Shown: one piece after another, positions 1 through 64,000 of the stretch
How the letters are laid out: the number at the start of each line of letters is the position of its first letter
Position numbering within the stretch: position 1 is the first letter of the stretch
DNA from: Thermoanaerobaculia bacterium
GTDB taxonomy: Bacteria; Acidobacteriota; Thermoanaerobaculia; Multivoradales; SZUA-115
Assembly (NCBI GenBank): GCA_046331405.1
Contig: JAXLQX010000001.1
Coordinates: 576,471 to 640,470 of the forward strand
Length of the DNA: 64,000 nt
Reading direction: 5' to 3'
Notes under the pieces: model-generated
The model's database searches: none
What the model was told of the DNA's origin: nothing
The model's input: only the letters and a program-made list of their open reading frames with translations
Translations under genes and position numbers: made by a program

Positions 1-1159
1 AGGCTTTGGAGCAGCGCCGCGGGAGCGCCGAGAATCTCTTCCTCGGGGCTCGTGCCGGCGAGCAGGCCGCGGCGCAGCGCCCCCGGGCAGCAGGCGATCC
101 GCTCAGCGTAGTCCCGGGCCAGGGCGCCCACTTCCCGAACCGGCTCGGCGAGCGGCCGGGCCTCTCCGAAGCGCCGAGGCGGGCCGAAGAGCTCGTCGCC
201 CCCCTCGCCCGAAACGATTCCGGAAAGGTCGCTCGAGGCCGTCTCCAAGAGCACCGAGGTGGGCAGCACCGCTTGGTCGCCGATCGGTTCGTTGAGGTGG
301 GCGGCGAGGGTGGCGAGGCGCTCGAGGTGGCGCTCGCCCACCGCGACCACGCGGTGCTCGAAGCTGAGCGCACTGGCGACTTCGGCGGCGTCCCGGGATT
401 CGTCGTAGTCCGGATCCTCGAAGGCCGCCGTCAGCGCCACCGCCCGGCGGCTCGAGCGCGAAAGGAACACCAGGTTGGTGGAAGAGTCGATGCCGCCGCT
501 CGCGAAGGCGCCCTGGGGCCCGTCCGCCTGCGGCAGGCGGCGGAATGAGGCCAAGAGACGCATCTCGAGTTCGCGGTCCAGTTCGGCTTGGGCCTTGGCG
601 GGAGCCTGGTCGTCGAAAGCCGGAAGCCAGTAGGGCGAGCAACTAAGGCCGCTCGGGCCGAGCTCCAGAAGATGGCCGGCCGGCAGCTTGCGCACGCTGC
701 GGAAGGCGGTGCGATCGAGCGGGAAGAACTGGAAGGCGAGGTACAGGTTGAGCGCTTCCAGGTCGAGTTCGCGGGAGAGGTCCGGCCGGCAAGCGAGGCG
801 CTCGAGCCGCGAGGAGTAGGCAAGGCCCCGGGCGATCGGCGAGTAGAACAGCGGCTCCCGGCCCAGGCGATCCCGGGCGAGCAGCAAGCGCTGCTCGGCG
901 GGATCCTCCACCGCCAGGGCGAACGAGCCTCGGAGATCGGCCACGAAGCCGGCGCCGAGTCGCCGATAGAGCTCGGTGAGCAGGGGCACGGGGTCGCCCT
1001 CGAGCGCAGGGCGGTTCAGCCGGCGGGCGAGCTCCTCGAGGTTGGTGAGCTCCCCTTGGAAGCGCAGCTCGAGGCCCCGGCCCGGCCTCTCCGGGCCCGT
1101 CCGGAACTCGCCGAGCAGCGGCTCGGCCGTCCTGGCCACGGGGGCGATCAGGGTCACCG
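1..1159 (-). CDS. Asparagine synthetase (AsnB)-like amidotransferase; 3' end runs off the window. GTG start overlaps the upstream stop codon.
   Basis: Manual reverse-strand translation from 1159 down to 1 (absent from the ORF track because there is no stop in the window) gives ...LRFQGELTN...LLLARDRLGREPLFY...KLPAGHLLEL... and the PP-loop motif SGGIDSS. The protein begins VTLIAPV, so it lacks the MCG N-terminal cysteine of class-II glutaminase domains. GTGA overlap with gene 1154-2056. Confidence 0.6.
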
Positions 1160-2056
1160 GCCGCCCTCGAAGGTGCCCACGAAGCTGATCAGCTTGTTGA
1201 GCTCGAGCATCGCCGGCACCAGATGCATCGATCTGCCGATCAGCATCTGGATCACGCCGTCGGCGAAGCCCAGGGCCTCGCGGGCGAGCCGGCCGGCGTC
1301 GGAGGCGAGGGCCGGGAAGAGCGAGGCGACCAGGGGATCGACGATCTCGGCGCCCAGGGCGTCCCGCTGGCGCTCGAGCAGGCGAGGGCGCCATTTGGGG
1401 TGGAAATGGGTTTCGCCCACGGTGGCGAGAGCTGCCGCCGCCAGCGCGTCCATCGCCATGCGCAGGGTGGTGAGAGCGGTCAAGGAGTCGCCGTACTGCA
1501 CCTGCGCGATGGTGTCCTCGCGGTAGGTGTAGTGCAGGGTCAGCCAATGCAGGACCAAGTAGTCGCGCAGGCCGCCGAGCCCGAGCTGGCTGCGCCAGCG
1601 TTCGGCGTTGTCGGCGTTGACCAGCGGAATGCCGGTGTGCATCCGGTGCAGGAAGCGCAGCTCCATCTCGCTGAAGGTCTCGAGCTTGACGAAGCGCGCC
1701 GGATCCTGGATCACGGTCACCACTTCCCGCAGCCGATCGCCGATCCGCGCGACGTCGTCGCTGCGCCAGTACTCGACGTTGAGCTCCTCGCCACCGTCGA
1801 GGCGGCGCACCGACTGCTCGAACTCGGCCTCGTTGATCAGCACGCCCTGGCGCAGGGTGCCGTCGCCGAGAATCATCAGGTCGATATCCGAGAGCGGGTT
1901 GGCGAGGCCTTCGGCGATCGAGCCCACCAGGAGCAACGTCTCCGAGTCCGCGAGCGGACCCACCTGGAGCGCCAGGTCGTTGAACGTGAGGCCCCACCGG
2001 GCGAGGAAGTCGGCGGCTTCGGCGGTCGGGCTTTCGAGGGCGGCTGTCTGCGTCAT
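1154..2056 (-). CDS. Nucleotidyltransferase-domain protein (Pol-beta superfamily)
   Basis: 300-aa ORF with the G-S-x(9)-D-x-D NTase signature (GSIAEGLANPLSDIDLMIL). Its ATG overlaps the upstream stop (ATGA) and its stop overlaps the AsnB-like start, so it sits inside an operon. Confidence 0.5.
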   Translation of the reverse strand: MTQTAALESPTAEAADFLARWGLTFNDLALQVGPLADSETLLLVGSIAEGLANPLSDIDLMILGDGTLRQGVLINEAEFEQSVRRLDGGEELNVEYWRSDDVARIGDRLREVVTVIQDPARFVKLETFSEMELRFLHRMHTGIPLVNADNAERWRSQLGLGGLRDYLVLHWLTLHYTYREDTIAQVQYGDSLTALTTLRMAMDALAAAALATVGETHFHPKWRPRLLERQRDALGAEIVDPLVASLFPALASDAGRLAREALGFADGVIQMLIGRSMHLVPAMLELNKLISFVGTFEGGR

Positions 2057-3654
2057 GGATTCGCCCCTCCTTGGGCGGTTTGCGAGCGGGACGAGCGGGC
2101 TCGGAGCAGGCCCAGCTCGGCCCCGACCTCCGCGAAGGCGGCCAGGCCGGCATCCAGCTGCTCGCGGCTATGAGTGGCCATCACCGTGGTGCGCAGCAGG
2201 GCCCCTTGCTGGGGCACGGCCGGATGCACGGCGCAGTTGACGAAAACTCCCCTCTCGAGCAGCGACCGGGCCGCCGCCATGCACTTCGTGTCGTCGCCGA
2301 TCAGCACCGGCACGATGGCGGAGGCCGAGGTGGCGACCTCGAAGCCGAGGCGCTTTAGACCACCGCGCCAATAGCTCGCGTTGTCTCGCAGCCGGGTGAG
2401 CCGCCAGGGCTCGGCCTGGAGGATGTCGAGGGCGGCCGAGGCGGCGGCGAGGGCGGTGGGCGGGATGGCGGCGGTGAACACGATCGACCGCCCCCGGAAG
2501 CGGATCCAGTCGATGACGTCCGGATCTCCGGCCACATAGCCGCCCACCGAGGCGAGGCTCTTGGACAGGCTTCCCGACAGGATATCCGCCAGCCCGATCC
2601 GCCCCACGTGCTCCTCGCTGCCCTTGCCCGAGCGGCCGAGGGTGCCGATGCCGTGGGCGTCGTCGAGGGCCAGGCGAACCTCGTGGCGGTCGCAGACCTC
2701 GCGGACCTCCTCGATCGGCGAGAGGTCGCCGTGCATCGAGTAGACGCCGTCGACGATCACCAGCGTGGGCCGCGAGGGCCGCCGGGAGAGCCGGCGGTCG
2801 AGGTCGCTGGGGTCGTTGTGGCGGAAGGCGATCACCTGGCAGCCCGCCACGCGGGCGCCGTCGAAGATCGAAGCGTGGCAGGACTCGTCGGCGAAGAGCA
2901 CCGAGCCGGCACCCATCAAGGCCGAAAGCATGCCGAGGTTGGCCTGGTACCCGGTGGTGAAGATCAGGGCATCGCCACGGCCCAGAAACGCCGCCAGCTT
3001 CTCTTCCACGGCTCGATGCAGCGTGGTGGTGCCGTTAAAGAGCCGCGAGCCGGTGAGGCTCGAGCCTTCCACCAGCGCCGCGGCTGCGACCGCCTTGCGT
3101 ACCCGGCGGTCGGTGGTGAGGCCGAGATAGTTGCCCGAGCCCAGCATGATCGCGTCGCGACCGCGATGGCTGCAGATGTCGCCGTCGTTGCGGGCGAGCT
3201 CGACGTAATAGGGCAGGAGGTCCTTGGCGCGGAGCTCGCGGGCCAGGGTGAAGTCGCGGGCCTGCTGCAGGGGATCGAGGGGAACTCCGGGCGAGCTCGG
3301 GCGGGCGTCGCGGGCCTTCGCGGCCCGCCCCGGACCCCTCTGCTCGAGCCAGCCGGCGATCCTGCCAGCCAGGGCGCGAGGGGTCAGCGCGTCGAGGTGC
3401 TCGTCGAGCTCCAGCTCGAAGCCGTAGCTGCGCTCGAGCAAGGCCTGGAGCTCGGCCATCCGCAGGGAGTCCAGGCCCAGGCTCAGGATCGGCAGGTCCG
3501 GCGCCACTTCGTCGGCAGACAGGCCGGCGCTGGCCGCGAGCTCGGCGCGGAGGTCTTCGAGCACGAGTTCGCCGCCGGGGCTCGCTTCCGGCGCCTGCAG
3601 AGGCTTCGACGCACGCTCCTCCACGAAGTCGGCGGGAGAATGATCAGGGCTCAC
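2053..3654 (-). CDS. ACP-fused alpha-oxoamine synthase (AONS/serine palmitoyltransferase family, PLP-dependent)
   Basis: N-terminal carrier-protein motif LGLDSLRMAELQALLE, then an AOS fold with the PLP-lysine region SGSLSKSLASVGGYVAG and the GTLGRSGKG loop. Start re-placed at a GTG overlapping the FAAL stop (CCGTGAGCC). The 785-aa track ORF is a Pro/Arg-rich N-terminal artefact that overlaps the FAAL gene. Confidence 0.8.
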   Translation of the reverse strand: MSPDHSPADFVEERASKPLQAPEASPGGELVLEDLRAELAASAGLSADEVAPDLPILSLGLDSLRMAELQALLERSYGFELELDEHLDALTPRALAGRIAGWLEQRGPGRAAKARDARPSSPGVPLDPLQQARDFTLARELRAKDLLPYYVELARNDGDICSHRGRDAIMLGSGNYLGLTTDRRVRKAVAAAALVEGSSLTGSRLFNGTTTLHRAVEEKLAAFLGRGDALIFTTGYQANLGMLSALMGAGSVLFADESCHASIFDGARVAGCQVIAFRHNDPSDLDRRLSRRPSRPTLVIVDGVYSMHGDLSPIEEVREVCDRHEVRLALDDAHGIGTLGRSGKGSEEHVGRIGLADILSGSLSKSLASVGGYVAGDPDVIDWIRFRGRSIVFTAAIPPTALAAASAALDILQAEPWRLTRLRDNASYWRGGLKRLGFEVATSASAIVPVLIGDDTKCMAAARSLLERGVFVNCAVHPAVPQQGALLRTTVMATHSREQLDAGLAAFAEVGAELGLLRARSSRSQTAQGGANP

Positions 3655-5384
3655 GGGTGGCTCTCCACAAGGTCGAGGGTTTGGGCGAGAAAGGCCTCTC
3701 GCATGGCCGTGCGGCGGATCTTGCCGCTCGAAGTCCTGGCCACCGAGGCGGGCCGCAGGAGGGCGATGGCGAAGACTTGCAGCTCGTGGTCGCGAGCGAT
3801 GGCCTCGCGGATCGCCGCAAGGACCGCCGTGCGATGCTCCGGTCGGTACTGCCGGTCGACCTCGTGAGCCACGACCAGCCGCTCCTCGCCGTCCACCAGC
3901 ACGGAGAAAGCGGCGCCGGCGTCGCGGCGAAGCAGGATGTGACAGGTCTCGACGGTCCGCTCGATGTCCTGCGGATAGTGGTTGCGACCGCGAACGATGA
4001 TCAGGTCCTTGCGGCGGCCGCTCACGAAGAGCTGGCCGTCGGCCAGGAAGCCGAGGTCTCCCGTGCGCAGGAACTGTGTGCCGTCGCCGCCTGCGAGAGT
4101 CGCCCCGAAGGTCTCGCGGCTGGCCTCCGGCTCGGCCCAGTAGCCGCGGGCGACACTCGGCCCGGCCAGCCAGATCTCGCCCACGGTGCGCTCGGCGAGG
4201 GGCCGGCGGCTTTCCGGGTCCACCACCAGCAGGCGATGGCCAGGAACCGCCTCGCCGCAAGAAACCAGCTCCCGCTGCCGGGTTTCTCGCCCGCTCACCG
4301 CCGGGGCGGCTCCGGCCTCCAGGGCTGCGGCGTCCAGACGTAGCACCGTGGGGTGCTCGCCCCGGCGGCTGCCGGTCGCCATCAGGGTGGCCTCGGCGAG
4401 CCCGTAGCAAGAGTAGAAGCTCTCCCGCCGGAAGCCGCAGGGCTCGAAGTAGCTGGCGAACCGCTCGAGCGTCTCGGCGTGGATCGGCTCGGCGCCGGTG
4501 AACATCAGCGTCAGCGAGGAGAGGTCCAGCGTGTCGCGCTCGGCCGGGGTGATCTTGCGCAGGCAGAGGTCGAGGCCGAAGTTCGGGCTGCCGGTGGCGG
4601 TGGCACGAAAGCGGGTGACCGCCTGCAGCCAGCGCAGAGGCCGCTGGACGAAAGCGAGCGGTGGCAGCAGCACCACCGGGAAGCCCGCGTAGAGGGGTTG
4701 CAGGACGGCGCCGATCAGCCCCATGTCGTGGTAAGGCGGCAGCCAGGCCACGCCCACGCTTTGCCGGGAGTGGCCGAAGCAGTGCTCGATCACCGCCAGG
4801 TTGGCGAGCAAGTTGCCGTGGGTGATCTCCACGCCCTTGGGCGAGCCGGTCGAGCCGGAGGTGTACTGCAAGAAAGCGAGGTCTTCTTCCCGCGCCTCGA
4901 AGGGGCTCCGTAGCGCCGGGGATTCGCCATCGATCGAGTCGCTCGCCAGCCAGCGCAGCTCGGGGAGGAAAGGGCTCAGCTTGGCGGCTGTTGCGGCGCC
5001 GGCCAAGGCCAGCGAAGCTCCGCTGCTGCCGGCGATCGCCTTCAGCCGGGCGAGGCCGCGCCCGGGTCGGGGCAGATAGGTGGGAACCGCCACCATGCCG
5101 GCCAGGAGACAGGCGAAGAACGCCCGGATGTAGTCCAGGCCGGGGGGGTAGAGCAGCAGCACGCGCATGCCGGGCTCGGCGAGCTGCCGCAAGGCCCCGG
5201 CGAGCCGAGAGGCATCGCGCTGGAGTTCGCCGTAGCTCAGGACCTCGCAGCTCTCCGCCTCGCCCTGCGGACAGAACCGGTAGAGAACCTCACCGGGGCG
5301 CTCGCAAGCCTCGCGCAGCAGCAACTCGACCAGCGAGCGGGAGTGCCCTTTCCGGGGATTCGGGGTGGTCACGGAGCTCTCCAT
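3651..5384 (-). CDS. Fatty acyl-AMP ligase (FAAL-type adenylating enzyme)
   Basis: Motifs FLQYTSGSTGSPKGV, LPPYHDMGLIG, SPNFG and YRTGDLGF, as expected for FAAL/long-chain AMP-ligases. Only 3 nt separate it from the MFS stop. Confidence 0.8.
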   Translation of the reverse strand: MESSVTTPNPRKGHSRSLVELLLREACERPGEVLYRFCPQGEAESCEVLSYGELQRDASRLAGALRQLAEPGMRVLLLYPPGLDYIRAFFACLLAGMVAVPTYLPRPGRGLARLKAIAGSSGASLALAGAATAAKLSPFLPELRWLASDSIDGESPALRSPFEAREEDLAFLQYTSGSTGSPKGVEITHGNLLANLAVIEHCFGHSRQSVGVAWLPPYHDMGLIGAVLQPLYAGFPVVLLPPLAFVQRPLRWLQAVTRFRATATGSPNFGLDLCLRKITPAERDTLDLSSLTLMFTGAEPIHAETLERFASYFEPCGFRRESFYSCYGLAEATLMATGSRRGEHPTVLRLDAAALEAGAAPAVSGRETRQRELVSCGEAVPGHRLLVVDPESRRPLAERTVGEIWLAGPSVARGYWAEPEASRETFGATLAGGDGTQFLRTGDLGFLADGQLFVSGRRKDLIIVRGRNHYPQDIERTVETCHILLRRDAGAAFSVLVDGEERLVVAHEVDRQYRPEHRTAVLAAIREAIARDHELQVFAIALLRPASVARTSSGKIRRTAMREAFLAQTLDLVESHP

Positions 5385-5387
5385 CGC

Positions 5388-6509
5388 TCAGGAAGGCTGG
5401 GCCGCCGGCAGGGGCCTCGCGGCGGGGCTGCCCAGCAGGGCTGAAGAGATCAAGGCGAGAAGCGCTGCCCCGCGCATGAGCCAGAGCATCCCGCCGGGCC
5501 GGGCGAGGGCCAGGAGACCCGAACTCGCCGCCCCCAGGGCCAGCCCCAGATCGAGGCAGAAGGCGGCGAGCGCGAGCGCCTGGCCTTGGCGAGCACGGCC
5601 GGCGCGATCGGAAACGCCCACCAACGAGGCCGTGCCGAGGCCGCCCACACCGAGGCCGTAGACCAGCGCGATCGCCGAGACGGCCAGGGCTCCCCGCACC
5701 TCGGAAGCGAGGCCGAAGGCCACGCAAATCAGGAGCGATCCGAGTAGGGCCACCGGCTGCCGGCCCAGCCGATCGCTGCTCGCGCCACCGAGGAGGCGGC
5801 CCAGGGCGAGCGCCAGCCCGAAGGCCAGGTAGACCGGGGGCAGCGAACTCACCCCCTGGCGTTGAGCGATCGCCGGCAGGAAGGCCTCGAGGCTGCCCAA
5901 AGTGACTCCAGCCAGCACCAAGGGGGCGAAGGCGGGCAGGAGATCGCGCATCGAGGCCGGTGCCGAGTCGGCCGGTTCGGGCCGACCTTCCACCGCGAGC
6001 AGGCCCGAGAGCAGGGCCGCACCGGCGCAGAGCAGGAAGAGGGTCTGGGCGCCGAGAGAGTCCAGGACGGCGACTCCCACGGCCGGCATCAGGATGAGGG
6101 CGAGCCCCGAGACGGCGGTGAAGAGCCCCAGCCGTCGACCTTTCTCCTCCGGCGCGCCGCAGCGAACCAGCCAGGCCTGGGAGGCGGTGTAGAACAAGAA
6201 CACGGCGATGCCCTGGACCAGCCGAGGAGCCAGAAGGCCCCAGCCCACGGGCAGGACTGCGAAGCCCAGGTGGGCGGTGGCGAAGAGCAGCGCCGCGCCG
6301 CGCAGCAGGGGGCCGGTCGAGCGGCGATCGAGCCAGGAGCCGGCGAGGAGGCGCAGAAGGCCCGCCGAGATTGCGTAGGCGCCCACCGCGACACCCACCA
6401 GAAGAGGGCCGGCGCCCTGGCGAGCGAGATAGATCGGCAAGGCGCCCAGCAAGAGCGAGTGCGCCCCGACCACCAGGAAGGCAGCTAGAACGAGACGGCC
6501 TATGGCCAT
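5388..6509 (-). CDS. MFS transporter
   Basis: 373-aa polytopic hydrophobic protein with about 12 predicted TM segments rich in G/A/L. It is the first gene of the minus-strand operon. Confidence 0.6.
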   Translation of the reverse strand: MAIGRLVLAAFLVVGAHSLLLGALPIYLARQGAGPLLVGVAVGAYAISAGLLRLLAGSWLDRRSTGPLLRGAALLFATAHLGFAVLPVGWGLLAPRLVQGIAVFLFYTASQAWLVRCGAPEEKGRRLGLFTAVSGLALILMPAVGVAVLDSLGAQTLFLLCAGAALLSGLLAVEGRPEPADSAPASMRDLLPAFAPLVLAGVTLGSLEAFLPAIAQRQGVSSLPPVYLAFGLALALGRLLGGASSDRLGRQPVALLGSLLICVAFGLASEVRGALAVSAIALVYGLGVGGLGTASLVGVSDRAGRARQGQALALAAFCLDLGLALGAASSGLLALARPGGMLWLMRGAALLALISSALLGSPAARPLPAAQPS

Positions 6510-6860
6510 TGCGAAGGCTTCAACATGTAGTGGTGTACTACCCCGAAATCAAGATAATCTGACAAGAGACGGTGGCAGGAGTCGGACAGGTCAGCAAGAC
6601 CACCCCTCGCCGCAATCAATCAAACTGCGTTCACATTGTCGCCTGGTCGATTCCTTTGTGTCAACGAGTTTCTGATCTACTTTTTGGAGACTCCTTGTCT
6701 TGCTGGCCCGGGGGCGGTCCCGAACTAGCTCGGCTGCTTGCTGCAAGTGCTTGACTGGAAAAGAGTTGAAACAGGCTGGGCTGAGCCGGTGGGGAGCCTC
6801 AGGAAAGAGGAGCCGCCGTGCCAGCCGGAGGCCTCGGCCGGCACGGCGGTGATGTGAGGC

Positions 6861-9266
6861 CTACTCGTAGGTCACGATCAGCTGCGGCCGGTCGGTGGAA
6901 GCGGCCTCGCCGCCGTAGAAGATGTAGTTGTCGTAGCCGGCGTCGTCGTTGTCGTCGACGGCGAAGTGCAGCCGGATCTGGGTGCGGCCGGTCTTGTTGA
7001 TGAGCGAGATGCCGGTCGCGTTGAGCGAGCACTCGGCCCAGTCGCCGTTGGCCAGGGGGTCGCTCAGCCAGCAAACACCCAAGGCTCCGGCGGTGGCTTC
7101 GAAGTCGCTCGCCTCGAGGGCCGTGGTGCCGAAGGTGCCGCTCTTGATGTCGGCCAAGAGCACGCCGTGGGTGGTGAAGGGGTCGGTGCCCACCAGGCTC
7201 TTGCGCTTCACCTTGAGCCGGGCGAAGAGGATGGTGGCGGCGTCCGGGATGTCGGAAGTCGAGAAGGAGAGGATGCCCTTCCTCTGCTCATCGAGGTTGT
7301 TGTCGCCCACGGAGATATCGGTCGTGGACAAGTAGTCCCCCACGCCGGAGAACTCGGAGGACTCCTGCACCCAGCCGTCCTCCGAGGCGAGCGAATAGTA
7401 CGTGTTGACGATACCCAGCTTGGGCAGAACCCGGGCCTCGTAGGCCACATTCTCCTTCTGGCTCTCGGTGGAGAAGTTCGGGTAGTAGTGGCGGGTGTCG
7501 GTCCACGCCATCGAGAGCGTGGAGCCCACCAGGTCCACGCCCAGGTACTCGCCGTACTGGTTGGGGTTGTAGTTGGCGTTGTCGCCGGAGTTCTCGTCCG
7601 AAGTGGTGCGGGCGGAGTTGTTGAACTCGGTGGAGGCCTGGGTCAGCTGCAGGTTGGAGAAGGTCACGCCGCAGTCCCGCGAGGTGCCGTAGTAGATGTC
7701 GATGAGCTTGTTGTTGGGGTGGTTGCGGCCGTCGTGCCACACCACGGCGAGTTCGCCATCGTACTGGTCCACTGCCAGAGTGGGGTGGAACTGGATGGCC
7801 TCGGTGAAGCCGGCGTTGTTCACCTTGGTAGGACCGAACCAGAGGGCCCCACCGAACACGCCACGAGTCACCCAGACGTCGGTGTCTTCGATGCCCTGGC
7901 CGGTGTCGAAGTCGTCGAAGGTCACGTAGACGGTGCCGTCGCAGGGACCGCCGGAGCGATCGACGTCGATCGAACCCAGGGTGCCGATGCAGCGGTCGTT
8001 CTGGGCCAGCGGGCAGTTGCCGCCCGAGAACTCGGTCAGGTTGTAGTCGCGCAGCAGGCGCGGGTTGGTCCAGGTGGAACCGCCGTCCACCGAGGTGGTG
8101 TAGTAGAGCTTGGTGTTGGTGCAGGCGAAGGCTCCGCAGGTCAGGTTGTTGAAGATCAGGTGGATCTTGCCGGCCTTGTCGATGGCGAGGTCGCAGCCGA
8201 GGTCGAGAGTGCCCACCGCCGGCGAGGGCAGGTCCACCTCGGTCCAGGTGACGCCGTTGTTGGTCGAGTAGGCGAATTTCTCGTTGTTGTTGCGGTCCCA
8301 GCAGGTGTAGTGACGGCCGTTGTAGGGGCTGGTCGTCACCCGATCCACCACGTAGAAGTTCTTGTCCTCCACCTGATTGGGCGTCGGCCAGCTGTTTTTC
8401 ACCACGCCCTGGGCTGTCCAGGTGGCGCCACCGTTGGCCGAGCGGGCCACCACCATCGAGAACCAGAAGTCCGAACCGTTCGGCGTGCACAGCAGCATGT
8501 AGTTCAGGAACACCTCGCCGCTGGCGTTCCAGGCCAGGGCCGGGTCGCTGCCGAACTCGGTGCCGGTGCAATTCGGGAAGCCGGCGTAGGCGGTGTGATC
8601 CGGGGCGCAGGTGTAGCCCCAGCCGGTGCCCCCGTTGCCCGAGTAGAAGATGGCGATCGTGCCGTCGCCGCAGCCGGTGCCAGGCGAATCCCAGGTGTTG
8701 GCCGCAGCGACGATCTGGCTGGTATTCGAGGGGTTGACGGCGATCTGGATCTCACCCTGGTAGTCCTCGGGAGCCGGGAAGGAGGTGGCGGCGAGGTTCC
8801 GGTTGCCGGCCACCCGAGGCGCCAGGGTGACAGTCTCGGTGCGGTAGGCGTCCAGCCGCCTCGCCAGGCGGGCGTCGACTTCGGCGTCGCCGTAGAGCTT
8901 GCGGGCGTCGTCCTCGTGGAAGCCGATCCACTGCGTGTGCCACTCGTCGATCAGCTTCGGGATCACCACCTCGAAGCGGCGGGTGAACATGTCGAGCTTG
9001 AGCCGCTCGAGGGGCGAGAGGGGCAGGGCCTTCAAGTAGGCCTCCACGGCCGCGGGGTCCTTCATTCGGCCCGGCTTGCCCAGGTCGAGGGCGGCGAGCG
9101 AGGGGTCCGTCTTGGCGCGCTCGTAGAGGGGGCGCAGCAGTTCTTGCCGCTGCTGGGGCGAAAGCCCAGGGTTGTCGCCGGCGAGCGCAGGGCTCGCCCA
9201 GCCCCCGAGCGCCCAGGCGAGGGCCGCGGCAATCAGCTTCCAGGTACCGCCGTTCTTGCTTGGCAT
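6861..9266 (-). CDS. Secreted BNR/Asp-box repeat protein (sialidase-like beta-propeller)
   Basis: Start re-placed at the internal Met (rc ATG at 9264-9266, preceded by AAGGAG), giving signal peptide MPSKNGGTWKLIAAALAWALGGWASPALAG. Repeated S-x-D-x-G-x-T-W Asp-boxes: SANGGATWT, STNNGVTWT, SVDGGSTWT, SRDCGVTFS. The upstream 174 aa of the track ORF is rejected. Confidence 0.7.
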   Translation of the reverse strand: MPSKNGGTWKLIAAALAWALGGWASPALAGDNPGLSPQQRQELLRPLYERAKTDPSLAALDLGKPGRMKDPAAVEAYLKALPLSPLERLKLDMFTRRFEVVIPKLIDEWHTQWIGFHEDDARKLYGDAEVDARLARRLDAYRTETVTLAPRVAGNRNLAATSFPAPEDYQGEIQIAVNPSNTSQIVAAANTWDSPGTGCGDGTIAIFYSGNGGTGWGYTCAPDHTAYAGFPNCTGTEFGSDPALAWNASGEVFLNYMLLCTPNGSDFWFSMVVARSANGGATWTAQGVVKNSWPTPNQVEDKNFYVVDRVTTSPYNGRHYTCWDRNNNEKFAYSTNNGVTWTEVDLPSPAVGTLDLGCDLAIDKAGKIHLIFNNLTCGAFACTNTKLYYTTSVDGGSTWTNPRLLRDYNLTEFSGGNCPLAQNDRCIGTLGSIDVDRSGGPCDGTVYVTFDDFDTGQGIEDTDVWVTRGVFGGALWFGPTKVNNAGFTEAIQFHPTLAVDQYDGELAVVWHDGRNHPNNKLIDIYYGTSRDCGVTFSNLQLTQASTEFNNSARTTSDENSGDNANYNPNQYGEYLGVDLVGSTLSMAWTDTRHYYPNFSTESQKENVAYEARVLPKLGIVNTYYSLASEDGWVQESSEFSGVGDYLSTTDISVGDNNLDEQRKGILSFSTSDIPDAATILFARLKVKRKSLVGTDPFTTHGVLLADIKSGTFGTTALEASDFEATAGALGVCWLSDPLANGDWAECSLNATGISLINKTGRTQIRLHFAVDDNDDAGYDNYIFYGGEAASTDRPQLIVTYE

Positions 9267-9308
9267 CGTAGTCTCCTTGGTCGAAAATAAAATGGCTATG
9301 AGCAACTC

Positions 9309-9980
9309 GTGAGATCGTTGGAGGAGTTGCTTCCCTGTTCCATGGCGACATCGACTCAAGAGACTGGACATTCGCCCCGGCAAGAGCCGGGAGAGGTCAC
9401 CCGCTGGCTCGAGCAGCTGGCCCTGGGGGACGGCTCGGCCCTCGACCGCCTGGTGCCTCTGCTCTACGACGAAATGCGGCAGCTGGCGCGTTCGCGGCTG
9501 CGCGCGGAGCGCCCGGACCACACCCTCTCCCCCACGGCCCTGGTGCACGAAACCTACTTCCGCCTGCTCGACCAGCGGAGCATCTCGGCCGCCACCCGGC
9601 TGCAGTTCTTCGGCGCCGCCTCGCGCACCATGCGCCGGGTGCTGGTGGACCACGCCCGCACTCGCAACCGCCGGAAGCGCGGCGGCGGCGAGGCCCTCCT
9701 GCCCCTGCCGGAGGCCGGTCCACTGCTCACCGAGGCCGCCTGCGCCGAAGTTTTGGCCCTGGACGAGGCTTTGACCCGCCTGGAGCAATGCGAGCCGCGA
9801 GTGGCTCGGATGGTGGAGCTCAAGTTCTGGAGCGGGCTCTCCTTCGAGGAGATCGCCGGCCTCCTGGGCATCTCCACCAAGACCGTGCAGCGAGACTGGC
9901 GAGCCGCGCGGGCCTGGCTGCGCAAGGAAGTGCGAGGCGAGGCGGCCGGCGGTGTCCCTCGGCCGGGCCCTTCGGCCTGA
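9309..9980 (+). CDS. ECF-type sigma-70 factor of the subfamily found paired with Ser/Thr kinases (TIGR02999-like)
   Basis: Region 2 (ALVHETYFRLL) and region 4 (WSGLSFEEIAGLLGISTKTVQRDWRAARAWLRKEV) signatures. Immediately followed by a Ser/Thr kinase. Confidence 0.75.
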   Translation: MRSLEELLPCSMATSTQETGHSPRQEPGEVTRWLEQLALGDGSALDRLVPLLYDEMRQLARSRLRAERPDHTLSPTALVHETYFRLLDQRSISAATRLQFFGAASRTMRRVLVDHARTRNRRKRGGGEALLPLPEAGPLLTEAACAEVLALDEALTRLEQCEPRVARMVELKFWSGLSFEEIAGLLGISTKTVQRDWRAARAWLRKEVRGEAAGGVPRPGPSA

Positions 9981-10001
9981 ACGCGAAGGAGGAGCCCAGC
10001 C

Positions 10002-12608
<2,607 letters not shown>

Positions 12609-12646
12609 ACGAAGCGGGGGCAGGCCCGGACGCAGGCACCGCGCCC

Positions 12647-13552
12647 CTACAGCGCAGGTGCGGGCTCGATGCGCGCCCACTCCCGGTAGCCGTCGTAGAG
12701 GGCGGCGAGCACCAGCATGGCCCCGACCGCGCCGAAGATCGGCATGGCGACGCGGTTCGCCAGGGTGGATTCGAAGATCTCGAACGGCTCGCGCGAGAGG
12801 AGTGTGCGCATCGGCAGGGCGTGAGCGACCAGGAGCAAACCCAAGCCGGCGTTCGCCACAGCGATCCCCCAGCGCGACCAAGGGCGCCAGCCGCCCCGGA
12901 CGAGGACCGCGAGATGGACCCCCACCACCCCGGCAAAGGCCAGCAGGGTTGCCGCCCGCTGCCAGCTGTCGCGAAACGCCTGAGTGAACTCGAGGCCGGA
13001 GGTAGGGACCGCGCCCAGGAAGGCCAGCCTCACGAACGCTTGCGGCGCGAGGTACTGGAACACCGGGAAAGCCAGAAGGGCGACGACGGGGATCAGCGCC
13101 AGAATTCTCGGCATCGCCGCCGGCTTTTCCACCCGCTTCGGCCGCCAGCGCAGCACACCGGGGCCCTGGCGCCGGCGTGCCCAGGCGAGCCCGGCGAACA
13201 CCAGGAACACCGCGCCGACCCAGCCGAGGAAGGTGATGCCGGCCTGGGGATTGCGCAGCGTGGCGACCACCGACCCTACCAAGGCCCAGATGAAGAGGTT
13301 GTGGTTGTCCGCCGGGTCGATGATCGGGGCGCGGGGAGCGTAGCGCGAGGCGGCCTCCGCCGGCCGGCCGAAGCCGGCCAACAGCTCCATCACCATGGCC
13401 TGGTCGGGCGGCTTGCCCGCAGCCGCTGCCTTGGCCGCCAGCTCGTCGGCGAGCAGGGCGCGGAGCTCGAAGGCCACATCGTTGCGCTTGTCCCGCGGCA
13501 GGTATTGGGCTACGTCGCGCACGTAGGAATCGATCACTTGGCTGGCATTCAT
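12647..13552 (-). CDS. DUF1700/HAAS-like membrane protein (sensor partner of PadR)
   Basis: Soluble N-terminal domain MNASQVIDSYVRDVAQYLPRDKRNDVAFELRALLADE, then about six TM helices. Located directly downstream of a PadR gene. Confidence 0.55.
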   Translation of the reverse strand: MNASQVIDSYVRDVAQYLPRDKRNDVAFELRALLADELAAKAAAAGKPPDQAMVMELLAGFGRPAEAASRYAPRAPIIDPADNHNLFIWALVGSVVATLRNPQAGITFLGWVGAVFLVFAGLAWARRRQGPGVLRWRPKRVEKPAAMPRILALIPVVALLAFPVFQYLAPQAFVRLAFLGAVPTSGLEFTQAFRDSWQRAATLLAFAGVVGVHLAVLVRGGWRPWSRWGIAVANAGLGLLLVAHALPMRTLLSREPFEIFESTLANRVAMPIFGAVGAMLVLAALYDGYREWARIEPAPAL

Positions 13553-13564
13553 CGCCGCCTCCGT

Positions 13565-13888
13565 TCACTCGAGAAATCCGTTGATCACCTGCGCCTGCGC
13601 CCGCCACGCTTCGGCGAGGGCCGTGAAGGTCCGTTCCCCCTCGGGGCTCAGCCGGTAGTAGCGGCGCGGCGGCGCGAAAGTGGTGTTCCATTCGCTCGCC
13701 AGCAGCCCCTGCGCCTCCAGCCGCCGCAGCAGCGGGTAGAGCGTGCCTTCCTCGATCGGCATGCCCCCCTCGGCGAGCGCCTGCCGCAGCGAATAGCCGT
13801 ATTGCGGCGCCCGAAGCCGGGAAAGCACGGCCAGAACCAGCACCCCGCGCCGAAGTTCCGTCAAGCCTGTGTTGTCTCGATCTACCAT
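13565..13888 (-). CDS. PadR-family transcriptional regulator
   Basis: Winged-HTH signature GYSLRQAL...EGTLYPLLRRLEAQGLL...RRYYRLSPEG. Start chosen at the internal Met (rc ATG 13886-13888); the track ORF extends to 13963. Confidence 0.7.
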   Translation of the reverse strand: MVDRDNTGLTELRRGVLVLAVLSRLRAPQYGYSLRQALAEGGMPIEEGTLYPLLRRLEAQGLLASEWNTTFAPPRRYYRLSPEGERTFTALAEAWRAQAQVINGFLE

Positions 13889-14080
13889 GTCTCGCCCACC
13901 ACTGTTCAACACATAGTATGCGACACCAGGTACTGTGTCAAGCACAGTGTGCTGGTCTTTCAAGGGGGGAGGCTGGCGATGCAGGTGAAGGTGAGGCCGC
14001 TCAGCAGGCCGGAGTGAGCCCCAGGCGGCTTCATCCGGCAGCGCTTGTCAGAGTATATACGCGCGTATAGACTCCGTATC

Positions 14081-14323
14081 ATGAAAACGGCTCGAGCCAG
14101 ATTGTTTACGAACGGAGGAAGCCAGGCAGTGCGGCTTCCCCGGGAGTTTCGATTTGCCAGCGATCAACGCGAAGTAGTTGTGCGGCGGGAAGGGCGACGA
14201 GTGATTCTCGAGCCCTTGGATGAGTGGCCGCCGAGCTTCCAGGCCTGCCTCGGTTCGTGGGACGAAGAGCTACTGCGGCTGCCTGAGGAGCCCTTTGCCG
14301 AGCTTGAGGACCCCCTGGCTTGA
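14081..14323 (+). CDS. vapB: VapB/MazE-type antitoxin (SpoVT/AbrB fold)
   Basis: MKTARARLFTNGGSQAVRLPREFRF matches the AbrB-like swapped-hairpin N-terminus. The stop overlaps the TTG start of the downstream PIN gene (TTGA). Confidence 0.65.
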   Translation: MKTARARLFTNGGSQAVRLPREFRFASDQREVVVRREGRRVILEPLDEWPPSFQACLGSWDEELLRLPEEPFAELEDPLA

Positions 14324-14718
14324 GACTCCGCTACCTTCTCGACGCCGACACGGTGAGCTCCGCGCTTCGCGGTGCGGGTCGCGTAGGCGAGCGGATTCTG
14401 GCCAGGCGCCCTTCGGAGCTTGCAGTGAGCTCGATCACAGTTGCAGAGCTGCGCTTCGGCGCGGCCCTGCGCGGATCACGAAAGCTCAGCCGGCAAATCA
14501 GCGCTTTTCTCCAGCCACTCAGCGTACTGCCGTTCGATGAGACCGCGGCCGAACGTTTCGGCACGCTGGCTGTTGCGCTGCGCCAGGCGGGTTCGCAGAT
14601 CGGCACTTTCGACACCCTGCTCGCAGCCCAGGCACTGGTGTCCGGCCTGACGATCGTCACCAACAACATCCGCCATTTCGAACGCATCCCGGGGCTCGAA
14701 GTGGAGAGCTGGGCGTAG
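14320..14718 (+). CDS. vapC: PIN-domain toxin VapC
   Basis: YLLDADTVSSAL N-terminus and the acidic residues of a PIN nuclease (D..E..D). Overlap-coupled to vapB. Confidence 0.7.
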   Translation: MRLRYLLDADTVSSALRGAGRVGERILARRPSELAVSSITVAELRFGAALRGSRKLSRQISAFLQPLSVLPFDETAAERFGTLAVALRQAGSQIGTFDTLLAAQALVSGLTIVTNNIRHFERIPGLEVESWA

Positions 14719-14980
14719 ACCTGAAAGGCCCAGGTTGGATTGGCCGGGCCCTCAGAGCCTGTAAAGGTAGTAGGGAGACAAGGTCAACCGAGACCCAACG
14801 GAACGTCCCCCAGGACGCCCTCGCGGTGCAGGCGTTGGCTCACCTCACGTTGCTGGAAGGCGTAGGAGCCGCCGGGGGGACCGCCGGCAGCGCGCACATC
14901 CGACGCAGGCGGAACTCGGCTCTCGGCATCGTCGACTCCTTCTTCCCTGCTCGAGGAGTGTCCACGATTCCGGGGGAACT

Positions 14981-15381
14981 TCAGGCGCCAAGGAGCTGGA
15001 CGCGCGGGAGCTTGGCCCAGGCTCGCTCGAAAGTCGCGACGCTCCCGGCGCCCGCACCGAGATACTGTCGGTGGATCACCCGGTCCAGGAAACCCGGTTT
15101 CGCAGACTCCAGGTTCGGGGTTTCGAGCACCGAGGCCACGTCTCCAGTGCCGCAGACACCCGGAGTCTTCAAGAAGCTCTGCATCGCGTCCAGAGCCTCC
15201 CGTTTCGAAGTGCCATAGTGGTACTGCAGGGCAAAGTAGACCTCCGAGCAAACGAGGTCCTAGACCAGCACGGTGTGCCCAGCCCGAGTCTGGCCGAGCA
15301 GGAAGGCCAGAGCTGCACTCGCTTGGTGTTCAGGCTCGCCCACAAGGAGCCTGAGGACCACGCTCGTGTCGGCACCGAGGG
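14981..15381 (-). pseudogene. PIN-domain toxin interrupted by an in-frame TAG (amber) codon
   Basis: Manual translation downstream of the RHH antitoxin gives LTLGADTSVVLRLLVGEPEHQASAALAFL...TVLV, then TAG at about 15258-15260, then in frame DLVCSEVYFALQYHYGTSKREALDAMQSFL...FLDRVIHRQY... The track only reports the 67-aa C-terminal fragment (14981-15184). Confidence 0.6.
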
Positions 15382-15684
15382 TCAAAGGCCGCGTTCCCGA
15401 GCAAGACCGGCGGCGATACTGCTGCGGATCGCTTCCAGATCGTGTCGCTCAGCGCCCTGCGCCAGTTTCCGGAAGCGACCGAACCAGGGCGGTCGTGCCT
15501 CGCCCGCTTCAGATCCGGCGCCGGATGGCGAGGGCCCAGCTTCGGGGCGGGAAGCGGGCTCACTCGCGCTGACATACCGGCGGAACAGCTCCTCGGCTAC
15601 TTGCTTCAAGGTCCGACCTTCGAGAGCGCTCTTGGCCTTCACCTGGCGGTAGAGCTCGTCAGGAACTTCGAGTGTGGCCTTCAT
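15382..15684 (-). CDS. Ribbon-helix-helix type antitoxin
   Basis: MKATLEVPDELYRQVKAKSALEGRTLKQVAEELF is a typical RHH/CopG antitoxin N-terminus. Its TGA stop overlaps the TTG of the disrupted PIN gene. Confidence 0.55.
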   Translation of the reverse strand: MKATLEVPDELYRQVKAKSALEGRTLKQVAEELFRRYVSASEPASRPEAGPSPSGAGSEAGEARPPWFGRFRKLAQGAERHDLEAIRSSIAAGLARERGL

Positions 15685-15811
15685 GCGCCCAGCAAACCGC
15701 AAATACGGGAAGCCGTCAAACCAGACTAGATTTCTAGAAGGTTACCAGGGCGGACCGACCCCCAGGGCCGGCCGGATGACCTGGCCGGCTCGGGGGCTTC
15801 TTGCTACACCG

Positions 15812-18484
15812 CTACCCTACCGTCACCACCACCGCCGGGGAGAGGTCTCCGAACCACTCCTCGCATTCGTGCACCATGCGCCACTGGAAGGGGTAGAGCC
15901 CCGGCACCAGCGGAGCAACAGCGCTGAAGTTGAGGGTCACCTGGCCGCCGGGAGGTACCGGGGCGGGCAGCTCCACTCGGTTCAGGCCCCAGGTATTGTT
16001 CCCGTACGGGTTGGCGGAGCCCAGCCGGAAGGCTTTGCAGCTGGGGCCCACGGGGTCCCAGGGCAGGCTGCCGGTGTTTTTCACCGTGAGGCTCACCGCA
16101 AAGCGATGGCCGGCGCCCACGGCGGTGGGAACCGTCTGCGAAAGGAACAGGGCGGCCTTCGGCGGCGGGTCGTCGTCGAGGATGGTACCGACGGCCTGAG
16201 TCGCCAGGGCGTGAGCGCCCAGTACGTTCGAGAGGTTGAGGGTGAAAGTCTCGGTGCCCTCGAAGTCCGGATCGCCCTGCACCAGCACGGAGACGACGGC
16301 CTGGCTCTGGCCGGCAGGGATGGCCACGGAGCGGCTCACGCTCTGGTAGTCGTAAGGGGCCACCGCTGAGGCGTTCGCGGTGGCGACGTCGAAGGAGACT
16401 TCGGTGGGCGCCGGATGAGTGAGCTGCACGGTGAATTGGGCCGCAACGGTGCCGCGGTTGCCTTCGGTGACCGTGGCACCGGTGACAGTGAGATCCGGCG
16501 TCTGGTCCGCCACGGTGAAGGTTGCCCAGGGGCTCGCGAGGCCGGAGCCGAAGGCGTTGCTGCCCTGCACGTGCCAGGAGTAGGTGCCGTCCGCCAGGGG
16601 CTGCGAGGGCCGGAAGCTGCACGTCGTGCCGTCGCACACGCCGGCAGCCGGTACGGTTCCCGAGTACGCGAGCTGCCAGCCGGGCGTGAAGGCCTCGAGC
16701 AGGTAGCTCTCGGCTTGCGCCCCCGGGAACCAGGTGTAAGTGGGCTGAGCCGTGGGCACCGTGCCGCCGTCGGGGGCGATGCCGGAGGCCGTACCGGGAG
16801 GAGAGCTGGGGTTGCATTGCGGGGTGAAGAAGCGAATCACCGAGTAGGGCTCGGTGTTGGTGCCGGTGAACGCTTTCACCTTGATGCGGTACTCCGGCCC
16901 GGGTTGGAGCAGGCCGGCCGGGAAGGTCCAGCTGGTGCCGGTGGGTCCCACGCCGCCGGGAATCACCTCCGGGTCGTTGCTGATGTCCACCACCCGGTGG
17001 ATGCGCAGCACGTAGTAGAGGGCGTTCGCCACCGGGGTCCAGCTCACCGTGGGGGTGAGGTTCGCCGTGCAGCCGAGCGGCGCGAGGATCGCCGGCGGGT
17101 CGACCGGCTGGCAGAACGGCACGAAGTACTGGCCGTCCGAGCCACTGCCCCAGCCCAGGTTGTTCATACCCCAGACTCGTAGCAGGTAGGGCCGCCGGGC
17201 AACCAGCGAGCCGGGCACCACGACCTGGTTGGTGGTGGGGGTTTGGTCCGCCATGGCCTCTTCACCGGTACTGGCGTCGAGCAGGCGCACGTAGAACTGC
17301 GACGATTCATGGCCCCGCCACGAGAGGGTGGGGTTCAGCGTGCTGATGCAGCCCCGGGGGTTCAAGGTGTCCGGCCGGCCGGGAGGCGTGTTGTAGATGT
17401 GCGCGGTGGCCATCGGCACATCCACCCAGGCGGGCCGCCCGGCGGCATTCCAGGCGCGCACACGATAGCGGTACTCGTCCGGCCCGAGGCCGGTGGGCGG
17501 CAGCTCGCCCACGTCGTCGAGGAATCCGGTCTCGTCGGCCCCGACATCGAAGAGCTGCACCGCGCCGGTGCGCGGGAGCACTCGCTGGATCTGGAAGCCG
17601 GCTTCGTTGTCGCTCCGGTCCTGCCAGGAGATCTCGATCGCCGTCTCGCCACCCACCACGGGCAGGGCCACCAGGTTGATGGGCTGCTGCGGCAGGCTGG
17701 CCGGCGGAGGGGGAGGCGGTGGGGCTCCGCCGCAGGCGTAGGTCTGGCCGCCGCAGCGCACCCAATCGGAGCCCGAGGCGCAGCTTCCTGCGCCGCAGGT
17801 GCCGGGGGCGCTGCAAGAGAGCGGTGAGCCGTCCGGGCAGGTGATCGCGGCGGTGCACAGCGTGTTGGCGTTGCAGAAGATCTTGTAGGTGGTGGAGTCC
17901 ACGTCGTCGATGCCGGGGGTGGTGTGCTCGGCCGTCCAGCCGGCAGCCGCGCCTTGATCGAAGACGTCGCTCTTGCAGTAGCTGTGGTCGATCTGCACCT
18001 TGCCCACGTAGTCGTCGAACGGCAGCGGCGCCTCGTCGTCTTCGAGGATGCGATAGACGCCCAGGCCGAACTGCGCCGGGGAATTCACCGTCTGCTGGCA
18101 ATACACGCAGGGGTAGCGGCGCGAGGAGTGCTGCAGCCAATGGTCGGCGGTCCATTCCCACTGCTTGGGCCAGCCGCTGCCCACCAGGATGGGCCCCTGG
18201 AAGTTGCTCGCCCAGACCCGCACATCCCAGCCGGTCAAGCCGCCCAGAGCTCCGGGCACGGTGCCGGTCTTGGGATCCCCGGCCTGGGCGAAGTAGGCGT
18301 AGCCTTCCGGGCCGTTGCAGACCAACGGGCAGGTGGCCTCGTGGATGTCCCAGATGGCCGCGCCGGTGATCAGCGCGTAGGAATGATAGGTGCCGGTCTC
18401 GGAGCAGGACTGAGCGCGGCCGGGTGGGGCGGTGGCGAGCCCGACGAGCAGGGCGGCGAGAAGGAGTAAACGGAAGGGTCTCAT
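15812..18484 (-). CDS. Large secreted multidomain protein with Calx-beta and Fn3/Ig-like domains
   Basis: Signal peptide MRPFRLLLLAALLVGLATAPPGRAQS. Poly-Pro linker. Calx-beta-like segment TVTEGNRGTVAAQFTVQLTHP...FEGTETFTLNLSNV...GTILDDD. Confidence 0.6.
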   Translation of the reverse strand: MRPFRLLLLAALLVGLATAPPGRAQSCSETGTYHSYALITGAAIWDIHEATCPLVCNGPEGYAYFAQAGDPKTGTVPGALGGLTGWDVRVWASNFQGPILVGSGWPKQWEWTADHWLQHSSRRYPCVYCQQTVNSPAQFGLGVYRILEDDEAPLPFDDYVGKVQIDHSYCKSDVFDQGAAAGWTAEHTTPGIDDVDSTTYKIFCNANTLCTAAITCPDGSPLSCSAPGTCGAGSCASGSDWVRCGGQTYACGGAPPPPPPPASLPQQPINLVALPVVGGETAIEISWQDRSDNEAGFQIQRVLPRTGAVQLFDVGADETGFLDDVGELPPTGLGPDEYRYRVRAWNAAGRPAWVDVPMATAHIYNTPPGRPDTLNPRGCISTLNPTLSWRGHESSQFYVRLLDASTGEEAMADQTPTTNQVVVPGSLVARRPYLLRVWGMNNLGWGSGSDGQYFVPFCQPVDPPAILAPLGCTANLTPTVSWTPVANALYYVLRIHRVVDISNDPEVIPGGVGPTGTSWTFPAGLLQPGPEYRIKVKAFTGTNTEPYSVIRFFTPQCNPSSPPGTASGIAPDGGTVPTAQPTYTWFPGAQAESYLLEAFTPGWQLAYSGTVPAAGVCDGTTCSFRPSQPLADGTYSWHVQGSNAFGSGLASPWATFTVADQTPDLTVTGATVTEGNRGTVAAQFTVQLTHPAPTEVSFDVATANASAVAPYDYQSVSRSVAIPAGQSQAVVSVLVQGDPDFEGTETFTLNLSNVLGAHALATQAVGTILDDDPPPKAALFLSQTVPTAVGAGHRFAVSLTVKNTGSLPWDPVGPSCKAFRLGSANPYGNNTWGLNRVELPAPVPPGGQVTLNFSAVAPLVPGLYPFQWRMVHECEEWFGDLSPAVVVTVG

Positions 18485-18561
18485 GATGTCTCTCTCCAGC
18501 CGAGACGAGAAGGGCCCCGGCTGCGGAGAGAGACGGAAAACGACCGAGAAAGGGGCCAGCT

Positions 18562-21372
18562 CTACGGGAAGGTGAGCCCCCAGCTCGCGAGGTCGCCGCT
18601 TTCGAAGCCGTCCACGAAGACCGCCGCAGCACCGGGGGCGACCGAGATGTTGGTGGAGCCCACAAGGCCAGCGCAGTTGCCGCCGTCTGCCGCCGTGGCC
18701 GTGACCGTGCGCGCCCCGGACGAGCCGTAGATCACCGTCACGCTCGGCCCGGTGCTGCTGCCGAAGATGACGCCGTTGAGGCCGACGTCCCAGGTCCAGG
18801 TGGTCGGCGAGGCGCTGCAGTTCGAGCCCTGGGCGGAGAACGCCACTTCAAGGCCCACCTCACCCTGGCTGGGGCCGGTCACGGTCACCACCGGCACCCC
18901 GCCGCCCGCGACGATGATCGGTACCGCGTGCGAGAAGATGCTCGAGACGCTCGCCCGTCGCACCCGCAGGCGGGGGATGTAGGTGCCGGCTGTGTTGTAG
19001 GTGTGCGAGGTCACCGGCGAAGTGTGGTCCGCGTCCTCGAAAGAACCGTCGCCGTCCCAGTCGTAGTCCCAGAAGTTCGGGGTCCCCACGCTGCTGTCCA
19101 CGAAGGTGATTGCCTGGCCGGTGTCGGCGAAACAGCCGCTCGCGGTGCAGAACAGCCCGCTGGCGGCGAAGCCGGCCTGGAGCGGGGTGGTGATGGTGAT
19201 GTCCACCAGGGTCGAGGCGCTGGTGATCGCCGCCTGCTGGCAGTTGCGGATGTCCACCGTCACCGTGTACTGCCCTTCGAGCGTGTAGGTGTGGGTGGGT
19301 TGGGTGCCGGCATTGACATCCGCAGTCCACACGGAGGGGGTGTTGTCTCCCCAGTTCCATCGCCACTCGGTGGCTCCCACGGTCTGGATCCGGAAGTTCA
19401 CCAGGCCCGAACCGAAAGGCGGGCCGTTCAGGGTCTCCGGAGCGCTGCCCGGGCTGGCGAAAGCGAGCGTGGGCAGGGCCGCGAGGACGATCGGCGAGCT
19501 GGTGGCCGAGTCGCTACCGCCGGTGTTGCTCACGGTCACGGAGCCGGTGTAGGTGTCCGGCGAAGCGGTAGAGGTATTCCAGTTGAAGGAAGCCGAGCTG
19601 CCGGTAGCCACCACCTGGTTCAGGCTGTTGCGAACCTGCCAGGCGTAGCTGATCGGCGCGAGGCCGGTGACGTTCTGGGCGGTGAAGGCGACGGTCTGGC
19701 AGAGCAGGGGCGCCGCCGGCGTAGAGCTCACCGAGCCCACCTGGGCCGCCGGGTCCAGCACATTGAGTTGCTGAGAGGTCGAGCTCGAGCCGAAGGCGTT
19801 CGAGGCGGTCAGGCCCACGGTTTTCGAGCCCACGGCGTTGAACACCACGCCGGTGGGGTTCTGGCTGCTCGAGTTCGCGGGGCTCGCATCCTGGAAGGTC
19901 CAGGACCACGAGGTCGGCGCGGAGGTGGACTGGTCGGTGAACGAGATCGGCTGGCCGCGGTACACGGTACCGGGGCTGTAGGTGAAGGCCGCCGAAGGCG
20001 CCGCGGTGGTCAGCTTGTGGATGTCGAAGAGGCTGTAGGCCACGCGGTAGAAGTACTCGCCGTCGAACTTGCCCATCCGCGGGTTGACGAGGTTGAAGCC
20101 GGTGGTATTGCGCCGGTAGTACCAGCCCCAGTAGCCGGTGAGCTCACCGCCCACGGTGCGGGCCGGGGGGGTGATGTCCCGCGGGGCGAGGGGGTTGCTC
20201 ACGTCGTAGAGCCATTCGTCCTGGAGGGCCTGGGCACAGCGGTTGGAATCGCCGAAGTAGAGGAACTGCCGCGAGCCGGACTGCGAGTCCGTGATGAACA
20301 GGCCGGCGCCGCCCGCGGGCAGGCTGGCGGTCCAGATCGGTGTGGGCAGTGCGGTCGAGGAGCAGGTGTTGGTCGCCAGGCAGGAGAAGTCGTAGATCCG
20401 AGCCTGAGTGCCCGAGCCGGAGATCACCCGCGTCGCCAGGTAGTAGTTGCTCGTCCCCTTGCGCCACAGCGAGACGCCGTGCACGAATTCGGCACTCGAG
20501 CCCGAAGTTGCGACCACCAGCGAGGGGCTGGTGGGCGAGCTCACCTTCCAGATCTCGAGCCCGAAATCGTTGCCGCCCGAGGAGAAGGCGACCCAGTGGT
20601 TCAGTCCGTCGGCACTGCCCGCCCCGTCCACGTAGCTCACGGTGGTGCGGCTGCCGAGGCGGCGGACGTACACCCCGCAGGTGTTCTGGCCGGGAGTCTC
20701 TTCGGTGCAGAGCGTAGAGCGCGCCACTGCGGCGGAGATGTTGTGCACCAAGAGGCCGGCGTTCTTGGTGGCGGTGAAGGAGTAGTCCGTGCCGGCGATG
20801 CGAGCGGCGTAGATCTGCTGGGCGTCCTTGTTGTGGTCGCCGTAGCGCGCGAGCGGGGTGGTCTTCGAAGTGGTGTTGAAGATCGCCACGCCGGCATCGC
20901 CCGACACGGCGACGGCGACGGCGTTGTCGTTGCCTTCGGGGGCATCGACGTCGCGCACTGGATCGAAGTTGTGGGGATCCGAAGGCCAGACCGGAAAGGC
21001 CGAGGGCCCCAGGAGCTTCACCCGCACCGGGTGGGTCCGGCTGCCGGTGGCGTCCCAGATCTGGAGGCCGTAGGCGATGCCGGCGAAAATCCAGTGGTTC
21101 TCGACGTCGAGCGATTCCCAGTGGGGCTGGTTCTCGTTGTGCGGGTCGGTGAACTCGTTCCAGTCGGTATTGTCGCGGTCGGCCGGCAGCTGGCTGGTGT
21201 CCGTGGGCTGGATCTCTCCCCACAAGGTGGAGGGTGCGCCGAAGGCCGGCGCTCGGCAGGCGACGTACTGGCAGGTGGTATCCGTGCACTGGGCGCGGGC
21301 GGGGAGAGCCAAGCCCGGAGCCAGCGAGAGAGCGACCGCAACAACGACGAGACGGGAATTCAAACCCCTCAT
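18562..21372 (-). CDS. Secreted PKD-domain / beta-propeller protein
   Basis: Start re-placed at rc ATG 21370-21372 after GGAGGG, giving signal peptide MRGLNSRLVVVAVALSLAPGLALPARAQ. PKD-like repeats: WNWGDNTPS...HTYTLEGQYTVTV and YDWDGDGSFE...HTYNTAGTYIPRL. Confidence 0.6.
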   Translation of the reverse strand: MRGLNSRLVVVAVALSLAPGLALPARAQCTDTTCQYVACRAPAFGAPSTLWGEIQPTDTSQLPADRDNTDWNEFTDPHNENQPHWESLDVENHWIFAGIAYGLQIWDATGSRTHPVRVKLLGPSAFPVWPSDPHNFDPVRDVDAPEGNDNAVAVAVSGDAGVAIFNTTSKTTPLARYGDHNKDAQQIYAARIAGTDYSFTATKNAGLLVHNISAAVARSTLCTEETPGQNTCGVYVRRLGSRTTVSYVDGAGSADGLNHWVAFSSGGNDFGLEIWKVSSPTSPSLVVATSGSSAEFVHGVSLWRKGTSNYYLATRVISGSGTQARIYDFSCLATNTCSSTALPTPIWTASLPAGGAGLFITDSQSGSRQFLYFGDSNRCAQALQDEWLYDVSNPLAPRDITPPARTVGGELTGYWGWYYRRNTTGFNLVNPRMGKFDGEYFYRVAYSLFDIHKLTTAAPSAAFTYSPGTVYRGQPISFTDQSTSAPTSWSWTFQDASPANSSSQNPTGVVFNAVGSKTVGLTASNAFGSSSTSQQLNVLDPAAQVGSVSSTPAAPLLCQTVAFTAQNVTGLAPISYAWQVRNSLNQVVATGSSASFNWNTSTASPDTYTGSVTVSNTGGSDSATSSPIVLAALPTLAFASPGSAPETLNGPPFGSGLVNFRIQTVGATEWRWNWGDNTPSVWTADVNAGTQPTHTYTLEGQYTVTVDIRNCQQAAITSASTLVDITITTPLQAGFAASGLFCTASGCFADTGQAITFVDSSVGTPNFWDYDWDGDGSFEDADHTSPVTSHTYNTAGTYIPRLRVRRASVSSIFSHAVPIIVAGGGVPVVTVTGPSQGEVGLEVAFSAQGSNCSASPTTWTWDVGLNGVIFGSSTGPSVTVIYGSSGARTVTATAADGGNCAGLVGSTNISVAPGAAAVFVDGFESGDLASWGLTFP

Positions 21373-21629
21373 CCGAGGGACCCTCCAGTCCATCCAAGGA
21401 CTTGCGTCGAGCGAGTGATGTCCGGCCCGCAATGGGCGCAGTATGTTTCTACGGCATAGTAACACGTGAAGGCTAGGCCTCCGAAAAGTGCACACTGCAA
21501 GGCCTACACCATAGAGGAAAGAGCTCCAGTGGCTCAAAATGCGCCACTTTTCGTCACCGCCGAGGCGCTGAAGCGCCTTTTTCCGTCGCCGAGCGGGGCT
21601 CGGTGGGTGTGGCAGAATGAGCTCCGGCG

Positions 21630-23249
21630 ATGATCCGCGGCGAGCCGAGAACCTCCACGAGCCACTCCTGGGCACCCCTCCGACGCGACGAGCGATGGGT
21701 GGAGCCTCGCCCGGGAACCGGGAATTTCTCCCTGGCCCTGGTCTACGCCAACGGCTACGAGATCGGCATGTCGAGCCTCGGCTTCCAGCGGGTCTACCAG
21801 CTGGTGGGGCAGCGGCCGGGGTGGCAGGCGGAGCGATTCTTCACAGACGGCAGCGGCATGCCGCTCTCGGTGGAGTCGGATCGCCCACTTTCCTCCTTCG
21901 GCGCCGTGGCTTTCTCGGTCTCCTTCGAGGAGGACTACGTGAACCTCCTCCAGCTGCTGGACCGGGCGCGCATCCCGCTTTTCCGCCACCAGCGGGGAGG
22001 CTGGGATCCGCTGATCATTCAGGGCGGCTCTTGCGCTTCGATCAACCCTCTTCCGCTCGCCGATCTGGTGGACGTCTTCACGCTCGGGGCGGCCGAGAAC
22101 ACGCTGCCCGCACTGCTCGCGGCGCTCGAGGAAGAGAGCGGAAGGGAGGCGGTGTTGGAGCGGCTGGCCGGGCAACCGGGCTTCTTCGTGCCGGCCCACC
22201 ATCATCCTGAGGAGGAGGGCTTCGCCAAGCTCGAGAAGCTCGAGCTCACGGCCGAGCAGTTCCGCCAGCCGGGTCACCTGCCCACCACGGCGATCGTCAC
22301 GCCGCATACGGAGTTCGCCAACAAGTTCCTGGTCGAGATGTCCCGCGGCTGCCCGGAGAAGTGCAAGTACTGTTGGGCCACTTTCGGCATGGGCACTTTC
22401 CGCTGGCATCCCACGGAGTACATCCTGGGAGCCCTGGAGCGGGCGCGGCCGGTCACGGACCAGGTGGGCTTCGTGGCCACTGCCGTGGGCGACCATCCGG
22501 AGGTGGAGCGGATCCTCGGAGAGTCCTGCCGCATGGGCTTCCGGGCGTCGGTGTCGTCGATCCGCATCCCGGCAGTGACCGAGGGGGTTCTGGAAGCGCT
22601 CTTCCGCTCGGGGGACCGCTCGATCACCCTGGCCCCTGAAACCGGCAGCGACCGGCTCCGAGCGCACCTGAACAAGCCGATCAAGAACGCCACCCTGCTC
22701 GAGAAGGTGAGGCTGATCTTCGAGCAAGGGTTCACCCAGCTGAAGCTCTATTTCCTGGTGGGAGTGCCGGGGGAGACGCTCGAGGATGTGCAGGCGATCC
22801 TCGACCTCGCTCAGGAGGCTCGAGCCATCCTGGTCGAGAGGGGGCGCCGGAGCGGGCAGCTGGGGCACCTCCACCTGGGCACGAACATCCTGGTGCCGAA
22901 GCCGTTCACTCCCTGGCAGCGGGAGCCGATGGCGGAGGAAGCGAGCCTGAAGGAGAAGCTCGCGTTGCTCAAGCGGGGCGTGGCGCGAATGCCGAATGTG
23001 TCGATGAGCGGCGGAATTTCGATCCGCCAGGCGATCTGGCAGACCTACCTGAGCAAGTCAGGGCCGAGCGCGGCGCCGCTTCTGGTGGCCGCGGCCCGCG
23101 GCCAAAGCTTGGCCTCGCTGCTACGCGAGCACGAGGAGGAGATCCGGCCGGTGGTCTTCGGGCGCATCGATGGAGAGTGCCGCTGGCACTTCCTGCGGCA
23201 GAGGAATACCAGCTTGCCGGCTCAGGAACGTCTGGTGGGCGTGAGCTAG
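21630..23249 (+). CDS. B12-binding-domain radical SAM protein
   Basis: Canonical CxxxCxxC site [12 protein letters not shown] after an N-terminal Rossmann-like domain ([16 protein letters not shown]). The exact start is uncertain. Confidence 0.6.
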
Positions 23250-23290
23250 GGGGTCGAGGTCGGGAGAGGAACGGGCTGCCGGGGAGGGCT

Positions 23291-23375
<85 letters not shown>

Positions 23376-23425
23376 GCGAGGGGCATTGTAGCAGCGAGAA
23401 ACCGGGAGCTGTCTAGTCCTCGCGG

Positions 23426-24046
23426 TTGCCGGCACTTCGCCGTTTATACTCTCAGCTGATGCCCGCCCTGCTCGAGGAGCTTCCGCTCGCCGCCACAGCT
23501 GAGCTGGGCCCGTTCCGGCGCCGCGACTACCTGGCCTTGCCGGACGAGCCCCGCTGCGAGCTCCTCTATGGGAGCCTGTACGTGAGCCCAAGCCCGTCTT
23601 CTTTGCATCAAGTGGTCGTTACCTTGCTCTGGGATGCTCTGAACCGAACCACCGAGTCATCGCGCGGCTTGGCCCTCGTCGCGCCGCTCGACGTCGCCCT
23701 CTCGGACCACTCGGTGGTGCAGCCGGACGTGATCTACGTCTCCCGGGAGAGGCGGAGCATCGTGGGGGAGCGCATCGAGGGCGCGCCGGATCTGTTGGTA
23801 GAGGTGCGTTCTCCCGGCACTGCCCGACGGGACCGCGTGCAGAAGCTCAAGCTCTACGCCGAGAGCGGAGTGGCCGAATACTGGATCGTCGATCCGGAAG
23901 AGAAGGAGATCGACTTCCTGGTCAACGAGGCCGGCCGCTTCGTGGTGGTGATCCCCGACGGCGAGGTCTACCGTTCGGCAGTCCTCGCCGGAGTGGAGCT
24001 CGACATCCCCGCCTTCTGGAATCGAGTCGCCCTGAAGCTCAGCTAG
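23426..24046 (+). CDS. Uma2-family (DUF820) putative restriction endonuclease
   Basis: PDLLVEVRSPGTARRDRVQKLKLYAESGVAEYWIVDPE matches the Uma2 PD-(D/E)xK core. Confidence 0.65.
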   Translation: MPALRRLYSQLMPALLEELPLAATAELGPFRRRDYLALPDEPRCELLYGSLYVSPSPSSLHQVVVTLLWDALNRTTESSRGLALVAPLDVALSDHSVVQPDVIYVSRERRSIVGERIEGAPDLLVEVRSPGTARRDRVQKLKLYAESGVAEYWIVDPEEKEIDFLVNEAGRFVVVIPDGEVYRSAVLAGVELDIPAFWNRVALKLS

Positions 24047-24483
24047 CTGCCGGTCGGACCGGGCGCCGGAGCCGGAGTGGCCGGGACGCTCTGGGCCGGC
24101 TGGCTCGCGGGCGGCTGAGTGGCCGGGGCGGCGCCGCCGGGCGCCGGCGCCGTGGTGGCTCCGGCAGGGGGCGTAGTGGCAGGCGCCGCGGCGGCCGGAG
24201 CCTTGGCCGTCTTGGCGGGCACACCGCCCATCACCGAGGTGCCGTGCCGGCGGCCTTCGATCACTGCCATCGAGATGGTGGTCAGCGTGAAGACGACGAA
24301 GCCGGCCACGGTCAGTTTGTGGAAGAGGGTGGCGGCGCCGCGGGCTCCGAAGGCGGCCTGGGTGCTGCCACCGCCGAAGACTGCGAGGTCCGCGCCCTTG
24401 CCCTGCTGCAGCAGCACCACCAGGATGAGGAACACCGCGACCACCACGTGCAGAAGGGTCACCAGTACGGAGAGGATCGTCAT
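24043..24483 (-). CDS. secG: Preprotein translocase subunit SecG with an Ala/Pro-rich C-terminal tail
   Basis: MTILSVLVTLLHVVVAVFLILVVLLQQGKGADLAVFGGG matches the conserved SecG N-terminus. Located upstream of tpiA, as in many bacteria. Confidence 0.75.
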   Translation of the reverse strand: MTILSVLVTLLHVVVAVFLILVVLLQQGKGADLAVFGGGSTQAAFGARGAATLFHKLTVAGFVVFTLTTISMAVIEGRRHGTSVMGGVPAKTAKAPAAAAPATTPPAGATTAPAPGGAAPATQPPASQPAQSVPATPAPAPGPTGS

Positions 24484-24513
24484 ACCAAAGTCTCCAGAAG
24501 CGGGGCCGCCGAA

Positions 24514-25290
24514 CTAGGACCGACCCCGGTAAGCCTGAGCGGCCCCGTGGATGATAGCCAGGAATTTCTTCGGGTCAAGGCTCGCCCCTCCGACCAGGAA
24601 GCCGTCGACGTCCTGAGCGGCCGCGAGCGCCGCGGCGTTTTCGGGCGAAACCGAGCCACCGTAGAGCAGCGGCACCATGTGCGCCTCCTCCGTGCCGAGC
24701 ACTCCGCCCAGCAGCTGGCGCAGGAAAACGTGCGCCTCGCGAGCAGTCTCCGGGGTAGCGGTCTCGCCCGTGCCGATCGCCCACACTGGCTCGTAGGCGA
24801 GAGCGAGCTCGCCGAGATCCCCGCCGAGAGCCGAGAGCAGCTGGCGCTCGAGGACCTCGAGGGTCTTGCCGGTCTGGCGTTCTTCGCGGGTCTCGCCGAG
24901 GCAGAGGATCGGAGTCAAGCCGTTGACCATGGCGGCTTCGAGCTTGGCCGCCACCAAGGCGTCGCTCTCGCCGTGGTCGCGCCGGCGCTCGCTGTGACCC
25001 ACCAGCACCCAGGTGCAGCCGGCGTCGATCAGCTGCAGAGCCGAGACGTCGCCGGTGTGGGCGCCGCGAGCGGCGGGGTGGAGGTCCTGGCCGCCGAGGC
25101 CGATGCCGCTATCGTCCAGAGCGGCGGCGACGTCCGGCAGCAGGGGGAACGAAGGAAACAACACCGCCGTGGCGAGCTCCGGGTCGAAGCCGGCGCGGAA
25201 CTCCCGGCAGTAGGCCTCGGCCTCGCGCCGGAGCAGGTGCATTTTCCAGTTGGCCGCCACCAGGGGCAGGCGCTCGGCGATCAGGCTCAC
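24514..25290 (-). CDS. tpiA: Triosephosphate isomerase
   Basis: VAANWKMH, LVGHSERR, AYEPVWAIGTG and LYGGSV motifs. Confidence 0.9.
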   Translation of the reverse strand: MSLIAERLPLVAANWKMHLLRREAEAYCREFRAGFDPELATAVLFPSFPLLPDVAAALDDSGIGLGGQDLHPAARGAHTGDVSALQLIDAGCTWVLVGHSERRRDHGESDALVAAKLEAAMVNGLTPILCLGETREERQTGKTLEVLERQLLSALGGDLGELALAYEPVWAIGTGETATPETAREAHVFLRQLLGGVLGTEEAHMVPLLYGGSVSPENAAALAAAQDVDGFLVGGASLDPKKFLAIIHGAAQAYRGRS

Positions 25291-26483
25291 GGCGCCTCCA
25301 GCGCAGCCACGCCTGGCAGCACCCGCCCGGCGAGGAACTCGAGCGAGGCACCGCCGCCGGTCGAGACGTGCGAAACCTGCTCGGCCACTCCCGCCCGGTG
25401 GGCCGCCGCCACGGTCTCGCCGCCGCCCAGGACGGTGAAGCCCTGGCAGCCGGCGAGCGCCTGCGCCACGGCGCTGGTGCCGGCGTCGAAGGGCGGCTTC
25501 TCGAAGACGCCCAAGGGGCCGTTCCAGAACAGGGTGCGGGACGTGGCGATCGCCGCGGCGAAGGCGCGGCGGGTTTCAGGCCCCACATCCACGGCCAGGC
25601 AGCCGGCGGGCACGGCGTCCGCAGCGACCGTCTCGATGCGCTGGGGAGTCTCCAGGTCGTCCGTCACCACCAGGTCGGTAGGCAGCAGCACCTCGACGCC
25701 CCGCTCCGCCGCCTGCTCGAGGATGCTGCGGGCGAGCTCCAGGCGCTCGGTCTCCACCAGCGAGCGCTGCAGGTCCTTGCCCTGGGCGGCGAGGAAGGTG
25801 TTGGCCATGCCGCCGCCCACCATCAGGCGGTCGAGGCGGGGCAGGAGGTTGCTCAGGGTGTCGATCTTGCCCTCGATCTTGGCACCGCCCAGAAGCGCGG
25901 CGAAGGGCCGCTCCGGGCTGCCAAGCAGGCGAGAGAGCGCCGTGACCTCCTTCACCAGGAGGCGGCCGGCCGCCCGTCGGGGCAGCAGTGCGGCGGCGCC
26001 CACGGTGGAGGCATGAGCCCGGTGCGCGGCGCCGAAGGCGTCGTCCACATAGGCCTCGCCGAGGCGCGCGAGCTCTCCGGCGAAGGCCGCATCGTTGGCT
26101 TCTTCGCCGGGGTGGAAACGCAGGTTCTCGAGCAGGCAGAGCCCCCCGGGCTTGAGCGCCGCCACCGCACTTGCGGCCGGCTCGCCTACGCAGTCGGCCG
26201 CGAAAGCCACCGGCTTGCCGATGAGCTCGGCCAGGCGGTCCGCGGCCGGTTTCAGGCTGTACTTGGGATTCGGCTGGCCCTTGGGGCGGCCCTGGTGGGC
26301 CACGAGCACCACTCGGGCGCCGGCAGCGGCGAGCTCGGAGAGGGTGGGCAGAACCTCGGTCAGGCGGGTGTCGTCCATCACCTTGCCGTCGGCGATGGGC
26401 ACGTTGAAGTCCACCCGGGTGAGGACCCTCACGCCGTGGAGCTGGGCGAGGTCGAGGTCCTCGAGGGTCAGAAGGCGGCTCAT
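25287..26483 (-). CDS. pgk: Phosphoglycerate kinase
   Basis: Start re-placed at MSRLLTLEDLDL (rc ATG 26481-26483). VRVDFNVP-type N-terminus (TRVDFNVPIADGKV) and the GGGA...L ATP loop. ATGA overlap with the gap stop. Confidence 0.9.
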   Translation of the reverse strand: MSRLLTLEDLDLAQLHGVRVLTRVDFNVPIADGKVMDDTRLTEVLPTLSELAAAGARVVLVAHQGRPKGQPNPKYSLKPAADRLAELIGKPVAFAADCVGEPAASAVAALKPGGLCLLENLRFHPGEEANDAAFAGELARLGEAYVDDAFGAAHRAHASTVGAAALLPRRAAGRLLVKEVTALSRLLGSPERPFAALLGGAKIEGKIDTLSNLLPRLDRLMVGGGMANTFLAAQGKDLQRSLVETERLELARSILEQAAERGVEVLLPTDLVVTDDLETPQRIETVAADAVPAGCLAVDVGPETRRAFAAAIATSRTLFWNGPLGVFEKPPFDAGTSAVAQALAGCQGFTVLGGGETVAAAHRAGVAEQVSHVSTGGGASLEFLAGRVLPGVAALEAP

Positions 26484-27496
26484 GCGTCGTCTCTCCTGCG
26501 GCCGAGATAGGCCAGAAGGTCGGCCAGTCGGTTGGCGTAGCCCCACTCGTTGTCGTACCACGCCACCACCCGGAACAGCCGGCGATCCACTACCGTGAGG
26601 AGAGGCAAGTCTACCGTGGCCGAGTGCGGATCGCCGATGAAGTCGGAAGAAACCAGCTCTTCGTCGGTGGTGGCGAGGATCCCGGCGAGCTCCCCTCGGG
26701 CCGCCTCGCGAAAGGCCGCGGCAAGCTCCTCAAGCGGGGCTTCGCGGCGCAGTCGAACCGTGAGATCGATCAACGAGCCGTCCGGCACGGGCACGCGATA
26801 GGCGATGCCGCCGATGCGGCCGGCGAGCTCCGGCATCACCTCGCCGATCGCTTCCACGGCGTCGCTCGTGGTGGGCACGATGTTCATCGCCGCGGCCCGG
26901 GCCCGGCGTGGGTCGGGGTGGGAGAAGTCCATCAGCCGCTGGCTGTTGGTGTAGCAGTGCACCGTCGACATCAGGCCGTGCTCGATGCCGAAGCGCCGCT
27001 CCAGCACGGCAGCGACCGGTGCCAGGCAGTTGGTGGTGCAGGAGGCGTTCGAGATGACCGCGTGGCGGGCCGGGTCGTAGCGATGGTGGTTGATGCCCAC
27101 ACAGAAGGTGGCGTCCACCCCGGGAGCCGCTGCCGAGACCAAGACCTTCTCCACCGGCCCGCCCAGATGAGCCGCGGCCTCGGCCCGGCTCCGGAACTGT
27201 CCCGTGGACTCCACCACCAGCCACGGCTCGCTCTCGCGCCAGGGGATCTCGGCCGGCCGGGAGGCTCGGGAGAGCGGCACCCGCCGGCCGTCGAGCACCA
27301 GCGCGTCCGCTTCAGCCGAGACGCTGCCCGGGAAGCGGCCATGCAACGTGTCGTGGGCGAGCAGGCGGGCGAGCACCGGGGCGTCGGCCTGGTCGTTCAC
27401 CGCCACCAGCTCGAGTTCGGGCCGCTCCCGGGCGATCCGCACCAGGGCGCGGCCGATGCGCCCGAGGCCATTGATGGCGAAACGCACAGGGTTCAT
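26480..27496 (-). CDS. gap: Glyceraldehyde-3-phosphate dehydrogenase
   Basis: Start re-placed at MNPVRFAINGLGRIGR (rc ATG 27494-27496). Catalytic ASCTTNCLAP motif. Confidence 0.9.
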   Translation of the reverse strand: MNPVRFAINGLGRIGRALVRIARERPELELVAVNDQADAPVLARLLAHDTLHGRFPGSVSAEADALVLDGRRVPLSRASRPAEIPWRESEPWLVVESTGQFRSRAEAAAHLGGPVEKVLVSAAAPGVDATFCVGINHHRYDPARHAVISNASCTTNCLAPVAAVLERRFGIEHGLMSTVHCYTNSQRLMDFSHPDPRRARAAAMNIVPTTSDAVEAIGEVMPELAGRIGGIAYRVPVPDGSLIDLTVRLRREAPLEELAAAFREAARGELAGILATTDEELVSSDFIGDPHSATVDLPLLTVVDRRLFRVVAWYDNEWGYANRLADLLAYLGRRRDDA

Positions 27497-27616
27497 GAAG
27501 GAGGCGGGCCTCCAACCAGCAGGGCCGGGTTGGGTTTGGGGGCCCGGGAGGTTCGCGAGATCCTCCCCGGGGCCGTCGACAAAGTTCAAAGTGTAGCAGC
27601 AACGGTGGCTGCGGGC

Positions 27617-29557
27617 TCAGTGGCTGACCACCGGCAGCCGCTCGCTCTGTCGCTCGGGTCGGGCTGTCGCCCCGACGACGAGTGGAGGTTCCTTGCTGAG
27701 CCACTCCAGGGGCTCGATCACCACGCTGACGAAGCGGTCGTCCTCGCGGAACACGAAGCCCAGGCCGTCGAGCTCCTCGAGCGCCGACTGCACGCGGGTG
27801 GCCTCCTCGCCGAGGCGCTCGGCGATCGAGTCCACCCCCGAGGCCCGCAAGCAGAGATCCTGCAGAATCCGCTGCTGCACGGGGTCGAGCCGGACGTCGC
27901 GCGGGGCTGCTTCGCGGCGATCGAGGACCACCGCGTGGCCGTCCCGGACTTCGAGCCACAACGCCGCGCGAGCGGTGCCATCACGCCCCGAGAAACGAGA
28001 GGTCCAGCGCTGCACCTCGGCGACCAGCTTCTGCTGCCAGCTCGCCAGCTGCACCAGGTAGCGAGCGCTGTAGTTCTGATCCTGGAAGTAATAGGCCATT
28101 CCGGCCAGGACCTCGGGCGGGAACGGATAGATCGAGCCGTAGAACTCGTAGGGCTCGAGCTCGAGGCTGTAGTCCGCGGCGCGAACGAAATACGGGCTGT
28201 AGCGATCGAAGCGCACCGGAAAAGCGCCACCCGGCGGCGGCAGGTGCACCAGCCGAGGAATGTCGGCCAGGTACTTCTCATAAACCGCTTCACTCTCGCC
28301 GGGAAATCCGATCAGCAGGTTCCAGGCGGGCCGGATGCCGAAGCGCAGGGCATTCTTCAGGAAGACCACGTTCTGGAAGGAGGTGGTGCCCTTGCGCATC
28401 AGCTTGAGTGTGGACGTGTTCAGCGCCTCGATTCCCGGCTGGATCTCTCGCACGCCACCGGCCGAAAGGATTTCCATTTCCTTCGGTTTGAGGTCGGCCT
28501 TGACTTCATAGAAGATGGTGGCATCCGGCGGCGGCGAGAGCTTCGGGAAGACTTCTCGCAGGTACTCTCGAGGCAGGATGTTGTCCACGGACTCGAAGCG
28601 GTGGCAGCGGTCGCCGTAGCGCTCGAACAAGCTCTCGAGGAGGTTCAGAGCATCCCCCGAGGGCAGCGAGCGATAGGCCATGGTGCCGCCGTTCAGGCCG
28701 CAGAAAGTGCAATGGGAGCGCTCCCCCCACCAGCAGCCGCGAGAAGTTTCGAAGGTGAGGCTGGGTTCGAGCTTGCCGCCGGGAAAGTTGCGGGCGAGAT
28801 CGTCGAGGAAACTGTCGTAGTCGAGCGGAACCGCCACCTGGATGGGCAGCTCCTCTCCTAGCGCCGACTCGGCATCGAAGGAGCTGGCGTTTTCGGCCGT
28901 GAGCAGGCCCCGAATCGAATGGGTTGCGGCGCGATCGCCTTGCATCAGGCACTCGATCAACTTGGGCAAGGAGACCAGGGCGGGTCCTGAAGCGATGTAG
29001 TCCAGAGCCGGTACGCTCTTGGCGAGGAAGCGGCCCATCGGCGCCTCGCAATTGGCCCCGCCCATGATCGTGATCACCTGGGGATTCCGTGCCTTGACCA
29101 TGCGCGCGAGCGCGATGCTGGCGACGTTCTGGGCGAACATGGAGGTCAATCCGATCAGGTTTTCCTGATCGAGCTGATAGGACTGGATGGTCTGCTCCAT
29201 GAAGCGTTTCAAGCCGGTCCGCTTGGCGAGGACGAAACCCTTGAGCGCCTCTCCTGCCGGGTCGAGGCGAGGGAAGTAGCGGGGGAAGTAGTCGCGAGCG
29301 TTGTCCTCGAGGTCCGGGAAGGCGAGCTGACGGAAGATCCAATCACCGAGCCCCGAGTTGCTGGCCTGCAGCGCTCCCGCGATGACGTTGTAGGTGGAGA
29401 GGCCGAAGTACTTGCCGAAGTCCTGGTTCAAGTAGAGGATTCGGACGCGGACTTCCTCGCCCCAGCGCTGCTTCACGATCTCTCGGAGCTGGGTCAGCGC
29501 GATCGACGGCAGCGCCAGGTTGGCGAAGGGCATGTTGATCAGAGTGATCTTGTACAT
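27617..29557 (-). CDS. B12-binding-like / radical SAM-like protein (~646 aa) with atypical Cys spacing
   Basis: Start at MYKITLINMPFANLALP (rc ATG 29555-29557, RBS GGAGGGGAAAGGAG). The cluster region reads SRGCWWGERSHCTFCGLNGG, i.e. Cx7Cx2C rather than Cx3Cx2C. Long C-terminal extension. Confidence 0.55.
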   Translation of the reverse strand: MYKITLINMPFANLALPSIALTQLREIVKQRWGEEVRVRILYLNQDFGKYFGLSTYNVIAGALQASNSGLGDWIFRQLAFPDLEDNARDYFPRYFPRLDPAGEALKGFVLAKRTGLKRFMEQTIQSYQLDQENLIGLTSMFAQNVASIALARMVKARNPQVITIMGGANCEAPMGRFLAKSVPALDYIASGPALVSLPKLIECLMQGDRAATHSIRGLLTAENASSFDAESALGEELPIQVAVPLDYDSFLDDLARNFPGGKLEPSLTFETSRGCWWGERSHCTFCGLNGGTMAYRSLPSGDALNLLESLFERYGDRCHRFESVDNILPREYLREVFPKLSPPPDATIFYEVKADLKPKEMEILSAGGVREIQPGIEALNTSTLKLMRKGTTSFQNVVFLKNALRFGIRPAWNLLIGFPGESEAVYEKYLADIPRLVHLPPPGGAFPVRFDRYSPYFVRAADYSLELEPYEFYGSIYPFPPEVLAGMAYYFQDQNYSARYLVQLASWQQKLVAEVQRWTSRFSGRDGTARAALWLEVRDGHAVVLDRREAAPRDVRLDPVQQRILQDLCLRASGVDSIAERLGEEATRVQSALEELDGLGFVFREDDRFVSVVIEPLEWLSKEPPLVVGATARPERQSERLPVVSH

Positions 29558-29900
29558 GTCGGCTCCTTTCCCCTCCTGTGCTCGGAAGGCCGGTCCCGTT
29601 TCGAGCCTCCCTGAGATTCTCTCGACTTCGCCGTCGGAGAGCACCCGATCGGCTCTCCAGGTGGGAGAAGTCCTCCACGGCGGGAACCTCGGCCGGCCGC
29701 TGTGCCGGCGCAGAACTCTCTCACTCAGCGAGCCACTGTGACTCCTAAATGCAGCCGAGGAGATTTGCGGGACAAGGAACGGACCGGGCGATTCGAGCGA
29801 AGGCCGCCGTGAAATCTCGCATTAATCAGGAAGGTCTTTAGTTTGGCGAGCGCGCCAGGGTTCGAGTTGCCCCTTCGTTTCGTGAGCTATACTTTGGACA

Positions 29901-32393
29901 GTGCGAAAGTCGACATCTTCCTCGGTGAGCCCGGCCGCTGATGCTGCCCTCCCGGAGCGTGAGCTCGCCCTCGGGAGGAGCCTCGAGAGCGCGTACCAGG
30001 ACCTTCGCCTGGCTCTCCGCAACCTGCTGAAGAATCGCGCGTTCTCGCTGGTAGCACTGTCGGCGCTGGCGATCGGAATCGGCTCGAACAGCGCGATTTT
30101 CAGCTTGCTCAACGGCGTCCTGCTTCGACCTTATCCTTACGCCCAGCCCGAGCAGCTGGTGATGATCCTCGGTACCCGCCCGAGCTCCGGAGTGGCCCAG
30201 GCTCCGATCTCCTATCCGGACTATCTCGACTATCGCCAGCAAGCGCGTGGCTTTGCGGAGCTGGCGATCTTCGAGGAGCGCGACTTCAACCTGGCGACCG
30301 AAGACGGTGCGATTCAGCTGCGCGGGGCGGCGGCCTCGGCCAACCTGCAGCGCCTGACCGGCGTCAGGATGCTCCTGGGGCGGGATTTCCTGGCCGAGGA
30401 CGACCTGCCCGGCCGGCAAGGAGTGGTGCTCCTCGGCGAGGGGCTCTGGCGGGGCCAGTTCGGTGCCGATCCGGGCATTCTCGGGCGTACGATCACACTC
30501 GACCAGAAGCCTTTCAGCGTGGTGGGAGTGCTGCCCGCCGGCCAGGAGTTCCCGGACGAGGCCCGGCTGGTGGTGCCCCTGGCCCTCGATCCGGCCGGGC
30601 TCCCGCGCGATCGGCGCGCCTACCAGATGGTCGGCCGGCTCAAGCCGGGGACCACGCTGGAAGAAGCGCAGACGGACCTCAACGCCATCTCCCGCCGGAT
30701 CGAGCAAGAACACCGGGACACCAACGAAGGTTGGTCGACCCGCCTGCTCTCGCTGCGGGAGAGCCGCACCGGGCGGATCAAGGTGACGCTCTGGATCCTC
30801 ACCGGCGTGGTGGGCTTCGTACTGCTGATCGCCTGCGCCAACGTGGCCAACCTGCTGCTGTCCAGAGCCAGCCGGCGGCGCCGGGAGGTGGCGATCCGCT
30901 CCTCGCTGGGCGCGACTCGCAGCCGAGTGGTGCGACAGCTGCTCACGGAGAGCCTGCTGCTCGCCCTGATCGCGAGCGGAATCGGTCTCTTGCTGGCCTA
31001 TCTGGGCCTCCGCCTGTTGGTGGGCTCCCTGCCGTTCGCGCTACCGCCCTACCTGAGCTTCGGGCTCGATCTCCGGGTGCTGGCCTTCACCCTGGGAGCC
31101 TCGGTGCTGACCGCGCTGCTCTTCGGCCTCGCTCCGGCCCTGCAAACCTCGAGGGTGAGGCTCACCGACGTGCTCAACGAGTCCTCCTTGAGGGGAGGAT
31201 TCAGCCGTCGCCAGGTGCGGTTGACCAGCCTCCTGGTGATCGTCGAGATCGCGCTCACCATTCTCTTGATGATCGGTGCCGGGTTGATGATCCGGAGCTT
31301 CATCGGCCTCCAGATGCGGAACTTCGGCTTCCAGACGGCCGGTGTGATGACGGCGCGGGTCACCCTGCCGGAGGCGAGGTACGGCACGGTCGAGTCGCGC
31401 ACCGCCCTGTTCCGCGAGGTGCTCGAGCTGCTCTCGAGCCAGCCTGGCACGGCGGCGGTCGCCGCTGTCTCGGAGCTCCCCTTGCAGTCGGTGAGCCGCA
31501 CGACCTTCACCCTCCGCGACCAGGGGCAGGTGGAACAATCCCGCAACCCCTATCTGGACTACCAGATCTGCACTCCAGGCCTGTTCGCCGCACTGGGCGT
31601 GCCACTGCTCTCGGGGCGGGTCTTCGAGGGCGAGGAAGTGTGGAAGGACGAGGGCAAGGTGGTGCTGATCAACCAGGCCATGGCTCAGCAGTACTGGCCT
31701 GGCCGGGACCCGATCGGCGAGAGGATCGGCCTGGGCGGCTTCGGCAACGAAGACTGGCGCACCGTGGTAGGCGTGGTGGGTAACCTCAGCCGCGACCTGG
31801 TGAGCTCCGCACCTCAGCCCGAGATCTTCCTACCGTACGGCAAGGAGCCCCGGCGGCGCATGTCGTTGCTCCTGCGCAGCTCGGCCCAGAGCCAGAGCGG
31901 CGCCCTCGCGCTGCGGCGGGGGCTGGCAGCGTCGGACGCCAACTTGCCCCTGAGCGAGCTCGCGAGCCTCGGGCAGGTGGTGGGCAACCGCATCTGGTAC
32001 CAGCAGGTCGCCACCCTGGTGATCAGCTTCTTCGCCTTCGCGGCCCTCTTCCTGGCAGCTCTGGGCACGCACAGCATGCTCTCCTACTCGGTGGCCCAGC
32101 GGGTTCATGAGATCGGCGTCCGGCTGGCCCTCGGGGCCGACAACCGGCAGGTGATCCGGGGCATCCTCGGCTGGGCCATGGCCCTGGTGGGAATCGGCCT
32201 GGGCACCGGGTTGCTGGCGGCGATCGCGGTGACCCGCGTGATGCGCAGCCAGCTGATCGAGGTGAGCACGGCCGATCCCTGGACCTTCCTCGCCGTCAGC
32301 GCGCTGGTGGCGGTCGTGGCGGTGCTGGCCGCCTACCTGCCGGCGCGCAAGGCCACCCGGGTGGAGCCCGTGGTGGCGCTGCGAGCCCCCTGA
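29901..32393 (+). CDS. ABC-type efflux permease with duplicated FtsX domains (MacB/ADOP-like)
   Basis: N-terminus QDLRLALRNLLKNRAFSLVALSALAIGIGSNSAIFSLLNGVLLRPYPY. Large periplasmic domain. A second FtsX 4-TM block near the C-terminus. 830 aa. Confidence 0.75.
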   Translation: MRKSTSSSVSPAADAALPERELALGRSLESAYQDLRLALRNLLKNRAFSLVALSALAIGIGSNSAIFSLLNGVLLRPYPYAQPEQLVMILGTRPSSGVAQAPISYPDYLDYRQQARGFAELAIFEERDFNLATEDGAIQLRGAAASANLQRLTGVRMLLGRDFLAEDDLPGRQGVVLLGEGLWRGQFGADPGILGRTITLDQKPFSVVGVLPAGQEFPDEARLVVPLALDPAGLPRDRRAYQMVGRLKPGTTLEEAQTDLNAISRRIEQEHRDTNEGWSTRLLSLRESRTGRIKVTLWILTGVVGFVLLIACANVANLLLSRASRRRREVAIRSSLGATRSRVVRQLLTESLLLALIASGIGLLLAYLGLRLLVGSLPFALPPYLSFGLDLRVLAFTLGASVLTALLFGLAPALQTSRVRLTDVLNESSLRGGFSRRQVRLTSLLVIVEIALTILLMIGAGLMIRSFIGLQMRNFGFQTAGVMTARVTLPEARYGTVESRTALFREVLELLSSQPGTAAVAAVSELPLQSVSRTTFTLRDQGQVEQSRNPYLDYQICTPGLFAALGVPLLSGRVFEGEEVWKDEGKVVLINQAMAQQYWPGRDPIGERIGLGGFGNEDWRTVVGVVGNLSRDLVSSAPQPEIFLPYGKEPRRRMSLLLRSSAQSQSGALALRRGLAASDANLPLSELASLGQVVGNRIWYQQVATLVISFFAFAALFLAALGTHSMLSYSVAQRVHEIGVRLALGADNRQVIRGILGWAMALVGIGLGTGLLAAIAVTRVMRSQLIEVSTADPWTFLAVSALVAVVAVLAAYLPARKATRVEPVVALRAP

Positions 32394-32434
32394 GCTGGGC
32401 TCTTGGGGATGAAGGCAGAAGGGCGCGAGCGAGC

Positions 32435-33448
32435 GTGAGAGTCCTCGGTGCGAAGGACGTGGCGGCCTTGCTCAGGGGCCAGGAAGAGGCGGTCCTCGCG
32501 GCCGTGGAGCTTGCCTACCGGCGCCACGAAGAGGGCGCAACGGTGTTGCCGCATTCCGTTTTCGTGCGCCCTCCCGGCCAGAGCCTGAACCGCATCATCG
32601 CCCTCCCGGCCTGGGTCGGCGGAGAGCTCGGGATGGCCGGGATCAAGTGGATCTCGTCCTTCCCCGGCAATGTCGAGCGGGGCTTCAATCGTGCCTCGGC
32701 GGTGATCGTGCTCACCAGCACCGAGACAGGCCTGCCTCTCGCCCTGCTCGAGGGCTCGCTCGTCAGTGCCCATCGAACGGCGGCGAGCGCCGCGGCAGCC
32801 GCTCGGCTGCTCCATGCCCGGCGGCAGGTCGACCGCCTGGCGCTGGTCGGGGGTGGGGCGATCCAGCTCGAGATCCTGCGCTACTTGCGCCACGGCTTCC
32901 GCCTCGACGGCGAAGTGGTGCTCTTCGACAACGGCCCGGAAGGCGGGGCCCGCTTCGCGGCAGTGGTAGAACGGCTCTTCGGCTTGAGGGTCGGCCTGGC
33001 GAGCTCGGCCGCTCAGGCGCTCGCGGGGGCCGACGTGCTCAGCCTCGCCACCACCGCGGCCAAACCCCATCTCGACTCCCTCGAACGCCTCCGGCCGGGT
33101 GCCACGGTGCTCCATGTTTCGCTGCGCGACCTCGCTCCCGAGGTGATCCTCGGCAGCGACAACGTGGTCGATGATCGCGACCACGTGCTGCGGGCGGAGA
33201 CCTCGCTCCACCTCGCGGAGCAAGCGGTGGGGAATCGAGCCTTCATCCGCGCCAGCCTGGGCGAGTTGCTCCTGGGCCGGCAGCCGGTGCGACCCGAGCC
33301 CGAACGCCTCACCGTCTTCAGTCCCTTCGGCCTCGGAGTGCTCGATCTGGCCGTGGCGGACTGGGTCTACCGCTGCGCCGAGCAGGCAGGCCTCGGCCGC
33401 ACGGTGGAGGACTTCCAGCCCCGCCCCTGGTGGGAGGTCGAAGCCTGA
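32435..33448 (+). CDS. Ornithine cyclodeaminase/mu-crystallin family NAD-dependent enzyme (SbnB-like)
   Basis: OCD-family fold: Rossmann LALVGGGAIQ. Located next to a SbnA-like PLP enzyme gene. Confidence 0.6.
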   Translation: MRVLGAKDVAALLRGQEEAVLAAVELAYRRHEEGATVLPHSVFVRPPGQSLNRIIALPAWVGGELGMAGIKWISSFPGNVERGFNRASAVIVLTSTETGLPLALLEGSLVSAHRTAASAAAAARLLHARRQVDRLALVGGGAIQLEILRYLRHGFRLDGEVVLFDNGPEGGARFAAVVERLFGLRVGLASSAAQALAGADVLSLATTAAKPHLDSLERLRPGATVLHVSLRDLAPEVILGSDNVVDDRDHVLRAETSLHLAEQAVGNRAFIRASLGELLLGRQPVRPEPERLTVFSPFGLGVLDLAVADWVYRCAEQAGLGRTVEDFQPRPWWEVEA

Positions 33449-33467
33449 GGCCTTAGGGCGCGGTCGA

Positions 33468-34478
33468 TCAGGGCTGGGAGCCGAGCACGCTCGCCAGGAT
33501 GGCCTTCTGGATGTGCAGGCGATTTTCTGCCTGGTCGTAGCGGATCGACTGTGGGCCATCGACCACGCCAGCCGTGGCTTCGTCGCCGCGGATGAGCGGC
33601 ATGCAGTCCATGAACACCGCCCCCGGGGCGGCCCGCTCGAAATGCCGTTCGGAGACCCGCCAGGCCTCCCGCAGCGGCGCGCGCAAAGCGGCATCCTCCT
33701 CGGCCGTGCAGGAGAGCGCCTTCCAGCTCTTGGCGTAGATGGCGTCGGCACCTGCGGAGGCGGTGTCGAGGTCGTGGCAGAGCTCCAAGCTGCCCCCGGA
33801 GCGCTCGCTCTGCTCGCGGGCGAAGCGGAGGTAGTCCTCTTCAGGCTCGAAGCCCGGCGGGAACACCATCCGCAGCCGCATGCCCAGGATCGCGGCGGCT
33901 GCCAGCATGGAGTGGGTCACGCCCGGGGACTTCTGGCGCTTGGCCCAGGCCCAGCTGAAGACCACGGTACGCTGCCGGTAATCCGCACCGAAGCGTTCGC
34001 GCAGGGTGAGGATGTCGGCCAGCACCTGGCAGGGGTGCTCGCGATCGTCGAGGGCATTGATCACCGGCTTCGCCGCGTAGCGGCCGATCTCCTCGAGGCT
34101 GCGATAGCCCTTGCCGTACTGCGTCAGGTCGTAGAGGCGCACCACGATGCCGTCGAGCAGCCGGCCCATCACGGCGGCGGTGTCCTGCAGGGTCTCGTGG
34201 TTGCTCATCTGGAGGTCCGCAGGCGTGAGGTGCTCCGCGTGGGCCCCCAGCTGGCGCGCCGCTACCTGGAAGGAGATTCTCGTGCGCGTGGACGGCACGG
34301 TGAACAGCATGCCGAGCGTCTTGCCCGCGAGAAGCGCTTGGTTCACGGCGCCGCTCTTCATCTGCAAGGCGAGATCGATCAAAGCCTCGAGGGTCTCGCG
34401 ACTCTGATCGCGCAGGGTGAGGAAGCTGCGGCCCTCGAGAACGCTCAAGGCTGGGTGTGGGGGCCGGGTGGGATCCAT
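33468..34478 (-). CDS. OTC/ATC-family carbamoyltransferase, atypical subfamily
   Basis: Carbamoyl-phosphate motifs FTVPSTRTRISF (STRTR) and HPCQVLAD (HPxQ). The region equivalent to the ornithine-site HCLP motif reads FMDCMPLIRGDE. Confidence 0.7.
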   Translation of the reverse strand: MDPTRPPHPALSVLEGRSFLTLRDQSRETLEALIDLALQMKSGAVNQALLAGKTLGMLFTVPSTRTRISFQVAARQLGAHAEHLTPADLQMSNHETLQDTAAVMGRLLDGIVVRLYDLTQYGKGYRSLEEIGRYAAKPVINALDDREHPCQVLADILTLRERFGADYRQRTVVFSWAWAKRQKSPGVTHSMLAAAAILGMRLRMVFPPGFEPEEDYLRFAREQSERSGGSLELCHDLDTASAGADAIYAKSWKALSCTAEEDAALRAPLREAWRVSERHFERAAPGAVFMDCMPLIRGDEATAGVVDGPQSIRYDQAENRLHIQKAILASVLGSQP

Positions 34479-34516
34479 GCGTGGGGCTCCTTGGAAAGGC
34501 GTGGTGGGCCCGGCGG

Positions 34517-35575
34517 CTAGAAGCCGTTCTCGAAGGCGGCGTCTCCGAAATGCTCGCGCGTCCAGGAGTCCGAGAAGACGGTGTCCAGGTAGCGCTCGCC
34601 GCGATCGGGGAGGATGCCCACCACCTCGCTGCCGGGGGCGATCTCGGGCAACGCGCGCTCGATGGCGCTCACCACCGCGCCCGAGGAGGCACCGGCGAAG
34701 ATCGCCTCGTCGGCAAGCAGCCGGCGGCAGCCGCGGACGGCATCGAGATCGCTCATCAGGCTCACTTCATCCACCAGCTCGATCGGGCAGAGGGGCGGCC
34801 GGAGCGAAGCGCCCAGGCCGGGGAGCAATCGCTGGCAGCGCTGGTGATCGAAGATGAGGCTACCCACGGCATCCACCGCGACCACGCGAGTCGACAGCCC
34901 CAGTTCCCGCACCTTCTGCGCGCAACCGGCCAGCGTTCCGCAGGTGCTGGTCGGAATGAAAAGGTAATCGGGAGCGGGAACCACGCGCAGGATTTCCTCC
35001 ATGGTGGTCTCGTAGTGCTCGCGGGCGTTGTGCCGATTTCCATATTGATTGGGCCAGAAAGCGGCGGGATCAGCTGCCAGGATTTCCTGCACGCGGTGCA
35101 GTCGGGCCTGCAAGTACTCGCCGGTTTCCGGATCCGGCTCGCGGATCGCGTCCACCTCGGCCCCGTAGGCGCGGAGAATCGCGATGTTGGTGCGGCTGGC
35201 CTTGGGATCCACCACGCAGATCAGTCGCAAGCCGTGATAGCGACAGGCCTGGGCCAGGCCGATACCCATGTTGCCGGAGCTCGACTCCACGACCACCGAG
35301 CCGGGCTTGAGTTCTCCCCTCGCAAGTGCTTCTTCCACGATGCGCAGCGCTGGCCGGTCCTTGCTGCTGCCGCCCGGGTTGAGGCCCTCGATCTTCGCCA
35401 ACACCCGCGCCCTGGCGCCGGCGAAGCGCCTGCGGAGGTGAATCAGCGGTGTCTCGCCGACGGCTTCGAGAATGCTCCCGAGCGGCCTCAGGGCTTGCTT
35501 CGAAGGCGCCTTACGACGACTGGCCGGGCCACTTGGACACGGCGGCTGTCGAGGCGCATTCGAAAGTGTGCTCAT
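34517..35575 (-). CDS. Cysteine-synthase-fold PLP enzyme, SbnA-like
   Basis: PLP-lysine motif LNPGGSSKDRPALRIVEEA (SbnA-type GGSxKDRPA), glycine loop SSGNMGIGLA, and a CysK-like C-terminal half. Confidence 0.65.
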   Translation of the reverse strand: MSTLSNAPRQPPCPSGPASRRKAPSKQALRPLGSILEAVGETPLIHLRRRFAGARARVLAKIEGLNPGGSSKDRPALRIVEEALARGELKPGSVVVESSSGNMGIGLAQACRYHGLRLICVVDPKASRTNIAILRAYGAEVDAIREPDPETGEYLQARLHRVQEILAADPAAFWPNQYGNRHNAREHYETTMEEILRVVPAPDYLFIPTSTCGTLAGCAQKVRELGLSTRVVAVDAVGSLIFDHQRCQRLLPGLGASLRPPLCPIELVDEVSLMSDLDAVRGCRRLLADEAIFAGASSGAVVSAIERALPEIAPGSEVVGILPDRGERYLDTVFSDSWTREHFGDAAFENGF

Positions 35576-35960
35576 CAGTCATGCCAGGATGTTTTCTCCC
35601 CTAGAGTGCAGCGAGTCAATCAGTCGGGACAACGCAAGAAGCCGCTTCGGGCCGCGGCCTCGCTAGCGAATCGAGGAAATTTCCGTAGGTGTTCAGGTGT
35701 GGGCACAATTCTCTTCTAAACATTACTGTTACGGCTGGGCAAAGAGTCGAGTTCCAGCGCTGTGATCGTCTGCCGGCCGCGTGTCACGCCACCGGCTGAG
35801 GAGTGCATTCTTAGATGTAGAACGCGAGATCAGCTCGTCAAGACAAACCCGACTCTGGCTGGGTAGCCAGTTTGGAAGGGAAAAGGATGAACCGTCCTGG
35901 AACGCCCCCCCGCCAGAGTCGATTCGGCGCCTCGACCGATTCTGCCAGGGAGCTGCTTCC

Positions 35961-36680
35961 ATGGTATCGACCCTCCTCGCGCTGGCCCTGACCCTGCCGG
36001 CAACGGCTGCAGCCAACGACCTCACGGTGGACCAGATCCTCAGCCGGGCTGTCGAGGCCCGGGGTGGGGCAGCGCGCCTCAAGGAGCTGCGCTCGATCCG
36101 CACCCAGGGTGATTTTCTGGTTCAAGACGTCAAGCAGCCGTTCGTCCTCTACCGCCAGCGTCCCGACCATCTGCGCTCCGAGATCCAGACCCGCAAGGGC
36201 GCCGTCGTGCGGGTTTTCGCCGACGGCAAGGGCTGGGAGGTGAACCCCACCCAGGGCTCCACGGCGCCGCGGGTGCTGAGCGACGCCGAAGCGGCGGGTC
36301 TGCGCCGCCAAGCGGACTTCGATGGCCCTCTTCTCGATGCCAAAGCCAAGGGTCATCAGTGGCGGTTGGTGGGCCGCGAGAAGCTGGGCGACAAGGACGC
36401 CTATCACCTCGAGGTGAAGCTCGCGAGCGGCGACTCCGAGTCCTGGTGGGTGGATGCCGGGGACTTTCACGTGGTTAAGTCGGTTCAGAAGCAGACCGTG
36501 GCCGGCCAGCTCACCGACCTAGTCACTGAATACAGCGATTTTCGCGATGTCTCAGGAGTGAAGCTGCCGTTCCGTATCGACACCGAGCAAGTGGCACTCG
36601 GCCGCAAGACCACGCTCCTGGTGCAGTCGATCGCGGTCGATGCCGAGATGTCCGGGGATCTCTTCAGGATGCCCGGCTAA
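35961..36680 (+). CDS. Secreted LolA-like / outer-membrane-lipoprotein-sorting-like protein
   Basis: Start re-placed at ATG 35961, giving signal peptide MVSTLLALALTLPATAAA. Beta-rich, about 240 aa. Family assignment is tentative. Confidence 0.4.
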   Translation: MVSTLLALALTLPATAAANDLTVDQILSRAVEARGGAARLKELRSIRTQGDFLVQDVKQPFVLYRQRPDHLRSEIQTRKGAVVRVFADGKGWEVNPTQGSTAPRVLSDAEAAGLRRQADFDGPLLDAKAKGHQWRLVGREKLGDKDAYHLEVKLASGDSESWWVDAGDFHVVKSVQKQTVAGQLTDLVTEYSDFRDVSGVKLPFRIDTEQVALGRKTTLLVQSIAVDAEMSGDLFRMPG

Positions 36681-36711
36681 GCGTGGCCGTGCCCCATGTC
36701 GGAGCCATGCC

Positions 36712-39700
36712 ATGACCCGGGACCGACGCTCGCCGCAGAGCGATGATGTTGCCATCGTCGGGCTGAGTTGCCGGTTTCCCCACGCCGAAGGTCTCGAGCC
36801 CTTCTGGCGCCTTCTCGCAAGCGGCGGGGATGCGATCGAAGAGGTTCCGGCCGAGCGCTGGGACCTCGCTGCCGTCTACCGTCCGGGCAAGGCCGTTCCC
36901 GGCAAAGTCAACACTCGCTGGGGCGGCTTCCTGCAGGGTGTCGACCTCTTCGACGCCGGGTTCTTCGCGATCTCCCCCCGCGAAGCCGCGCGCATGGATC
37001 CGCAGCATCGCATGCTGCTGGAGGTCGCCTGGGAGGCCCTCGAGGACGCCGGCCTCCTGCCCGGGCAGCTGCGCGGAGCCCGCGGCGGTGTTTTTCTCGG
37101 CCAGTGCTACGAGGACTACCTCGACCTCGAGATTCGCGATCCGCGGCGGATCGATGTCTACGTCAACACCGGCGGGGCGCGCAGCGTCGCCGCCGGCCGC
37201 GTCTCCTACAGCTTGGACTGGCGAGGTCCCAGCGTGTCGATGGACACCGCCTGCTCCTCCTCGCTGGTGGCCCTCCACCAGGCCATCGTCGCCCTGCGCG
37301 AGGGCGAATGCGACATCGCTCTCGCCGGTGGCGTGAACCTGGTTCTCCAGCCGGACTTCAGCATCGGCTTCTCTCAGGCGGGGATGCTCGCCCCCGACGG
37401 CCGATGCAAGGCCTTCGACGCGCGCGCCGACGGCTTCGTGCGCAGCGATGGCGTGGCCCTGGTGGCGCTCAAGCGGCTGGCCGACGCCCAGGCCGACGGC
37501 GATCCTGTGCGGGCCGTGATCCTCGGCAGTGCCGTGACCAACGATGGCCAGTCGAGCGGGCTCTTGATGACTCCTGGCCGGGAAGGCCAGGAAGCCGTGC
37601 TGCGCGAGGCCTACCGCCGAGCCGGAGTCTCGCCGGGGGCGGTGCACTACATCGAGGCCCACGGCACGGGGACCAGCGTGGGAGACCCGATCGAGGCCGC
37701 GGCCCTCGGGGCGGTGATGGGCGAGGGCCGGCCGGCGGGAAAGCGCTGCCGCCTGGGCTCGGTGAAATCCAATATCGGCCACACCGAGGGCGCCGCGGGG
37801 ATGGCCGGCTTGATCAAAGTGGTGCTCGCCATGGAGCAGGGCCTGCTGCCGGCGAGCCTCCATTGCCACGAGCCCAATCCGCGGATCCCCTGGCAGGAGC
37901 TGCCCGTCGAGATGCAAACCGAATCCGGCCCCTGGCCCCTCGCCGGGGGAGAGCGGGCGCTCGCGGGAGTGAGCTCTTTCGGCATCTCGGGCACCAACGC
38001 CCACGTGGTGGTCGAGCAGGCCGCCGAGCCCATCCGGGGGCGGCCGGCGGAGGTCGACGGACCCGTGGTGCTGCCGCTCTCGGCGGCTTCGGCGGCGGCT
38101 CTCGCTCAACGGGCGCAGCAGCTGCTCGAAACCCTGGAGGCCAGGCCGCGGGACTTCCCGCTGGCAGACCTCGGCTACACCCTCGCCGTACGCCGCAGCC
38201 ACTTCGAGCACCGCCTGGCCGTGGTGGCGAACTCCACGGCGGAGGCCGCCGAGGGCCTGGCCGCCTTCCGGGCGGGAGAGAGCCGAGCCAACCTCGCCAC
38301 CGGGGCCGCCACCACCACCGAGCGTCCACGCGTGGCCTTCCTCTTTCCGGGCCAGGGCAGCCAGTGGCTGGCCATGGGCCGCCGCTTGGCCCAGCAGGAA
38401 CCCGCGTTCCGCGCCGCCCTCGAGAGCTGCGACGAGGCCATCGCCCGCCACGCCGGCTGGTCGGTTCTCGCCGAGCTCGAGGCCGGCGAGGCGACCTCGA
38501 GGCTGGAGGAAGTGGACGTCGTCCAGCCGCTGATCTTCGCCCTCCAGGTGAGCCTCGCCGCCCTGTGGCGCAGCTGGGGCGTGGAGCCGGACGCCGTGGT
38601 GGGCCAGAGCCTGGGCGAGGTGGCCGCCGCCCACGTGGCCGGCGCCCTCGACCTCGACGACGCGGCTCGGGTGATCTGCCGGCGCAGCAAGCTGGTCAAG
38701 ACCACCAGCGGCCGGGGCGGCATGGCGGCCGTCGAGCTCTCGCTCGAGGAAGCCCGCGAACGCATCGCCCACCGCGCGGACCGCGTCTCTGTGGCGGTGA
38801 GCAACGGCCCCCGCTCCACCGTGCTCTCGGGCGAAACCGAGGCCCTCGGGGAGATCCTGGCCGAGCTCGAGCGAGACGGCGTGTTCGGCCGCTTGATCAA
38901 GGTGGACTACGCCTCGCACAGCCCGCAGATGGACCCCCTGCGCGAGGCCCTGCTCGCCGAACTCGAGCCTGTCAGGCCGCGCCCCGGGAGCGTACCGATC
39001 TACTCGACGGTCAGCGCCGAAGTGGGCGACGGCGCCGACTTCGACTGCCACTACTGGGTGAGGAATCTGCGCGAGCCGGTGCTCTTCGCCCCCTGCCTCG
39101 AAAAGCTGCTGGACCACGGCCACACCGTCCTGCTCGAGGTGAGCGCCCATCCCATCGTGCTTTCGGCGCTGAAGACCGCCCTCCACCACTGGCAGCGCCG
39201 GGCCCTGTGCCTGCCCTCGCTGGTACGGGACGGCGATCGCGGCGCCCTGCTCGCCTCGCTCGGCGCGCTCTACTGCGAGGGCTATCCGGTCGCCTGGGCG
39301 AAGCTCTTTGCACCTGGCGGCCGTTGCCTTCGACTGCCGTCCTACCCCTGGCAGCGCGAGAGCTACTGGATCGACCCGGAAGGGCCCGGTAAGCCCCTCG
39401 AGCGCGGGAGCGCAGCGCCTTCGGGGGGCCACCCGCTGCTCGGTTGGCGGCTGGAGTCGGCACTGCATGCCGGCACCCGCTTCTGGCAGACCGAAATCGC
39501 TCTCGAGCGGCAGAGCTTCCTGGCCGACCACCGGGTGCAAGGCGCGGTAGTGCTGCCGGCCGCCGCCTACCTCGAAGCCGCCCTCGCGGCAGCAGAGGAT
39601 TGCCTGGGAGCGGAGGCCGCGGTGGAGCTCGCCGGCGTCGAGTTCGAGCAGGCGCTGTTCCTGGCCCCGGGCCAGCCTCGGCGCAGCCAGCTGGCCCTGA

Positions 39701-42700
39701 GCCCGGCCGGCGAAGGCGCCTTCCAGTTCCGGTTCCTGACCGCCCGAGAAGGCGGTTGGCTGTGCCACTCCCACGGCCGGGTGCGAGGGGTCCTCGAGGG
39801 CAACTCCGGCGCCGACTTCCGGGCGTTCGAGGCTGCACGCGGGCGCTGCCGGCAGGAGGCGGATTCGGAGGCCCCTTATCGGCAGCTCGAGGCCCTCGGG
39901 CTCGAGTACGGGCCGTCCTTTCGCCGGCTGGCGGCCCTCCACCGGGGTGACGGCGAAGCGGTGGCTGCCCTGGAGCCTGCCGAGGGTGGCCTCGGAGGCT
40001 CCTACCGGCTCGACCCCACGCTGCTCGACGCCGGCTTCCAGCTGCTCGCGGCGGCGCTGGGAGAGGCGGAGACGGGTGGCAAGACGCTGCTGCCGGTACG
40101 CCTCGAGAAGCTGCGCTTCTTTCCGTCGGCGGGCCCACCCGCCTGGTGCTGGGCTCGGCTGGAGCCCATGCCGGCCGGCGAAGAGCTGCCGCGAGGCTCG
40201 GTCTCTCTGTTCGACTCGCAGGGCGCGCTGGTGGCCGAAGCGAAGGGGCTCGCCCTGGCGCGCCTCGCTTCGGCCGAGGAGCCGCGCAGCCTCTTCCATC
40301 AGATCCTCTGGCAGGAGGCGCCGCTCGAGGCTGCGGCAGCCGCCCCGCCGGCGTCGAGCTGGCTGCTGGTCGGTGGCCCCGCCGAGCTCGCCGGCAGCCT
40401 GCGGAGCGCTCTCGAGCACGCCGGGCAGCTCGTCGAGGCCACCGCCGGGCCGAGCTTGCCGCCGGGTGGGCCGTGGCAACACGTGATCTCCTTAGCGGCG
40501 CTCGAGGTCCCCGCGCTTGGCCAGAGCCCTGATCAACAGGCCCTCGAGTTCGCCTGGCGGGCTGCCCAGCTGGTGCAGGGGCTGGTATCGGCGCCCGGGC
40601 CCCGGCCGGGGCTGTGGCTGATCACCCGCGGCGCGGTGGCTCCGGCAGGAGAAGCGCCCTCGGCAGCCCCTCAGGCGGTGCTCTGGGGCCTCGGCCGGAC
40701 CCTGCGCAACGAGCATCCCGAGCTCGCCTGTCGCCTGGTGGATCTCGATCCTTCTTGGACGGGCGGCGAGCGGCTCGCTGCCGAGCTGCTCGCCGGCAGC
40801 GAGGAGGCGCAGGTCTGCCTTCGCCGCGACGGTCGCTTCGCGGCTCGGCTCTCGGCCGGCCTCGAGGGCGGAGCACGGGCCGCCGCCGGACCGCCGGCGC
40901 GCACCCTGAGCGCCCGGGAGCCGTTCCGCCTGGAAGCCCTCACGCCCGGCGTGCTCGACGGCCTCGCCTTGACCCGCTGCGCGCGGCGCCCTCCCGGGCC
41001 GGGGCAGGTCGAGGTGCTCGTCCGTGCGGCGGGCCTGAACTTCATGGACCTGATGCGGGCCATGGGCATCTATCCCGGCCAACCGGACGGAGCTCTCGCC
41101 CTGGGGGTGGAATGCGCCGGCACGGTGGTGGCGGTGGGCCCCGGGGCGGAACGTTTCCGCCCGGGGGACGAGGTGGTGGGCATCACCCCCTCGCACAACA
41201 CCTGTATCGCCTCCTACACCACCCTCGACGAGCGCTGCGTGGCACCGCGGCCGGCCGGGCTCGATCCGCTCGCGGCCGCCACCCTGCCGGTCGCCTACCT
41301 CACCGCCTATTACTCGCTCTGCCACCTCGCCCGGCTCGCCCCCGGCGAGCGGGTGCTGATCCACTCGGCCACCGGCGGCGTGGGCCTCGCGGCCTGTCAT
41401 CTCGCTCGCCAATTGGGCGCCGAGGTGCTGGCCACGGCCGGCAGCGAAGCCCGCAGGGCCTACCTGCGCGAGCTCGGCATCGAGCACGTCTTCGACTCTC
41501 GTTCTCTCGGCTTTGCGGCCGCCGCGCGGGCGGCCACCGCGGGCAAGGGCGTGGACGTGGTGCTCAACTCACTCGCCGGCGAGGCCATTCCGGAGGGGCT
41601 CGCGTGCCTGGCCACCGCCGGGCGCTTCGTCGAGCTCGGCAAGCGGGACATCTACCAGAGCGCCCAGCTGAGCCTGCTGCCGTTCAAGCGCAATCTGGCC
41701 TTCTTCGCGGTGGATATCGATCTGCTCTGCCGCGAGCAGCCGGCCTTCGTGGGCCGGATGCTGCAGGAAGCCATGGCACTGGTGGCGAGCGGGGCGGTGC
41801 CGCCCCTGCCCAGCCACGTCTATTCGATCGCCGAAGCCCACGAGGCCTTCCGGCTGATGGCCCAGGCGCGCCACCTGGGCAAAGTGGTGCTCCATTTCGA
41901 CCGCCCCGAGGTTTCCGTGCAAGAGCCGGCCGGCCGGGCCGCCACCCTCTCCGCCGAGCGCAGCTACCTGGTGACCGGCGGTCTCGGCGGTCTCGGCCTC
42001 CAGGTGGCCGGCTGGCTGGCCGACCACGGTGCCCGCAAGCTCGCCCTGCTCGGCCGCAGCGCACCCGGCGAAGAGGCTCGTGCCCTGGTGGCCTCGCTCG
42101 CCGAGCGCGGCGTCGAGGTGCTCACCCTGGCGGCGGACGTGGCCGACGCCGGAGCGGTCGATCACGCCGTGAGCCGTATCGAGGCCGAGCTCGCTCCGCT
42201 GGCGGGAGTGGTTCACGCCGCCGGTCTGCTGGCGGATCGCACCCTGGTCTCGCTCAGCGAGGAGGATTTCGCCCGCGTCTTCGCGCCCAAGGTGCGCGGC
42301 GCCTGGCTGCTCGGGGAGCGCACCCGCGGCTGTCCGCTGGACTTCTTCGTGCTGTTCTCCTCGGCGGCGGCCGCCCTGGGCTCACCGGGCCAGGCCAACT
42401 ACAGCGCCGCGAACGCCTATCTCGATGCCCTGGCGGCAGCGAGGCAGGGAGAAGGCCTGCCCGGTCTCGCGATCGCCTGGGGTCCGTGGTCGGAAGTCGG
42501 CTTGGCGGCACGGCCGGATCGCGGTGGCCGGCTCGCCCGCCGTGGCTTCGGCAGCCTCTCGCCGGCCGAAGGCCTCGAGGCGTTCGGAGAGCTTCTGGCG
42601 AGCCGAGAGAGCCAGGTGGTGGTGACGCCCTTCGAGCTCGGCCCCTGGCAGCAGTTCTATCCGCAGGCCGCGAGCGACCCCTTCTTCAGCACTCTGGGCC

Positions 42701-43157
42701 GAGCCGAGGAACCGGCGACGGGAGCGAGCGAAGGGCTCAGCGCCGCGAGCCTCGCGCGCTTGCCGGCCGCCGAGCGAGAGGCCCGACTGCGGGAGTACCT
42801 GCGCGAGCTGGTGGCCCGGGTGCTCGGCCTGCCTGCGGCACGCCTCGAGGACGACCGGCCGGTGAACCGCCTGGGTATGGACTCGCTGATGGCCGTGGAG
42901 ACCCGCAATCGCGTGGAGATGGACCTCGGGGTGAGCGTTCCCGTGGTGACCCTGCTCCAGGGGGCCACGCTGCGGGAGCTCACGGAGCGGATCCAGGCGG
43001 AGCTGGGCGCGAGCCCTGCCGGCTCCGCCGCTCCGCCGCCGGCCGGCCCCGGCGAACCCGGCCACGAGGTGGTTGCCGAGATCGACCTCGAGGCGCTCTC
43101 CGAGGGCCAGGTCGACTCGCTCTTACGAGACCTCCTGGAGAGCCAGGGCAGCGCTCC

Positions 43158-43161
<4 letters not shown>
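36712..43161 (+). CDS. Type I polyketide synthase, single fully reducing module KS-AT-DH-ER-KR-ACP
   Basis: KS: DTACSSSLVALHQA, EAHGTGT, NIGHTEGAAG. AT: GQSLGEVAAAHVAG with the YASH specificity motif (methylmalonyl-type). DH: HPLLGWRLESALHAGTRFWQTE. ER: LIHSATGGVGLAA. KR: YLVTGGLGGLG. ACP: LGMDSLMAV. Start at MTRDRRSPQSDDVAIVGLSCRFP. ATGA overlap with the next gene. Confidence 0.9.
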
Positions 43162-48866
<5,705 letters not shown>

Positions 48867-48872
48867 GCCGCC

Positions 48873-50516
48873 ATGCGCCGAGGCCTGGACTGCGTCGTGA
48901 TCGGTTACAACGATCCACCTTTCGAACGCTATGCCGAACTCCTGCGGCAATACGGCGTGGATTCGCCGGCCTATCGCGACCTCAAGCTCTCCTCGGTGAC
49001 ACTCGACGGCAAGATGATGGGCTACGTCGACCTGCTCAACCGGAGTCTCGGCGAGGCCTGGGGCCGAGACCCACGGCTGCGCTCGGGGGACATCCCCTCC
49101 CTCGCGGCCGCCTATCTGGTGAGCTATCTGCGCCGGCACGGCGCGAGCGCCTGCTATATCAACCTTTTCCAGGAGGAGAAGAACCGGCTGGCAGAGCTGC
49201 TGGCGGAGGGGCCCCTCTGTGTGGCGATCACCACCACGCTCTATGTGCTGAATTTTCCGGTGAACGAGATGGTGGAGTTCATTCGCGCCATGGACCCCAC
49301 GGGCAAAGTGAAGATCGTGGTGGGCGGGCCGCTGGTGGCCAACCATGTCCGCAACTACCAGGGCGGCGAAGGCCTCGACGCGGCCCTCCAGGATCTCGGC
49401 GCCGACTACTACGTCTGCGAGGCCCAGGGCGAGGCGACGCTCGCGCAGCTGGTGCGCGCCCTGCGCGACGGCGGCGACCTCGCTGCGGTGCCGAACCTCT
49501 ACTACTTCGAGGCCGGCCGGCTGGTCTCGACCGCCCAGGCGCCGGAAAACAACTCCTTGGACGAGCATCACGTGGACTGGCGGCTGCTGGCCGACCACGG
49601 GCTGGGTGCCACGGTTCAGACCCGCACCGCCCGCAGCTGCGCCTTCAAGTGCTCGTTCTGCAATTATCCGGCGCGGGCCGGCAAGCTCACTCTTGCCAGC
49701 GTCGAGACCGTGCAGGCCGAGCTCGACGCCTTGCGCGAGGCGGGCGTGCGCAACGTGGTGTTCATCGACGACACCTTCAACGTGCCGTTGCCGCGCTTCA
49801 AGGCCCTCTGCCAGATGATGATCCGGCAGAATTATCCCTTCCGTTGGTTCTCCTACTTCCGCTGCAGCAACTCCGACGCCGAGGCGGTGGAGCTGATGGC
49901 GCGAAGCGGCTGCGGGGGTGTGTTCCTGGGCATCGAAAGCGGCTCGCCGACGATCCTCACCAACATGGACAAGGCGGCCACGATCGAAAAGTACCGCGAA
50001 GGCATCCGGATGCTGCGCGAGCACGGCATTCTGACCTTCGGTTCTTTCATCACCGGTTTTCCAGGCGAGACCGACGCCACCGTGGCCGAGACGGTCGACT
50101 TTCTCGAAACCACCGGGCTGGACTACTACCGCACGCAGCTGTGGTATTGCGAGCACGGCACGCCGATCGAGCGCCGCCGCGAGCTCCATGGCATCGAAGG
50201 GGAAGGTTTCGTCTGGTCCCACGCCACCATGGACAGCCTGGAAGCGATGGATCACATCGAGCGGATCTTCCTGTCGGTGACCGGTCCGATCTGGCTGCCG
50301 CAATGGTCGTACGATTTCTGGATCCTGCCATACCTGCTGGGAAAAGGTTTCCAACGCGATCAGCTGGACGGCTTCCATCGCCAGGCCCAGAAACTGATGG
50401 CGTTGGAGGTCGCCACTCTCTCCGAGCGAGACCGCCAGGGGCGCCGCGAGGCCTTGATGGCGAGCACGGTGGCGGCTGCCCGCACCTGGCAGGCAAGGAA
50501 CGAGGTGGCTCTATGA
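48873..50516 (+). CDS. Cobalamin-binding (class B) radical SAM enzyme
   Basis: N-terminal B12-binding Rossmann domain (VVIGYNDPPFERY...KIVVGGPL) and canonical TRTARSCAFKCSFCNYP (Cx3Cx2C). Starts 6 nt after the NRPS1 stop. ATGA overlap with the NRPS2 start. Confidence 0.8.
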   Translation: MRRGLDCVVIGYNDPPFERYAELLRQYGVDSPAYRDLKLSSVTLDGKMMGYVDLLNRSLGEAWGRDPRLRSGDIPSLAAAYLVSYLRRHGASACYINLFQEEKNRLAELLAEGPLCVAITTTLYVLNFPVNEMVEFIRAMDPTGKVKIVVGGPLVANHVRNYQGGEGLDAALQDLGADYYVCEAQGEATLAQLVRALRDGGDLAAVPNLYYFEAGRLVSTAQAPENNSLDEHHVDWRLLADHGLGATVQTRTARSCAFKCSFCNYPARAGKLTLASVETVQAELDALREAGVRNVVFIDDTFNVPLPRFKALCQMMIRQNYPFRWFSYFRCSNSDAEAVELMARSGCGGVFLGIESGSPTILTNMDKAATIEKYREGIRMLREHGILTFGSFITGFPGETDATVAETVDFLETTGLDYYRTQLWYCEHGTPIERRRELHGIEGEGFVWSHATMDSLEAMDHIERIFLSVTGPIWLPQWSYDFWILPYLLGKGFQRDQLDGFHRQAQKLMALEVATLSERDRQGRREALMASTVAAARTWQARNEVAL

Positions 50517-53500
50517 GTGGAACGCCCACCACCGGCTATCGTCTCTCGCCTCTCCAGCGCCGGCTCTGGCGCGTCCTCGAGCCAGGGGAGCAGGCCCTCA
50601 CCCGGCTGGAGCTGGAGGTTCGTGGCCGGTTGGAGCCGCAGACGCTGCTTGCCGCGGCGAGGCAGGTGGCGGCTCGCCACGAGGCCCTGCGCACGAGCTA
50701 CTCCCTGCCGGCGGGGTTCCGCGTGCCCTTCCAGGTGGTGGCGCCGGAGCCAGCCGTGGCGATGAACGAGCACGCGAGCTCCGTGCAGACGGGGCTCGGC
50801 TTGCGCTTCGAGGAGCTCGGGCCCGCGCACTTCCGGCTCGAGCTTTCCGCCCCGGCCCTCGGCTGCGATGCCGAGAGCCTGGCCACGGTGGCGGGCGAGC
50901 TGCTGCATCTGGCGGCCGGCGGCGGCGCCGAGGACCTCGCCCCGGAGCCCCTCCAGTACGTGGACTTCTCGGAGTGGCAGCACGAGCAGCTGGAGCAGGG
51001 GGACCCGGCGCTGGCCGTCGCCCGGAGCTTCTGGCAGGAAGTAGAGCTCGCGCCGCTCCAGGCCCTCAGCCTGCCGTTCGAGCTTGCCGCCCGCAGCGCC
51101 GGGGGAGGCAGGGCGAGCGAGCGGCTGCAACGCCGCCTCGAAGGCGAAGATCTGGCCGCGGCCCGAGAGCTCGAGGCCCGCCTGGGCTCGAGGCCGGGGG
51201 CGCTGGCCCTCGCCGTCTGGCTGATCTGGCTCGAGCAGCGCTGCCGGCTGGCGGCGCCGACCACGTCGATCCGGCTGGAGGGCCGCAACCTGCCCGAGCT
51301 GGAGGGGGCAGTAGGCCTCTTCGCCCGCTGGCTGCCCCTGGTCCACCGCGCCCCGGAGAGCCTGCGCTTCGCCGAGCTGGTGAGCCGGGTCTCGAAGGCC
51401 CTGGGCGAGGCCGGGGGGCATCAGGGCGGCTTCGCCTGGCCGGAGACCGAGGGCGAGGAACCAGCTACGCCGCGGGTGGGCTTCGCCCGCCTCGGCCTGC
51501 CCGCCTTCTCCCTGCCGGGCCTCGAGGCCCGCGCCACAGGGCTCGAGAGCGCGCCAGAGGGCCAAGCGCTGGTGCTCGAGGTGCTGGAGAGCGACGAGGC
51601 CTGGCAGCTCGGCTTCCGGTTCGACCCGTCACGGCTGCTCCAAGAGGACGTGGCGATGGCCGCCGGCGAGTGGCTGGAGCTGCTCGGCCAGGGGCTCCGC
51701 CGGCCGGACACCCCGCTCGGCCGCCTTTCGCTGCTCGGCAGCGAGGCTCGCTCGAGCCTGCTCCAGAGCTGGCGCGGGGCAGGCCGCTCGGCCGAGCCCC
51801 GGGCGTCTCTGCCCGAGCAGATCTTCGCCGCGGCCCGTGAAGTGCCGGATCGCGTGGCGGTGGTCTTCGAGAGCGAGTTCTTGAGCTACGGTGCGCTCGC
51901 CCGTGGAGCCGAGGCTCTGGCCGCCCGGCTCGATGGGCAGGGCCCGGAGTCGGTGGTGGGGCTCTGCCTGGAGCGCTCGACCGAGCTCATGGCCGGCCTC
52001 CTGGGAATCTGGCGAGCCGGGGCTGCCTACTGCCCGATCGACCCGGCCCAGCCGCGCGAGCGCCTCCGCCGCCTGATGGAGGACCTCCGGGCCCCGGCGG
52101 TGGTGACTTCGGCCGAGCTCGCCCCCCGACTCGAAGCGGCCGGCGGGCGGCCGGTGGTGATCGGCGAGGTGAGCCCGAGCCCGGCGCCGCTTCGCAAGCT
52201 CGCTCCAGAGCCGAGCTCCCTCGCCTACGTGATCTTCACTTCGGGTTCCACGGGCCGGCCCAAGGGGGTGGCGGTGGAGCATCGCCAGCTCGCCCACTAC
52301 GTGGCCGCGGCCCGGGCCGCCCTCGACCTGCCCGCCGGGGCAAGCTACGCCTCGGTGTCCACCCTGGCCGCCGACCTCGGCAACACGGCGATCTTCCCGG
52401 CGCTGGCGAGCGGCGGCACCCTCCACCTGCTCTCGCTCGAGCGGGCGGCCGATGCCGAGGCGTTCACCGGCTACTTCCGGGAGCGGCCGGTCGAGGGCCT
52501 GAAGATCGTGCCCAGCCATCTCGAGGCCGTGCTCGAGGCGGACGCCACGGCGCCGCTGCCGTGGCGCCGCCTGGTGCTGGGCGGCGAAGCCTGCCGCCCC
52601 GAGTGGGCGGCGGCCCTGGCCGGGCGCATGGCCGGGGGGCGGGTGTTCAACCACTACGGCCCCACCGAGACCACCGTGGGCGCGCTCACCGACCCGGTCG
52701 GGCCTTCCCCGGGAGACTCCCGCCTGCGCGCCTGGCCCCTCGGCCGGCCGCTCGAGGGGATGCGTGCCTACCTGCTCGACCGGCGCGGCGAGCCCTTGCC
52801 GCTGTGGGCCCCCGGCGAACTCTTCCTGGCGGGAGACGGGGTGGCTCGCGGCTACCTGGGCCGGCCCGCCCAGACCGCCGAGCGCTTCCTGCCGGACCCG
52901 CTGAGCCCATCGCCCGGCGCTCGCCTCTACCGCACCGGCGACCTCGCCCGCCGCCTGCCGGACGGCCGCATCGAGTTTCTCGGCCGCAGCGACCACCAGG
53001 TGAAGTATCACGGCTTCCGCATCGAGCTGGCCGAGATCCGCGCCGCGCTGAACCAGCACCGGGCGGTGCGCAACAGCGCCATCCGTCTGCTCAAGGACGA
53101 CGCCGGACGCGACGTGCTGGTGGCCTACTACGTGGCGCGCGAGGAGCTGGACCCGGCGGAGCTGCGCACCTTCCTGGGGGAGCACATCCAGGAGGAGACT
53201 CTCCCCGGCTATTTCGTGCACCTGCGCCGGCTGCCCCTCACCCTCAACGGCAAGGTGAACCTCGAGGCCCTGCCGGAGCTCGCCGAGGTGCGCCAGAAAC
53301 TGGCCCGCCACTTCGTGGCTCCCACCACCGAGACCGAGAAAGCCCTGGCGGCGATCTGGGGCGAGCTCCTGGGCCTCAGCCGGGTGGGGGTGGAGGAGAG
53401 CTTCTTCGAGCTGGGCGGGCATTCGCTGCTGGCCACCCGAATGGCCTCCCGGATCCGCCGGGGCTTCGGCGTGGTGCTGCCGCTGCGGGCCCTCTTCGAG

Positions 53501-53647
53501 GCGCCCACCATCGCTCTGCTCGCCCGTCGGGTGGAAGCGGAGCGCGGCACCGCCGCCCCGGCCGAGGTGGTCCTGGTGGCCGAGAGCCTGGACATCGAAG
53601 CCCAGCTCGCCGAGCTCGCCGGGGGCAAACCGGAGGAGGTCGTTTGA
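50513..53647 (+). CDS. NRPS subunit 2: degenerate C-like domain (no HHxxxDG) - A - PCP
   Basis: N-terminus YRLSPLQRRLW...HEALRTSYS is C-like, but the catalytic motif position reads SAPALGCDAES (no His). A domain LAYVIFTSGSTGRPKGV, NHYGPTETTV, YRTGDLA, KYHGFRIELAEIR. PCP FFELGGHSLLATRM. TTGA overlap with the next gene. Confidence 0.85.
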   Translation: MSGTPTTGYRLSPLQRRLWRVLEPGEQALTRLELEVRGRLEPQTLLAAARQVAARHEALRTSYSLPAGFRVPFQVVAPEPAVAMNEHASSVQTGLGLRFEELGPAHFRLELSAPALGCDAESLATVAGELLHLAAGGGAEDLAPEPLQYVDFSEWQHEQLEQGDPALAVARSFWQEVELAPLQALSLPFELAARSAGGGRASERLQRRLEGEDLAAARELEARLGSRPGALALAVWLIWLEQRCRLAAPTTSIRLEGRNLPELEGAVGLFARWLPLVHRAPESLRFAELVSRVSKALGEAGGHQGGFAWPETEGEEPATPRVGFARLGLPAFSLPGLEARATGLESAPEGQALVLEVLESDEAWQLGFRFDPSRLLQEDVAMAAGEWLELLGQGLRRPDTPLGRLSLLGSEARSSLLQSWRGAGRSAEPRASLPEQIFAAAREVPDRVAVVFESEFLSYGALARGAEALAARLDGQGPESVVGLCLERSTELMAGLLGIWRAGAAYCPIDPAQPRERLRRLMEDLRAPAVVTSAELAPRLEAAGGRPVVIGEVSPSPAPLRKLAPEPSSLAYVIFTSGSTGRPKGVAVEHRQLAHYVAAARAALDLPAGASYASVSTLAADLGNTAIFPALASGGTLHLLSLERAADAEAFTGYFRERPVEGLKIVPSHLEAVLEADATAPLPWRRLVLGGEACRPEWAAALAGRMAGGRVFNHYGPTETTVGALTDPVGPSPGDSRLRAWPLGRPLEGMRAYLLDRRGEPLPLWAPGELFLAGDGVARGYLGRPAQTAERFLPDPLSPSPGARLYRTGDLARRLPDGRIEFLGRSDHQVKYHGFRIELAEIRAALNQHRAVRNSAIRLLKDDAGRDVLVAYYVAREELDPAELRTFLGEHIQEETLPGYFVHLRRLPLTLNGKVNLEALPELAEVRQKLARHFVAPTTETEKALAAIWGELLGLSRVGVEESFFELGGHSLLATRMASRIRRGFGVVLPLRALFEAPTIALLARRVEAERGTAAPAEVVLVAESLDIEAQLAELAGGKPEEVV

Positions 53648-56600
53648 GCCTGGAGGGCGCAAGCTCCCTCGAGCGACGGCTCGCCGCGTTGACGCCGCCA
53701 CAGCGCGCGGCTCTCGCCGAGCGCAACCCGCTCTCCTTCGCCCAGGAGCGGATGTGGTTTCTCGACCAGCTCTTCGGTGGCAGCGCCTTCTACCACGGCG
53801 GCGCCGCCCTCTGCCTTCACGGCGAGCTCGAGGTGGCTGCGCTCGCCGCCGCCCTCTCCGAGCTCGCCCGCCGGCACCACGTTCTCCGTTCCGTGTTCCC
53901 GGCGCTCGACGGCGTGCCGGCCCAGCTGGTGCTGCCGGCGGCGGCAGTGGCCCTGCCGGTGGTGGACCTCGCAGCCCTCGCCCCGCTGGATCGTGAGCGG
54001 GCGGCCGCGGCGCTGGCCGCCCACGAGGTGGCCCGCCCCTGCCGGCTGGATCAAGGCCCCGTCTGGCGCCGCCTGCTGCTGCGATTGGCGACACGAGAGC
54101 ACCGGCTGATCGCCACTCTCCACCACATCGCGGCCGACCGCTGGTCCCTGGCCATCCTGGCCCGAGAGCTGGGCGAGCTCTACGCCGCCCGGCTCGCCGG
54201 CCGGCCGGCGGAGCTGCCTTCTCTCCCCGTGCAGTACGGCGACTTCGCCCGCTGGCAGCGTCGCCTGCCTGCCGAGGCGTTCGCGGGGGACCTCGCCTAC
54301 TGGCGAAGCCAGCTCGCCGCCCTGCCGCCGCCCCTCGAGCTGCCGGTGGACCACCCCCGGCCGGCCCGTCCCGGCCTGCGCGGCCGCCGCCACCACCACC
54401 ACCTGGCGGCTGGCCTCGAAGGACGCCTGCAGAGCGTGGCCCGGCGCGAGGGAGCCACGCCATTCATGCTGGTGCTCGCGGCCCTGGCCGCACTGCTGGC
54501 GCGCTGGACGGGCAGCCAGGACGTGCTGCTGGGAAGCCCCCTGGGGGCTCGGGAGCGAGAGGAATTCGAGCCGCTGATCGGCCTCTTCCTCAACACCCTG
54601 CCGCTGCGGCTGCGGCCCGGGCGGGGCCTCAGCTTCCGCCAGCTCCTGGCCGAGGCCGGGCAGGTGGCCCTCGAGGCCCAGGACCACGCTGCCCTTCCCT
54701 TCGAGAAGATCGTCGAGGCCGTCCAGCCGGAGCGCCAGCTCGATCGCAATCCGCTCTTCCAGGTTCTCTTCGCTTACCAGAACGTGCCGCGAGAGCGGTT
54801 GGCTCTGGGCAGCCTCGAGGTGGAGCTGGCGGAAGTGGAGAGGCAGAGCGCCCTCTTCGATCTCTCGCTCTCGTTCGAGGAGGAGGCGGAGGGGCTGAGC
54901 CTCGGGGTGGATTACAGCCGGGACCTCTTCGACGCCACCACCGTGGCGCGGCTGGCCCGGCACCTGGAGCGGCTGCTCACGGCCGCCCTCGAGAACCCGG
55001 AGGAGCGGCTCGAAGCGCTGCCCTGGTTGGCCGCAGCCGAGGAGCACCAGCTGCTCCGGGAGTGGAGCGACACCGCGGTTGCCGGCGATCCGCCCTCCCC
55101 GTTCGAGCTCTTCAGCCTCCAGGTTGCGGCACGGCCGGAGGCGAGCGCCGTTGCCTGCGACGGCGAGGTGCTCAGCTACGGCGAGCTCCACCGCCGGGTC
55201 CGCCGCCTGGCGGCCGCCCTCGAGGGGCAGGGTGTGGGCCCGGGCTCGCGGCTGGGGCTCTATCTCGAGCGCTCGCCCGAGCAGCTCCAGGCCCTGCTGG
55301 CCGCCCTCTGCCAGCGCGCCGCCTACGTACCCCTCGACCCGGCCTTCCCGGCGGAGCGGCTGCGTTTCATGGCCGAGGATGCCGGCCTCGCTGCGATCCT
55401 GGTGGCCGAGCGCGCGGCGGCCCCGCCCGAGTTCGCCGGCAGGTTGCTGGCTCTGGGCGAGCTCGAAGCCCCGGCCGAGGGCCCGGGCGCGGCGCCGGGC
55501 GGCGACTGGCCGGCCTACCTGATCTACACCTCCGGCTCCACCGGGCGGCCGAAAGGCGTGGTGGTACCGGCCTCGGCGGTGAGCAACTTCCTGCTCTCGA
55601 TGGCCGAACGGCCGGGCCTCTCTGCCTGCGAGCGACTGGTGGCGATCACCACGCTCTCCTTCGACATCGCCGTCCTGGAGCTGCTGCTGCCGCTGGTGGT
55701 GGGCGCCCAGGTGGTGCTCGCCCGGCGGGCGACGGCGAGCGACCCTCTGCGCTTGGCCGGGCTCCTGGCCGAGCAGGCGGCCAACGCCCTCCAGGCCACG
55801 CCGGCGACCTGGCGGGCCTTGCTCGAGAGCGGCTGGCAGCCGCCCGCGGGGCTGGCCCTGCTCTGCGGCGGCGAGTCCCTGCCGCTCGAGCTGGCGGAGC
55901 GGCTTTGCCAGGGGGAGAGCTGGCTGTGGAACCTCTACGGCCCCACCGAGACCACCGTGTGGTCCACGCTCGAGCGCTGGCAGCGGGGCGAGCCGAGCGT
56001 TGCCGCGGGCCGGCCGATCGCCAACACCGGGGCCTTTGTGCTGGACCGCGGCGGCCGGCCGCTGCCCGTGGGCGCCCCGGGCGAGCTCGCGCTCGGCGGC
56101 CGCGGCGTGAGCTGGGGCTACAGCGGCCGGCCGACGGCCACCGCCGAGCGTTTCCGGCCGGACCCCTTCGCCGATCGGCCGGGGCAGCGCCTCTACCACA
56201 CCGGGGATCTGGTGCGCCGGGGCCCGGATGGGCGCCTCGAATGGCTCGGCCGGCTGGACCATCAGGTCAAGCTGCGGGGTTTCCGCATCGAATTGGGCGA
56301 GGTGGAGGCGGCGCTCGCGAGCCACCCAGGAGTGGCCCAGGCCGTGGCGCTGGTGATCGGGCCGGAGCCGGCCGCGCTGGTGGGGGTGGTTCGGCCTCGC
56401 CCCGAACAAAGCCCGGCCGGCGCGGCTCTCTTGGCGCATCTCGGCCAACGCCTGCCGGGCTACATGGTGCCGTCGCAGATCGTCCTGGTAGACCCGCTGC
56501 CGCTCACTCCCAACGGCAAAGTGGACCGCCGGGCCCTGGGCGAGCAGGTGGCGACCCTGCGGCGGGGCGCGGCGCCGGAGGAAGGGCCCTCCGGCTCGCA

Positions 56601-59600
56601 GCTCGCCCAGCTGCTGGCGGCGATCTGGGCGGAAGTCCTGGGCCGGGAAGAAGTGGGCGAGCACGAGGACTTCTTCGCCCTCGGCGGACATTCGCTGTTG
56701 GCGGTTCGGCTGGTCGCCCGGCTGCGGGCCACCGTGGCTCCCGGGGCCGAGCTGCGCACCCTGTTCGACCACCCCACTCCCGCGAGTTTCGCCCTGGCGC
56801 TGCCGGCGAGCTCTGGCGAAGTACAACCTCTGGCCCCGATTCCCCGCCTCGAGCGCGGCGGCTTGCTGCCTCTCTCTTCGGCCCAGCAGCGCCTGTGGTT
56901 CCAGGACCAGCTCGAGGGGGAGCTCTCGGCGCTCGCCTTGCCAGCGCCGTTGCGGCTCTCGGGGCCGCTCGACCCGCGCCGAATGTCGACGGCGCTGGGG
57001 GCCCTTGTGGCCCGCCATGAGCTGCTGCGCACCCGCTTCCCGGTCGAGGCCGGGCGAGTGTGGGCGGAGATCACCCCCGCCGGGCCCCTGGCCTTGCCGG
57101 AGGTGGACCTCTCGGGCCTGCCTGCGGCTCGGCGGCCTGCCGAGGGCTCCCGTCTCCTCGCCGTCGACCTGCGAAGGCGCTTCCCGCTCGCAAGCTCGCC
57201 CCCGCTGCGCTGCGCGCTGCTGCGCCTGTCGGCGGCCGAGCACTGGCTGCAGCTCACGCTTCATCACATCGCCGGTGATCTCGGCTCCCTCGCGGTGCTG
57301 CTCCGGGAGCTCTCGGTGCTTTACCGGCAAGGGCAGGAGGCGCTTGCCCCGCTCGAGCTTCAACATGTCGATTTCGCCGCCTGGCAGCGGGGCGTCCTGG
57401 CCGGGCCCGGGCGCGAGGCGGAGCTGGCCTGGTGGCGGAGCACCCTGGAAGACCTGCCGCCGAGCTTCGAGCTGCCGGCCGACCGGCCCCGCCTGCCCGG
57501 CCAGGAGCCGCGAGGCGCCCGGGCGTCCTTCGCGCTCGCTCCCGGGCTGGTGCAGGCGCTGAGGCGCCAGGGCCGAGCCCTGGCGCTCACTCCGTTCATG
57601 CAGTTGGCCACGGGCCTCGCGCTGCTGCTCGGCCGCCTCGGCCGCAGCCGGGATCTGGCCCTGGCGACGCCGGTCGCCGGCCGGGACCGGCCCGAGCTCG
57701 CGGAGATGATCGGCCCGTTGCTCAACACGGTGGCGATCCGGCTGAGCCTCGCAGCCAACCCCACGGTGGCCGAGGCGCTGGCCATCGTGCGCGCTCAGGT
57801 GCTGGGGGCCCTGGCCCACCAGGAGCTGCCCTTCGACGAAGTCGTGACTTCCCTCGGCCTTGCCCGAGGCGGCGGCTCGCCGCCCTGGCTGGCCGCCCTG
57901 CTCGCGGTGCAGAACCTCGCCCTGCCGGCCCTCGACTTCGGCGCGCTCGAGGCCGAGCCGCTCGAGGTGGAAAAGCAAGCCGTGCAGTTCGAGTTGGTGG
58001 CGTTCTTCGCCGAGCGCCAGGGCGGCCTGGCCGGCGGCTTCAACTACCGCAGCGATCTCTTCGACCGCACCACCATCGAGCGCTGGCGAGGTTGGCTCGA
58101 GCGCCTGCTCGAGGGGGTCGCGACCCGGCCGGAGGCGCGGGCCTGGGACCTGCCCTGGTGGAGCCCGGCCGAGCACCAGCAGCTGCTCTGCGAATGGAGC
58201 GAGAGCAGGCGACTGCCCGAGGCGGGCCCCGAGGAGGGGCCCTGGTGCCTCTTCGCCGCCGCCTGCCGGCGGGCCCCGGAACGAGTAGGGGTGGTTTTCG
58301 AGGGCGAACACTGGAGCTATGGGGCGCTCGCCGCCCGGGCCGCCGCCGGCGCCGCCGAGCTCGAGGCCTTCGGAGTGGGGCCGGAGCAGCTGGTGGCGAT
58401 CTGCCTGGAACGCTCGGTGGCGCTCGTGGTCGCCGTGCTCTCGGTGCTCGGGGCCGGGGCGGCCTACGTGCCGCTCGATCCCGCCTGGCCCCGGGAGCGG
58501 CTGGCGAGCCTGCTCACGGAGCTGGGCCATCCCTGGGTGCTGAGCGGTCCCCTCGAGCGGGAGCTCCTGCCGGCCAACGCCCGGGCGCTCGAGCCGGCCC
58601 GAGTGCCAGCTGAGCCTGTGCCGGCCCCGCTGCCCGACGCCCGGCAGCTGGCCTACTTGATCTACACCTCCGGCTCCACCGGCCGGCCCAAGGGCGTGAT
58701 GATCTCCCGCGGCAGCGCTGCCCACCTGGCCCGCTCCCAGGTGGTGGCCTTCGGCCTGGGCGAGGGCGAGCGGGTGCTGCAGTTCTCGGCGATCACCTTC
58801 GACGCTTCGGTTTCGGAGCTGCTCACGGCGTGGGCGGTGGCGGGAACTCTGGTCCTCGGTCGCCGCGAGCAGCTGGCGGATTCGGGGGAGCTCGCCGGGC
58901 TCGCCAGCCGCGAGCGGATCGACCTCGTGACGCTGCCGCCTTCGCTTCTGGCCCGGCTCGCTGCCGGCTCGTTGCCGGCGCAGACCACCCTGGTGGTGGC
59001 CGGCGAGGCCACTTCGGCCGAGTTGGTGGACCGCTGGGCCCCGGGGCGTCGAATGCTCAACGCCTACGGCCCGACCGAGTGCACCGTGGGCGCCACCGTG
59101 GGGCTCTGCGAGGTCGGCGCTGGCGCGCCGCCGGCCCTGGGCCGCCCCACCCGGGGTTACCGGCTGCACGTGGTGGACCCCGGGGGGCAGCTCACGCCCC
59201 CGGGAGCCCCGGGGGAGCTCTGGATCGGCGGCGAGGGAGTGGCCCGGGGCTATTGGCGCCGGCCCGGGGAAACGGCGGCGCGCTTCGTGCCCGACCCCTG
59301 GAGCGGCGAGCCGGGCGCTCGCCTCTACCGCACCGGTGACCTCGGGCGCCAGCTTGCCGATGGCCGCTTGCGCTATCTCGGGCGCATCGATGCCCAGCTC
59401 AAGGTGCACGGTGTGCGCATCGAGCCGGCCGAGATCGAAGCCGCGTTCCTGGCCCATGGGGCCGTGCGCGAGGCGGCCGTGCAGCTCGCCTGGCGCGGCG
59501 CCGAGCGGGTGCTCGTGGCCTATCTGGGGGTGGGGGCGAGTGGGGTGAGCGAAAGCGCGCTGCGCGCCCACCTGGCGGAGCGCCTGCCGCGCACTCTGAT

Positions 59601-62427
59601 GCCCGCGGCGCTGGTGCTGCTCGAGCGGCTGCCCCTCTCCTCTCACGGCAAGGTCGATCGGCGGGCTCTCGAAGAGCTGCCGGTCGAGGTCGCGGCTTCG
59701 AGCTCTGCGGGCCCGCCCCGCGACGCCCTGGAGAGACGCCTGGCCGAGTTGTGGCAGGACATTCTCGGCCGCGGGGCCGGCACGGTGGGCGTGGGCGACG
59801 ATTTCTTCGCCCTGGGCGGCAGCTCGATCGATGCGGCGATCCTGGTCAACCGCCTGCAGGAGGAGCTCGGCGAGCACGTCTACGTGGTGGCGCTGTTCGA
59901 CGCCCCCACCCTCGGAGATCTCGGCGTCTGGCTCAAGCGCCACTACCCGGCCGCCGTGGAGCGTCGCTTCGGGGTGAGCGGCGGGCAGTCGGCCCCCGAG
60001 GGCGCGCAGCGGGATGGCCGGCCGCTCGGCGCGGCGGATCTCGCCGCGCTGGCCGGCCGGGTGGAGCCCCCGGCGGCGGCCCGGAGAGCTCGCCAGCGCC
60101 GGCCGGCGATCTTCGTGCTCTCGCCGCCGCGTTCGGGCTCCACGCTGCTGCGCGTGCTGCTCGGCGGGCATTCGCAGCTGTTCGCGCCGCCCGAGCTGGA
60201 CCTGTTCTCCTTCGCCACCCTGGGCGAGCGCCGCCGGGCCTTCTCCGGGCGTTTCGCCTTCTGGCGCGAGGGCCTGATCCGCGCCGTCATGGAGCTTGCC
60301 GGAAGCGACGCCCCGGCCGCCGAGCGGCTGGTCGAGGGCTTCGAAGAGCGCGACGCCGAGGTTTCCGAGGTGCTCGGCTGGTTGCTCGACGCCTGCGCTC
60401 CTCGCCTGTTGGTGGACAAGACGCCGGCCTACGCCCTCCACCCCGCGATCCTCGAGCGCCTGGAAGACGAGGTGCCGGGCGCCCACTACATCCACCTGCT
60501 CCGCCACCCGCAGGCGGTGATCGCCTCCTTCGTCGAAGCCCATCTCGATCAGCTCTTCTTCCGCCCCGAGCACCCCTACAGCGGGCCCGAGCTGGCGGAG
60601 CTGGTGTGGCAGCTCAGCCAGCGCAACATCCTGGAATTCCAGCGCCGCGTGGCCCCGGAGCGCTGGCATCCGGTGCGCTTCGAAGAGCTGGTGGCGGCGC
60701 CGGCCGAGGTGATGGCGAGGCTCTGCGCGGGCCTCGGCCTCAAGCTCGAGCCGGCCATGCTCGAGCCCTACGGCGATGGGCGCGGCCGGATGACCGACGG
60801 CATCCATCCGCTGTCCAAGATGCTGGGCGACGTGAAGTTCCACCAGCACTCGGCGATCGACCCGGCGGCGGCCCACCGCTGGCAGCAACAGCAAGGCCTC
60901 CGGCCCCTCGCCCCCGGGACCGTGGCCCTGGCCGAGCGGCTCGGCTACCCGGCCCCCGAAGCGCCGCTGTCCTTCGCCCAGCAGCGCTTCTGGCTGGCCC
61001 ACCGGCTGGACGCCTCCGGCTACGCCTACAACATCCCGGCCGCCGTGGAGCTCGAGGGCGAGCTCGATGCCCGGGCCCTCGCCGACGCCCTCGGCGACCT
61101 CGTTGCTCGGCATCAGGTGCTGCGCAGCTTCTTCCCGGTGGTCGAGGGCAGGCCCGTGGCCCGCTTCCGGCTGCCGGCCGGAGAGCCCCTGCCAAGGCTG
61201 GATCTCGAGGGCCTGGGCGAGGGCGCCGCCGCCGAGGCCGCCCGGCTGGGCGCGCGGGAGGCGAAGCGGCCGTTCGCCCTCGGGACCGGGCCGGTGGTGC
61301 GGATGCGCTTGCTCCGCCTCGGGCCGGCCCGTCACCGCCTGCTCTTCACTGCCCACCACATCGCGAGCGACGCCTGGTCCTCGGCGATCGTGCTTGCCGA
61401 GCTCGACACCCTCTACTCGGCGCGGCTCGCCGGCCGCCGGGCCGAGCTGCCCGAGCTCGCCGTCCAGTACGCGGACTTCGCCCGCCACCAGCGCGAGGAG
61501 CCGCCGGCCGGGCGGCAAGCGGCACTCGCCTACTGGCAGCGTGAGCTGGCACCGCCCTGGCCGCGCCTCGCCCTACCGGTGGACCGGCCCGAGGCTGCGG
61601 CCCTCGCCACCGCCGGCGCTCGCCTCACCATTGCCGTGCCGCCGCCGGTCGCCACGCGGCTGGTTGCCCTCGCCCGCGAGGAGAGCGCCACGCCGTTCGC
61701 CGCCCTGCTCGCAGCCTTCGGCCTGGTACTCGGGCACCTCGGCGGGCAGACGGATCTGGTGGTGGGCACCAACTTCGCCGAGCGAGGCCGGCCGGAGCTC
61801 GAGGGGCTGATCGGCTGCTTCGTCAACCAGCTCGCGCTGCGCCTCTCGCTCGCCGGCGAGCCCAGCCTGCGCGAGCTGCTGCGCCGTGCCCGGCGCACGC
61901 TGGTGGAGGCCCAGCGCCACGGCGAGGTTCCCCTGGAGCAGGTGCTGGAGCAGCTCGGCCTGGGCCCCCGCGCCGGCCAGGGGCAAGGCGAGGAGATCTT
62001 CGAGGCCAAGTTCGAGCTGCTCAACGTGCCGCGCGAGCGGCCGCGGCTGGGCCCGCTCGAGGTGCATCCGCTGGTCGAAGACCGCGGTGTGGTGCGCTAC
62101 CTCCTCCACCTGCTGCTCGAGGTGGGCGACGACGGCGGATTCCACGGCCTCTTCCAATACGACGGCGGGCGCCTCGAGGCCGCCACGGCGCGCGAGTGGA
62201 GCTGCCTTTTCGTCGATGCCTGCCGGCTGCTCGCCGAGCGGCCGGAGCTCGCTTTCGCTGCCGCGAAGGCCGAGCTCGCCTCCGCGGCCGAGCTGCGGCA
62301 GCAGGAGTCGGGGCGATTGCAGCGCCAGGCCAACGCCCGGCGCCTCGGCCAGAGCCGGCGCCCTGCCGCCGTCGCCAACCTCAGCACCCCCCAGGAGCCT
62401 TTCGACGATGAGCGACCCAACGCCTGA
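53644..62427 (+). CDS. NRPS subunit 3: C-A-PCP-C-A-PCP-sulfotransferase-C
   Basis: C HHIAADRWS. A1 AYLIYTSGSTGRPKGVVV, YHTGDL. PCP FFALGGHSLLAVRL. C LHHIAGDLGS. A2 AYLIYTSGSTGRPKGVMI, NAYGPTECTV, YRTGDLG. PCP FFALGGSSIDAAIL. Sulfotransferase PAPS motifs IFVLSPPRSGSTLL (5'-PSB) and LLRHPQAVIAS (3'-PB RxxxxxxS). Terminal C HHIASDAWS. TTG start overlapping the NRPS2 stop. Confidence 0.85.
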   Translation: MSLEGASSLERRLAALTPPQRAALAERNPLSFAQERMWFLDQLFGGSAFYHGGAALCLHGELEVAALAAALSELARRHHVLRSVFPALDGVPAQLVLPAAAVALPVVDLAALAPLDRERAAAALAAHEVARPCRLDQGPVWRRLLLRLATREHRLIATLHHIAADRWSLAILARELGELYAARLAGRPAELPSLPVQYGDFARWQRRLPAEAFAGDLAYWRSQLAALPPPLELPVDHPRPARPGLRGRRHHHHLAAGLEGRLQSVARREGATPFMLVLAALAALLARWTGSQDVLLGSPLGAREREEFEPLIGLFLNTLPLRLRPGRGLSFRQLLAEAGQVALEAQDHAALPFEKIVEAVQPERQLDRNPLFQVLFAYQNVPRERLALGSLEVELAEVERQSALFDLSLSFEEEAEGLSLGVDYSRDLFDATTVARLARHLERLLTAALENPEERLEALPWLAAAEEHQLLREWSDTAVAGDPPSPFELFSLQVAARPEASAVACDGEVLSYGELHRRVRRLAAALEGQGVGPGSRLGLYLERSPEQLQALLAALCQRAAYVPLDPAFPAERLRFMAEDAGLAAILVAERAAAPPEFAGRLLALGELEAPAEGPGAAPGGDWPAYLIYTSGSTGRPKGVVVPASAVSNFLLSMAERPGLSACERLVAITTLSFDIAVLELLLPLVVGAQVVLARRATASDPLRLAGLLAEQAANALQATPATWRALLESGWQPPAGLALLCGGESLPLELAERLCQGESWLWNLYGPTETTVWSTLERWQRGEPSVAAGRPIANTGAFVLDRGGRPLPVGAPGELALGGRGVSWGYSGRPTATAERFRPDPFADRPGQRLYHTGDLVRRGPDGRLEWLGRLDHQVKLRGFRIELGEVEAALASHPGVAQAVALVIGPEPAALVGVVRPRPEQSPAGAALLAHLGQRLPGYMVPSQIVLVDPLPLTPNGKVDRRALGEQVATLRRGAAPEEGPSGSQLAQLLAAIWAEVLGREEVGEHEDFFALGGHSLLAVRLVARLRATVAPGAELRTLFDHPTPASFALALPASSGEVQPLAPIPRLERGGLLPLSSAQQRLWFQDQLEGELSALALPAPLRLSGPLDPRRMSTALGALVARHELLRTRFPVEAGRVWAEITPAGPLALPEVDLSGLPAARRPAEGSRLLAVDLRRRFPLASSPPLRCALLRLSAAEHWLQLTLHHIAGDLGSLAVLLRELSVLYRQGQEALAPLELQHVDFAAWQRGVLAGPGREAELAWWRSTLEDLPPSFELPADRPRLPGQEPRGARASFALAPGLVQALRRQGRALALTPFMQLATGLALLLGRLGRSRDLALATPVAGRDRPELAEMIGPLLNTVAIRLSLAANPTVAEALAIVRAQVLGALAHQELPFDEVVTSLGLARGGGSPPWLAALLAVQNLALPALDFGALEAEPLEVEKQAVQFELVAFFAERQGGLAGGFNYRSDLFDRTTIERWRGWLERLLEGVATRPEARAWDLPWWSPAEHQQLLCEWSESRRLPEAGPEEGPWCLFAAACRRAPERVGVVFEGEHWSYGALAARAAAGAAELEAFGVGPEQLVAICLERSVALVVAVLSVLGAGAAYVPLDPAWPRERLASLLTELGHPWVLSGPLERELLPANARALEPARVPAEPVPAPLPDARQLAYLIYTSGSTGRPKGVMISRGSAAHLARSQVVAFGLGEGERVLQFSAITFDASVSELLTAWAVAGTLVLGRREQLADSGELAGLASRERIDLVTLPPSLLARLAAGSLPAQTTLVVAGEATSAELVDRWAPGRRMLNAYGPTECTVGATVGLCEVGAGAPPALGRPTRGYRLHVVDPGGQLTPPGAPGELWIGGEGVARGYWRRPGETAARFVPDPWSGEPGARLYRTGDLGRQLADGRLRYLGRIDAQLKVHGVRIEPAEIEAAFLAHGAVREAAVQLAWRGAERVLVAYLGVGASGVSESALRAHLAERLPRTLMPAALVLLERLPLSSHGKVDRRALEELPVEVAASSSAGPPRDALERRLAELWQDILGRGAGTVGVGDDFFALGGSSIDAAILVNRLQEELGEHVYVVALFDAPTLGDLGVWLKRHYPAAVERRFGVSGGQSAPEGAQRDGRPLGAADLAALAGRVEPPAAARRARQRRPAIFVLSPPRSGSTLLRVLLGGHSQLFAPPELDLFSFATLGERRRAFSGRFAFWREGLIRAVMELAGSDAPAAERLVEGFEERDAEVSEVLGWLLDACAPRLLVDKTPAYALHPAILERLEDEVPGAHYIHLLRHPQAVIASFVEAHLDQLFFRPEHPYSGPELAELVWQLSQRNILEFQRRVAPERWHPVRFEELVAAPAEVMARLCAGLGLKLEPAMLEPYGDGRGRMTDGIHPLSKMLGDVKFHQHSAIDPAAAHRWQQQQGLRPLAPGTVALAERLGYPAPEAPLSFAQQRFWLAHRLDASGYAYNIPAAVELEGELDARALADALGDLVARHQVLRSFFPVVEGRPVARFRLPAGEPLPRLDLEGLGEGAAAEAARLGAREAKRPFALGTGPVVRMRLLRLGPARHRLLFTAHHIASDAWSSAIVLAELDTLYSARLAGRRAELPELAVQYADFARHQREEPPAGRQAALAYWQRELAPPWPRLALPVDRPEAAALATAGARLTIAVPPPVATRLVALAREESATPFAALLAAFGLVLGHLGGQTDLVVGTNFAERGRPELEGLIGCFVNQLALRLSLAGEPSLRELLRRARRTLVEAQRHGEVPLEQVLEQLGLGPRAGQGQGEEIFEAKFELLNVPRERPRLGPLEVHPLVEDRGVVRYLLHLLLEVGDDGGFHGLFQYDGGRLEAATAREWSCLFVDACRLLAERPELAFAAAKAELASAAELRQQESGRLQRQANARRLGQSRRPAAVANLSTPQEPFDDERPNA

Positions 62428-62527
62428 GCCCCGCGTGCCCGGAGTGGACCTGGTGACCTGGATCGCCGGGCCCCGGCGGATCCCCGTCGAGATGGGCCAG
62501 GCCGCCAGCGGGGAGCCCCGGCCGTGA
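62408..62527 (+). CDS. Possible 38-aa bridging ORF between NRPS3 and NRPS4 (hypothetical)
   Basis: ATG at 62408 overlaps the NRPS3 stop in the +1 frame. Encodes MSDPTPEPRVPGVDLVTWIAGPRRIPVEMGQAASGEPRP. Its TGA overlaps the GTG start of the next NRPS gene (CCGTGAGCC). Confidence 0.2.
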   Translation: MSDPTPEPRVPGVDLVTWIAGPRRIPVEMGQAASGEPRP

Positions 62528-64000
62528 GCCAGGCCGGCTTCCGCCTCTCGCCGGAGCAGCGGGCCGCCTGGGCGGCGGCCGAGCAGGGCCGGGCCCTGCC
62601 CTGGGTGGCCCGGGTGGAGTTCGCCGGCGAGCTCGAGCCGCAGGCCTGTCGCCGGGCCCTCTCGGCTCTCGGCAGTCGACTCGAGATCCTGCGCACCGGC
62701 TTCGACTTCGCCCCCGGCCTCACCGTGCCTCTGCAGTGGGTGAAGGAGGAGGCGCGACCGAAGCTCGCCTGGCTGGACCTCACCGCGCTCGCGGCGGGGG
62801 ACCGCGACCGTGCGGCGAGCGAGGTCGCCCGCGAGGCGGCTGCCGCCGGCCGGCCCTGGCAGCAGGGAGGGGTGGAGCTGCTGGTGGCCAAGGCCGGCCC
62901 GGCCGCCGGCTGGCTGCTCTGGAAGAGCTCGCCCCTGGTGGCGGGGCCACAGAGCCTGTGGTTGCTCGCCTCCGCCTGGGCGGAAGAGGTGGCTGGCTCG
63001 CCTGGAGCCGACACGCTCCAGTACGCCGACCTCGCCGAGTGGCAGAACAGTCTGCTCGAAGGTGAGGAAACCGCCCAGGAGCGGCTCTACTGGCGATCCT
63101 GGGCCGGGAGCTCCCGGCCAGAAGGAACCTGGGCGTCGCCGCCGGAGGGAGAGCGGCCGCCGCAGCCCGCCGTGGCTCGGCGCCGGCTGCCGGGCGAGGT
63201 GATCCACAGCCTGGCCGCGGCCGGCAACCTCGAGGGGGAGCTCGCGGCCTGCTGGTGGCTCCAGGCGGCGGCCTGGCAGGCCGAGGGCGAGCCGGCTCTG
63301 GGCCTGCTCGCGAACGGGCGCTCCTACGAGGATCTCGAACGCGCCGTGGGGCCTCTCGCCCGCCACCTGCCCCTGCGCCTGCCGGCGCCACAGGCGGCCG
63401 AGGGCTTCCGTGGCTGGGCCGGGAGGGTGGGCCAGGCGCTGGCAGCGGATCGCGAGTGGCAGGAGTACTGCCCTCTGTTTCCGGAGCGAGTGCCGTACCT
63501 CACGGCCTTCGAGCATCGAGCCGTGGGCGAGCGGTGGGCTCGAGGCGGCCTGGCGCTGCGCCTGCTGGGCTTCGAGAGGGTGGCCGGTGCACCCGGCGTG
63601 GCCCTGACTCTGGCCGTGGAGAGCAGCCCGGAAGGCGTCGAGGCCCGCCTGGCATTCGACCGCGCTCGGCTGGCGCAGCGTGAAGCCGAGGCCCTGCTCG
63701 AGCGTTGGGCGGAGCTCGTCGCACGGGTGGCGGCGCAGCCGGCGGCAACGGTGGCGAGCTTCGAGCGGCTGAGCCGGGCAGACCAGGCCTGGCTCGATAC
63801 CGGCTGGAACGGCGAGCAAGGCCTGCTGCCGGACTTTGACACCGTGCTCGAGCCGATTCTCCGGGAGGCGCGCCGGGCCAGCGAGCGGGTCGCCCTGGTG
63901 GGGGGCGAGGAGCATTGGTCCTGGGGCTACCTCGAAAGCTACTCGGCCGGCCTCGCCGGCCGCTTGCGCGCCCTGGGGGCCGGGCCGGACCGCCTGGTGG
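62524..64000 (+). CDS. NRPS subunit 4 (5' part): degenerate C-like domain, then the start of an A domain; continues beyond the window
   Basis: Not in the ORF track because no stop occurs in the window. GTG start VSQAGFRLSPEQRAAW...LEILRTGFDF. The C-motif position reads SSPLVAGPQSLWLL (no His). The window ends in RVALVGGEEHWSWGYLESYSAGLAGRLRALGAG (A-domain A1/A2 region). Confidence 0.7.
   Translation, partial: MSQAGFRLSPEQRAAWAAAEQGRALPWVARVEFAGELEPQACRRALSALGSRLEILRTGFDFAPGLTVPLQWVKEEARPKLAWLDLTALAAGDRDRAASEVAREAAAAGRPWQQGGVELLVAKAGPAAGWLLWKSSPLVAGPQSLWLLASAWAEEVAGSPGADTLQYADLAEWQNSLLEGEETAQERLYWRSWAGSSRPEGTWASPPEGERPPQPAVARRRLPGEVIHSLAAAGNLEGELAACWWLQAAAWQAEGEPALGLLANGRSYEDLERAVGPLARHLPLRLPAPQAAEGFRGWAGRVGQALAADREWQEYCPLFPERVPYLTAFEHRAVGERWARGGLALRLLGFERVAGAPGVALTLAVESSPEGVEARLAFDRARLAQREAEALLERWAELVARVAAQPAATVASFERLSRADQAWLDTGWNGEQGLLPDFDTVLEPILREARRASERVALVGGEEHWSWGYLESYSAGLAGRLRALGAGPDRLV

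Follow-up and report, generated by a model that had tools for sequence, protein, structure and literature searches.

What might a bacterial operon make when genes of the kind used for sphingosine-like lipids are combined with a rare nucleotide-transferring enzyme? The question is raised by a locus in a 64,000-nucleotide stretch of DNA (the window) from an uncultured Thermoanaerobaculia (Acidobacteriota) bacterium. The reading that we prefer, and that we hold to be slightly better than an even bet, is that the operon makes a specialised, exported sphingoid-type aminolipid with a nucleotidylylated hydroxyl.

Operon layout and boundaries

Five co-directional genes occupy positions 1–6509 of the window, all on the minus strand. 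In order of transcription they encode an MFS protein (5388–6509, 373 aa), a FAAL (3651–5384, 577 aa), an alpha-oxoamine synthase fused to a carrier domain (ACP-AOS; 2053–3654, 533 aa, with a GTG start), a nucleotidyltransferase-like protein (NTase; 1154–2056, 300 aa) and an AsnB-like protein (1–1157, with a GTG start at 1157 and open at the left edge). Read directly from the sequence, the successive junctions are tga-gcg-ATG (a 3-nt gap), GTGA, ATGA and GTGA, the same linked start and stop codons that were given in the initial annotation. The domain calls made there all stand as well when compared with Pfam and NCBIfam profiles: MFS_1; AMP-binding with a DIP2-like C-domain; PP-binding and Aminotran_1_2; NTP_transf_2; and GATase_7 with Asn_synthase. 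However, although the five genes are real, they are only the 5' half of an 11-gene unit that is cut by the window, and the continuation was read from near-identical contigs. The complete order, 5' to 3', is MFS, FAAL, ACP-AOS, NTase, an AsnB-like protein without the N-terminal Cys, Nudix, an NDK-like protein, AsnB, P450, extended SDR and methyltransferase, so that the MFS gene, previously placed at the end of the list, is the first of the operon. All of the genes are translationally coupled or closely spaced. The order of the five genes is common to independent metagenomic contigs with amino acid identities of 59–77% (L008) and 44–53% (L005), and the arrangement is therefore more than chance.

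A terminator-like hairpin (6813–6849, minus strand; a 15-bp stem with 13 G-C pairs) directly follows the upstream BNR-repeat gene and marks the 5' boundary of the unit. A sigma-70-like promoter match (TTGACA-18-GACAAT, 10/12; 6635–6664, minus strand) lies ~125 nt 5' of the MFS start codon; it is a consensus match only, with 0.2 matches expected in shuffles. Genes for an ECF sigma factor and a Ser/Thr kinase are found upstream of the operon.

Transport, fatty acid activation and the carrier domain

The MFS protein matches Pfam MFS_1 over residues 6–327 (E=1e-41) and is a putative exporter. MFS or ABC transporters also adjoin four related clusters (L005, L009, L016 and L017).

The FAAL protein carries the Pfam domains AMP-binding and AMP-dom_DIP2-like. 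Its top NCBIfam matches are FAAL and FadD32/21/28 models, preceded by a single first-ranked NRPS/PKS model of 4334 residues that it matches over the adenylation region only (positions 9–566). The best 15 matches in the PDB, from 519 down to 212 bits, are all FAALs or FAAL loading domains and include 7r7e (519 bits), 3kxw, FadD23/32/28 and 3pbk, while acyl-CoA ligases score at most 93 bits. On these profiles the 577-aa ligase is classed as FAAL-type rather than as an acyl-CoA ligase. A cognate carrier is encoded next door, where the gene of the PP-binding protein overlaps that of the FAAL by GTGA. The carrier domain (3358–3555, minus strand; Pfam PP-binding, residues 34–99) contains the motif LGLDSL, and its phosphopantetheine-attachment serine, read from the translation, is Ser63. 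The initial annotation had described FAAL and ACP-AOS as the machinery that condenses a fatty acyl chain with an amino acid into a long-chain amino ketone. The two do form a coherent loading and condensing pair, but a bare amino ketone is the less likely scaffold, since the SDR, P450 and methyltransferase encoded downstream make an amino alcohol (a sphingoid base) the likelier one.

The alpha-oxoamine synthase domain

The AOS domain (2053–3264, minus strand; Pfam Aminotran_1_2) finds its best NCBIfam models among the serine palmitoyltransferases (SPTs). Two SPT models score 373 and 367 bits, followed by bioF (330), KBL (313), ALAS (233) and CqsA (220), all of these scores being below the curated cut-offs of the models. 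In the PDB search the domain aligns end to end with the SPT of Sphingobacterium (S. multivorum) at 305 bits and ~39% identity, followed by KBL at 240 bits and CqsA structures at 117 bits. As in other fold-type I PLP enzymes, a lysine forms the Schiff base; it is Lys365 in the motif SLSKS, and this residue, the stacking His260 and the PLP-contacting Asp331/His334 correspond to Lys244, His138 and Asp210/His213 of the S. multivorum enzyme. Every catalytic residue named in PMC10196870 is conserved. Most of the SPT pocket residues (Gly80, Ser81, Ser185, Ser243 and Phe272, reference numbering) are also retained; Asn52 and Ala79 of the reference SPT differ. On these alignments the domain is closer to characterised SPTs than to BioF, KBL, ALAS or CqsA. 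To our knowledge, no reliable specificity code exists for the amino-acid substrate. When clusters that carry the AsnB pair were compared with those that do not, to look for the use of Asp or Glu, the AOS pocket residues did not differ systematically.

Two other members of this enzyme family suggest different products. If the AOS were BioF, as the initial annotation had allowed for, the operon would serve biotin synthesis. The match to the bioF model TIGR00858, at 330 bits, is below both its cut-off of 426 and the SPT models, bioA, bioD and bioB are absent within 10 kb on either side, and we know of no biotin route that contains a FAAL and an ACP fusion; the probability of this reading is negligible. 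The second is a small diffusible signal of the CqsA/LqsA type, that is, an alpha-hydroxyketone or amino-ketone autoinducer rather than a structural or antibiotic lipid. CqsA and LqsA are likewise AOS-family PLP enzymes that use an acyl thioester and an amino acid to give a secreted amino- or hydroxy-ketone. The domain here matches model NF005526 (220 bits) and the CqsA structures (117 bits), an exporter is present, and the sigma factor and kinase genes lie upstream. However, the SPT models score far higher (373 and 367 against 220 bits), and the FAAL and dedicated ACP suggest that the substrate is a long-chain free fatty acid. No cognate sensor kinase of the CqsS/LqsS type adjoins the operon, and the CqsA/LqsA systems are without FAAL, ACP, NTase and AsnB genes. 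An autoinducer of this type is very unlikely.

The nucleotidyltransferase

The most informative gene of the operon is that of the NTase. It had been listed as one item among five and is indeed a real gene, but this underrated it, as it is the signature partner of the AOS. The protein (1154–2056, minus strand) is a Pol-beta-superfamily NTase with a helical C-terminal domain and matches Pfam NTP_transf_2 above the cut-off. In an alignment of 15 homologues G45 and S46 are invariant, and D57, D59 and E91 are at least 90% conserved. No match was found in the PDB at E<=10 by sequence. With an AF2 model (pLDDT 90) the top Foldseek matches are ANT(4')/kanamycin NTase, HalB, ANT(4')-IIb, LinB and AadA, with TM values of ~0.5 to the ANT-type matches and sequence identities of 10–16%. 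The model thus predicts an ANT(4')-like aminoglycoside O-nucleotidyltransferase fold. The N-terminal Pol-beta fold with GS...DxD...E and the helical C-terminal domain are common to ANT(4')/KNTase (1kny, 6nmk), ANT(4')-IIb (4ebk), LinB (3jyy) and AadA, and enzymes of the ANT type put NMP on a hydroxyl of small molecules rich in amino alcohols.

The family is small, with 124 representatives at E<=1e-30 among 1.84 billion, and a scan of a genome collection with the NTase alignment returned only two loci. Both the NTase clade and that of the Cys-less AsnB-like protein are very rare and patchy in distribution. All of the related loci are metagenomic, except for a distant NTase homologue in Dokdonella soli. 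Natural fusions occur in both orders with the AOS (NTase::AOS, P0165; AOS::NTase, P0251) and with the carrier (ACP::NTase, P0004). The family recurs with AOS, SDR, P450 and methyltransferase genes and nearly always with a gene of nucleotide-kinase type, which adjoins the NTase in at least 10 of 12 architectures and is NDK-like or dTMP-kinase-like, with a GHMP kinase in addition in L017. The smallest such cluster (L016) consists of NTase::AOS, methyltransferase, P450, SDR and transporters, and its methyltransferase, P450 and SDR are 42–49% identical to those of this operon. Another (L009) has ACP, AOS, methyltransferase, NTase, SDR and P450. In a third (L006) a PKS ending in KR-ACP is followed by an NTase of this family and a hydrolase of the beta-lactamase fold. 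The fusions and the repeated co-localisation support a functional coupling of the NTase to the AOS. The acceptor could be the amino-acid substrate, the carrier protein or a phosphate instead of a hydroxyl.

That the NTase belongs to a biosynthetic operon and that members of its family elsewhere occur as fusions with AOS or ACP sets it apart from the ANT enzymes and argues that it is not a resistance gene. Resistance would be the role under another explanation, in which the NTase, Nudix, NDK-like and AsnB proteins have no biosynthetic part beside the AOS but form either a self-resistance or pro-drug module, inactivating a toxic aminolipid within the producing cell, or a nucleotide or defence cassette that lies in the operon by chance. 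Antibiotic producers often modify their own compounds by phosphorylation or nucleotidylylation, as with FomA/FomB for fosfomycin and the chloramphenicol phosphotransferase, and the nearest structures to the NTase are the antibiotic-inactivating ANT(4'), LinB and AadA together with the defence NTase HalB. Fusion with AOS, in either order, and with ACP suggests instead that the NTase acts at an assembly step. The NTase gene also sits in the middle of the operon with a 4-nt overlap with each neighbour, and PADLOC returned no significant defence-system match for any of the five proteins encoded at positions 1–6509, the sole match being a partial one of 19.9 bits to the NTase. Such a module or cassette is improbable.

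Two further roles for the NTase were considered and rejected. For a defence or toxin-antitoxin enzyme there is only a 16-bit MntA match in addition to the ~20-bit PADLOC match. Attachment of a non-canonical prosthetic group to the ACP, in the manner of MdcG/CitX, finds no support, and the ACP has a normal DSL motif.

The AsnB-like pair

The window holds 385 of the 557 codons of the AsnB-like gene and cuts its 3' end; the full-length gene is found in L001 (10900–12573). The lack of the N-terminal Cys nucleophile, which had been remarked on from the window, belongs to the protein itself and does not result from the cut at the window edge. The N-terminus reads VTLIAP... and aligns from position 26 of the GATase_7 profile and position 73 of TIGR01536. 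It has neither MCG nor RGPD, and QGE stands in place of NGE. The PP-loop SGGIDSS and the motif SGEGGDE are intact and invariant in the alignment. No in-frame alternative start upstream gives a Cys nucleophile: the upstream frame is rich in Arg and Pro and overlaps the NTase gene, and the orthologues are also without the Cys. Cys2 is missing in two close orthologues and in a distant paralogue, and RGPD in both orthologues, while the PP-loop is kept in all four Cys-less sequences. Just two close relatives of the protein were found, each in a cluster of this type.

A second AsnB, complete and of the Gln-dependent type (MCG..., Cys2), is encoded three genes downstream, outside the window, and the Cys-less protein is always accompanied by such a complete paralogue. 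The ammonia-dependent role that had been suggested is consequently one option only; the Cys-less protein may act together with its complete paralogue, or its ligation partner may be some amine and not ammonia. Loss of the N-terminal nucleophile is known in the AsnB family from beta-lactam synthetase/CarA, lasso-peptide cyclases and PdmN-type amide synthetases, in which an amine other than glutamine-derived ammonia captures the acyl-adenylate. These enzymes and the protein described here have in common the loss of the Cys1 nucleophile and the retention of the PP-loop adenylation site, but a complete AsnB paralogue as companion is not known from those systems. The NCBIfam models for lasso cyclases and macrolactam cyclases match weakly (81 and 55 bits, far below the cut-offs), and the protein is closest to the glutamine-hydrolysing clade of EpsI and AsnB.

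Downstream genes and the comparison with ceramide synthesis

The extended SDR is closest to lipid 3-oxo reductases and HpnA. In the PDB, the P450 and SDR have only distant and uninformative relatives (CYP120/CYP51 and a putative oxidoreductase, respectively). The NDK-like protein has the NDK fold, with TM values of 0.8–0.86 normalised to the target, and retains the KPD motif and the catalytic His; a metagenome scan with a five-sequence alignment of this protein found one locus only. No Pfam match to an acyltransferase family was found in the 11 operon products, and no ceramide-synthase-like gene was seen. It follows that the product would be a long-chain base, either free or modified in some other way, and such products are uncommon in bacteria.

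One close known parallel is ordinary membrane sphingolipid (ceramide) synthesis, and the operon could be an Acidobacteriota version of AasR/AcpR/Spt/CerR in which the other genes serve the head group or are unrelated. The AOS domain is nearest to bacterial SPTs, and NDUFA9 belongs to the extended SDR class, as does the reductase of the operon. CerR is an NDUFA9-like reductase (PMC11087976), and the likeness of the reductases encoded nearby in both systems is at the level of this class. An acyl-ACP synthetase, a dedicated ACP and an SPT form an established bacterial route, shown experimentally in Caulobacter (PMC9386255), and in Caulobacter and other Proteobacteria, as is proposed here, a dedicated ANL enzyme passes its product to a dedicated carrier and on to a PLP enzyme of the SPT type (PMC9386255, PMC11087976). 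Spt-like genes, found in 38 phyla, moreover often lie away from bCerS or CerR (PMC11334938). However, the carrier here forms one protein with the AOS, and activation is by an enzyme of the FAAL type. An exporter comes first, and the P450, methyltransferase, NTase, Nudix, NDK-like protein and two AsnB paralogues are additional to the known set, in genes that are coupled or tightly spaced. A Pfam acyltransferase match is absent among the 11 products. The NTase and Cys-less AsnB-like clades are very rare and patchy, which suits specialised metabolism better than the synthesis of a core lipid of the membrane. We consider plain ceramide synthesis unlikely.

Proposed pathway and fate of the nucleotide

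In the specialised aminolipid pathway that we prefer, the FAAL would adenylate a free fatty acid and load it onto Ser63 of the fused carrier domain. In a decarboxylative condensation, the SPT-like AOS would then join the acyl thioester to a small amino acid (most likely serine) to give a 3-keto long-chain base whose ketone would be reduced by the OleD/HpnA-like SDR. The P450 would oxidise the chain and the methyltransferase add a methyl group, and the ANT-like NTase would transfer NMP from an NTP to a hydroxyl of the amino alcohol. As a guess, the NDK-like kinase might supply or recycle NTP and the Nudix enzyme trim an intermediate or by-product of nucleotide type. The two AsnB proteins, one Gln-dependent and the other Cys-less, would carry out ATP-dependent amide formation on some carboxylate, but a decarboxylative condensation with serine leaves no carboxylate, and the place of the pair in the scheme is thus a gap. 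The finished product would be exported by the MFS protein.

The NMP could be kept on the lipid as a phosphodiester head group (a 'nucleolipid') or lost as a leaving group. We tentatively put forward, as a possibility that is less likely than not, that the AOS-NTase pair represents an undescribed bacterial lipid class or chemistry: a sphingo-nucleolipid, or nucleotidylylation as a leaving-group strategy. In the former, a sphingoid base would be joined to a nucleoside through a phosphodiester, the nucleotide would come from, or be recycled by, the NDK-like, dTMP-kinase-like, GHMP-kinase, Nudix and HIT enzymes of the clusters, and the AsnB pair would convert it to an amide. In the latter, the beta-amino alcohol would be turned into a new kind of product, for example an aziridine, an enamine or alkene, or a substituted amine, with NTP rebuilt from the released NMP by the kinases. 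Activation of a hydroxyl before elimination, in which a hydroxyl formed on the assembly line or shortly after it is given a good leaving group, is familiar from the sulfotransferase-thioesterase of CurM and olefin synthase and from phosphorylation in class III/IV lanthipeptide synthesis. The order KR-ACP, NTase, hydrolase in L006 resembles ACP-ST-TE of the CurM type in position, as an analogy only. We know of no elimination driven by nucleotidylylation in lipid or polyketide biosynthesis.

Significance

Judging from the sequences, the operon most likely makes a sphingosine-like lipid, which a rare nucleotide-transferring enzyme would then modify. No described pathway is known to have this combination of genes, and a full-text literature search for it turned up no describing paper. 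The set of four enzymes in L016 (NTase::AOS, methyltransferase, P450 and SDR) is small enough for synthesis and expression, which makes the question directly testable. The Cys-less and Cys-containing AsnB pair with the Nudix and the long NDK-like protein constitutes a second uncharacterised module, which is seen again in different surroundings, with NRPS and sugar genes unrelated to this operon (L013 and L014).

Sphingoid lipids have strong effects on membranes and signalling, and the reported Spt-like genes span 38 bacterial phyla (PMC11334938). The locus suggests that some of these genes serve specialised pathways rather than plain ceramide synthesis, and that in such pathways the AOS is tied, and even fused, to an NTase, with nucleotide kinases and hydrolases alongside. 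A nucleotide that stays on the lipid would mean a new class of lipid head group, and one that leaves would mean a new chemistry for activating amino alcohols.

Organization and limits of the operon

Five consecutive minus-strand genes occupy positions 1–6509 of the window, where G+C content is ~71%. The first encodes an MFS transporter (5388–6509, 373 aa, MFS_1) and the second a fatty acyl-AMP ligase (FAAL; 3651–5384, 577 aa), with an AMP-binding domain and the DIP2-like C-terminal domain that is typical of FAALs. These are followed by a carrier protein fused to an alpha-oxoamine synthase (ACP-AOS; 2053–3654, 533 aa from a GTG start, PP-binding and Aminotran_1_2), a nucleotidyltransferase (NTase; 1154–2056, 300 aa, NTP_transf_2), and an AsnB-like gene that starts with GTG at 1157 and is open at the left edge (GATase_7/GATase_6 and Asn_synthase). 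The initial annotation had proposed both this arrangement and the domain content of the five genes. Pfam and NCBIfam models bear out the domains, and the four junctions, read directly from the sequence, are exactly those it gave (tga-gcg-ATG with a 3-nt gap, GTGA, ATGA and GTGA).

A strong terminator-like hairpin (6813–6849) lies 3' of the upstream BNR-repeat gene, and a promoter-like match (TTGACA-18-GACAAT) is found at 6635–6664. It is therefore plausible that the transcription unit begins at the MFS gene. The BNR/sialidase-repeat gene directly upstream (6861–9266, minus strand) has a clearly lower G+C content, 0.62–0.66 compared with about 0.71. Just beyond it, and divergent from it, are genes for an ECF sigma factor (9309–9980, plus strand) and an 821-aa Ser/Thr kinase with TPR repeats (10143–12608, plus strand). 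These could be regulators of the cluster; neither is kept beside the related operons L008 and L005.

The downstream half of the operon was read from another contig. An exact-sequence look-up found the NTase protein on four public contigs, including a 36-kb ENA contig (L001) and a MAG labelled Thermoanaerobaculia bacterium. The proteins of L001 are identical to those of the window except for a start codon, and its operon runs six genes further, the part beyond the window lying at L001 12057–19497. The AsnB-like protein is 557 aa at full length (385 codons are inside the window), and is followed by a Nudix protein (275 aa, REUxEExGU box intact), a protein resembling nucleoside diphosphate kinase (NDK-like, 376 aa), a complete AsnB (630 aa, beginning MCG), a P450, an extended SDR (best models HpnA and the lipid 3-oxo reductase OleD) and a class I methyltransferase. 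The next gene, at L001 19555–20901, is convergent and encodes an S8 peptidase. Its C-terminus is 48% identical to the C-terminal part of the BNR-repeat gene product, and this common region looks like a domain for secretion or anchoring on either side of the cluster. No bioA or bioD gene was found within 10 kb on either side. Neither of the alternatives the initial annotation had allowed for, namely a biotin operon or recovery of a full glutaminase domain from another upstream start, is therefore supported.

Genes for a probable long-chain base

Each of the FAAL's 15 best PDB relatives is either a FAAL or a FAAL loading domain; among them are 7r7e (519 bits), Legionella FAAL 3kxw, FadD23/32/28 and E. 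coli FAAL 3pbk. Acyl-CoA ligases score at most 93 bits in the same search. The carrier domain of the adjoining fusion contains the motif LGLDSL, with its serine at position 63. Over its full length the AOS domain can be aligned with serine palmitoyltransferase (SPT) of Sphingobacterium multivorum (305 bits, 39% identity). In the numbering of that enzyme, His138, Ser185, Asp210, His213, Ser243, Lys244, Phe272, Gly80 and Ser81 are kept, and Asn52 and Ala79 are not conserved; residue roles are taken from PMC10196870. NCBIfam models for SPT rank above those for BioF, KBL, ALAS and CqsA, every one of them falling below its curated cut-off. There is no amino-acid specificity code for such enzymes, and serine is the putative amino acid used.

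The supply of SPT by a dedicated acyl-ACP synthetase and a dedicated ACP is experimentally established in Caulobacter and other Proteobacteria (PMC9386255). The lipid-building half of the present operon follows the same logic, as a fused variant of the bacterial Spt/AcpR/AasR module. Given the SDR, P450 and methyltransferase genes further along, the simplest scaffold would be a long-chain base that is reduced, oxidised and methylated.

The nucleotidyltransferase family

At the sequence level the NTase has no match in the PDB. A confident AlphaFold model built from 15 homologues (pLDDT 90) is structurally closest to ANT(4')/kanamycin NTase, ANT(4')-IIb, LinB and AadA, as well as HalB. The first four are two-domain small-molecule O-nucleotidyltransferases, and HalB is an oligodeoxyadenylate synthase. 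Among the 15 homologues G45-S46 never varies, and conservation of D57, D59 and E91 is 90% or more. The predicted mode of action is like that of the ANT-type enzymes, although the protein is outside those families at the sequence level. A word-indexed search found 15 relatives among 5.8 billion proteins. This count is superseded by an exhaustive profile search of 1.84 billion, which gave 124 representatives at E ≤ 1e-30 and 672 at E ≤ 1e-10. Small as it is, the family is real.

Three proteins carry the NTase in natural fusions, as NTase::AOS (P0165), AOS::NTase (P0251) and ACP::NTase (P0004), and the AOS parts are 37–39% identical to that of the window. Because the two domains are joined in both orders, the fusions are strong evidence that the NTase would act with the AOS step, and would be neither a resistance gene nor a passenger.

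The NDK-like protein and the AsnB pair

Approximately 147 residues of the NDK-like protein adopt the NDK fold (target-normalised TM 0.8–0.86), and the KPD motif, Arg160 and catalytic His174 are kept. An additional helical C-terminal domain of ~180 residues has no structural match. Close relatives of the Cys-less AsnB-like protein number only two, at 59% and 44% identity, each from a cluster of the same type; scores then drop from 476 bits to 233 bits for generic full-length AsnBs. In the alignment MCG and RGPD are lost and NGE is changed to QGE, while SGGxDS and SGEGGDE are kept. Judging from these motifs, the protein presumably still adenylates a carboxylate, without glutamine hydrolysis. The complete AsnB always accompanies it. 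Beta-lactam synthetase and the lasso cyclases are similar in principle only.

The carboxylate substrate of the two AsnB proteins forms the principal gap, since none is left once serine has been condensed with loss of CO2. Such a group might come from an Asp- or Glu-derived side chain, a possibility to which the pocket comparison appears to lend no support: AOS pocket residues do not differ systematically according to whether a cluster has the AsnB pair.

Genomic context of the family

Twelve distinct architectures around the NTase family were examined. The entire operon is repeated in L008, with an NTase 75% identical to that of the window. At 13734–14876 of this locus, after the SDR gene, the methyltransferase is only a short fragment (18% coverage at 64% identity) and may be decaying or dispensable there. 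L005 encodes MFS, NTase, Cys-less AsnB, Nudix, NDK-like and AsnB proteins, a weak R2lox-like di-iron protein, AOS, an amino-acid permease and an SDR. The minimal set is that of L016 (TetR, ABC exporter, NTase::AOS, methyltransferase, P450, SDR and amino-acid permease), whose methyltransferase, P450 and SDR are 42–49% identical to their counterparts in the present operon. L009 contains ACP, AOS, methyltransferase, two radical-SAM-like, Nudix, two dTMP-kinase-like, HIT-like, NTase, SDR and P450 genes with ABC exporters, and L017 contains AOS::NTase, MFS, an AroB-like cyclase, SDR, NDK-like, dTMP-kinase-like and GHMP kinase genes. The conserved core is AOS, NTase, SDR, P450 and methyltransferase.

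Other architectures are more varied. In the Vicinamibacterales loci L006 and L011 the NTase follows a FAAL-ACP-KS-AT-DH-KR-ACP PKS, with a dTMP kinase nearby, and in L010 and L018 it occurs with a ketosynthase and an NDK-like gene. L007 combines it with a distant NDK-like protein, a methyltransferase and a PhyH-family oxygenase. In L012 and L015 its neighbours are a fatty-acid desaturase, an NTP_transf_5 protein and a P-loop kinase-like protein. At least 10 of the 12 architectures also contain a nucleotide-kinase-like gene with the NTase. L012 (NZ_BAAAEU010000007.1, 6999–13871) is from a cultured gammaproteobacterium, Dokdonella soli JCM 15421; here the NTase-family gene is distant, the P-loop protein is dTMP-kinase-like, and a class III aminotransferase and a Zn-ADH are also encoded. 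This strain is a possible experimental entry point.

A distant copy of a five-gene block (NTase-like, Nudix, NDK-like, AsnB with Cys2 and AsnB without Cys) is present in L013 (8126–15410) and L014 (3772–8441), adjoined by NRPS-like and sugar genes. Its partners are a CYTH protein, UDP-glucose dehydrogenase, HIT and a GT4 glycosyltransferase, along with a divergent ACP, an acyl-CoA dehydrogenase, an amino-acid:carrier ligase and a condensation domain. Because these copies have different partners, the block itself has the look of a portable module.

Other features of the window

A complete reducing type I PKS module (KS-AT-DH-ER-KR-ACP, 2199 aa) lies at 36562–43161 (plus strand), about 30 kb from the operon, and is probably part of a separate, second biosynthetic cluster. 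A giant NRPS-like ORF (3528 aa, 51841–62427, plus strand), continuing in 62428–64002 (plus strand), contains three condensation, two adenylation and two carrier domains, and a Sulfotransfer_3 domain at residues 2755–2970. A sulfotransferase embedded in this way is unusual; it brings to mind the ST domain that activates hydroxyls in CurM and the olefin synthases. The window also encodes two large surface-type proteins (PKD repeats; Calx-beta/fn3; 15812–21840, minus strand), a 734-aa radical SAM protein (27617–29821, minus strand) and a MacB/FtsX-type permease (29886–32393, plus strand). The sole RNA gene found is tRNA-Leu(GAG) (23291–23375, minus strand). For the five proteins of the operon encoded in the window, PADLOC gave no significant match to a defence system.

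Proposed pathway

The architecture, motifs, folds, fusions and co-occurrence of these genes are shown by the analysis, and we propose a pathway in which the FAAL would load a fatty acid onto the fused ACP and the SPT-like domain would condense the acyl chain with a small amino acid (serine or another). Once the SDR, P450 and methyltransferase had matured the long-chain base, the NTase would add NMP to one of its hydroxyls, the NDK-like kinase may supply or recycle NTP for this step, and the MFS protein would export the product. The role of the NMP can be read in two ways. It may stay attached, giving the lipid a phosphodiester head group, or it may be a leaving group. The second reading would explain the co-encoded NMP and NDP kinases, because these would regenerate NTP from the released NMP. 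Full-text literature searches found no description of this gene combination. Overall, we lean towards reading the operon as a specialised aminolipid gene cluster with an uncharacterised module for nucleotide handling and amidotransfer.

Follow-up and report, generated by a model that had tools for sequence, protein, structure and literature searches.

Described systems closest to the locus

In the NRPSs for cupriachelin, taiwachelin and potashchelin (classes IBH_Asp and I domain of Reitz et al. 2019) a TauD domain is fused behind a terminal C domain, and the next protein opens with a His-less C-like domain, behind which come an A domain with an Asp code and a PCP, an arrangement described for potashchelin as C-TauD followed by C-A(Asp)-PCP (PMC7100376). 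Compared by architecture and codes only, the same order occurs in the 64,000-nucleotide stretch of DNA analysed here (the window), and an acyl tail is shared with the product that we predict for it. The three siderophore lines start on a FAAL or a starter C domain, whereas the line in the window starts on an apparently fully reducing PKS module; only the window has a B12 radical SAM (rSAM) gene at the junction, an in-line sulfotransferase (ST) and a Cys module before the Asp module, and, unlike the three, it has no visible siderophore uptake genes.

In the ACP-ST-TE proteins of CurM and the olefin synthase (OLS; 4gbm and 4gox), the ST stands directly behind a carrier domain in cis, as in the window, whose ST is homologous to these over its full length. 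There the ST follows a beta-hydroxyacyl-ACP and precedes a TE, whereas in the window it follows a Tyr-coded amino-acid module and the line goes on with a C domain and further modules. The position behind PPEL holds His in CurM, Glu in most NRPS-type STs and Asp in the window. OciA of the Planktothrix cyanopeptolin/oscillapeptin cluster combines a glyceric-acid loading domain with a sulfotransferase domain (PMC2533009). Its ST is in-line within an NRPS, like that of the window, in an FkbH-PCP-ST-C layout that recurs in two family members (L128 and L150); compared by layout, it acts on a glyceryl starter, whereas in the window an A domain would load the substrate, a residue internal to the chain.

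The sulfazecin pathway (SulG/SulH, SulN, SulM) shares with the window an SbnA/SbnB-type supply of L-2,3-diaminopropionate (Dap) and, as we propose for the window, a PAPS-dependent sulfonation of a carrier-tethered intermediate. SulN, however, is a trans-acting enzyme whose substrate is Dap on the final module, next to the TE that forms the beta-lactam, whereas the ST in the window is a cis domain of a Tyr-coded module in the middle of the line, and a Dap code is not visible. Transcarbamylases that act on Dap are a known part of zwittermicin and viomycin biosynthesis (PMC4581275), and the route from Dap to beta-ureidoalanine in these systems (VioB/VioK/VioL; DPTCase) involves the same trio beside an NRPS as in the window, namely a PLP enzyme, an OCD-like dehydrogenase and an OTCase-fold transcarbamylase; in contrast to VioL and DPTCase, the window enzyme is a putative user of Dap. 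Finally, the P-methyltransferases PhpK and BcpD of phosphinothricin biosynthesis share a B12-binding domain and a CxxxCxxC core with the window rSAM, which scores above the NCBIfam PhpK cut-off, but the window, unlike the phosphinothricin setting, has no phosphonate genes.

Gene order and composition of the cluster

The window holds a genuine hybrid polyketide/peptide gene cluster of an uncultured Thermoanaerobaculia (Acidobacteriota) soil bacterium. The cluster is without prior characterisation and no characterised counterpart was found in 185,579 reference genomes and the metagenomic loci, a kind of match that the first-pass annotation had named as evidence against itself. In the nearest reference-genome loci identity to the last gene does not exceed 33%, and neither an ST nor an rSAM is present; the closest syntenic metagenomic locus (L168; 38-63% identity) has no ST. 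By Pfam the domain order is KS-AT-DH-ER-KR-ACP; C-A-PCP-C-TauD; rSAM; C*-A-PCP; C-A-PCP-C-A-PCP-ST-C; C*-A, cut at 64,000 (Table 1), and all of the domains that had been listed from the letters, including the in-line ST, the fused TauD and the embedded cobalamin rSAM, were recovered by HMM searches (Pfam, NCBIfam). A motif search found the catalytic motifs intact across the assembly line. The genes are contiguous and coupled through ATGA or TTGA overlaps, except that the rSAM gene is preceded by a gap of 6 nt and the last gene by one of 96 nt, and there is no thioesterase within the window, both as claimed earlier; nor is a loading module for the PKS visible there. The release domain and the remaining modules would be encoded past base 64,000.

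Table 1. Features of the cluster and the matches that identify them
Feature	Coordinates	Strand	Evidence
ADOP-family duplicated MacB/FtsX permease, candidate exporter	29901..32393	+	TIGR03434 862 bits, cut-off 622
SbnB-family dehydrogenase	32435..33448	+	TIGR03944 equivalog 386 bits vs 327; OCD_Mu_crystall E = 5e-39
Atypical transcarbamylase	33468..34478	-	OTCace_N and OTCace Pfam matches
SbnA-family PLP enzyme	34517..35575	-	TIGR03945 equivalog 407 bits vs 350; PALP E = 2.5e-61
LolA-like secreted protein	35781..36680	+	Weak LolA_like match, E = 3.7e-5, below cut-off
Type I PKS KS-AT-DH-ER-KR-ACP	36640..43161	+	Pfam; alternative start 36712
NRPS1 C-A(Cys code)-PCP-C-TauD	43158..48866	+	Pfam
TauD-type Fe/2OG hydroxylase domain, fused behind NRPS1 terminal C	47934..48815	+	PF02668 E = 6e-45
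PhpK-family cobalamin-dependent radical SAM enzyme	48873..50516	+	B12-binding and Radical_SAM (Pfam); TIGR04479 625.5 bits vs 600
NRPS2 interface-A(Asp code)-PCP	50513..53647	+	Weak Condensation match E = 4e-24, then A-PCP
NRPS3 C-A(Gly code)-PCP-C-A(Tyr-like code)-PCP-ST-C	53644..62427	+	Pfam; Sulfotransfer_3 E = 9e-29
PAPS-type sulfotransferase domain, in-line, CurM ST family	60103..60963	+	4gbm (CurM ST) E = 8e-68; 4gox E = 2e-59
NRPS4 (partial) interface and A-domain start	62524..64000	+	Weak Condensation match E = 6e-14; runs off window

The ADOP permease, with two Pfam matches each to MacB_PCD and FtsX, was correctly identified at first, but its gene lies outside the range to which it had been assigned. 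The related NRPS loci L094, L144, L145 and L167 are likewise flanked by ADOP genes, and the permease might export the product, perhaps together with the LolA-like protein. The LolA-like gene (GC3 = 0.78), whose product has an internal signal-peptide-like stretch, MVSTLLALALTLPATAAA, was absent from the first-pass annotation. For the SbnB, transcarbamylase and SbnA genes the families had been read correctly, but the strand was wrong for two of them: the transcarbamylase and SbnA are encoded on the minus strand. Two plus-strand ORFs that overlie these two genes (33171-34520 and 34457-35719) have no Pfam match and were rejected.

By family membership, SbnA and SbnB are assigned to the first and second steps of Dap synthesis and would together provide L-Dap. 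The transcarbamylase, encoded 41 nt downstream of SbnA on the same strand, falls under every NCBIfam OTCase cut-off (270 vs 306). Aligned to 1pvv, it retains the carbamoyl-phosphate motifs STRTR and HPCQ and has replacements for the ornithine motifs (KSWKALS for DxxxSMG, DCMP for HCLP); its identity to the OTC-like genes found together with SbnA and SbnB in further Acidobacteriota (L070, L071) is ~30%. It is probably a Dap carbamoyltransferase, a candidate for making beta-ureidoalanine for a module past base 64,000; because the codes of the four visible A domains do not include one for Dap, this residue or its ureido form must be incorporated past the end of the window.

The PKS carries the motifs DTACSS, HGTGT and NIGH (KS), GQSLG and YASH (AT), HPLLG and DAGFQ (DH), LIHSATGGVG (ER), YSAAN (KR) and GMDSL (ACP); the YASH reported earlier was found at residue 757. 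These motifs point to a fully reducing module with an AT of the methylmalonyl type, in which the KS would accept a fatty-acyl starter, the AT would add methylmalonate, and full reduction by DH, ER and KR would yield a 2-methyl-branched saturated acyl-ACP.

The residues that follow were read from A-domain specificity codes, whose extraction the first-pass annotation had proposed. The numbering of the GrsA reference sequence used reproduces DAWTIAAICK, and the pipeline yields recognisable textbook-type codes in about 160 loci. The codes are DLYNMSLIWK (A1, NRPS1), read as Cys, DLTKVGHVGK (A2, NRPS2), read as Asp, DILQLGLVWK (A3, NRPS3), read as Gly, and DASTVAAVGK (A4, NRPS3), which is Tyr-like and departs from the Tyr code at position 331; each is identical at 9/10 positions to what we take to be the Cys, Asp, Gly and Tyr codes. 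NRPS1, with C-domain motifs HHIAAD at residue 162 and HHLVADG at residue 1242, would thus join the 2-methylacyl group to Cys and then link the chain to Asp held on NRPS2, and NRPS3 would incorporate Gly followed by a Tyr-like residue.

Proposed tailoring at the aspartate junction

NRPS2 and NRPS4 both begin with a domain that had been flagged as an atypical C domain, and motif search and alignment bear this out: HHxxxDG is replaced by SAPALGCDAES in NRPS2, and SSPLVAGPQS stands at its position in NRPS4. The PDB matches of NRPS2 include the teicoplanin module-7 chain 4tx2, presumably the X domain of teicoplanin. The N-terminus of NRPS4, VSQAGFRLSPEQR, resembles that of NRPS2; its relatives are I-A genes (22-33% identity), which in 80 genome loci are preceded by C-TauD or C alone. 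The interface-domain relatives have PALCAD at the HHxxxDG position, and the codes that come after them read as Asp or Asn in most cases and are His-like in a few. From the context of these relatives, we rejected a degenerate condensation domain in favour of a His-less interface domain on which tailoring enzymes dock; such "interface domains" are modelled in antiSMASH 8 along with siderophore beta-hydroxylases (PMC12230676). Since such a domain also opens NRPS4, trans-acting enzymes probably tailor the fifth residue as well.

The TauD domain retains the facial-triad motif HNE (residue 1678), has 1y0z as its best PDB match (E = 6e-37) and is 44-50% identical to TauD domains of C-TauD/I-A(Asp) loci. 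Its target is most likely the Asp of the next protein, NRPS2, whose interface domain would dock tailoring enzymes onto Asp-S-PCP, so positioning the TauD for beta-hydroxylation.

The rSAM has the motif CAFKCSFC at residue 256; an identical database protein is named PhpK family [Thermoanaerobaculia bacterium], and at least 3000 homologues occur in Acidobacteriota at E <= 1e-30. The NCBI family is named for the PhpK P-methyltransferases, but the enzyme almost certainly acts on carbon, not phosphorus, to judge from its surroundings, because the window has no phosphonate genes and the five relatives whose context was read (L164, L165, L167, L168 and L169, six cases with the window) all lie in NRPS clusters. 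Encoded between NRPS1 and NRPS2, it probably docks there and would C-methylate Asp, most simply at C-beta, a reaction for which we know of no precedent among PhpK-family enzymes. It is possible, though we think it doubtful, that its gene's position reflects operon history only and that it acts instead on Cys, on the ring or beta-carbon of Tyr or on the acyl chain, or carries out non-methylating radical chemistry. Class B rSAM chemistry is diverse, the family name denotes P-methylation, and watasemycin is a known case in which an rSAM methylates thiazoline rings; moreover, the homologue in L164 is paired with a Cys-like module bearing a nitroreductase-family (Ox-type) domain, that in L167 comes after an Asn module at the cluster end, and that in L169 precedes an A-less module. 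Against this, the one feature that five of the six contexts share is an A domain with an Asp or Asn code. In L164 and L168 a homologue 62-66% identical to the window rSAM is immediately followed by an interface-A(Asp)-PCP gene and, as in the window, occupies the C(-TauD)/interface-A boundary itself; in L165 a homologue in the same identity range directly precedes an Asn-like module (whose first domain did not align at the motif), and a second rSAM is fused to a C-like domain.

A functional reading compatible with this biosynthetic model, to which we would give only tentative credence, is that the product is a beta-hydroxy-aspartate metallophore (siderophore) and not an antibiotic-type lipopeptide. 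The C-TauD/interface-A(Asp) arrangement is a signature for calling NRP metallophores (PMC12971057; PMC7100376), the second interface module, in NRPS4, suggests another tailored chelating residue, and amphiphilic siderophores typically have an acyl tail. However, no TonB-dependent receptor, periplasmic binding protein, hydroxamate or catechol genes were found among the Pfam-scanned window ORFs, and those who formulated the rule point out that lipopeptides other than metallophores contain beta-hydroxy-Asp too (PMC12971057).

Probable sulfation and the predicted product

The ST retains PRSGSTLL, PPEL, DKTP and RHP, which we take to be PAPS-binding loops, and its PCP-ST-C architecture recurs in at least 526 metagenomic relatives. 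Among 74 A-domain codes directly upstream of an ST, 28 are Thr, 22 Ser, 4 Tyr, 3 Dap and 17 other; Ser, Thr, Tyr or Dap codes thus make up 57/74 upstream versus 14/69 downstream (Fisher p = 6.7e-12), a rule of sulfonating the module's own residue that is not universal, since 17/74 codes specify residues without a side-chain nucleophile. ST subgroups follow the upstream code; the window ST stands at much the same distance (~52%) from those associated with Ser, Thr, Tyr and Dap, and Asp after PPEL occurs elsewhere only in modules with non-Ser/Thr codes. We propose that the ST would sulfonate the residue tethered to the preceding PCP in a PAPS-dependent reaction, most likely forming O-sulfotyrosine, and that the ordinary C domain after it (HHIASDA) would hand the chain to NRPS4.

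It is unlikely that the sulfate serves, as in curacin, as a leaving group on a beta-hydroxyl (for example of beta-hydroxy-Tyr), to be eliminated or displaced with formation of a dehydro-amino acid or a ring, so that the product is unsulfated. CurM and OLS, the nearest solved relatives, are both "activating" STs; most STs of the family follow Ser/Thr modules, whose O-sulfates on a thioester are poised for beta-elimination, the common targets (Ser, Thr, Dap, glycerate C3, the CurM substrate) all have a nucleophile at C-beta, and the window ST clusters loosely with STs from modules without a side-chain hydroxyl. However, the A4 code is Tyr-type with no hydroxylase placed at its module, the TauD stands at the Asp junction as in Asp-hydroxylating systems, and the C domains after STs form no distinct clade, that of the window being an ordinary HHxxxD domain. 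The FkbH-PCP-ST layout of the family equals that published for OciA, whose product retains its sulfate. A 2023 review of dehydro-amino-acid biosynthesis, moreover, makes no mention of a sulfation route. Very improbable is a lipopeptide monobactam, in which Dap from SbnA/SbnB would enter a terminal module, be N-sulfonated and be closed into a ring by a special thioesterase: SbnA/SbnB homologues and a sulfotransferase acting on a carrier-bound substrate are hallmarks of sulfazecin (PMC11298585), and the published Dap code DIWE(I/M)TADDK lies directly upstream of the ST in three metagenomic PCP-ST-C loci, but the window ST is in a Tyr-coded module and has a C domain and further modules behind it instead of a TE, 0/4 readable A domains have a Dap code, and the adjacent transcarbamylase suggests that the Dap beta-amine is carbamoylated, which would block ring closure.

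With O-sulfotyrosine as the preferred outcome, the partial product is predicted to be 2-methylacyl-Cys-(3-OH, possibly 3-Me)Asp-Gly-Tyr(SO3)-X, and the whole is probably a lipopeptide with a sulfate and a hydroxy-aspartate. The chemistry envisaged at the outset (beta-hydroxylation, sulfation, C-methylation and a diamino or ureido acid) fits the domain evidence and stays a prediction. As an overall explanation, we somewhat favour one co-linear PKS-NRPS assembly line and pathway leading to a sulfated hydroxy-Asp lipopeptide. Two of the tailoring set-ups found here are frequent in metagenomes, yet they have never been studied.

Gene layout and predicted modules of the cluster

Genes were defined by codon-position G+C (the window has ~70% G+C) together with stop-to-stop ORFs, and the resulting assembly line and its neighbours are listed in the table. 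Every domain that the first-pass annotation had named was recovered by Pfam, and the absence of a thioesterase from the window was confirmed. The SbnA/SbnB pair, the transcarbamylase and the ADOP permease that it had placed upstream are likewise present; as a correction, the transcarbamylase and SbnA genes run on the minus strand. On the opposite strand, the ORFs at 33171-34520 and 34457-35719 are antisense shadows of these two genes and have no Pfam match. With refinements, the interpretation offered initially is supported.

Features of the window, with coordinates as window positions
Feature	Coordinates	Strand	Content or context	Basis
FAAL-like gene	3651-6509	-	AMP-binding + DIP2-like C-terminus
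Large secreted protein	6861-9788		BNR, PKD, Calx-beta domains
ECF sigma factor and kinase genes	9309-12608	+	Ser/Thr kinase with TPR repeats
Large secreted protein	15812-21675		BNR, PKD, Calx-beta domains
gap-pgk-tpi	24517-27589
Second B12 radical SAM gene	27617-29644	-	RiPP maturation type	TIGR03975
ADOP permease	29901-32393	+		NCBIfam, above curated cut-off
SbnB	32435-33448	+		NCBIfam, above curated cut-off
Transcarbamylase	33468-34478	-	both OTCase domains	under all OTCase cut-offs
SbnA	34517-35575	-		NCBIfam, above curated cut-off
LolA-like secreted protein	35781-36680	+	5' of PKS
PKS	36640-43161	+	KS-AT-DH-ER-KR-ACP	Pfam
AT nucleophile motif	38600-38615	+	PKS residues 655-659
NRPS1	43158-48866	+	C-A-PCP-C-TauD	Pfam
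rSAM	48873-50516	+	B12-binding + radical SAM	Pfam
NRPS2	50513-53647	+	weak C-like domain, then A-PCP	Pfam
NRPS2 interface domain	50513-51802	+
NRPS3	53644-62427	+	C-A-PCP-C-A-PCP-Sulfotransfer_3-C	Pfam
NRPS4 (partial)	62524-64000	+	weak C-like domain, then A-domain start	Pfam
NRPS4 interface domain	62524-63840	+

The gene junctions are ATGA or TTGA overlaps, except for a 6-nt gap before rSAM and a 96-nt gap before NRPS4, which is preceded by an in-frame stop. The left edge of the cluster lies near 29.9 kb, and a promoter and terminator scan of positions 29400-37000 gave nothing above chance. The second B12 radical SAM gene (TIGR03975, 'RiPP maturation radical SAM C-methyltransferase', 518 bits) is just upstream of gap-pgk-tpi and co-directional with these genes, and it is divergent from the ADOP permease gene; the adjoining 250-nt gap holds no convincing precursor ORF. 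The ECF sigma factor gene, the Ser/Thr kinase gene that follows it and the large secreted proteins listed in the table appear to be unrelated to the cluster.

The PKS carries the motifs of a modular, fully reducing type I enzyme with a cis-AT: DTACSS, HGTGT and NIGH in the KS, YASH (a methylmalonyl signature; PMC7327777) in the AT, HPLLG and DAGFQ in the DH, LIHSATGGVG in the ER, YSAAN in the KR and GMDSL in the ACP. The nucleophile motif of the AT reads GQSLG and not the usual GHSxG, while the rest of this domain looks normal. The protein starts directly with the KS, without a loading module. The FAAL-like adenylating enzyme, whose gene adjoins that of an MFS transporter 30 kb from the PKS and is separated from it by housekeeping genes, could be the source of the starter acyl group.

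Five C domains of the NRPS genes have the HHxxxD of elongation modules, and the PCP motifs are GGHSL or GGSSI. All four of the A domains counted initially (A1 in NRPS1, A2 in NRPS2, the others in NRPS3) have core motifs A3, A7 and A10 and a complete, readable 10-residue Stachelhaus code. These codes (A1, DLYNMSLIWK; A2, DLTKVGHVGK; A3, DILQLGLVWK; A4, DASTVAAVGK) are each identical at nine of ten positions to what we take to be the codes for Cys, Asp, Gly and Tyr, respectively. They were read by alignment to the A domain of GrsA; the reference was an assumed one, but its numbering reproduces DAWTIAAICK, and the same pipeline yielded recognisable textbook-type codes in ~160 fetched loci. The first 90 residues of A5, the A-domain start in NRPS4 that the window end cuts off before its code, gave no signal as to specificity.

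Interface domains, hydroxylase and radical SAM gene

The C-like domain at the N-terminus of NRPS2 directly follows the C-TauD end of NRPS1, TauD being an Fe/2OG hydroxylase domain. At the position of HHxxxDG, NRPS2 reads SAPALGCDAES and NRPS4 reads SSPLVAGPQS. His-less interface domains (I) with an integrated beta-hydroxylase reportedly form a class described by Reitz et al. in 2019, in which Asp or His is the substrate of the partner A domain, and the partner in NRPS2 has the Asp code. When 185,579 reference genomes were searched with the partial NRPS4, 80 loci with 22-33% identity were found, in Cyanobacteria, Acidobacteriota, Binatia and Chloroflexota. In ~55 of these 80 the matching domain comes directly after C-TauD, and in a minority after a bare terminal C; the relatives have PALCAD in place of HHxxxDG, and the A codes behind their interface domains are mostly for Asp or Asn, with a few His-like ones. 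The junction of NRPS1 and NRPS2 also matches the synthetase for potashchelin, a beta-hydroxy-Asp siderophore (FAAL-ACP-C-TauD-C-A(Asp)-PCP; PMC7100376), and the combination of interface domain and beta-hydroxylase is modelled by antiSMASH 8 (PMC12230676; PMC12971057). On account of the interface/TauD layout, the Asp codes and the potashchelin precedent, we read the TauD of NRPS1 and the I-A(Asp)-PCP of NRPS2 as a predicted beta-hydroxy-Asp module, with NRPS4 as another module that would be tailored in trans. The second-best PDB match of the NRPS2 interface domain is the teicoplanin module-7 chain 4tx2, presumably the X domain, which is C-like and recruits P450s, and the only PDB match of the NRPS4 domain is 8z0q, a 'special condensation domain in NRPS'.

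More than 12 loci from Binatia/'delta proteobacterium' MAGs (L009-L013, L016, L018, L021-L023, L036, L038, L057 and L083) share a conserved PKS-C / I-A-PCP-C-A cluster, with a first code that is mostly DARHMGVIDK, a second that is DVENVGAITK-like and a KS ~60% identical to that of the window. For NRPS4 itself, a word-indexed protein search and an exhaustive search of representatives found no close full-length protein, only an 88-aa fragment with 96% identity; genome contigs had nothing above 33% identity, and no metagenome contig matched exactly a 39-mer taken from the window end. Exact look-up of NRPS3 likewise gave no match, and that of rSAM gave only contigs of 6-8 kb that end inside NRPS2 or NRPS3.

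The rSAM protein carries CAFKCSFC and scores above the cut-off of TIGR04479, 'PhpK family P-methyltransferase' (625.5 versus 600 bits). A Thermoanaerobaculia MAG encodes an identical protein (MFN7960158.1). With 8000 candidates scored, at least 3000 proteins are relatives at E <= 1e-30; the best 120 are 60-66% identical, and the named ones among them are mostly from Acidobacteriota. PhpK P-methyltransferases act on phosphinate substrates, and in this respect the window cluster differs from them: no phosphonate gene, with PEP mutase as the criterion, was found in the scanned ORFs of the window or the called genes of five related NRPS/PKS loci.

The loci of other rSAM homologues, of which five contexts were read, suggest a different substrate. 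The closest syntenic cluster found (L168; rSAM 63% and NRPSs 38-43% identical) lacks the sulfotransferase domain and reads PKS-C-TauD / I-A-PCP-C-TauD / rSAM / I-A(Asp)-PCP / C-A(Gly-like)-PCP-C-A-PCP-C. A second (L164) consists of a PKS, an NRPS that combines a Cys-like code with an Ox-type domain of the nitroreductase family, C-TauD, rSAM, an Ala racemase and I-A(Asp)-PCP. Another (L165/L166) has a C domain, rSAM and a protein with the order C-like domain-A(Asn-like)-PCP, the leading domain of which resisted alignment at HHxxxD; rSAM comes after an Asn module in L167 and precedes an I-like-PCP protein in L169. What the contexts have in common is an Asp or Asn module entered via an interface domain. 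Because the rSAM gene adjoins such modules, we infer from this gene adjacency that the enzyme docks at the interface domain and methylates a carbon of the tethered Asp, C-beta being the simplest choice.

Two of these loci have peculiarities of their own. The gene after rSAM in L169 (3255 onward) encodes an interface-like domain (VPALVSD) and then directly a PCP, without an A domain, and this module must be loaded in trans. L165 also has a single ORF (18905-21677) in which another, more distantly related radical SAM enzyme is joined to a weakly matching Condensation (C-like) domain; this looks like a gene fusion that links rSAM enzymes to C-like domains.

The in-line sulfotransferase domain

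The sulfotransferase (ST) domain of NRPS3 is a full-length homologue of the CurM ST (4gbm, E = 8e-68) and of an olefin-synthase ST (E = 2e-59). It conserves PRSGSTLL, PPEL, DKTP and RHP, which, from the CurM ST structure, we take to represent the PAPS-binding loops and, in PPEL, the catalytic Glu. Whereas CurM has a beta-hydroxyacyl-ACP substrate and a TE that eliminates sulfate and CO2, here an A(Tyr-like)-PCP lies upstream and a C domain downstream. Among the protein matches to the ST are numerous PCP-ST, ST-C and ST-TE fragments, several of them from Thermoanaerobaculia, and a metagenome scan with a PCP-ST-C alignment as the query found at least 526 relatives with PCP-ST-C. The usual layout in the 78 loci kept is C-A-PCP-ST-C-A; ST-C occurs in all 78, the query itself including the C-domain start.

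Codes for residues that bear a nucleophile were found in the A domain directly upstream of the ST in 57 of 74 cases versus 14 of 69 downstream (Fisher p = 6.7e-12), with Thr at 28 and 8, Ser at 22 and 3, Tyr at 4 and 2, Dap (L-2,3-diaminopropionate) at 3 and 1 and other codes at 17 and 55, respectively. Dap was recognised here with the codes published for sulfazecin and Agrobacterium (PMC11298585 Table S3). ST subgroups follow the upstream code as well (Thr, 22 of 28; Ser, 17 of 22; FkbH, 5 of 5). Five loci are without an A domain before the ST, and the two of these that were tested are both FkbH-PCP-ST-C. The best reading, judged from such sequence comparisons, is that the ST sulfonates the side-chain nucleophile of the residue tethered in its own module, which in the window would convert Tyr to O-sulfotyrosine.

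The window ST may nevertheless have a leaving-group role like that of CurM. A grouping with the Tyr-associated STs was rejected, as it is equidistant from all classes. After PPEL it has Asp, where most NRPS-type STs have Glu and CurM has His, and elsewhere this Asp variant occurs only in modules with codes other than Ser, Thr, Tyr or Dap. Moreover, 23% of ST modules are without an obvious nucleophile. It is because of these three features that the leaving-group role stays in contention beside sulfonation of the module's own Tyr. The C domains after ST are ordinary; the proposal that they form a special (dehydrating) clade was rejected, there being only a weak neighbour effect and ~2% extra identity.

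The ST loci also vary among themselves. In one BGC family (L116, L129, L131, L140, L141 and L162), the code ahead of the ST is Val/Ile-like (DAFFxGVTFK) and a Gln-coded module usually comes next; the STs of this family all have Asp after PPE(L/M), like the window ST. Several loci have two ST-containing modules per NRPS (L105, L106, L143, L152 and L084), and in L084 these are two Ser-coded A-PCP-ST-C units, the second of which closes the cluster. In L095, L134 and L161 the published Dap code DIWE(I/M)TADDK is directly upstream of the ST (A end at ~8000, ST at ~8300), which looks like a cis version of the SulN step of sulfazecin. The product of the cyanopeptolin synthetase OciA presumably keeps its sulfate. 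The glyceric-acid-plus-sulfotransferase layout of OciA (PMC2533009) is mirrored by the FkbH-PCP-ST-C starter modules of L128 (6024-9600) and L150 (5202-9600), the latter also with an FkbM methyltransferase. No in-line ST of an amino-acid module with a characterised role turned up in the searchable literature, and a compilation from 2024 of characterised STs in natural-product pathways has only CurM-ST and trans-acting enzymes.

Predicted diaminopropionate supply and implications

Both members of the SbnA/SbnB pair score above their equivalog cut-offs (TIGR03945, 407 versus 350; TIGR03944, 386 versus 327), and their genes flank that of the transcarbamylase at a distance of ~1 kb from each other. 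The latter scores 260-270 bits versus OTCase cut-offs of 281-306. It keeps the carbamoyl-phosphate motifs STRTR and HPCQ; in an alignment to 1pvv, the ornithine-binding motif HCLP is replaced by DCMP. A second ornithine-binding motif, DxxxSMG (PMC4581275), is replaced by KSWKALS. Dap transcarbamylases that make beta-ureidoalanine occur in the viomycin and zwittermicin clusters (PMC4581275), and since the gene is adjacent to SbnA/SbnB and the ornithine motifs are lost, its product is a candidate Dap carbamoyltransferase (DPTCase) of the VioL/zwittermicin type. Interface-type NRPSs of other Acidobacteriota likewise have SbnA, SbnB and an OTC-like gene beside them (L070 and L071; also L033 and L082), the OTC-like genes being only ~30% identical to that of the window. 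By comparison with the published codes for Dap in sulfazecin and Agrobacterium (PMC11298585 Table S3), no Dap code of the sulfazecin-type monobactam kind (DVWEMNADDK-like) is present in A1 to A4; a Dap-derived residue must therefore enter beyond base 64000. Clusters of the sulfazecin type end in such a Dap-coded A domain and a Cys-type TE that forms the beta-lactam; the terminal module here would lie past the window.

No characterised cluster that matches the window was found in the searchable literature. The cluster joins a known device (C-TauD, interface domain and Asp) to two recurrent, uncharacterised ones, the in-line ST in an amino-acid module and the PhpK-family rSAM at an interface junction, and adds a Dap/ureido supply. 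A broader joint proposal, which we regard as rather unlikely, is that the interface domain is a general dock that recruits both TauD and B12 rSAM to the same Asp-S-PCP, giving 3-hydroxy-3-methyl-Asp or 3-methyl-Asp, and that the PCP-ST-C 'sulfonation modules', hundreds of which exist in soil metagenomes, represent a new in-line NRPS domain class that sulfonates tethered Ser, Thr, Tyr or Dap, with sulfate perhaps acting, in some lineages, as a cryptic leaving group on the way to dehydro-amino acids or rings. We know of no natural product with a 3-hydroxy-3-methyl-aspartate or 3-methyl-Asp building block.

The whole is a bioinformatic prediction for a genome-mined cluster that runs past the window end in an uncultured organism. 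No natural product from Thermoanaerobaculia is known to us, so whatever compound the cluster makes would add new chemistry from a lineage that is still uncultured. Two arrangements are exemplified by the cluster: a PAPS sulfotransferase built into an NRPS module, and a B12 radical SAM placed where an interface domain begins the next protein, beside an Asp/Asn module. If the rule that an ST acts on its own module's residue holds, genome-mining tools could predict sulfated peptides straight from sequence. The rSAM pairing would extend the idea of X-domain and interface-domain recruitment to radical SAM enzymes. The cluster is a good lead both for enzymology and for the discovery of sulfated lipopeptides.

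Follow-up and report, generated by a model that had tools for sequence, protein, structure and literature searches.

A PhpK-like cobalamin radical SAM gene at the split of an aspartate module in an Acidobacteriota assembly line suggests on-line C-methylation of carrier-bound aspartate or asparagine

Among described radical SAM (rSAM) enzymes, PhpK and BcpD, of the phosphinothricin-tripeptide and bialaphos pathways, form the nearest named family to the enzyme considered here. The phosphinothricin tripeptide is itself made by a nonribosomal peptide synthetase (NRPS), and to our knowledge all phosphonate and phosphinate pathways start with PEP mutase (PepM). PhpK has been shown to act in vitro (PMC8950095), and a homologue of it, AptU from the allopeptimicin pathway of Actinoallomurus (546 aa, 42% identity to S. 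viridochromogenes PhpK), has been proposed to C-methylate a glutarate unit, 2-hydroxy-4-methylglutarate (PMC9169493). Elsewhere in NRPS pathways, CysS methylates a PCP-bound substrate in cystobactamid biosynthesis (PMC8992657), and the radical SAM methylase MypH is found within the NRPS cluster for mycoplanecin (PMC10817943). The protein is already listed in databases under its family name, its enzyme class is known, and radical methylation in NRPS pathways is likewise an established idea; a full-text literature search returned AptU, CysS and MypH as the only precedents and no description of the cassette presented below.

A second kind of described system involves a hydroxylase. In siderophore NRPSs, an aspartyl β-hydroxylase integrated with an interface domain into a single cassette has reportedly been described by Reitz et al. 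(PNAS 2019). Profiles for both the interface domain and the β-hydroxylase are available in antiSMASH 8 (PMC12230676).

The gene under study lies in a window of 64,000 nucleotides (the whole stretch of DNA analysed) from a Thermoanaerobaculia (Acidobacteriota) metagenome-assembled genome (MAG); all features given below are on its + strand. It is a B12-type rSAM gene of the PhpK family at 48873..50516, starting with ATG and encoding 547 aa, as identified by its ORF, by Pfam and NCBIfam models and by an AlphaFold2 (AF2) model. An ORF of this kind far exceeds what chance could explain, so that the gene is real, and an identical protein occurs on three metagenome contigs, where independent gene calls gave the same boundaries. 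The stop codon of the upstream synthetase gene (TGA, 48864-48866) precedes the rSAM ATG by only 6 nt (gccgcc), and a GGAG sequence lies 11 nt 5' of the start. At the other end, the rSAM stop (TGA, 50514-50516) and the start codon (ATG, 50513-50515) of the gene that follows on the + strand, at 50513..53647, overlap in the arrangement ATGA. Both the 6-nt gap after the first NRPS and the ATGA overlap with the second had been part of the original prediction and are borne out by the sequence, the overlap also by the independent gene calls; its claim that the enzyme is co-translated with the assembly line is likewise upheld, as translational coupling through the gap and the overlap.

The overall GC content of the rSAM gene is lower than that of its surroundings (0.65 vs 0.73-0.75), which could have pointed to horizontal acquisition. 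This was rejected, as GC at third codon positions (0.86) equals that of the neighbouring genes and the difference is confined to codon positions 1 and 2; the dioxygenase part of the upstream gene (see below) has the same GC pattern. An Rfam scan returned tRNA only and no riboswitch.

The core of the protein matches the Radical_SAM model of Pfam (PF04055, aa 253-411, E=3.3e-24) and holds the [4Fe-4S] motif CxxxCxxC in the form CAFKCSFC (49638..49661, aa 256-263), with Cys256, Cys260 and Cys263 invariant across 24 homologues. The N-terminal B12-binding (Rossmann) region (49086..49379, aa 72-169) is assigned from a match to PF02310 slightly below the gathering score (E=2.5e-7, 31.0 bits against 32.1) and from fold comparison. 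An AF2 model built on an alignment of homologues (pLDDT 85.8, pTM 0.86) has as its top PDB fold matches exclusively proteins that combine a Rossmann domain with radical SAM, namely TsrM, MgmA, AprD4, CysS, OxsB and TokK, most of these structures having been solved with cobalamin bound; it aligns with TsrM, CysS, TokK and OxsB over 420-590 columns. The B12 domain is therefore supported at the level of fold, while by sequence the solved structures are only distant, the best match being the AprD4 diol dehydratase (E=1.3e-16). A B12-binding Rossmann domain joined to a CAFKCSFC core had been predicted from the outset, and PF04055, the marginally sub-threshold PF02310 and the fold matches all agree with it. 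Judging from sequence and model, the protein is a class B (cobalamin-dependent) radical SAM enzyme that is predicted to bind cobalamin.

Membership of class B does not by itself imply methylation, as cobalamin-type radical SAM enzymes also carry out non-methylating reactions, and the relatives listed above include, besides the AprD4 dehydratase, the ring-contraction enzyme OxsB. It may be that the enzyme performs cobalamin radical chemistry of another sort, such as rearrangement, dehydration or oxidation, on an aspartyl or β-hydroxyaspartyl thioester, and pairing with a hydroxylase, as seen in the window, would create a 1,2-functionalised substrate for it. We regard this as improbable, since PhpK, which represents the nearest characterised family, and most class B enzymes are methylases.

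The nearest named family is at the same time the source of the current annotation. The protein's match in NCBIfam is to TIGR04479 (PhpK family radical SAM P-methyltransferase), with 625.5 bits, just above the cutoff of 600, over the full length (aa 6-508 against profile positions 2-503 of 504), while all other B12-rSAM models score no higher than ~100 bits; Fom3, GenK, PoyC and CysS, with which the original prediction had suggested comparing the enzyme, are thus not its closest relatives. The NCBI entry for the exact protein reads "PhpK family radical SAM P-methyltransferase", and relatives are named likewise by JGI. Taken at face value, and given that the characterised members of TIGR04479 are P-methylases only and that an NRPS pathway is no obstacle in the case of phosphinothricin, the enzyme would be a genuine phosphinate P-methyltransferase like PhpK/BcpD, and the cluster would direct the synthesis of a phosphinothricin-like C-P-C peptide. 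The TIGR04479 model, however, is of the type "subfamily", so that a match, here one barely exceeding the cutoff, does not guarantee function.

The genomic context contradicts that annotation. Pfam annotation of the 64-kb window revealed no phosphonate gene. When the window and 91 related loci (1.53 Mb) were searched by tblastn (E<=1) for relatives of E. coli PrpB, a member of the PepM superfamily with the homologous motif EDQx5CG, no PEP mutase/isocitrate-lyase superfamily homologue was found, and the PepM signature EDKx5NS is absent from the same set of sequences. Furthermore, the neighbouring adenylation (A) domain carries the canonical code for Asp, and remoter family members (40-43% identity) are again located between NRPS genes without phosphonate genes. 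With both the PepM homologue and its motif missing from the window and the 91 related loci, we reject the P-methylase reading on context and consider it very unlikely indeed; we are highly confident that the role of the enzyme is assembly-line tailoring, not P-methylation.

This assembly line is a hybrid one. A fully reducing type I polyketide synthase (PKS) module, KS-AT-DH-ER-KR-ACP (36640..43161, Pfam), ends in a stop codon that overlaps the next start (ATGA, 43158-43161), and is followed by an NRPS of 1902 aa with the order C-A-T-C-TauD (43158..48866), as established from Pfam, motifs and the A-domain code. The A domain of this NRPS has the code DLYNMSLIWK, predicted to specify Cys, and both of its condensation (C) domains keep HHxxxD, as HHIAADLWS in the first and HHLVADGGS in the second. 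The Cys-like A domain had raised the idea that the first C domain is a heterocyclisation domain, which was rejected given its normal HHIAADLWS motif. The second, catalytically intact C domain (46476..47789, aa 1107-1544) serves the split Asp module and is followed by a C-terminal fusion to a TauD/TfdA-family Fe(II)/2-oxoglutarate dioxygenase (47934..48815, aa 1593-1886; PF02668, E=6.4e-45, with PDB relatives). What had been taken for a plain first NRPS is therefore a C-A-T-C protein fused to a dioxygenase, with a PKS module before it.

Downstream of the rSAM gene lies an NRPS of 1044 aa with the order C-like-A-T (50513..53647; Pfam, motifs and A code). Its N-terminal domain (50513..51712) gives only a partial, weak match to Pfam Condensation (aa 119-305, 85.6 bits) and reads PALGCDAES where HHxxxDGxS is expected, and is thus a non-catalytic C-like (interface-like) domain. 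The A domain behind it (51827..52858, Pfam) has the canonical Asp code DLTKVGHVGK, the specificity being a prediction from a procedure that recovered DAWTIAAICK from the control GrsA, and the carrier (T/PCP) domain that follows (53342..53533, PF00550) is the site that we propose presents Asp to both TauD and the rSAM enzyme. The line continues with an NRPS of 2927 aa, C-A-T-C-A-T-sulfotransferase-C (53644..62427; A codes DILQLGLVWK, Gly, and DASTVAAVGK, Tyr-like), and with the start of a further NRPS gene (62428..64000, the start being provisional) that runs past the window end and has an N-terminal interface-like C domain (62533-63741). With an intact C domain and TauD on one side and a dead C-like domain and an Asp-specific A-T on the other, the rSAM gene is placed exactly at the split of one module. 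The earlier description of a gene wedged between NRPS genes is right in that there are NRPSs on both sides, but the site is more specific than that, separating a C-TauD end from a C-like-A(Asp) beginning.

Compared with the described systems, the enzyme shares with PhpK/BcpD its TIGR04479 membership, its length (~550 aa), the combination of a B12 domain with a radical SAM core and a pathway with NRPSs, and for both the presumed target is the side chain of an acidic amino acid. It differs from them in the absence of PEP mutase and of any further phosphonate gene, in its Asp-specific A partner and in its site at a module split beside TauD and a dead C-like domain, and these differences in context make carbon, not phosphorus, the most likely target atom. 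AptU, by its published description, is similar in this respect, as a PhpK homologue of a PKS-NRPS cluster without phosphonate chemistry for which the carbon of a dicarboxylate is the proposed target; however, it belongs to a four-gene precursor cassette (aptQSTU) and not to an NRPS module junction. CysS and the carbapenem enzymes TokK/ThnK resemble the window enzyme in class and overall fold, and theirs are carrier- or pantetheine-linked substrates, with pantetheinylated ligands present in the PDB structures of CysS and TokK. They are nevertheless distant (CysS E=2.9e-6; 16-18% identity in structural alignment), modify an aryl methoxy group or a carbapenam side chain, and are encoded by stand-alone tailoring genes, not junction inserts. 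The siderophore cassette, likened here by description, has in common with the window a TauD at the C-terminus of an NRPS and an Asp module after a C-like domain without catalytic histidines, and lacks the B12 radical SAM gene at the junction; in addition, the rSAM enzyme also occurs with Asn modules without a dioxygenase.

The arrangement is conserved. When species-representative genomes were scanned, 80 loci with enzymes of 56-65% identity emerged, nearly all in Acidobacteriota MAGs (Pyrinomonadaceae, Blastocatellia, Thermoanaerobaculia, Bryobacteraceae and Ca. Angelobacter). Three of the loci belong to myxobacteria in culture, namely Archangium minus Cbm 6 (L079; NZ_CP043494.1, ~1.98-2.00 Mb), Vitiosangium sp. 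GDMCC 1.1324 (L081) and Myxococcus xanthus AM003. The counts that follow refer to 82 non-redundant related loci, made up of genome-scan loci and further ones. NRPS or PKS domains are found on the strand of the rSAM gene in 76/82 loci and flank it directly on both sides in 39. The first downstream A domain carries an Asp (DLTK[VI]GH[VI]GK) or Asn-like (DLTK[VI]GE[VI]GK) code in 37/45 cases (82%), against 21/127 among all remaining A domains of these loci (odds ratio 23, Fisher p=3e-15, an indicative value only, because the loci are related and p overstates their independence). The xHxxxDxxS catalytic motif is kept in none of the 37 C-like domains that follow the rSAM gene in Asp/Asn loci, as opposed to 23/29 upstream C domains. 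The C-like region between rSAM and A is full-size in the Asp loci and reduced to its C-terminal half in the Asn loci.

The association with a dioxygenase is more variable. TauD is fused directly upstream in 14/19 Asp-type loci, whereas 8/11 Asn-type loci have no dioxygenase; three Asn-type loci have a PhyH enzyme together with a stand-alone C domain. The rSAM enzyme therefore seems independent of prior hydroxylation, which is a further argument against the non-methylating chemistry considered above. Conversely, junctions with TauD and an interface domain and without the rSAM gene exist (L004, L035), indicating that TauD and the rSAM enzyme combine independently. In a neighbour-joining tree of the rSAM enzymes, which is star-like, the Asp and Asn contexts were interspersed, not separated, which lends no support to a link between enzyme sequence and the partner amino acid.

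The conservation data also bear on the identity of the methylated group. The enzyme may be a C-methylase with another target, whether the residue derived from Cys upstream, the polyketide chain, an amino acid that is still free before loading, or the peptide once assembled and released. In line with this, the rSAM gene lies between PKS KS modules in some loci (L026, L031, L057), and a few relatives adjoin Val, Pro-like, Dab or PKS modules, so that the family is not strictly bound to Asp/Asn. The in vitro activity of PhpK (PMC8950095) fits with such a target as well, as do MypH (PMC10817943) and AptU (PMC9169493), radical SAM methylases of NRPS clusters whose timing of action is uncertain. The Asp/Asn reading itself is weakened by 26/65 (~40%) of the related loci with enough downstream sequence, in which the 3.5 kb next to the rSAM gene contain no A domain; in a minority, L016 and L072 among them, no synthetase is near. 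Against a different target, the nearest upstream A domain, whose specificity varies widely, has an Asp/Asn code in only 11/41 loci, compared with the 82% found downstream, and the gene is inserted at a C / A split together with a dedicated non-catalytic C-like domain. Natural fusions point the same way: P0121, which shares 59% identity with the protein studied here, is an rSAM-carrier (PP-binding) fusion, P0152 has the order rSAM-C-T-TE, P0135 is rSAM fused to a partial C domain and L006 contains an rSAM-C gene. These fusions to T, C-T-TE and C speak for carrier-bound intermediates as the substrates of the family, and we judge a different target to be unlikely, though well worth keeping in mind.

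The family extends well beyond these loci. Its metagenomic membership is in the thousands (3066 matches), and the matches of a full HMMER scan at E<=1e-30 fall into 482 clusters (50% identity), most members being embedded in NRPS/PKS clusters. More divergent examples include a gammaproteobacterial locus (L089), where the rSAM gene precedes a Pro-like A domain, and a locus with two rSAM copies (L090), one before an Asn-like module and the other before a Dab module. The original prediction considered such an enzyme uncommon for NRPS systems, which is true of characterised systems and does not hold for the family as a whole, given its size and its predominantly NRPS/PKS setting. A conserved cassette of the form C(-TauD) / PhpK-like rSAM / dead C-like-A(Asp/Asn)-T appears to be undescribed so far.

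The setting of this enzyme across dozens of soil-bacterial genomes suggests that it transfers a methyl group onto carrier-bound aspartate or asparagine. For the window, we propose an on-line class B radical SAM methylase that would C-methylate carrier-bound Asp, probably at C-β, alongside a TauD β-hydroxylase, a reading to which we give roughly an even chance. The rSAM enzyme would be translated together with the hybrid PKS-NRPS synthetases and would dock at the split Asp module, probably via the dead C-like domain. A 5'-deoxyadenosyl radical would then abstract hydrogen from aspartate held on the carrier as a thioester (Asp-S-T), most likely at C-β, after which methylcobalamin would supply the methyl group (+14 Da). 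C-β is the most plausible position, being the sole carbon of the side chain and adjacent to the carboxylate, in a way comparable to the P-H of the PhpK substrate, which is likewise part of an acidic group. Since TauD would hydroxylate the same residue, the outcome would be a β-methyl- or β-hydroxy-β-methyl-Asp residue. The operon context favours action on aminoacyl or peptidyl intermediates, as originally predicted, and it is from this context, together with the junction, that we infer the carrier-bound substrate, the methyl transfer and the carbon attacked. Because the cassette is present in three cultured myxobacteria, this proposal is directly testable.

The cassette implies that the family name is misleading. 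It is quite conceivable, if somewhat short of an even prospect, that the "PhpK family" consists mostly of enzymes other than P-methylases and represents a large family of assembly-line-docked radical C-methylases, which a dead C-like domain has recruited in Acidobacteriota and some myxobacteria to act on carrier-bound Asp/Asn, with the phosphinothricin P-methylases being a specialised offshoot. If so, thousands of database entries labelled "P-methyltransferase" would be functionally mis-annotated. Acidobacteriota have many orphan clusters and almost no known products, and structure prediction for their NRPSs would gain +14 Da on Asp/Asn at junctions of this type. Beta-branched acidic amino acids are known to arise through glutamate mutase or 2-oxoacid methylation; the proposed reaction would add a new enzymatic route to them, a radical one leading to β-methyl- and β-hydroxy-β-methyl-aspartate residues, for which we know of no described precedent. 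Finally, interface-type condensation domains would be seen to recruit two classes of tailoring enzyme, the rSAM enzyme being the second, which would be useful for engineering on-line modifications.

The GC content dips at the junction occupied by the PhpK-like, B12-type radical SAM gene (48873-50516, + strand): over window positions 47934-50516, the TauD (Fe(II)/2-oxoglutarate dioxygenase) domain that ends the upstream NRPS has a GC fraction of 0.66 and the radical SAM gene one of 0.65, against 0.72-0.75 in the flanking synthetase. GC3, however, is equal across the TauD domain, the radical SAM gene and their flanks (0.86-0.89), which rules out a foreign origin as the cause of the dip and attributes it to amino-acid composition.

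Several related loci from other genomes carry two copies of the PhpK-like radical SAM gene per cluster, namely L006 (18905-21677), L020 (about 19778), L079 from Archangium minus Cbm 6 (about 19338, - strand) and L090 (572-2266 and 10001-11695). One copy in L090 precedes an Asn-like module and the other a Dab module, and in L006 a condensation domain is fused to the second copy. Junctions combining TauD and the interface but devoid of the radical SAM gene are found in L004 (3461-5376) and L035 (3267-4869), where the A domain that follows has an unusual code (DARSLSQMTK / DARGVSQMTK).

At the start of the next NRPS gene in the window (62428-64000, +, with a provisional start codon) the assembly line is split a second time, here with no tailoring gene in between. 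This gene encodes an N-terminal interface-like C domain, detected by tblastn as a match at 62533-63741 to the non-catalytic C-like domain of the 50513-53647 protein, the NRPS downstream of the radical SAM gene. Within the large NRPS (53644-62427), a sulfotransferase domain (60103-60750, +; PF13469, E=9e-29) lies in the order Tyr-like A (DASTVAAVGK), T, sulfotransferase, C. Such an embedded domain is unusual for an NRPS, and it may carry out on-line sulfation.

Two other radical SAM genes are present in the window. The product of the first (27617-29821, -; 734 aa), also of the B12 type, scores 517.9 bits (cutoff 281.85) against TIGR03975, "RiPP maturation radical SAM C-methyltransferase"; its neighbours are glycolysis genes and a MacB/FtsX permease. 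The other (21630-23249, +) encodes a 539-aa protein that contains a Radical_SAM_N2 domain and is similar to the B12-binding family TIGR03960, but its score of 214 bits falls below that model's cutoff of 462. Between this gene and a Uma2-family endonuclease gene lies the window's single tRNA gene (23294-23375, -; Rfam RF00005, 52 bits).

A separate small cassette (2053-6509, -) comprises a fatty-acyl-AMP-ligase-like gene (AMP-binding and DIP2-like domains), a fusion of an ACP with an AONS-like aminotransferase of class I/II, and an MFS transporter, which suggests an amino-lipid pathway. An SbnA-family PLP enzyme of 2,3-diaminopropionate biosynthesis (34517-35578, -; 406.6 bits, cutoff 350) is adjoined by an ornithine-carbamoyltransferase-like gene (33468-34766, -) scoring under its equivalog cutoff. 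Because both are located just upstream of the PKS-NRPS, the pair may supply it with a non-proteinogenic building block.

Follow-up and report, generated by a model that had tools for sequence, protein, structure and literature searches.

The interface (I) domain was reportedly defined by Reitz et al. in 2019 (PNAS 116:19805) in NRPSs making beta-hydroxy-amino-acid siderophores. To our knowledge, the docking role of the I domain has had no biochemical demonstration and remains a proposal. The A domain next to it activates the residue that is to be hydroxylated, Asp or, less often, His, Asn or a Gln-like residue. The X domain of glycopeptide synthetases brings a tailoring oxygenase, a cytochrome P450, to the carrier-protein-bound substrate in cis, and is positioned after the last PCP (C-A-PCP-X-TE) rather than before an A domain. 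The interface domain is now a named subtype of the condensation superfamily, profiled in antiSMASH 8, and the cyanochelin B pathway, which makes beta-hydroxy-aspartate, has been characterised (PMC12628792). On plasmid 2 of Leptolyngbya sp. NIES-3755, CcsI (BAU16012) and CcsL (BAU16061) start with the same I-type domain as is found at the locus described here; CcsI follows a fused TauD domain and CcsL a stand-alone one, and both carry Asp codes.

The window analysed here, a stretch of 64,000 nucleotides from a Thermoanaerobaculia MAG, contains two NRPS subunits that begin with a C-like domain lacking the catalytic histidines. It is highly probable that both are non-catalytic I domains heading I-A-PCP proteins, with the active C domain placed at the end of the preceding protein, the first junction being a beta-hydroxy-aspartate one and the second a version free of a hydroxylase.

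Gene content of the window

Genes were called from a GC3 frame plot together with translations of the junctions, and all of those discussed lie on the forward strand. G1 (36640-43161) encodes a PKS, and G2 (43158-48866) a C-A-PCP-C-TauD protein. G3 (48873-50516) encodes a PhpK-family radical SAM methyltransferase that binds B12, assigned from Pfam and TIGR04479 (625 bits; cutoff 600). G4 (50513-53647; NRPS2 in the earlier note) has the architecture C*-A-PCP, C* denoting the histidine-less domain, and G5 (53644-62427) has the architecture C-A-PCP-C-A-PCP-ST-C, where ST is a sulfotransferase domain. G6 (NRPS4) runs from 62524 to past 64000, the window end cutting the gene, and reads C*-A. The order of G1-G2, G4, G5 and G6 is that of a collinear PKS-NRPS line. 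The window ORFs scanned against Pfam include a MacB-type exporter gene and no TonB-dependent receptor or siderophore-uptake genes, such that a siderophore role for the cluster is unestablished.

The exact sequence of G3 is found as MFN7960158.1, from a Thermoanaerobaculia MAG, and an exact look-up of G4 gave no match. Matches to G3 were found on short contigs only, all of which end before G6, and searches of genomes, metagenomes and proteins for the rest of G6 returned no relative above 33% identity.

Domains lacking the HHxxxDG histidines

Both C* domains are full length, at about 425 aa, and align with C domains throughout. That of G4 (50513..51787) scores 85.6 bits against Pfam Condensation (E 4e-24) and that of G6 (62524..63798) 52.6 bits (E 4e-14), far below the scores of the intact C domains in the window. 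When the seven C-type domains are aligned with MAFFT, the other five read HHIAADL, HHLVADG, HHIAADR, HHIAGDL and HHIASDA, while the HHxxxD columns are occupied by PALGCDA in G4 (50852-50872) and SPLVAGP in G6 (62929-62949), with no His-His pair at the catalytic position of either. The earlier description of these two N termini as C-domain-like without the HHxxxDG histidines is borne out by the Pfam matches and the alignment, and the strings quoted in its support (LSPLQRRLW, ALRTSYS, SAPALGCDAES and SSPLVAGPQSLWLL) are all found in the sequence. The accompanying statement that each follows a subunit ending in an intact C domain holds for NRPS4, which is preceded by the HHIASDA C domain of G5 and a 49-aa tail, but not for NRPS2, as G2 ends in C-TauD and G3 intervenes.

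An AF2 model of the G4 domain (pLDDT 69) has a C-domain fold and matches C and X domains at TM 0.5-0.66, a range in which Foldseek was unable to part I from X or catalytic C domains because of the moderate quality of the model. Glycopeptide X domains (teicoplanin Tcp12; PDB 4TX2, 4TX3 and 6M7L) are likewise inactive C folds and are among the best sequence and fold matches, but the window domains are placed at the protein N terminus before an A domain, and the partner is of the TauD family rather than a P450. Sequence and fold searches of the PDB returned no solved structure labelled as interface, NCBIfam holds no model of this domain type, and a word-indexed search for homologues of the G4 domain gave a single match.

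The interface domain family

Scanning GTDB genomes and metagenomes with G6 as bait identified 160 loci containing 203 I-type domains, spread across Cyanobacteria, Acidobacteriota, Binatota, Chloroflexota (Ktedonobacteria, Chloroflexia and Anaerolineae) and other phyla. All 203 begin a new ORF, at a median of 12 aa from its start, and across the 160 loci the next resolved domain is an A domain, with Asp codes predominating. Upstream lies TauD in 121 cases, an intact C domain at the protein end in 65 (referred to below as C/I junctions), a contig edge in 16 and another I-type hit in one. The C* domains of G4 and G6 conform to this arrangement, both starting their ORF and preceding an A domain. 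At the HHxxxDG position the family has the motif P[AS]LCAD, derived here rather than taken from the literature, of which the Asp is invariant (203/203); G4 retains the P, A, L and D, and G6 only the L and A, with Gly at the invariant Asp. Of the 65 family positions conserved at 80% or more, 44 are kept by G4, including I-specific ones, and 48 by G6. Sequence identity between either domain and the rest of the family is low, at 25-30%, the G6 domain reaching an E value of about 1e-39 against family members in BLASTP.

When trained exclusively on examples that follow TauD in other organisms, an I-domain HMM gives the G4 domain 217 bits, against 107 bits from a catalytic-C HMM. The corresponding scores for G6 are 211 and 85 bits, a comparison that favours G6 because the training loci came from the search in which it was the bait, whereas neither G4 nor the cyanochelin anchor depends on the bait. 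For CcsI the two scores are 422 and 216 bits and for CcsL 482 and 178, while the relationship is reversed for the five intact C domains of the window (152-246 against 393-515 bits). In a neighbour-joining tree calculated without support values, all 197 I-type tips (G4, G6, CcsI and CcsL among them) form one monophyletic group, to the exclusion of six catalytic C domains. The window domains belong to this family, and hence seem to represent a described class rather than a new kind of domain; for annotation, interface domain is the appropriate label for both, in place of inactive or novel C domain. The previous suggestion that they are structural or docking partners resembling X domains agrees with the evidence as regards an inactive C fold of docking type, and has to give way as regards affiliation, which is to the I subtype already named. 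The proposal of a novel inactive starter finds no support, as both domains are in mid-line elongation modules for which the preceding protein would provide the catalytic C domain in trans.

The junction of G2, G3 and G4

The second C domain of G2 (46443..47837; Pfam Condensation at G2 aa 1107-1544) has an intact HHLVADG at 46881-46901, and probably serves the Asp module of G4 in trans. Fused to it at the C terminus of G2 is a TauD-family Fe(II)/2-oxoglutarate dioxygenase (47883..48863; Pfam TauD E 2e-46), the only TauD domain in the window. It contains the HxE...H triad, shares 46% identity with the fused hydroxylase of the cyanochelin NRPS BAU16013 (323 aa aligned) and 35% with the stand-alone CcsK, and is predicted to be an aspartyl beta-hydroxylase. 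The linker joining it to the C domain is Pro/Ser-rich, unlike the Gln/Lys-rich linkers found elsewhere. The A domain and PCP of G4 extend over 51803..53557, and the specificity code, DLTKVGHVGK, is that for Asp. The earlier note had overlooked both the fused hydroxylase and this Asp-specific A domain, which explain the first of its two cases.

G4 aligns end to end with CcsI, at 35.7% identity and 612 bits, and the junction has the same elements as those of cyanochelin: an I-A-PCP N terminus without HHxxxDG, an intact C domain and TauD preceding it, and an Asp-specific A domain. The arrangement differs from that in Leptolyngbya in that the Thermoanaerobaculia MAG has the B12 radical-SAM gene G3 separating the C-TauD protein from the I-A-PCP one, which breaks the usual adjacency. 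G4 would load Asp on its own PCP, and the terminal C-TauD didomain of G2 would dock on the G4 I domain, allowing TauD to hydroxylate Asp-S-PCP at C-beta; the G2 C domain would then condense the upstream chain onto the hydroxylated Asp. Judged by its sequence, G4 appears to be a canonical I-domain case, the intervening G3 being its sole oddity. Labelling its N-terminal domain as interface makes the incorporation of beta-hydroxy-aspartate by the G4 module predictable, and this junction as such adds little new to the field.

The junction of G5 and G6

No TauD is found directly upstream of G6. Instead, G5 ends with a CurM-type sulfotransferase domain (60034..60843; Pfam Sulfotransfer_3; E 2e-67 against the CurM ST structure, PDB 4gbm) lying between its PCP and last C domain, followed by that C domain (60955..62277; intact, HHIASDA at 61354-61374) and a Gln/Arg-rich tail (ASAAELRQQESGRLQRQANARRLGQSRRPAAV..., 62278..62424). 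The C domain is likely to act in trans for the G6 module, of which the A domain can be followed for only about 70 aa before the window end. In kind, the tail matches those found at C/I junctions as well as the C-TauD linkers: K+R+Q make up a fraction of 0.38 of its residues, against medians of 0.41 in 65 C/I tails, 0.38 in 33 C-TauD linkers and 0.19 in 160 cis C-A linkers.

This organisation has precedents, since TauD is absent within about 10 kb on either strand at 56 of the 65 C/I junctions, or about 28% of the family. In clusters from Candidatus Binatus soli UBA7539 (L010), a member of the Thermoanaerobaculia (L048) and a soil metagenome (L118), an I-type domain heads its protein and the C domain upstream has a Gln/Lys/Arg-rich tail of about 35 aa and no TauD. 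The G5 tail resembles those of L048, and L048 and L118 are like the window in mixing modules preceded by TauD with modules preceded by C in a single line. Unlike G6, all such hydroxylase-less cases keep the invariant Asp, and none has an ST domain before the C domain; in most hydroxylase-less clusters the A code is DARHMGVID, for which the substrate is unassigned. The absence of an adjacent hydroxylase and the Gly at the invariant Asp also set G6 apart from the cyanochelin proteins, and on these grounds it appears atypical, if only mildly unusual. The junction would be a hydroxylase-less version of the same C/A split, with the G6 I domain most likely serving only as a docking or scaffolding partner for the trans-acting C domain of G5.

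Alternatively, the hydroxylase served by the G6 I domain might be located at a distance, in which case the G6 residue would also be beta-hydroxylated; the candidates would be the G2 TauD, acting for a second time and in trans, and a stand-alone TauD whose gene lies past the window. In nine loci an I module without a TauD of its own coexists with a TauD at another place in the cluster, stand-alone TauD genes are often found with a C-ending protein on one side and an I-starting one on the other (CcsK is an example), and the window stops 1.5 kb into G6, with the downstream genes outside it. However, wherever a TauD is associated, the hydroxylase directly precedes the I domain and does not follow it, and most TauD-less junctions have none in their surroundings on either strand; together with the loss of the invariant Asp in G6, this makes a distant hydroxylase rather unlikely.

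The docking-only reading of G6 can be extended to the family as a whole. I-type domains may be general adaptors rather than hydroxylase-specific ones, through which a C domain on one protein serves the A-PCP on the next in trans, with the Gln/Lys/Arg-rich tail docking and the hydroxylase an optional passenger that has been repeatedly lost; G5 and G6 would form one such junction, with G6 having given up even the invariant Asp. That about a quarter of public I-type domains are without a nearby hydroxylase, yet the upstream tail is conserved, argues that their core job is inter-protein docking at C/A split points, and hydroxylase context changes at least 19 times on the neighbour-joining tree. 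This generalisation is advanced tentatively, as a possibility somewhat short of an even chance. Were it true, NRPS engineering would gain from these junctions a 'split-module' connector that is natural and portable, and the window, with one junction that has TauD and one that does not in a single assembly line, is a compact natural pair suited to testing the docking idea.

Other explanations for the histidine-less domains

I domains could also recruit other tailoring enzymes, such that G4 presents Asp-S-PCP to G3 and G6 works with the ST domain of G5. G3 is translationally coupled between G2 and G4, the G3 stop overlapping the G4 start (ATGA), and at one further locus (L110) a strong G3 homologue (714 bits) lies between a C-ending NRPS protein and a truncated C-like plus A protein; the ST domain, similarly, is just upstream of a C/I junction. 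Such recruitment is nevertheless improbable, as a G3 homologue is found in only 2 of the 160 related loci and in one of the radical-SAM cases (L140) the gene adjoins HPPD-like and aminotransferase genes, not an I domain. For the ST domain the partnership can be rejected: it is found at none of the 160 loci, and in L166 and L167 the order PCP-ST-C-A is a cis arrangement with no I domain present, which implies that ST is not tied to the I domain. CurM-type sulfotransferases act on the immediately upstream carrier protein (CurM, OLS).

That the C* domains are decaying, functionless relics of once-active C domains would be in keeping with the lost catalytic motif, the missing structural Asp of G6 and the weak Pfam Condensation scores, but is very improbable given that they are full length and belong to a monophyletic family found in several phyla, with 65 conserved positions that include I-specific residues unlike those of catalytic C domains. 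This cross-phylum conservation, together with the monophyly, bears the mark of purifying selection for a distinct function.

It is scarcely credible that the junctions are assembly or frameshift artefacts, even though G5 and G6 share a frame with a single TGA and 96 nt between them, or that the domains are of the glycopeptide X type, to which the second-best PDB sequence match of G4 (teicoplanin) belongs, or are starter C domains: the GTG start of G6 has a GGGGAG motif 5' of it and all family members start new ORFs; both domains are N-terminal before an A domain and group with I domains in the HMM comparison, no P450 being detected among the window ORFs scanned against Pfam; and, lacking HHxxxDG, they follow G1-G2 and G5 in mid-line, which rejects a lipo-initiation role. 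The sequencing frameshift that the earlier note had considered is excluded at the first junction, where the interval 46758-54367 recurs gap-free, at 99.86% identity, in three independent metagenome assemblies.

Two interface-type domains at the heads of NRPS proteins

The NRPS proteins G4 (50513-53647, forward strand; C*-A-PCP, 1044 aa) and G6 (62524 to past 64000, forward strand; C*-A, incomplete at the end of the window), called NRPS2 and NRPS4 in an earlier note, both begin with a condensation-fold domain (C*) lacking HHxxxDG. The strings quoted in that note are all found in the sequence, and its observation of motif loss is correct, because when all seven C-type domains are aligned, G4 has PALGCDA and G6 has SPLVAGP where the five ordinary domains of G2 and G5 have an HH motif. 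The same columns read HHLVADG in one of these and HHIAADL, HHIAADR, HHIAGDL and HHIASDA in the other four, which lack the final Gly.

Using G6 as a query against one genome per GTDB species and metagenome contigs retrieved 160 loci, on which domains were mapped with profiles built for this analysis. These loci contain 203 C*-type domains, every one opening a new ORF (at a median of 12 residues from its start), and the next resolved domain is A. Upstream there is either a TauD domain (Fe(II)/2-oxoglutarate dioxygenase, a putative beta-hydroxylase) fused to or adjoining the preceding intact C domain (121 of 203), or that C domain directly, at the end of its protein (65); the remainder lie at contig edges (16) or after another match of the same type (1). 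In this family HHxxxDG is replaced by P[AS]LCAD, the Asp being kept in 203/203.

With a profile built exclusively from 60 TauD-preceded domains of other organisms, the G4 and G6 domains score 217 and 211 bits, against 107 and 85 bits with one built from 191 catalytic C domains; the five intact C domains of the window show the reverse (152-246 against 393-515 bits). Sixty-five positions are conserved at ≥80% in the family, of which 44 are kept by G4 and 48 by G6, and those kept in G4/G6 include the family-distinguishing Pro in LSPxQ, Glu in AEW, Trp, invariant Leu-Pro and Asp. In a neighbour-joining tree without support values (197 non-redundant sequences including G4 and G6), this type is monophyletic relative to six catalytic C domains. 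An AlphaFold2 model of the G4 domain (pLDDT 69, pTM 0.63) gave TM 0.5-0.66 against C and X domains, and none of the solved structures searched was labelled as an interface domain. The nearest relatives of the interface (I) domains, and likewise of the sulfotransferase (ST) domain of G5, are, like the source of the window, from Thermoanaerobaculia.

In the literature this type of domain is named the interface domain (2019), and 'I (interface)' is among the C subtypes in NRPS Motif Finder. It is annotated automatically by current tools, and G4 is a further member. The suggestion in the earlier note that such domains are docking partners was essentially right, although the domain type is not new, having been known since 2019. 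Their hydroxylase-positioning role is a proposal, reportedly made by Reitz in 2019, whereby the interface domain brings both the hydroxylase and the amino acid bound to the NRPS into position ahead of hydroxylation.

A characterised parallel is the cyanochelin B cluster of Leptolyngbya sp. NIES-3755, located on its plasmid 2 (PMC12628792). Here BAU16013 (C-A-PCP-C-A-PCP-C-TauD) accompanies BAU16012 (CcsI, 1048 aa; I-A-PCP), while BAU16063, with a C domain at the protein end, accompanies a stand-alone TauD (BAU16062) and BAU16061 (CcsL; I-A-PCP-E). The interface profile scores CcsI at 422 and CcsL at 482 bits (catalytic profile, 216 and 178), and the A domains of both have Asp codes. CcsI aligns end to end with G4 (35.7% identity, 612 bits), the A-domain code of which, DLTKVGHVGK, also corresponds to Asp; the fused cyanochelin hydroxylase is 46% identical to the TauD domain of G2, in which the HxE...H iron ligands are kept.

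Organisation of the operon and the G2|G3|G4 junction

As the G+C content of the window is ~70%, mechanical ORF lists are crowded by overlapping false frames; the operon was resolved by third-position GC plot and junction translation, with domains called by Pfam. G1 to G6 form a single collinear operon on the forward strand, in which G4 and G6 are accompanied by G1 (36640-43161; KS-AT-DH-ER-KR-ACP), G2 (43158-48866; C-A-PCP-C-TauD), G3 (48873-50516; B12-binding radical SAM) and G5 (53644-62427; C-A-PCP-C-A-PCP-sulfotransferase-C). The G1/G2, G3/G4 and G4/G5 pairs overlap by 4 nt and G2/G3 are spaced by 6 nt, while a TGA and 96 nt separate G5 from G6, with a GGGGAG motif 5' of the GTG start of the latter. 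In G2 the first A domain, whose code (DLYNMSLIWK) is Cys-like, has an ordinary C domain as its partner, not a heterocyclisation domain.

The subunit before G4 had been described as ending in a C domain, but its predecessor is the radical-SAM gene G3, before which lies G2, ending in C-TauD. This arrangement is not a frameshift artefact, since three independent metagenome assemblies reproduce 46758-54367 without gaps at 99.86% identity. The junction is a standard split module, C-TauD | I-A(Asp)-PCP, with the insertion of G3 as its one peculiarity. G3 (exact protein MFN7960158.1) belongs to the PhpK family of B12 radical-SAM methyltransferases (TIGR04479, 625 bits) and is translationally coupled between G2 and G4 in the same position as the stand-alone TauD genes of other clusters. 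C-methylation of a carrier-bound residue is one possibility for its putative role. A further G3 homologue is found at a comparison locus (L140, 3325-4950).

A junction without a hydroxylase

Only one TauD could be found across the window, that of G2, and none is present at G5|G6, where the end of G5 consists of a CurM-like ST domain, then an intact C domain, then a tail of 49 residues (62278-62424, forward strand). Junctions of this sort are frequent in the family: around 56 of its 65 C|I junctions, neither strand carries a TauD within ~10 kb. In Candidatus Binatus soli UBA7539 (L010), for instance, a FAAL, a PKS and a stand-alone C protein (521 aa) precede I-A-PCP-C-A-PCP-TE, and clusters such as L118 and L048, the latter from the same class as the source of the window, contain both kinds of junction. 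Some assembly lines are split into alternating stand-alone C and I-A-PCP proteins, as in L010 and in L158 (Ga0299906_10000118; C | TauD-TauD | I-A-PCP | C | I-A-PCP | C | I). The prevailing A-domain code of the TauD-less group is the unassigned DARHMGVID.

At C|I junctions a Gln/Lys/Arg-rich tail of ~35 residues terminates the upstream C domains; its median K+R+Q fraction (0.41) is similar to that of the C-to-TauD linker of fused proteins (0.38) and unlike that of the C-A linker in cis (0.19). The G5 tail is of this type (0.38), and was aligned by eye with those of L048: …RRLGQSRRPAAV… (G5) against …RSLGQARRKAVQA (L048). A conserved tail (e.g. ...NIQKLKHVKRK...) follows C whenever the next protein begins with an interface domain, in L010, L016, L048, L080 and others. 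The tail is a candidate docking element.

Parsimony on the neighbour-joining tree, which is without support values, suggests that the association with TauD is the ancestral state and that the context has changed at least 19 times. Given this, the hydroxylase-less and mixed precedents and the likeness of the G5 tail, G5|G6 is read as a probable former C-TauD|I junction from which the hydroxylase has disappeared while the docking apparatus was kept. That G6 is instead served by a distant or downstream hydroxylase seems rather unlikely. There is a hint here that interface domains may serve more generally as connectors wherever a module is divided between its C and A domains.

Even among hydroxylase-less junctions G6 is unusual, because its residue 141 (62944-62946) is Gly, whereas Asp occupies this position in each of the 203 interface-type domains retrieved and also in catalytic C domains (HHxxxDG). 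The substitution is obtainable by one base change (GAC/GAT to GGC/GGT). No relative of G6 closer than 33% identity was present in the collections searched, and its A domain is cut by the window end. On these comparisons G6 appears to be an atypical hydroxylase-less member of the interface type, with precedents in uncharacterised clusters.

Alternative partners and identities

The idea that interface domains recruit a radical-SAM enzyme or a sulfotransferase is thinly supported by one locus (L110), where a strong G3 homologue (9894-11573) separates an NRPS protein ending in C from one that opens with a C domain reduced to its C-terminal half, followed by an A domain; beyond this case, both enzymes are absent from the neighbourhoods of the family. 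The ST domain of G5 (60034-60843, forward strand) is of the CurM 'activating' type (PDB 4gbm, E 2e-67). It is unlikely to be a partner of the interface domain, because PCP-ST-C-A recurs in cis in other uncharacterised NRPSs (L166, L167) and ST was found in 0/160 interface-domain loci. In G5 the order is PCP-ST-C, following an A domain with a Tyr-like code (DASTVAAVGK); most ST homologues are stand-alone ACP-ST proteins of ~430 aa. The domain would install either a sulfate ester or a leaving group for elimination. Conservation, position, the grouping by profile and the independent assemblies contradict readings of the C* domains as relics, artefacts, X-domains or starter C domains.

Genes upstream of the operon

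Genes for SbnB (32435-33445, forward; TIGR03944 equivalog, 386 bits) and SbnA (34520-35575, reverse; TIGR03945 equivalog, 407 bits) flank an ornithine-carbamoyltransferase-like gene (33471-34478, reverse) that scores under its family cutoffs. Together these suggest a putative supply of 2,3-diaminopropionate, possibly carbamoylated, for the assembly line. A MacB-type exporter is found at 29901-32390. Two more B12-type radical SAM genes (27620-29644, reverse; 21630-23246, forward) adjoin the glycolytic genes PGK and GAPDH, and one of them matches TIGR03975, a RiPP-maturation C-methyltransferase family, at 518 bits.

Follow-up and report, generated by a model that had tools for sequence, protein, structure and literature searches.

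A predicted tailoring sulfotransferase domain of the CurM type within a nonribosomal peptide synthetase elongation module

The closest precedents for the sulfotransferase (ST) domain described here are the ST-TE ends of CurM and OLS, OciA and DysB, and SulN, which acts in trans. Stand-alone glycopeptide sulfotransferases (StaL, Teg12-14), which belong to another sulfotransferase family and act after peptide release, add sulfate to phenolic hydroxyls on residues of nonribosomal peptides, and tyrosylprotein sulfotransferases (TPSTs) use an Arg-containing 5'-phosphosulfate-binding (PSB) loop and a Glu base. In the ACP-ST-TE region at the PKS end of CurM and OLS, a beta-hydroxyacyl group made by the KR is sulfonated and the sulfate leaves in decarboxylative release (PMC3903477). 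OciA (Planktothrix cyanopeptolin/oscillapeptin) and DysB (dysinosin) carry an ST in an NRPS loading module and the sulfate is retained (PMC2533009, PMC6520454), while SulN (sulfazecin) uses PAPS to sulfonate an NRPS intermediate that is still bound to its PCP and has yet to enter the following assembly-line step (PMC11298585). The first-pass annotation of this DNA rightly named CurM and OLS as in-line precedents and omitted the NRPS-embedded OciA and DysB.

The window, the whole stretch of DNA analysed, is 64,000 nucleotides long. Upstream assembly-line genes together occupy 36640-53647 on the + strand (Pfam, specificity codes, gene calls, HH motifs and NCBIfam). The ST lies in the frame of an ORF of 52561-62427, and gene calls on identical metagenome contigs put the real NRPS3 gene at 53644-62427. 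The host of NRPS3 is an uncultured, soil-type bacterium. The features are:

36640-43161, + strand: PKS with KS-AT-DH-ER-KR-ACP
43158-48866, + strand: NRPS1, C-A(Cys-like)-PCP-C-TauD
48873-50516, + strand: B12 radical SAM
50513-53647, + strand: NRPS2, C'-A(Asp-like)-PCP
53644-62427, + strand: NRPS3, 2927 aa, C-A(Gly-like)-PCP-C-A(Tyr-like)-PCP-ST-C (gene calls, Pfam, GC3 frame)
58249-59676, + strand: A domain of the ST-bearing module, code DASTVAAVGK, Tyr-like (alignment to GrsA-PheA)
59719-59970, + strand: PCP before the ST, core GGSSI, motif FFALGGSSIDAAIL at 59803-59844 (Pfam PP-binding, E = 6.6e-15)
60097-60957, + strand: CurM-type PAPS sulfotransferase domain, 287 aa (PF13469, 4gbm match, AF2 model)
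60121-60150, + strand: 5'-PSB loop SPPRSGSTLL
60187-60204, + strand: PPELDL with the catalytic Glu
60406-60432, + strand: LLVDKTPAY with the conserved Lys
60496-60531, + strand: 3'-phosphate-binding motif LLRHPQAVIASF
60787-60843, + strand: flexible flap RMTDGIHPLSKMLGDVKFH, with Leu239 at about 60811-60813 (AF2 model, flap column alignment)
60961-62247, + strand: full-length condensation domain, last in NRPS3 (Pfam Condensation)
about 62524 to 64000, running off the window, + strand: next NRPS gene, a degenerate C-like domain followed by the beginning of an A domain (GC3 frame, translation)

The ST scored 101.4 to 105.6 bits (E = 1e-28 to 6e-30) with Pfam PF13469 (Sulfotransfer_3), whose gathering cutoff is 27, and phmmer comparison with PDB sequences gave end-to-end alignments with the STs of CurM (4gbm, E = 1.4e-67) and OLS (4gox, E = 7e-59). 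Judged by these scores, the similarity is far beyond chance. An AF2 model (pLDDT 91) had a TM of 0.91 to 0.93 to 4gbm and 0.88 to 0.92 to 4gox. The next-closest folds were those of tyrosylprotein sulfotransferases; TPST1/2, which sulfate peptide tyrosine, have a TM of about 0.6 and about 20% identity to the window ST but are Golgi enzymes that act on free proteins, without a carrier-protein context. The segment is confirmed as a complete CurM-type PAPS ST domain inside an NRPS, located, as the first-pass annotation had it, between the second PCP and the C domain of NRPS3. Its limits, set by alignment to CurM, reach to 60957, about 60 nt past the end at 60900 first given.

Residues were compared in an alignment of 89 ST domains (87 NRPS-embedded copies, CurM and OLS). 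Both PAPS-binding motifs previously reported for the domain were present. P, R, S, G, T and L of the PSB loop are invariant, as are the Glu of PPELDL (CurM E60 equivalent), the Lys of LLVDKTPAY (CurM K133 equivalent, 89/89) and R, P and S of the 3'-phosphate-binding motif, where H is 99% conserved. The first-pass annotation had named, as grounds for rejecting the assignment, a lack of any significant sulfotransferase HMM match or loss of the catalytic base or PAPS lysine; the PF13469 match is significant, the Glu is kept, and the 5'-PSB residue is Arg (CurM R39 equivalent) rather than Lys, the conserved Lys being that equivalent to K133. The roles of these residues (PPE Glu as catalytic base, Arg/Lys/Ser as PAPS site) we take to be those of CurM, from which they were mapped and for which McCarthy et al. 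2012 is reportedly the source. Overall, the window ST agrees at 82 of 89 highly conserved columns. Alignment against CurM and OLS also revealed clade-specific conserved residues in NRPS-embedded STs (for example, FFR and GDVKFH). Unlike CurM, in which position 62 is His, these STs have Glu (80/87) or Asp (7/87), His being found only in CurM and OLS; the window copy has Asp, as does a small basal group.

The window ST and those of CurM and OLS are of the same fold and family (TM 0.88 to 0.93, about 42% identity), share the PRSGST loop, PPE Glu, Lys and RHP..S motifs, and are fused directly behind a carrier domain, the CurM/OLS substrate being thioester-tethered. However, the window ST stands mid-line behind C-A(Tyr-like)-PCP, with no upstream KS-AT-KR, and is followed by a full-length ordinary C domain instead of a specialised TE; no TE was found in the NRPS3 protein (Pfam). 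As in OciA and DysB, it lies within an NRPS protein beside carrier and C domains, but those STs, as described, belong to FkbH-type glyceric-acid loading modules in which a hydroxy acid starter is sulfated, whereas the module of the window ST is one of elongation and has an amino-acid A domain ahead of the ST. NRPS3 has no FkbH/HAD match (Pfam). The window cluster encodes an L-Dap pair (SbnA and SbnB equivalogs, NCBIfam), as sulfazecin has SulG/SulH. SulN differs in being a stand-alone protein that works in trans, N-sulfonates Dap and is followed by a special TE, whereas the window ST is fused in cis behind a Tyr-like module.

The C domain after the ST is intact, as had been claimed, matching positions 5 to 440 of 456 of Pfam Condensation (E = 2.7e-68) with HHIASDAWS at 61354-61380. 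Its HHIASDA has Ala for the Gly of HHxxxDG, as do 8 of 69 other C domains of the set. It is terminal in the protein, as described, but not in the assembly line, because a further NRPS gene follows from about 62524. The Condensation match of that gene is partial (Pfam), and the HHxxxD motif was absent from its C-like domain in a motif check of the window.

A scan of species-representative genomes revealed at least 429 relatives of the ST-C junction, most of them from MAGs of Acidobacteriota and Chloroflexota, with up to four ST copies in a 21-kb assembly-line stretch. In 74 loci, A domains immediately ahead of PCP-ST had Thr, Ser or Tyr codes in 76 of 89 cases, compared with 9 of 78 for the other A domains of those loci (Fisher p = 2.5e-23, ignoring shared ancestry). 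Most family members sit behind Thr or Ser modules and about 20% of ST copies behind Tyr modules; some of the remaining codes look Hpg-like. The closest whole-domain matches of the window A domain are all Tyr-class (DAST/DAAT-xAAVCK) and all precede PCP-ST. The PCP is distinctive too, GG[N/S/D]SI occurring in 90 of 100 PCPs before an ST versus 11 of 137 others (ignoring shared ancestry), with GGHSL in 111 of those 137; by its core motif, the PCP before the ST is a specialised subtype. C domains after an ST are canonical and lie scattered among other C domains in a tree instead of forming a clade of their own, evidence against a dedicated partner for elimination such as the CurM TE.

The identity of a single flap residue (Glu versus Trp, Leu, Met or Val) may help to set the acceptor. 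Of 57 Ser/Thr-associated STs, 48 have Glu in this column (Ser 19/19, Thr 29/38), and all 18 Tyr-associated STs have Trp or Leu there, both counts ignoring shared ancestry. In the window it is Leu239, within HPLSKM, a motif also found in the Tyr-associated ST of one relative (L044), and together with Gln175 it matches the Tyr-associated type. The flap is modelled with a pLDDT of about 60 overall and below 50 at residues 239 to 241. The window module thus fits the family in its Tyr-like code, GGSSI PCP and flap Leu, with the core equivalents of CurM Y118, Q122, F151 and L64 not kept.

The best explanation, to which we give a probability of roughly 0.6, is that the domain is a functional PAPS-dependent tailoring ST of CurM fold which, in an A(Tyr-like)-PCP-ST-C elongation module, O-sulfonates a carrier-bound Tyr-like residue. 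The A domain would load a tyrosine-like residue onto the specialised PCP, and the ST, fused directly downstream, would take the phosphopantetheine-tethered aminoacyl or peptidyl thioester and sulfonate the side-chain hydroxyl, Glu acting as base and Arg/Lys/Ser forming the PAPS site. The ordinary C domain would then hand the sulfated chain on to the module that the following gene encodes, and the sulfate is probably retained in the final product. We infer the catalytic activity, the acceptor atom and the aminoacyl or peptidyl timing from comparison with relatives. A-domain codes, PCP subtype and flap covariation all point to on-line sulfation of a carrier-bound intermediate, as the first-pass annotation suggested; it left the choice between O- and N-sulfation, of which O is favoured for this copy.

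Several observations count against O-sulfonation of a Tyr-like residue. Of the ST copies compared, that of the window diverges most, with no more than 58% identity to any other, and it deviates at four positions conserved even in CurM and OLS (Y118 to L, Q122 to L, F151 to V and L64 to F, CurM numbering); at the Y118 and Q122 equivalents it alone does so among inspected copies of the 87. The linker that joins it to the C domain is nearly deleted, at about 2 aa versus 20 to 30 aa in relatives. Such features would be expected of a catalytically dead or purely structural relic between PCP and C, but this is quite improbable given the open reading frame, the retention of all invariant residues of PAPS binding and catalysis and of most conserved columns, the confident AF2 model that superposes on the CurM ST and the dedicated PCP subtype. 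Also adverse are the A-domain code, where Gly replaces the Cys of Tyr codes, so that the domain may load a modified aromatic amino acid, and the failure to see PAPS-synthesis genes either in the window or in the sequence flanking related loci. The basal Asp-type group likewise counts against the preferred reading, as its upstream A codes are Dap, three DxENxG and one Val-like, none being Thr, Ser or Tyr.

In one relative (L060), PCP-ST is immediately preceded by the monobactam Dap code DIWEITADDK, and the ST has, like the window copy, Asp at the His62 position. With the SbnA/SbnB pair, the TauD domain adjoining the Asp-like module (Pfam, specificity codes) and the N-sulfonation of a PCP-bound peptide by SulN (PMC11298585), this would suit sulfonation of another nucleophile: the hydroxyl of beta-OH-Asp, a PKS-derived hydroxyl or, as with SulN, the beta-amine of Dap. 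We consider this unlikely, since, family-wide, the ST goes with the residue loaded by its own module and not with distant ones, specificity codes revealed no Dap code among the window A domains, and Gln175 and the flap residue are of the Tyr-associated type. It is similarly unlikely that the sulfate is a leaving group, CurM logic in an NRPS, eliminated or displaced on line to give a dehydro-amino acid, ring or cross-link and an unsulfated product. The nearest characterised relatives, the STs of CurM and OLS, are activating enzymes (PMC3903477), and beta-elimination of a thioester-bound O-sulfate behind the Thr or Ser modules that most members follow would give Dhb or Dha, with which the conserved flap Glu of Ser/Thr-associated STs is in keeping. 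However, the upstream residue in the window is Tyr-like, and a phenolic sulfate is incapable of beta-elimination. The placement of TauD is the same as that of Asp beta-hydroxylases in cupriachelin-type and potashchelin-type lines (PMC7100376) and therefore nothing in the cluster points to beta-hydroxy-Tyr; the ordinary post-ST C domains and the share of copies behind Tyr modules also tell against a leaving group. The sulfate might also be transient, a group that protects the product, keeps it soluble or makes it a pro-drug until a sulfatase removes it from the exported compound; everything that favours on-line O-sulfation would fit this, but nothing in the data supports it directly. It is very improbable, as a crude motif scan of the window and the flanks of related loci gave a few noise-like matches and no convincing sulfatase gene.

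With O-sulfonation of the Tyr-like residue, the assembly line is predicted to make a PKS-primed lipopeptide, X(Cys-like code)-beta-OH-Asp-Gly-sulfoTyr-.... We found no description in the literature of the A(Thr/Ser/Tyr)-PCP-ST-C module family, which, from its codes and motifs, probably makes sulfated peptides. The chances seem evenly balanced that the window ST belongs to a large, apparently undescribed family of in-line NRPS side-chain STs in which the flap residue may contribute to acceptor choice. If so, Tyr modules like that of the window would yield nonribosomal lipopeptides containing sulfotyrosine, and Ser/Thr modules might give dehydro-amino acids by sulfation-elimination, a route that would be the NRPS counterpart of lanthipeptide dehydratase and CurM activation-elimination chemistry.

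The G+C content of the window is about 72 to 75%, and for this reason long open reading frames occur in every frame. Gene borders were placed by third-position GC (GC3) together with the calls made on three short metagenome contigs of identical sequence (for NRPS4, GC3 and translation). These contigs, reached through the radical SAM protein, are 6-8 kb long; neither an exact-protein look-up with NRPS3 nor an exact-DNA scan of metagenome contigs with the end of the window gave a match.

Genes of the assembly line in the window
36640-43161, + strand, polyketide synthase (PKS)
43158-48866, + strand, NRPS1
48873-50516, + strand, B12 radical SAM gene
50513-53647, + strand, NRPS2
53644-62427, + strand, NRPS3
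about 62524 to beyond the window end (62524-64000 visible), + strand, a further NRPS gene (NRPS4)

The Pfam order of NRPS3 is C-A-PCP-C-A-PCP-Sulfotransfer_3-C, which confirms the PAPS-type sulfotransferase (ST) that the first-pass annotation had placed between a PCP and a C domain (score 101-106 bits, cutoff 27). The four sequence motifs quoted there are all at the expected places, and the location given for the ST (60090-60900) holds, but alignment to the CurM ST makes the domain slightly longer (60097-60957). The condensation domain 3' of it is complete, as claimed (Pfam positions 5-440 of 456, E = 2.7e-68, with HHIASDAWS present). It had also been called terminal; it is the last domain of the protein but not the end of the assembly line, since NRPS4 follows. 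NRPS4 starts with a degenerate C-like domain, with KSSPLVAGPQS at the HHxxxDG site, and then an A-domain start. At both the NRPS1-NRPS2 and the NRPS3-NRPS4 junctions a C domain with intact HHxxxD meets an N-terminal C-like domain without it. From this pairing of an active and an inactive domain, the last C domain of NRPS3 most likely carries out condensation for the module that opens NRPS4. No second junction at which one protein stops after ST-C and the next opens with C'-A was found in the family loci, and a protein ending directly after the C domain of ST-C was seen only in the window and at one related locus (L006), where the next gene is not an NRPS.

The identity of the domain as a true ST of the CurM type is hardly in doubt. 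The comparison with CurM that the annotation had proposed gave an end-to-end alignment (4gbm, E = 1.4e-67), as did that with the olefin synthase (OLS) ST (4gox, E = 7e-59). An AlphaFold2 model built on a 46-sequence alignment has a mean pLDDT of 91 and superposes on 4gbm with a TM score of 0.91-0.93 and an rmsd of 2.2 Å; after CurM and OLS the best solved folds are tyrosylprotein sulfotransferases (TM about 0.6). When 87 NRPS-embedded copies were aligned with CurM and OLS, in CurM numbering that is consistent with the 4gbm chain offset, the window ST agreed with 82 of the 89 columns of ≥ 93% conservation. It keeps the PRSGST loop (Arg, CurM R39), the Glu of PPE (E60), the Lys of VDK (K133) and the RHP..S motif; the roles of the R39, E60 and K133 equivalents we take to be those of CurM ST in McCarthy et al. 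2012. The PAPS lysine expected by the annotation is kept in VDK, but the residue of the PSB loop is Arg rather than Lys. At the CurM His62 site the 87 NRPS copies have Glu (80) or Asp (7), and the window copy has Asp.

Relatives were sought with an alignment of the ST-C junction, which was scanned against one genome per species, and 429 were found. The best 80 of these represent 74 loci, nearly all from MAGs of two phyla: Acidobacteriota (Thermoanaerobaculia, Holophagales, Pyrinomonadaceae and Blastocatellia) and Chloroflexota (Herpetosiphonaceae and Anaerolineae). Identity of the family loci to the window is at most about 55-59%, which places the species of the window outside the representatives scanned, and several loci carry three or four ST-bearing modules per 21 kb. 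Among the fragments with both ST and Condensation matches that came from a protein search, the best was a partial Thermoanaerobaculia protein (61% identity). In the partial Thermoanaerobaculia protein P0021 an NRPS-clade ST (PPELELL) is followed by an alpha/beta-hydrolase/thioesterase and not by a C domain, which implies that the ST can also occupy the end of an assembly line. At a further locus (L004, ENA ERZ25039542 contig_31439) PCP-ST-C units lie at 2330-4345 and 10001-11329 of one NRPS region, where the gene calls are short and numerous, a pattern that looks like the product of long-read assembly frameshift errors.

The cultured Thiothrix nivea DSM 5205 (L080, JH651384.1, 8001-17290) carries a stand-alone PCP-ST and a second ST protein with the Pfam order AMP-binding, PP-binding, Sulfotransfer_3, Condensation, AMP-binding, PP-binding, nitroreductase. 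The stand-alone protein (429 aa, C-terminus EEREEWEI) lies directly before a TubC_N-C-A-PCP-TE protein, and similar PCP-ST proteins of about 430 aa are numerous in metagenomes. The second, an AL-PCP-ST-C-A-PCP-nitroreductase protein of 2377 aa, is encoded a few genes 3' of it; its first adenylating domain, which is truncated in the L080 locus, is of the fatty-acyl/aryl ligase type.

A-domain specificity codes were read by alignment to GrsA-PheA, and those recovered agree with the textbook ones. Among the 89 distinct A domains directly before PCP-ST, 39 have a Thr code (DFWNIGMVHK type), 19 a Ser code (DVWHISLVDK type) and 18 a Tyr code (DASTVAAVCK/DAATVAAVCK). The other 13 lie outside these classes, and several resemble Hpg codes. 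Only 9 of the 78 same-locus A domains with no ST downstream have a Thr, Ser or Tyr code (Fisher P = 2.5e-23, on raw counts that ignore shared ancestry, as do the other association counts here). In the ST tree each of the three classes forms several blocks that lie apart from one another. Judged by its motif, the PCP that precedes ST is a subtype of its own, with GG(N/S/D)SI in 90 of 100 cases, against GGHSL in 111 of 137 other PCPs. The ST itself varies with the upstream code: one flap residue is Glu in 19/19 Ser-associated and 29/38 Thr-associated copies, while the 18 Tyr-associated copies have Trp (14) or Leu (4) and never Glu (P = 5e-11). This position falls in the one low-confidence segment of the window model (pLDDT < 50 at residues 239-241), presumably the counterpart of the mobile flap at the active site of CurM ST. 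C domains after ST have the canonical HHxxxDGWS and mix with other C domains in a neighbour-joining tree. Taken together, the upstream code, PCP subtype, flap residue and ordinary C domain indicate a tailoring domain that would read the residue's side chain on the carrier of its own module and leave the product to a normal C domain.

In the window the A domain before PCP-ST has the code DASTVAAVGK, and over the whole domain all of its best matches are A domains of the Tyr class, likewise placed before PCP-ST. Its PCP reads GGSSI. The flap of the ST (HPLSKM) has Leu at the diagnostic position, a motif identical in the Tyr-associated ST of family locus L044, and at another discriminating column the residue is Gln, as in the Tyr type. 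The most economical reading, probable though not certain, is O-sulfonation of a carrier-bound tyrosine-like residue. To the full sequence of events, in which the tethered residue would be O-sulfonated and then passed on, we give a probability of roughly 0.6. The window ST is the most divergent of the set, with at most 58% identity to any other copy. At the sites of CurM Tyr118, Gln122, Phe151 and Leu64, residues common to CurM, OLS and nearly all relatives, this copy alone reads Leu, Leu, Val and Phe, and its ST-C linker is about 2 residues long, compared with 20-30 in relatives.

The annotation had left O- and N-sulfation of a carrier-bound intermediate side by side. The family comparison supports modification on the carrier and, for the window copy, favours O- over N-sulfation. 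N-sulfation of the alpha-amine was rejected, as chain extension would be blocked. The Asp at the His62 site is shared by the window and six basal copies, whose upstream codes are DIWEITADDK, three of the type DxENxG, which we take to be hydroxy-ornithine-like, one Val-like and one other. With Dap and other codes upstream of these copies, the family may include N-directed members as well. DIWEITADDK lies right before the PCP-ST of an Anaerolinea sp. MAG (L060, JACSRF010000585.1; ST 10001-10843), and is the diaminopropionate code of predicted monobactam clusters (Table S3 of PMC11298585). SulN, an N-sulfotransferase that acts in trans, may have an in-line equivalent in the L060 ST. No monobactam Dap code was found among the A domains of the window.

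At Ser and Thr modules sulfation may be followed by elimination to dehydro-amino acids, with the sulfate as leaving group, for which the use of sulfate by the CurM and OLS STs is a precedent (PMC3903477). A dedicated subtype of post-ST C domain, which would favour elimination, was ruled out by the interspersion with ordinary C domains. Elimination is unlikely at the window module because a phenolic sulfate cannot undergo beta-elimination, because the TauD domain that ends NRPS1 is placed for the Asp module, and because no specialised partner domain accompanies the ST, the C domain after it being ordinary. For retention of the sulfate in the window product, OciA and DysB would be a precedent, as their NRPS loading modules yield sulfated glyceric acid (PMC2533009, PMC6520454).

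The gene row suggests a lipopeptide. NRPS1 ends in C-TauD and NRPS2 opens with a C-like domain without HHxxxD and then an Asp-like A domain (DLTKVGHVGK; 47500-51800). The arrangement FAAL-ACP-C-TauD followed by C-A(Asp)-PCP is that of potashchelin and cupriachelin (PMC7100376), and the shared layout with these lipopeptide siderophores leads us to expect a beta-hydroxy-Asp residue. The predicted chain would run from a PKS-derived acyl group through a residue X (DLYNMSLIWK, Cys-like), beta-hydroxy-Asp, Gly and sulfo-Tyr to at least one further residue. Between NRPS1 and NRPS2, the radical SAM gene scores as a PhpK-family radical SAM P-methyltransferase (625 bits, NCBIfam cutoff 600), and on the identical contigs its last 4 bases are shared with the NRPS2 call. 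A MacB/FtsX-type transporter is encoded upstream of the assembly line, as are the following genes.

Genes related to diaminopropionate
32453-33448, + strand, SbnB equivalog (above NCBIfam cutoff)
33468-34448, - strand, ornithine-carbamoyltransferase-like gene between SbnB and SbnA (just below cutoff)
34517-35500, - strand, SbnA equivalog (above NCBIfam cutoff)

The SbnA and SbnB equivalogs point to a supply of L-2,3-diaminopropionate, which is perhaps carbamoylated. Upstream of the transporter and these genes is a glycolytic row (GAPDH, PGK, TIM; 24514-27499, - strand), with a Uma2-family endonuclease gene (23453-24046, + strand), which suggests that the biosynthetic cluster starts near 29900. 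This row and the Uma2 gene separate further radical SAM genes at 21726-23249 and 27617-29560. At 2053-5333 (- strand) a fatty-acyl-AMP-ligase-like gene adjoins an ACP-class I/II aminotransferase (AONS-like) fusion gene, which has the look of a small pathway of its own, for a lipid or amino-lipid, at a distance of 30 kb from the NRPS cluster. Motif scans of 1.19 Mb of loci and the window gave no credible matches to APS kinase, ATP sulfurylase, CysD/N or sulfatase. As no PAPS-synthesis genes were seen in the window or in related-locus flanks, primary metabolism would have to supply the PAPS.

To our knowledge sulfated nonribosomal peptides are rare, and the known ones arise through separate enzymes or special glyceric-acid loading modules. 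In-line STs had been described as best known from PKSs, but OciA and DysB show that an ST inside an NRPS has precedents. The window ST is not a member of their FkbH-type loading modules. It belongs to the CurM-type fold family but lies outside the CurM/OLS ST-TE off-loading system, having neither a TE nor a beta-hydroxyacyl donor. SulN sulfonates a PCP-bound peptide (PMC11298585), a similar outcome, whereas the window ST is fused in cis. Full-text searches gave no account of an ST that follows a Thr, Ser or Tyr A domain in an NRPS elongation module, and returned only OciA, DysB, SulN and predicted monobactam clusters; most subscription journals fall outside their coverage and absence is not proof.

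What gives the finding weight is that the family is large and regular and that its predictions are directly testable; a single copy would be less remarkable. If the reading is true, NRPS logic would gain a new tailoring step in the form of a portable ST for Thr, Ser or Tyr on the carrier, the CurM chemistry of sulfate as leaving group would become directly testable in NRPSs, and engineers would have a PCP-ST cassette with a candidate specificity residue. Structure predictions would be revised for hundreds of orphan clusters of the hard-to-culture Acidobacteriota and Chloroflexota, by +80 Da per module and towards strongly anionic products.
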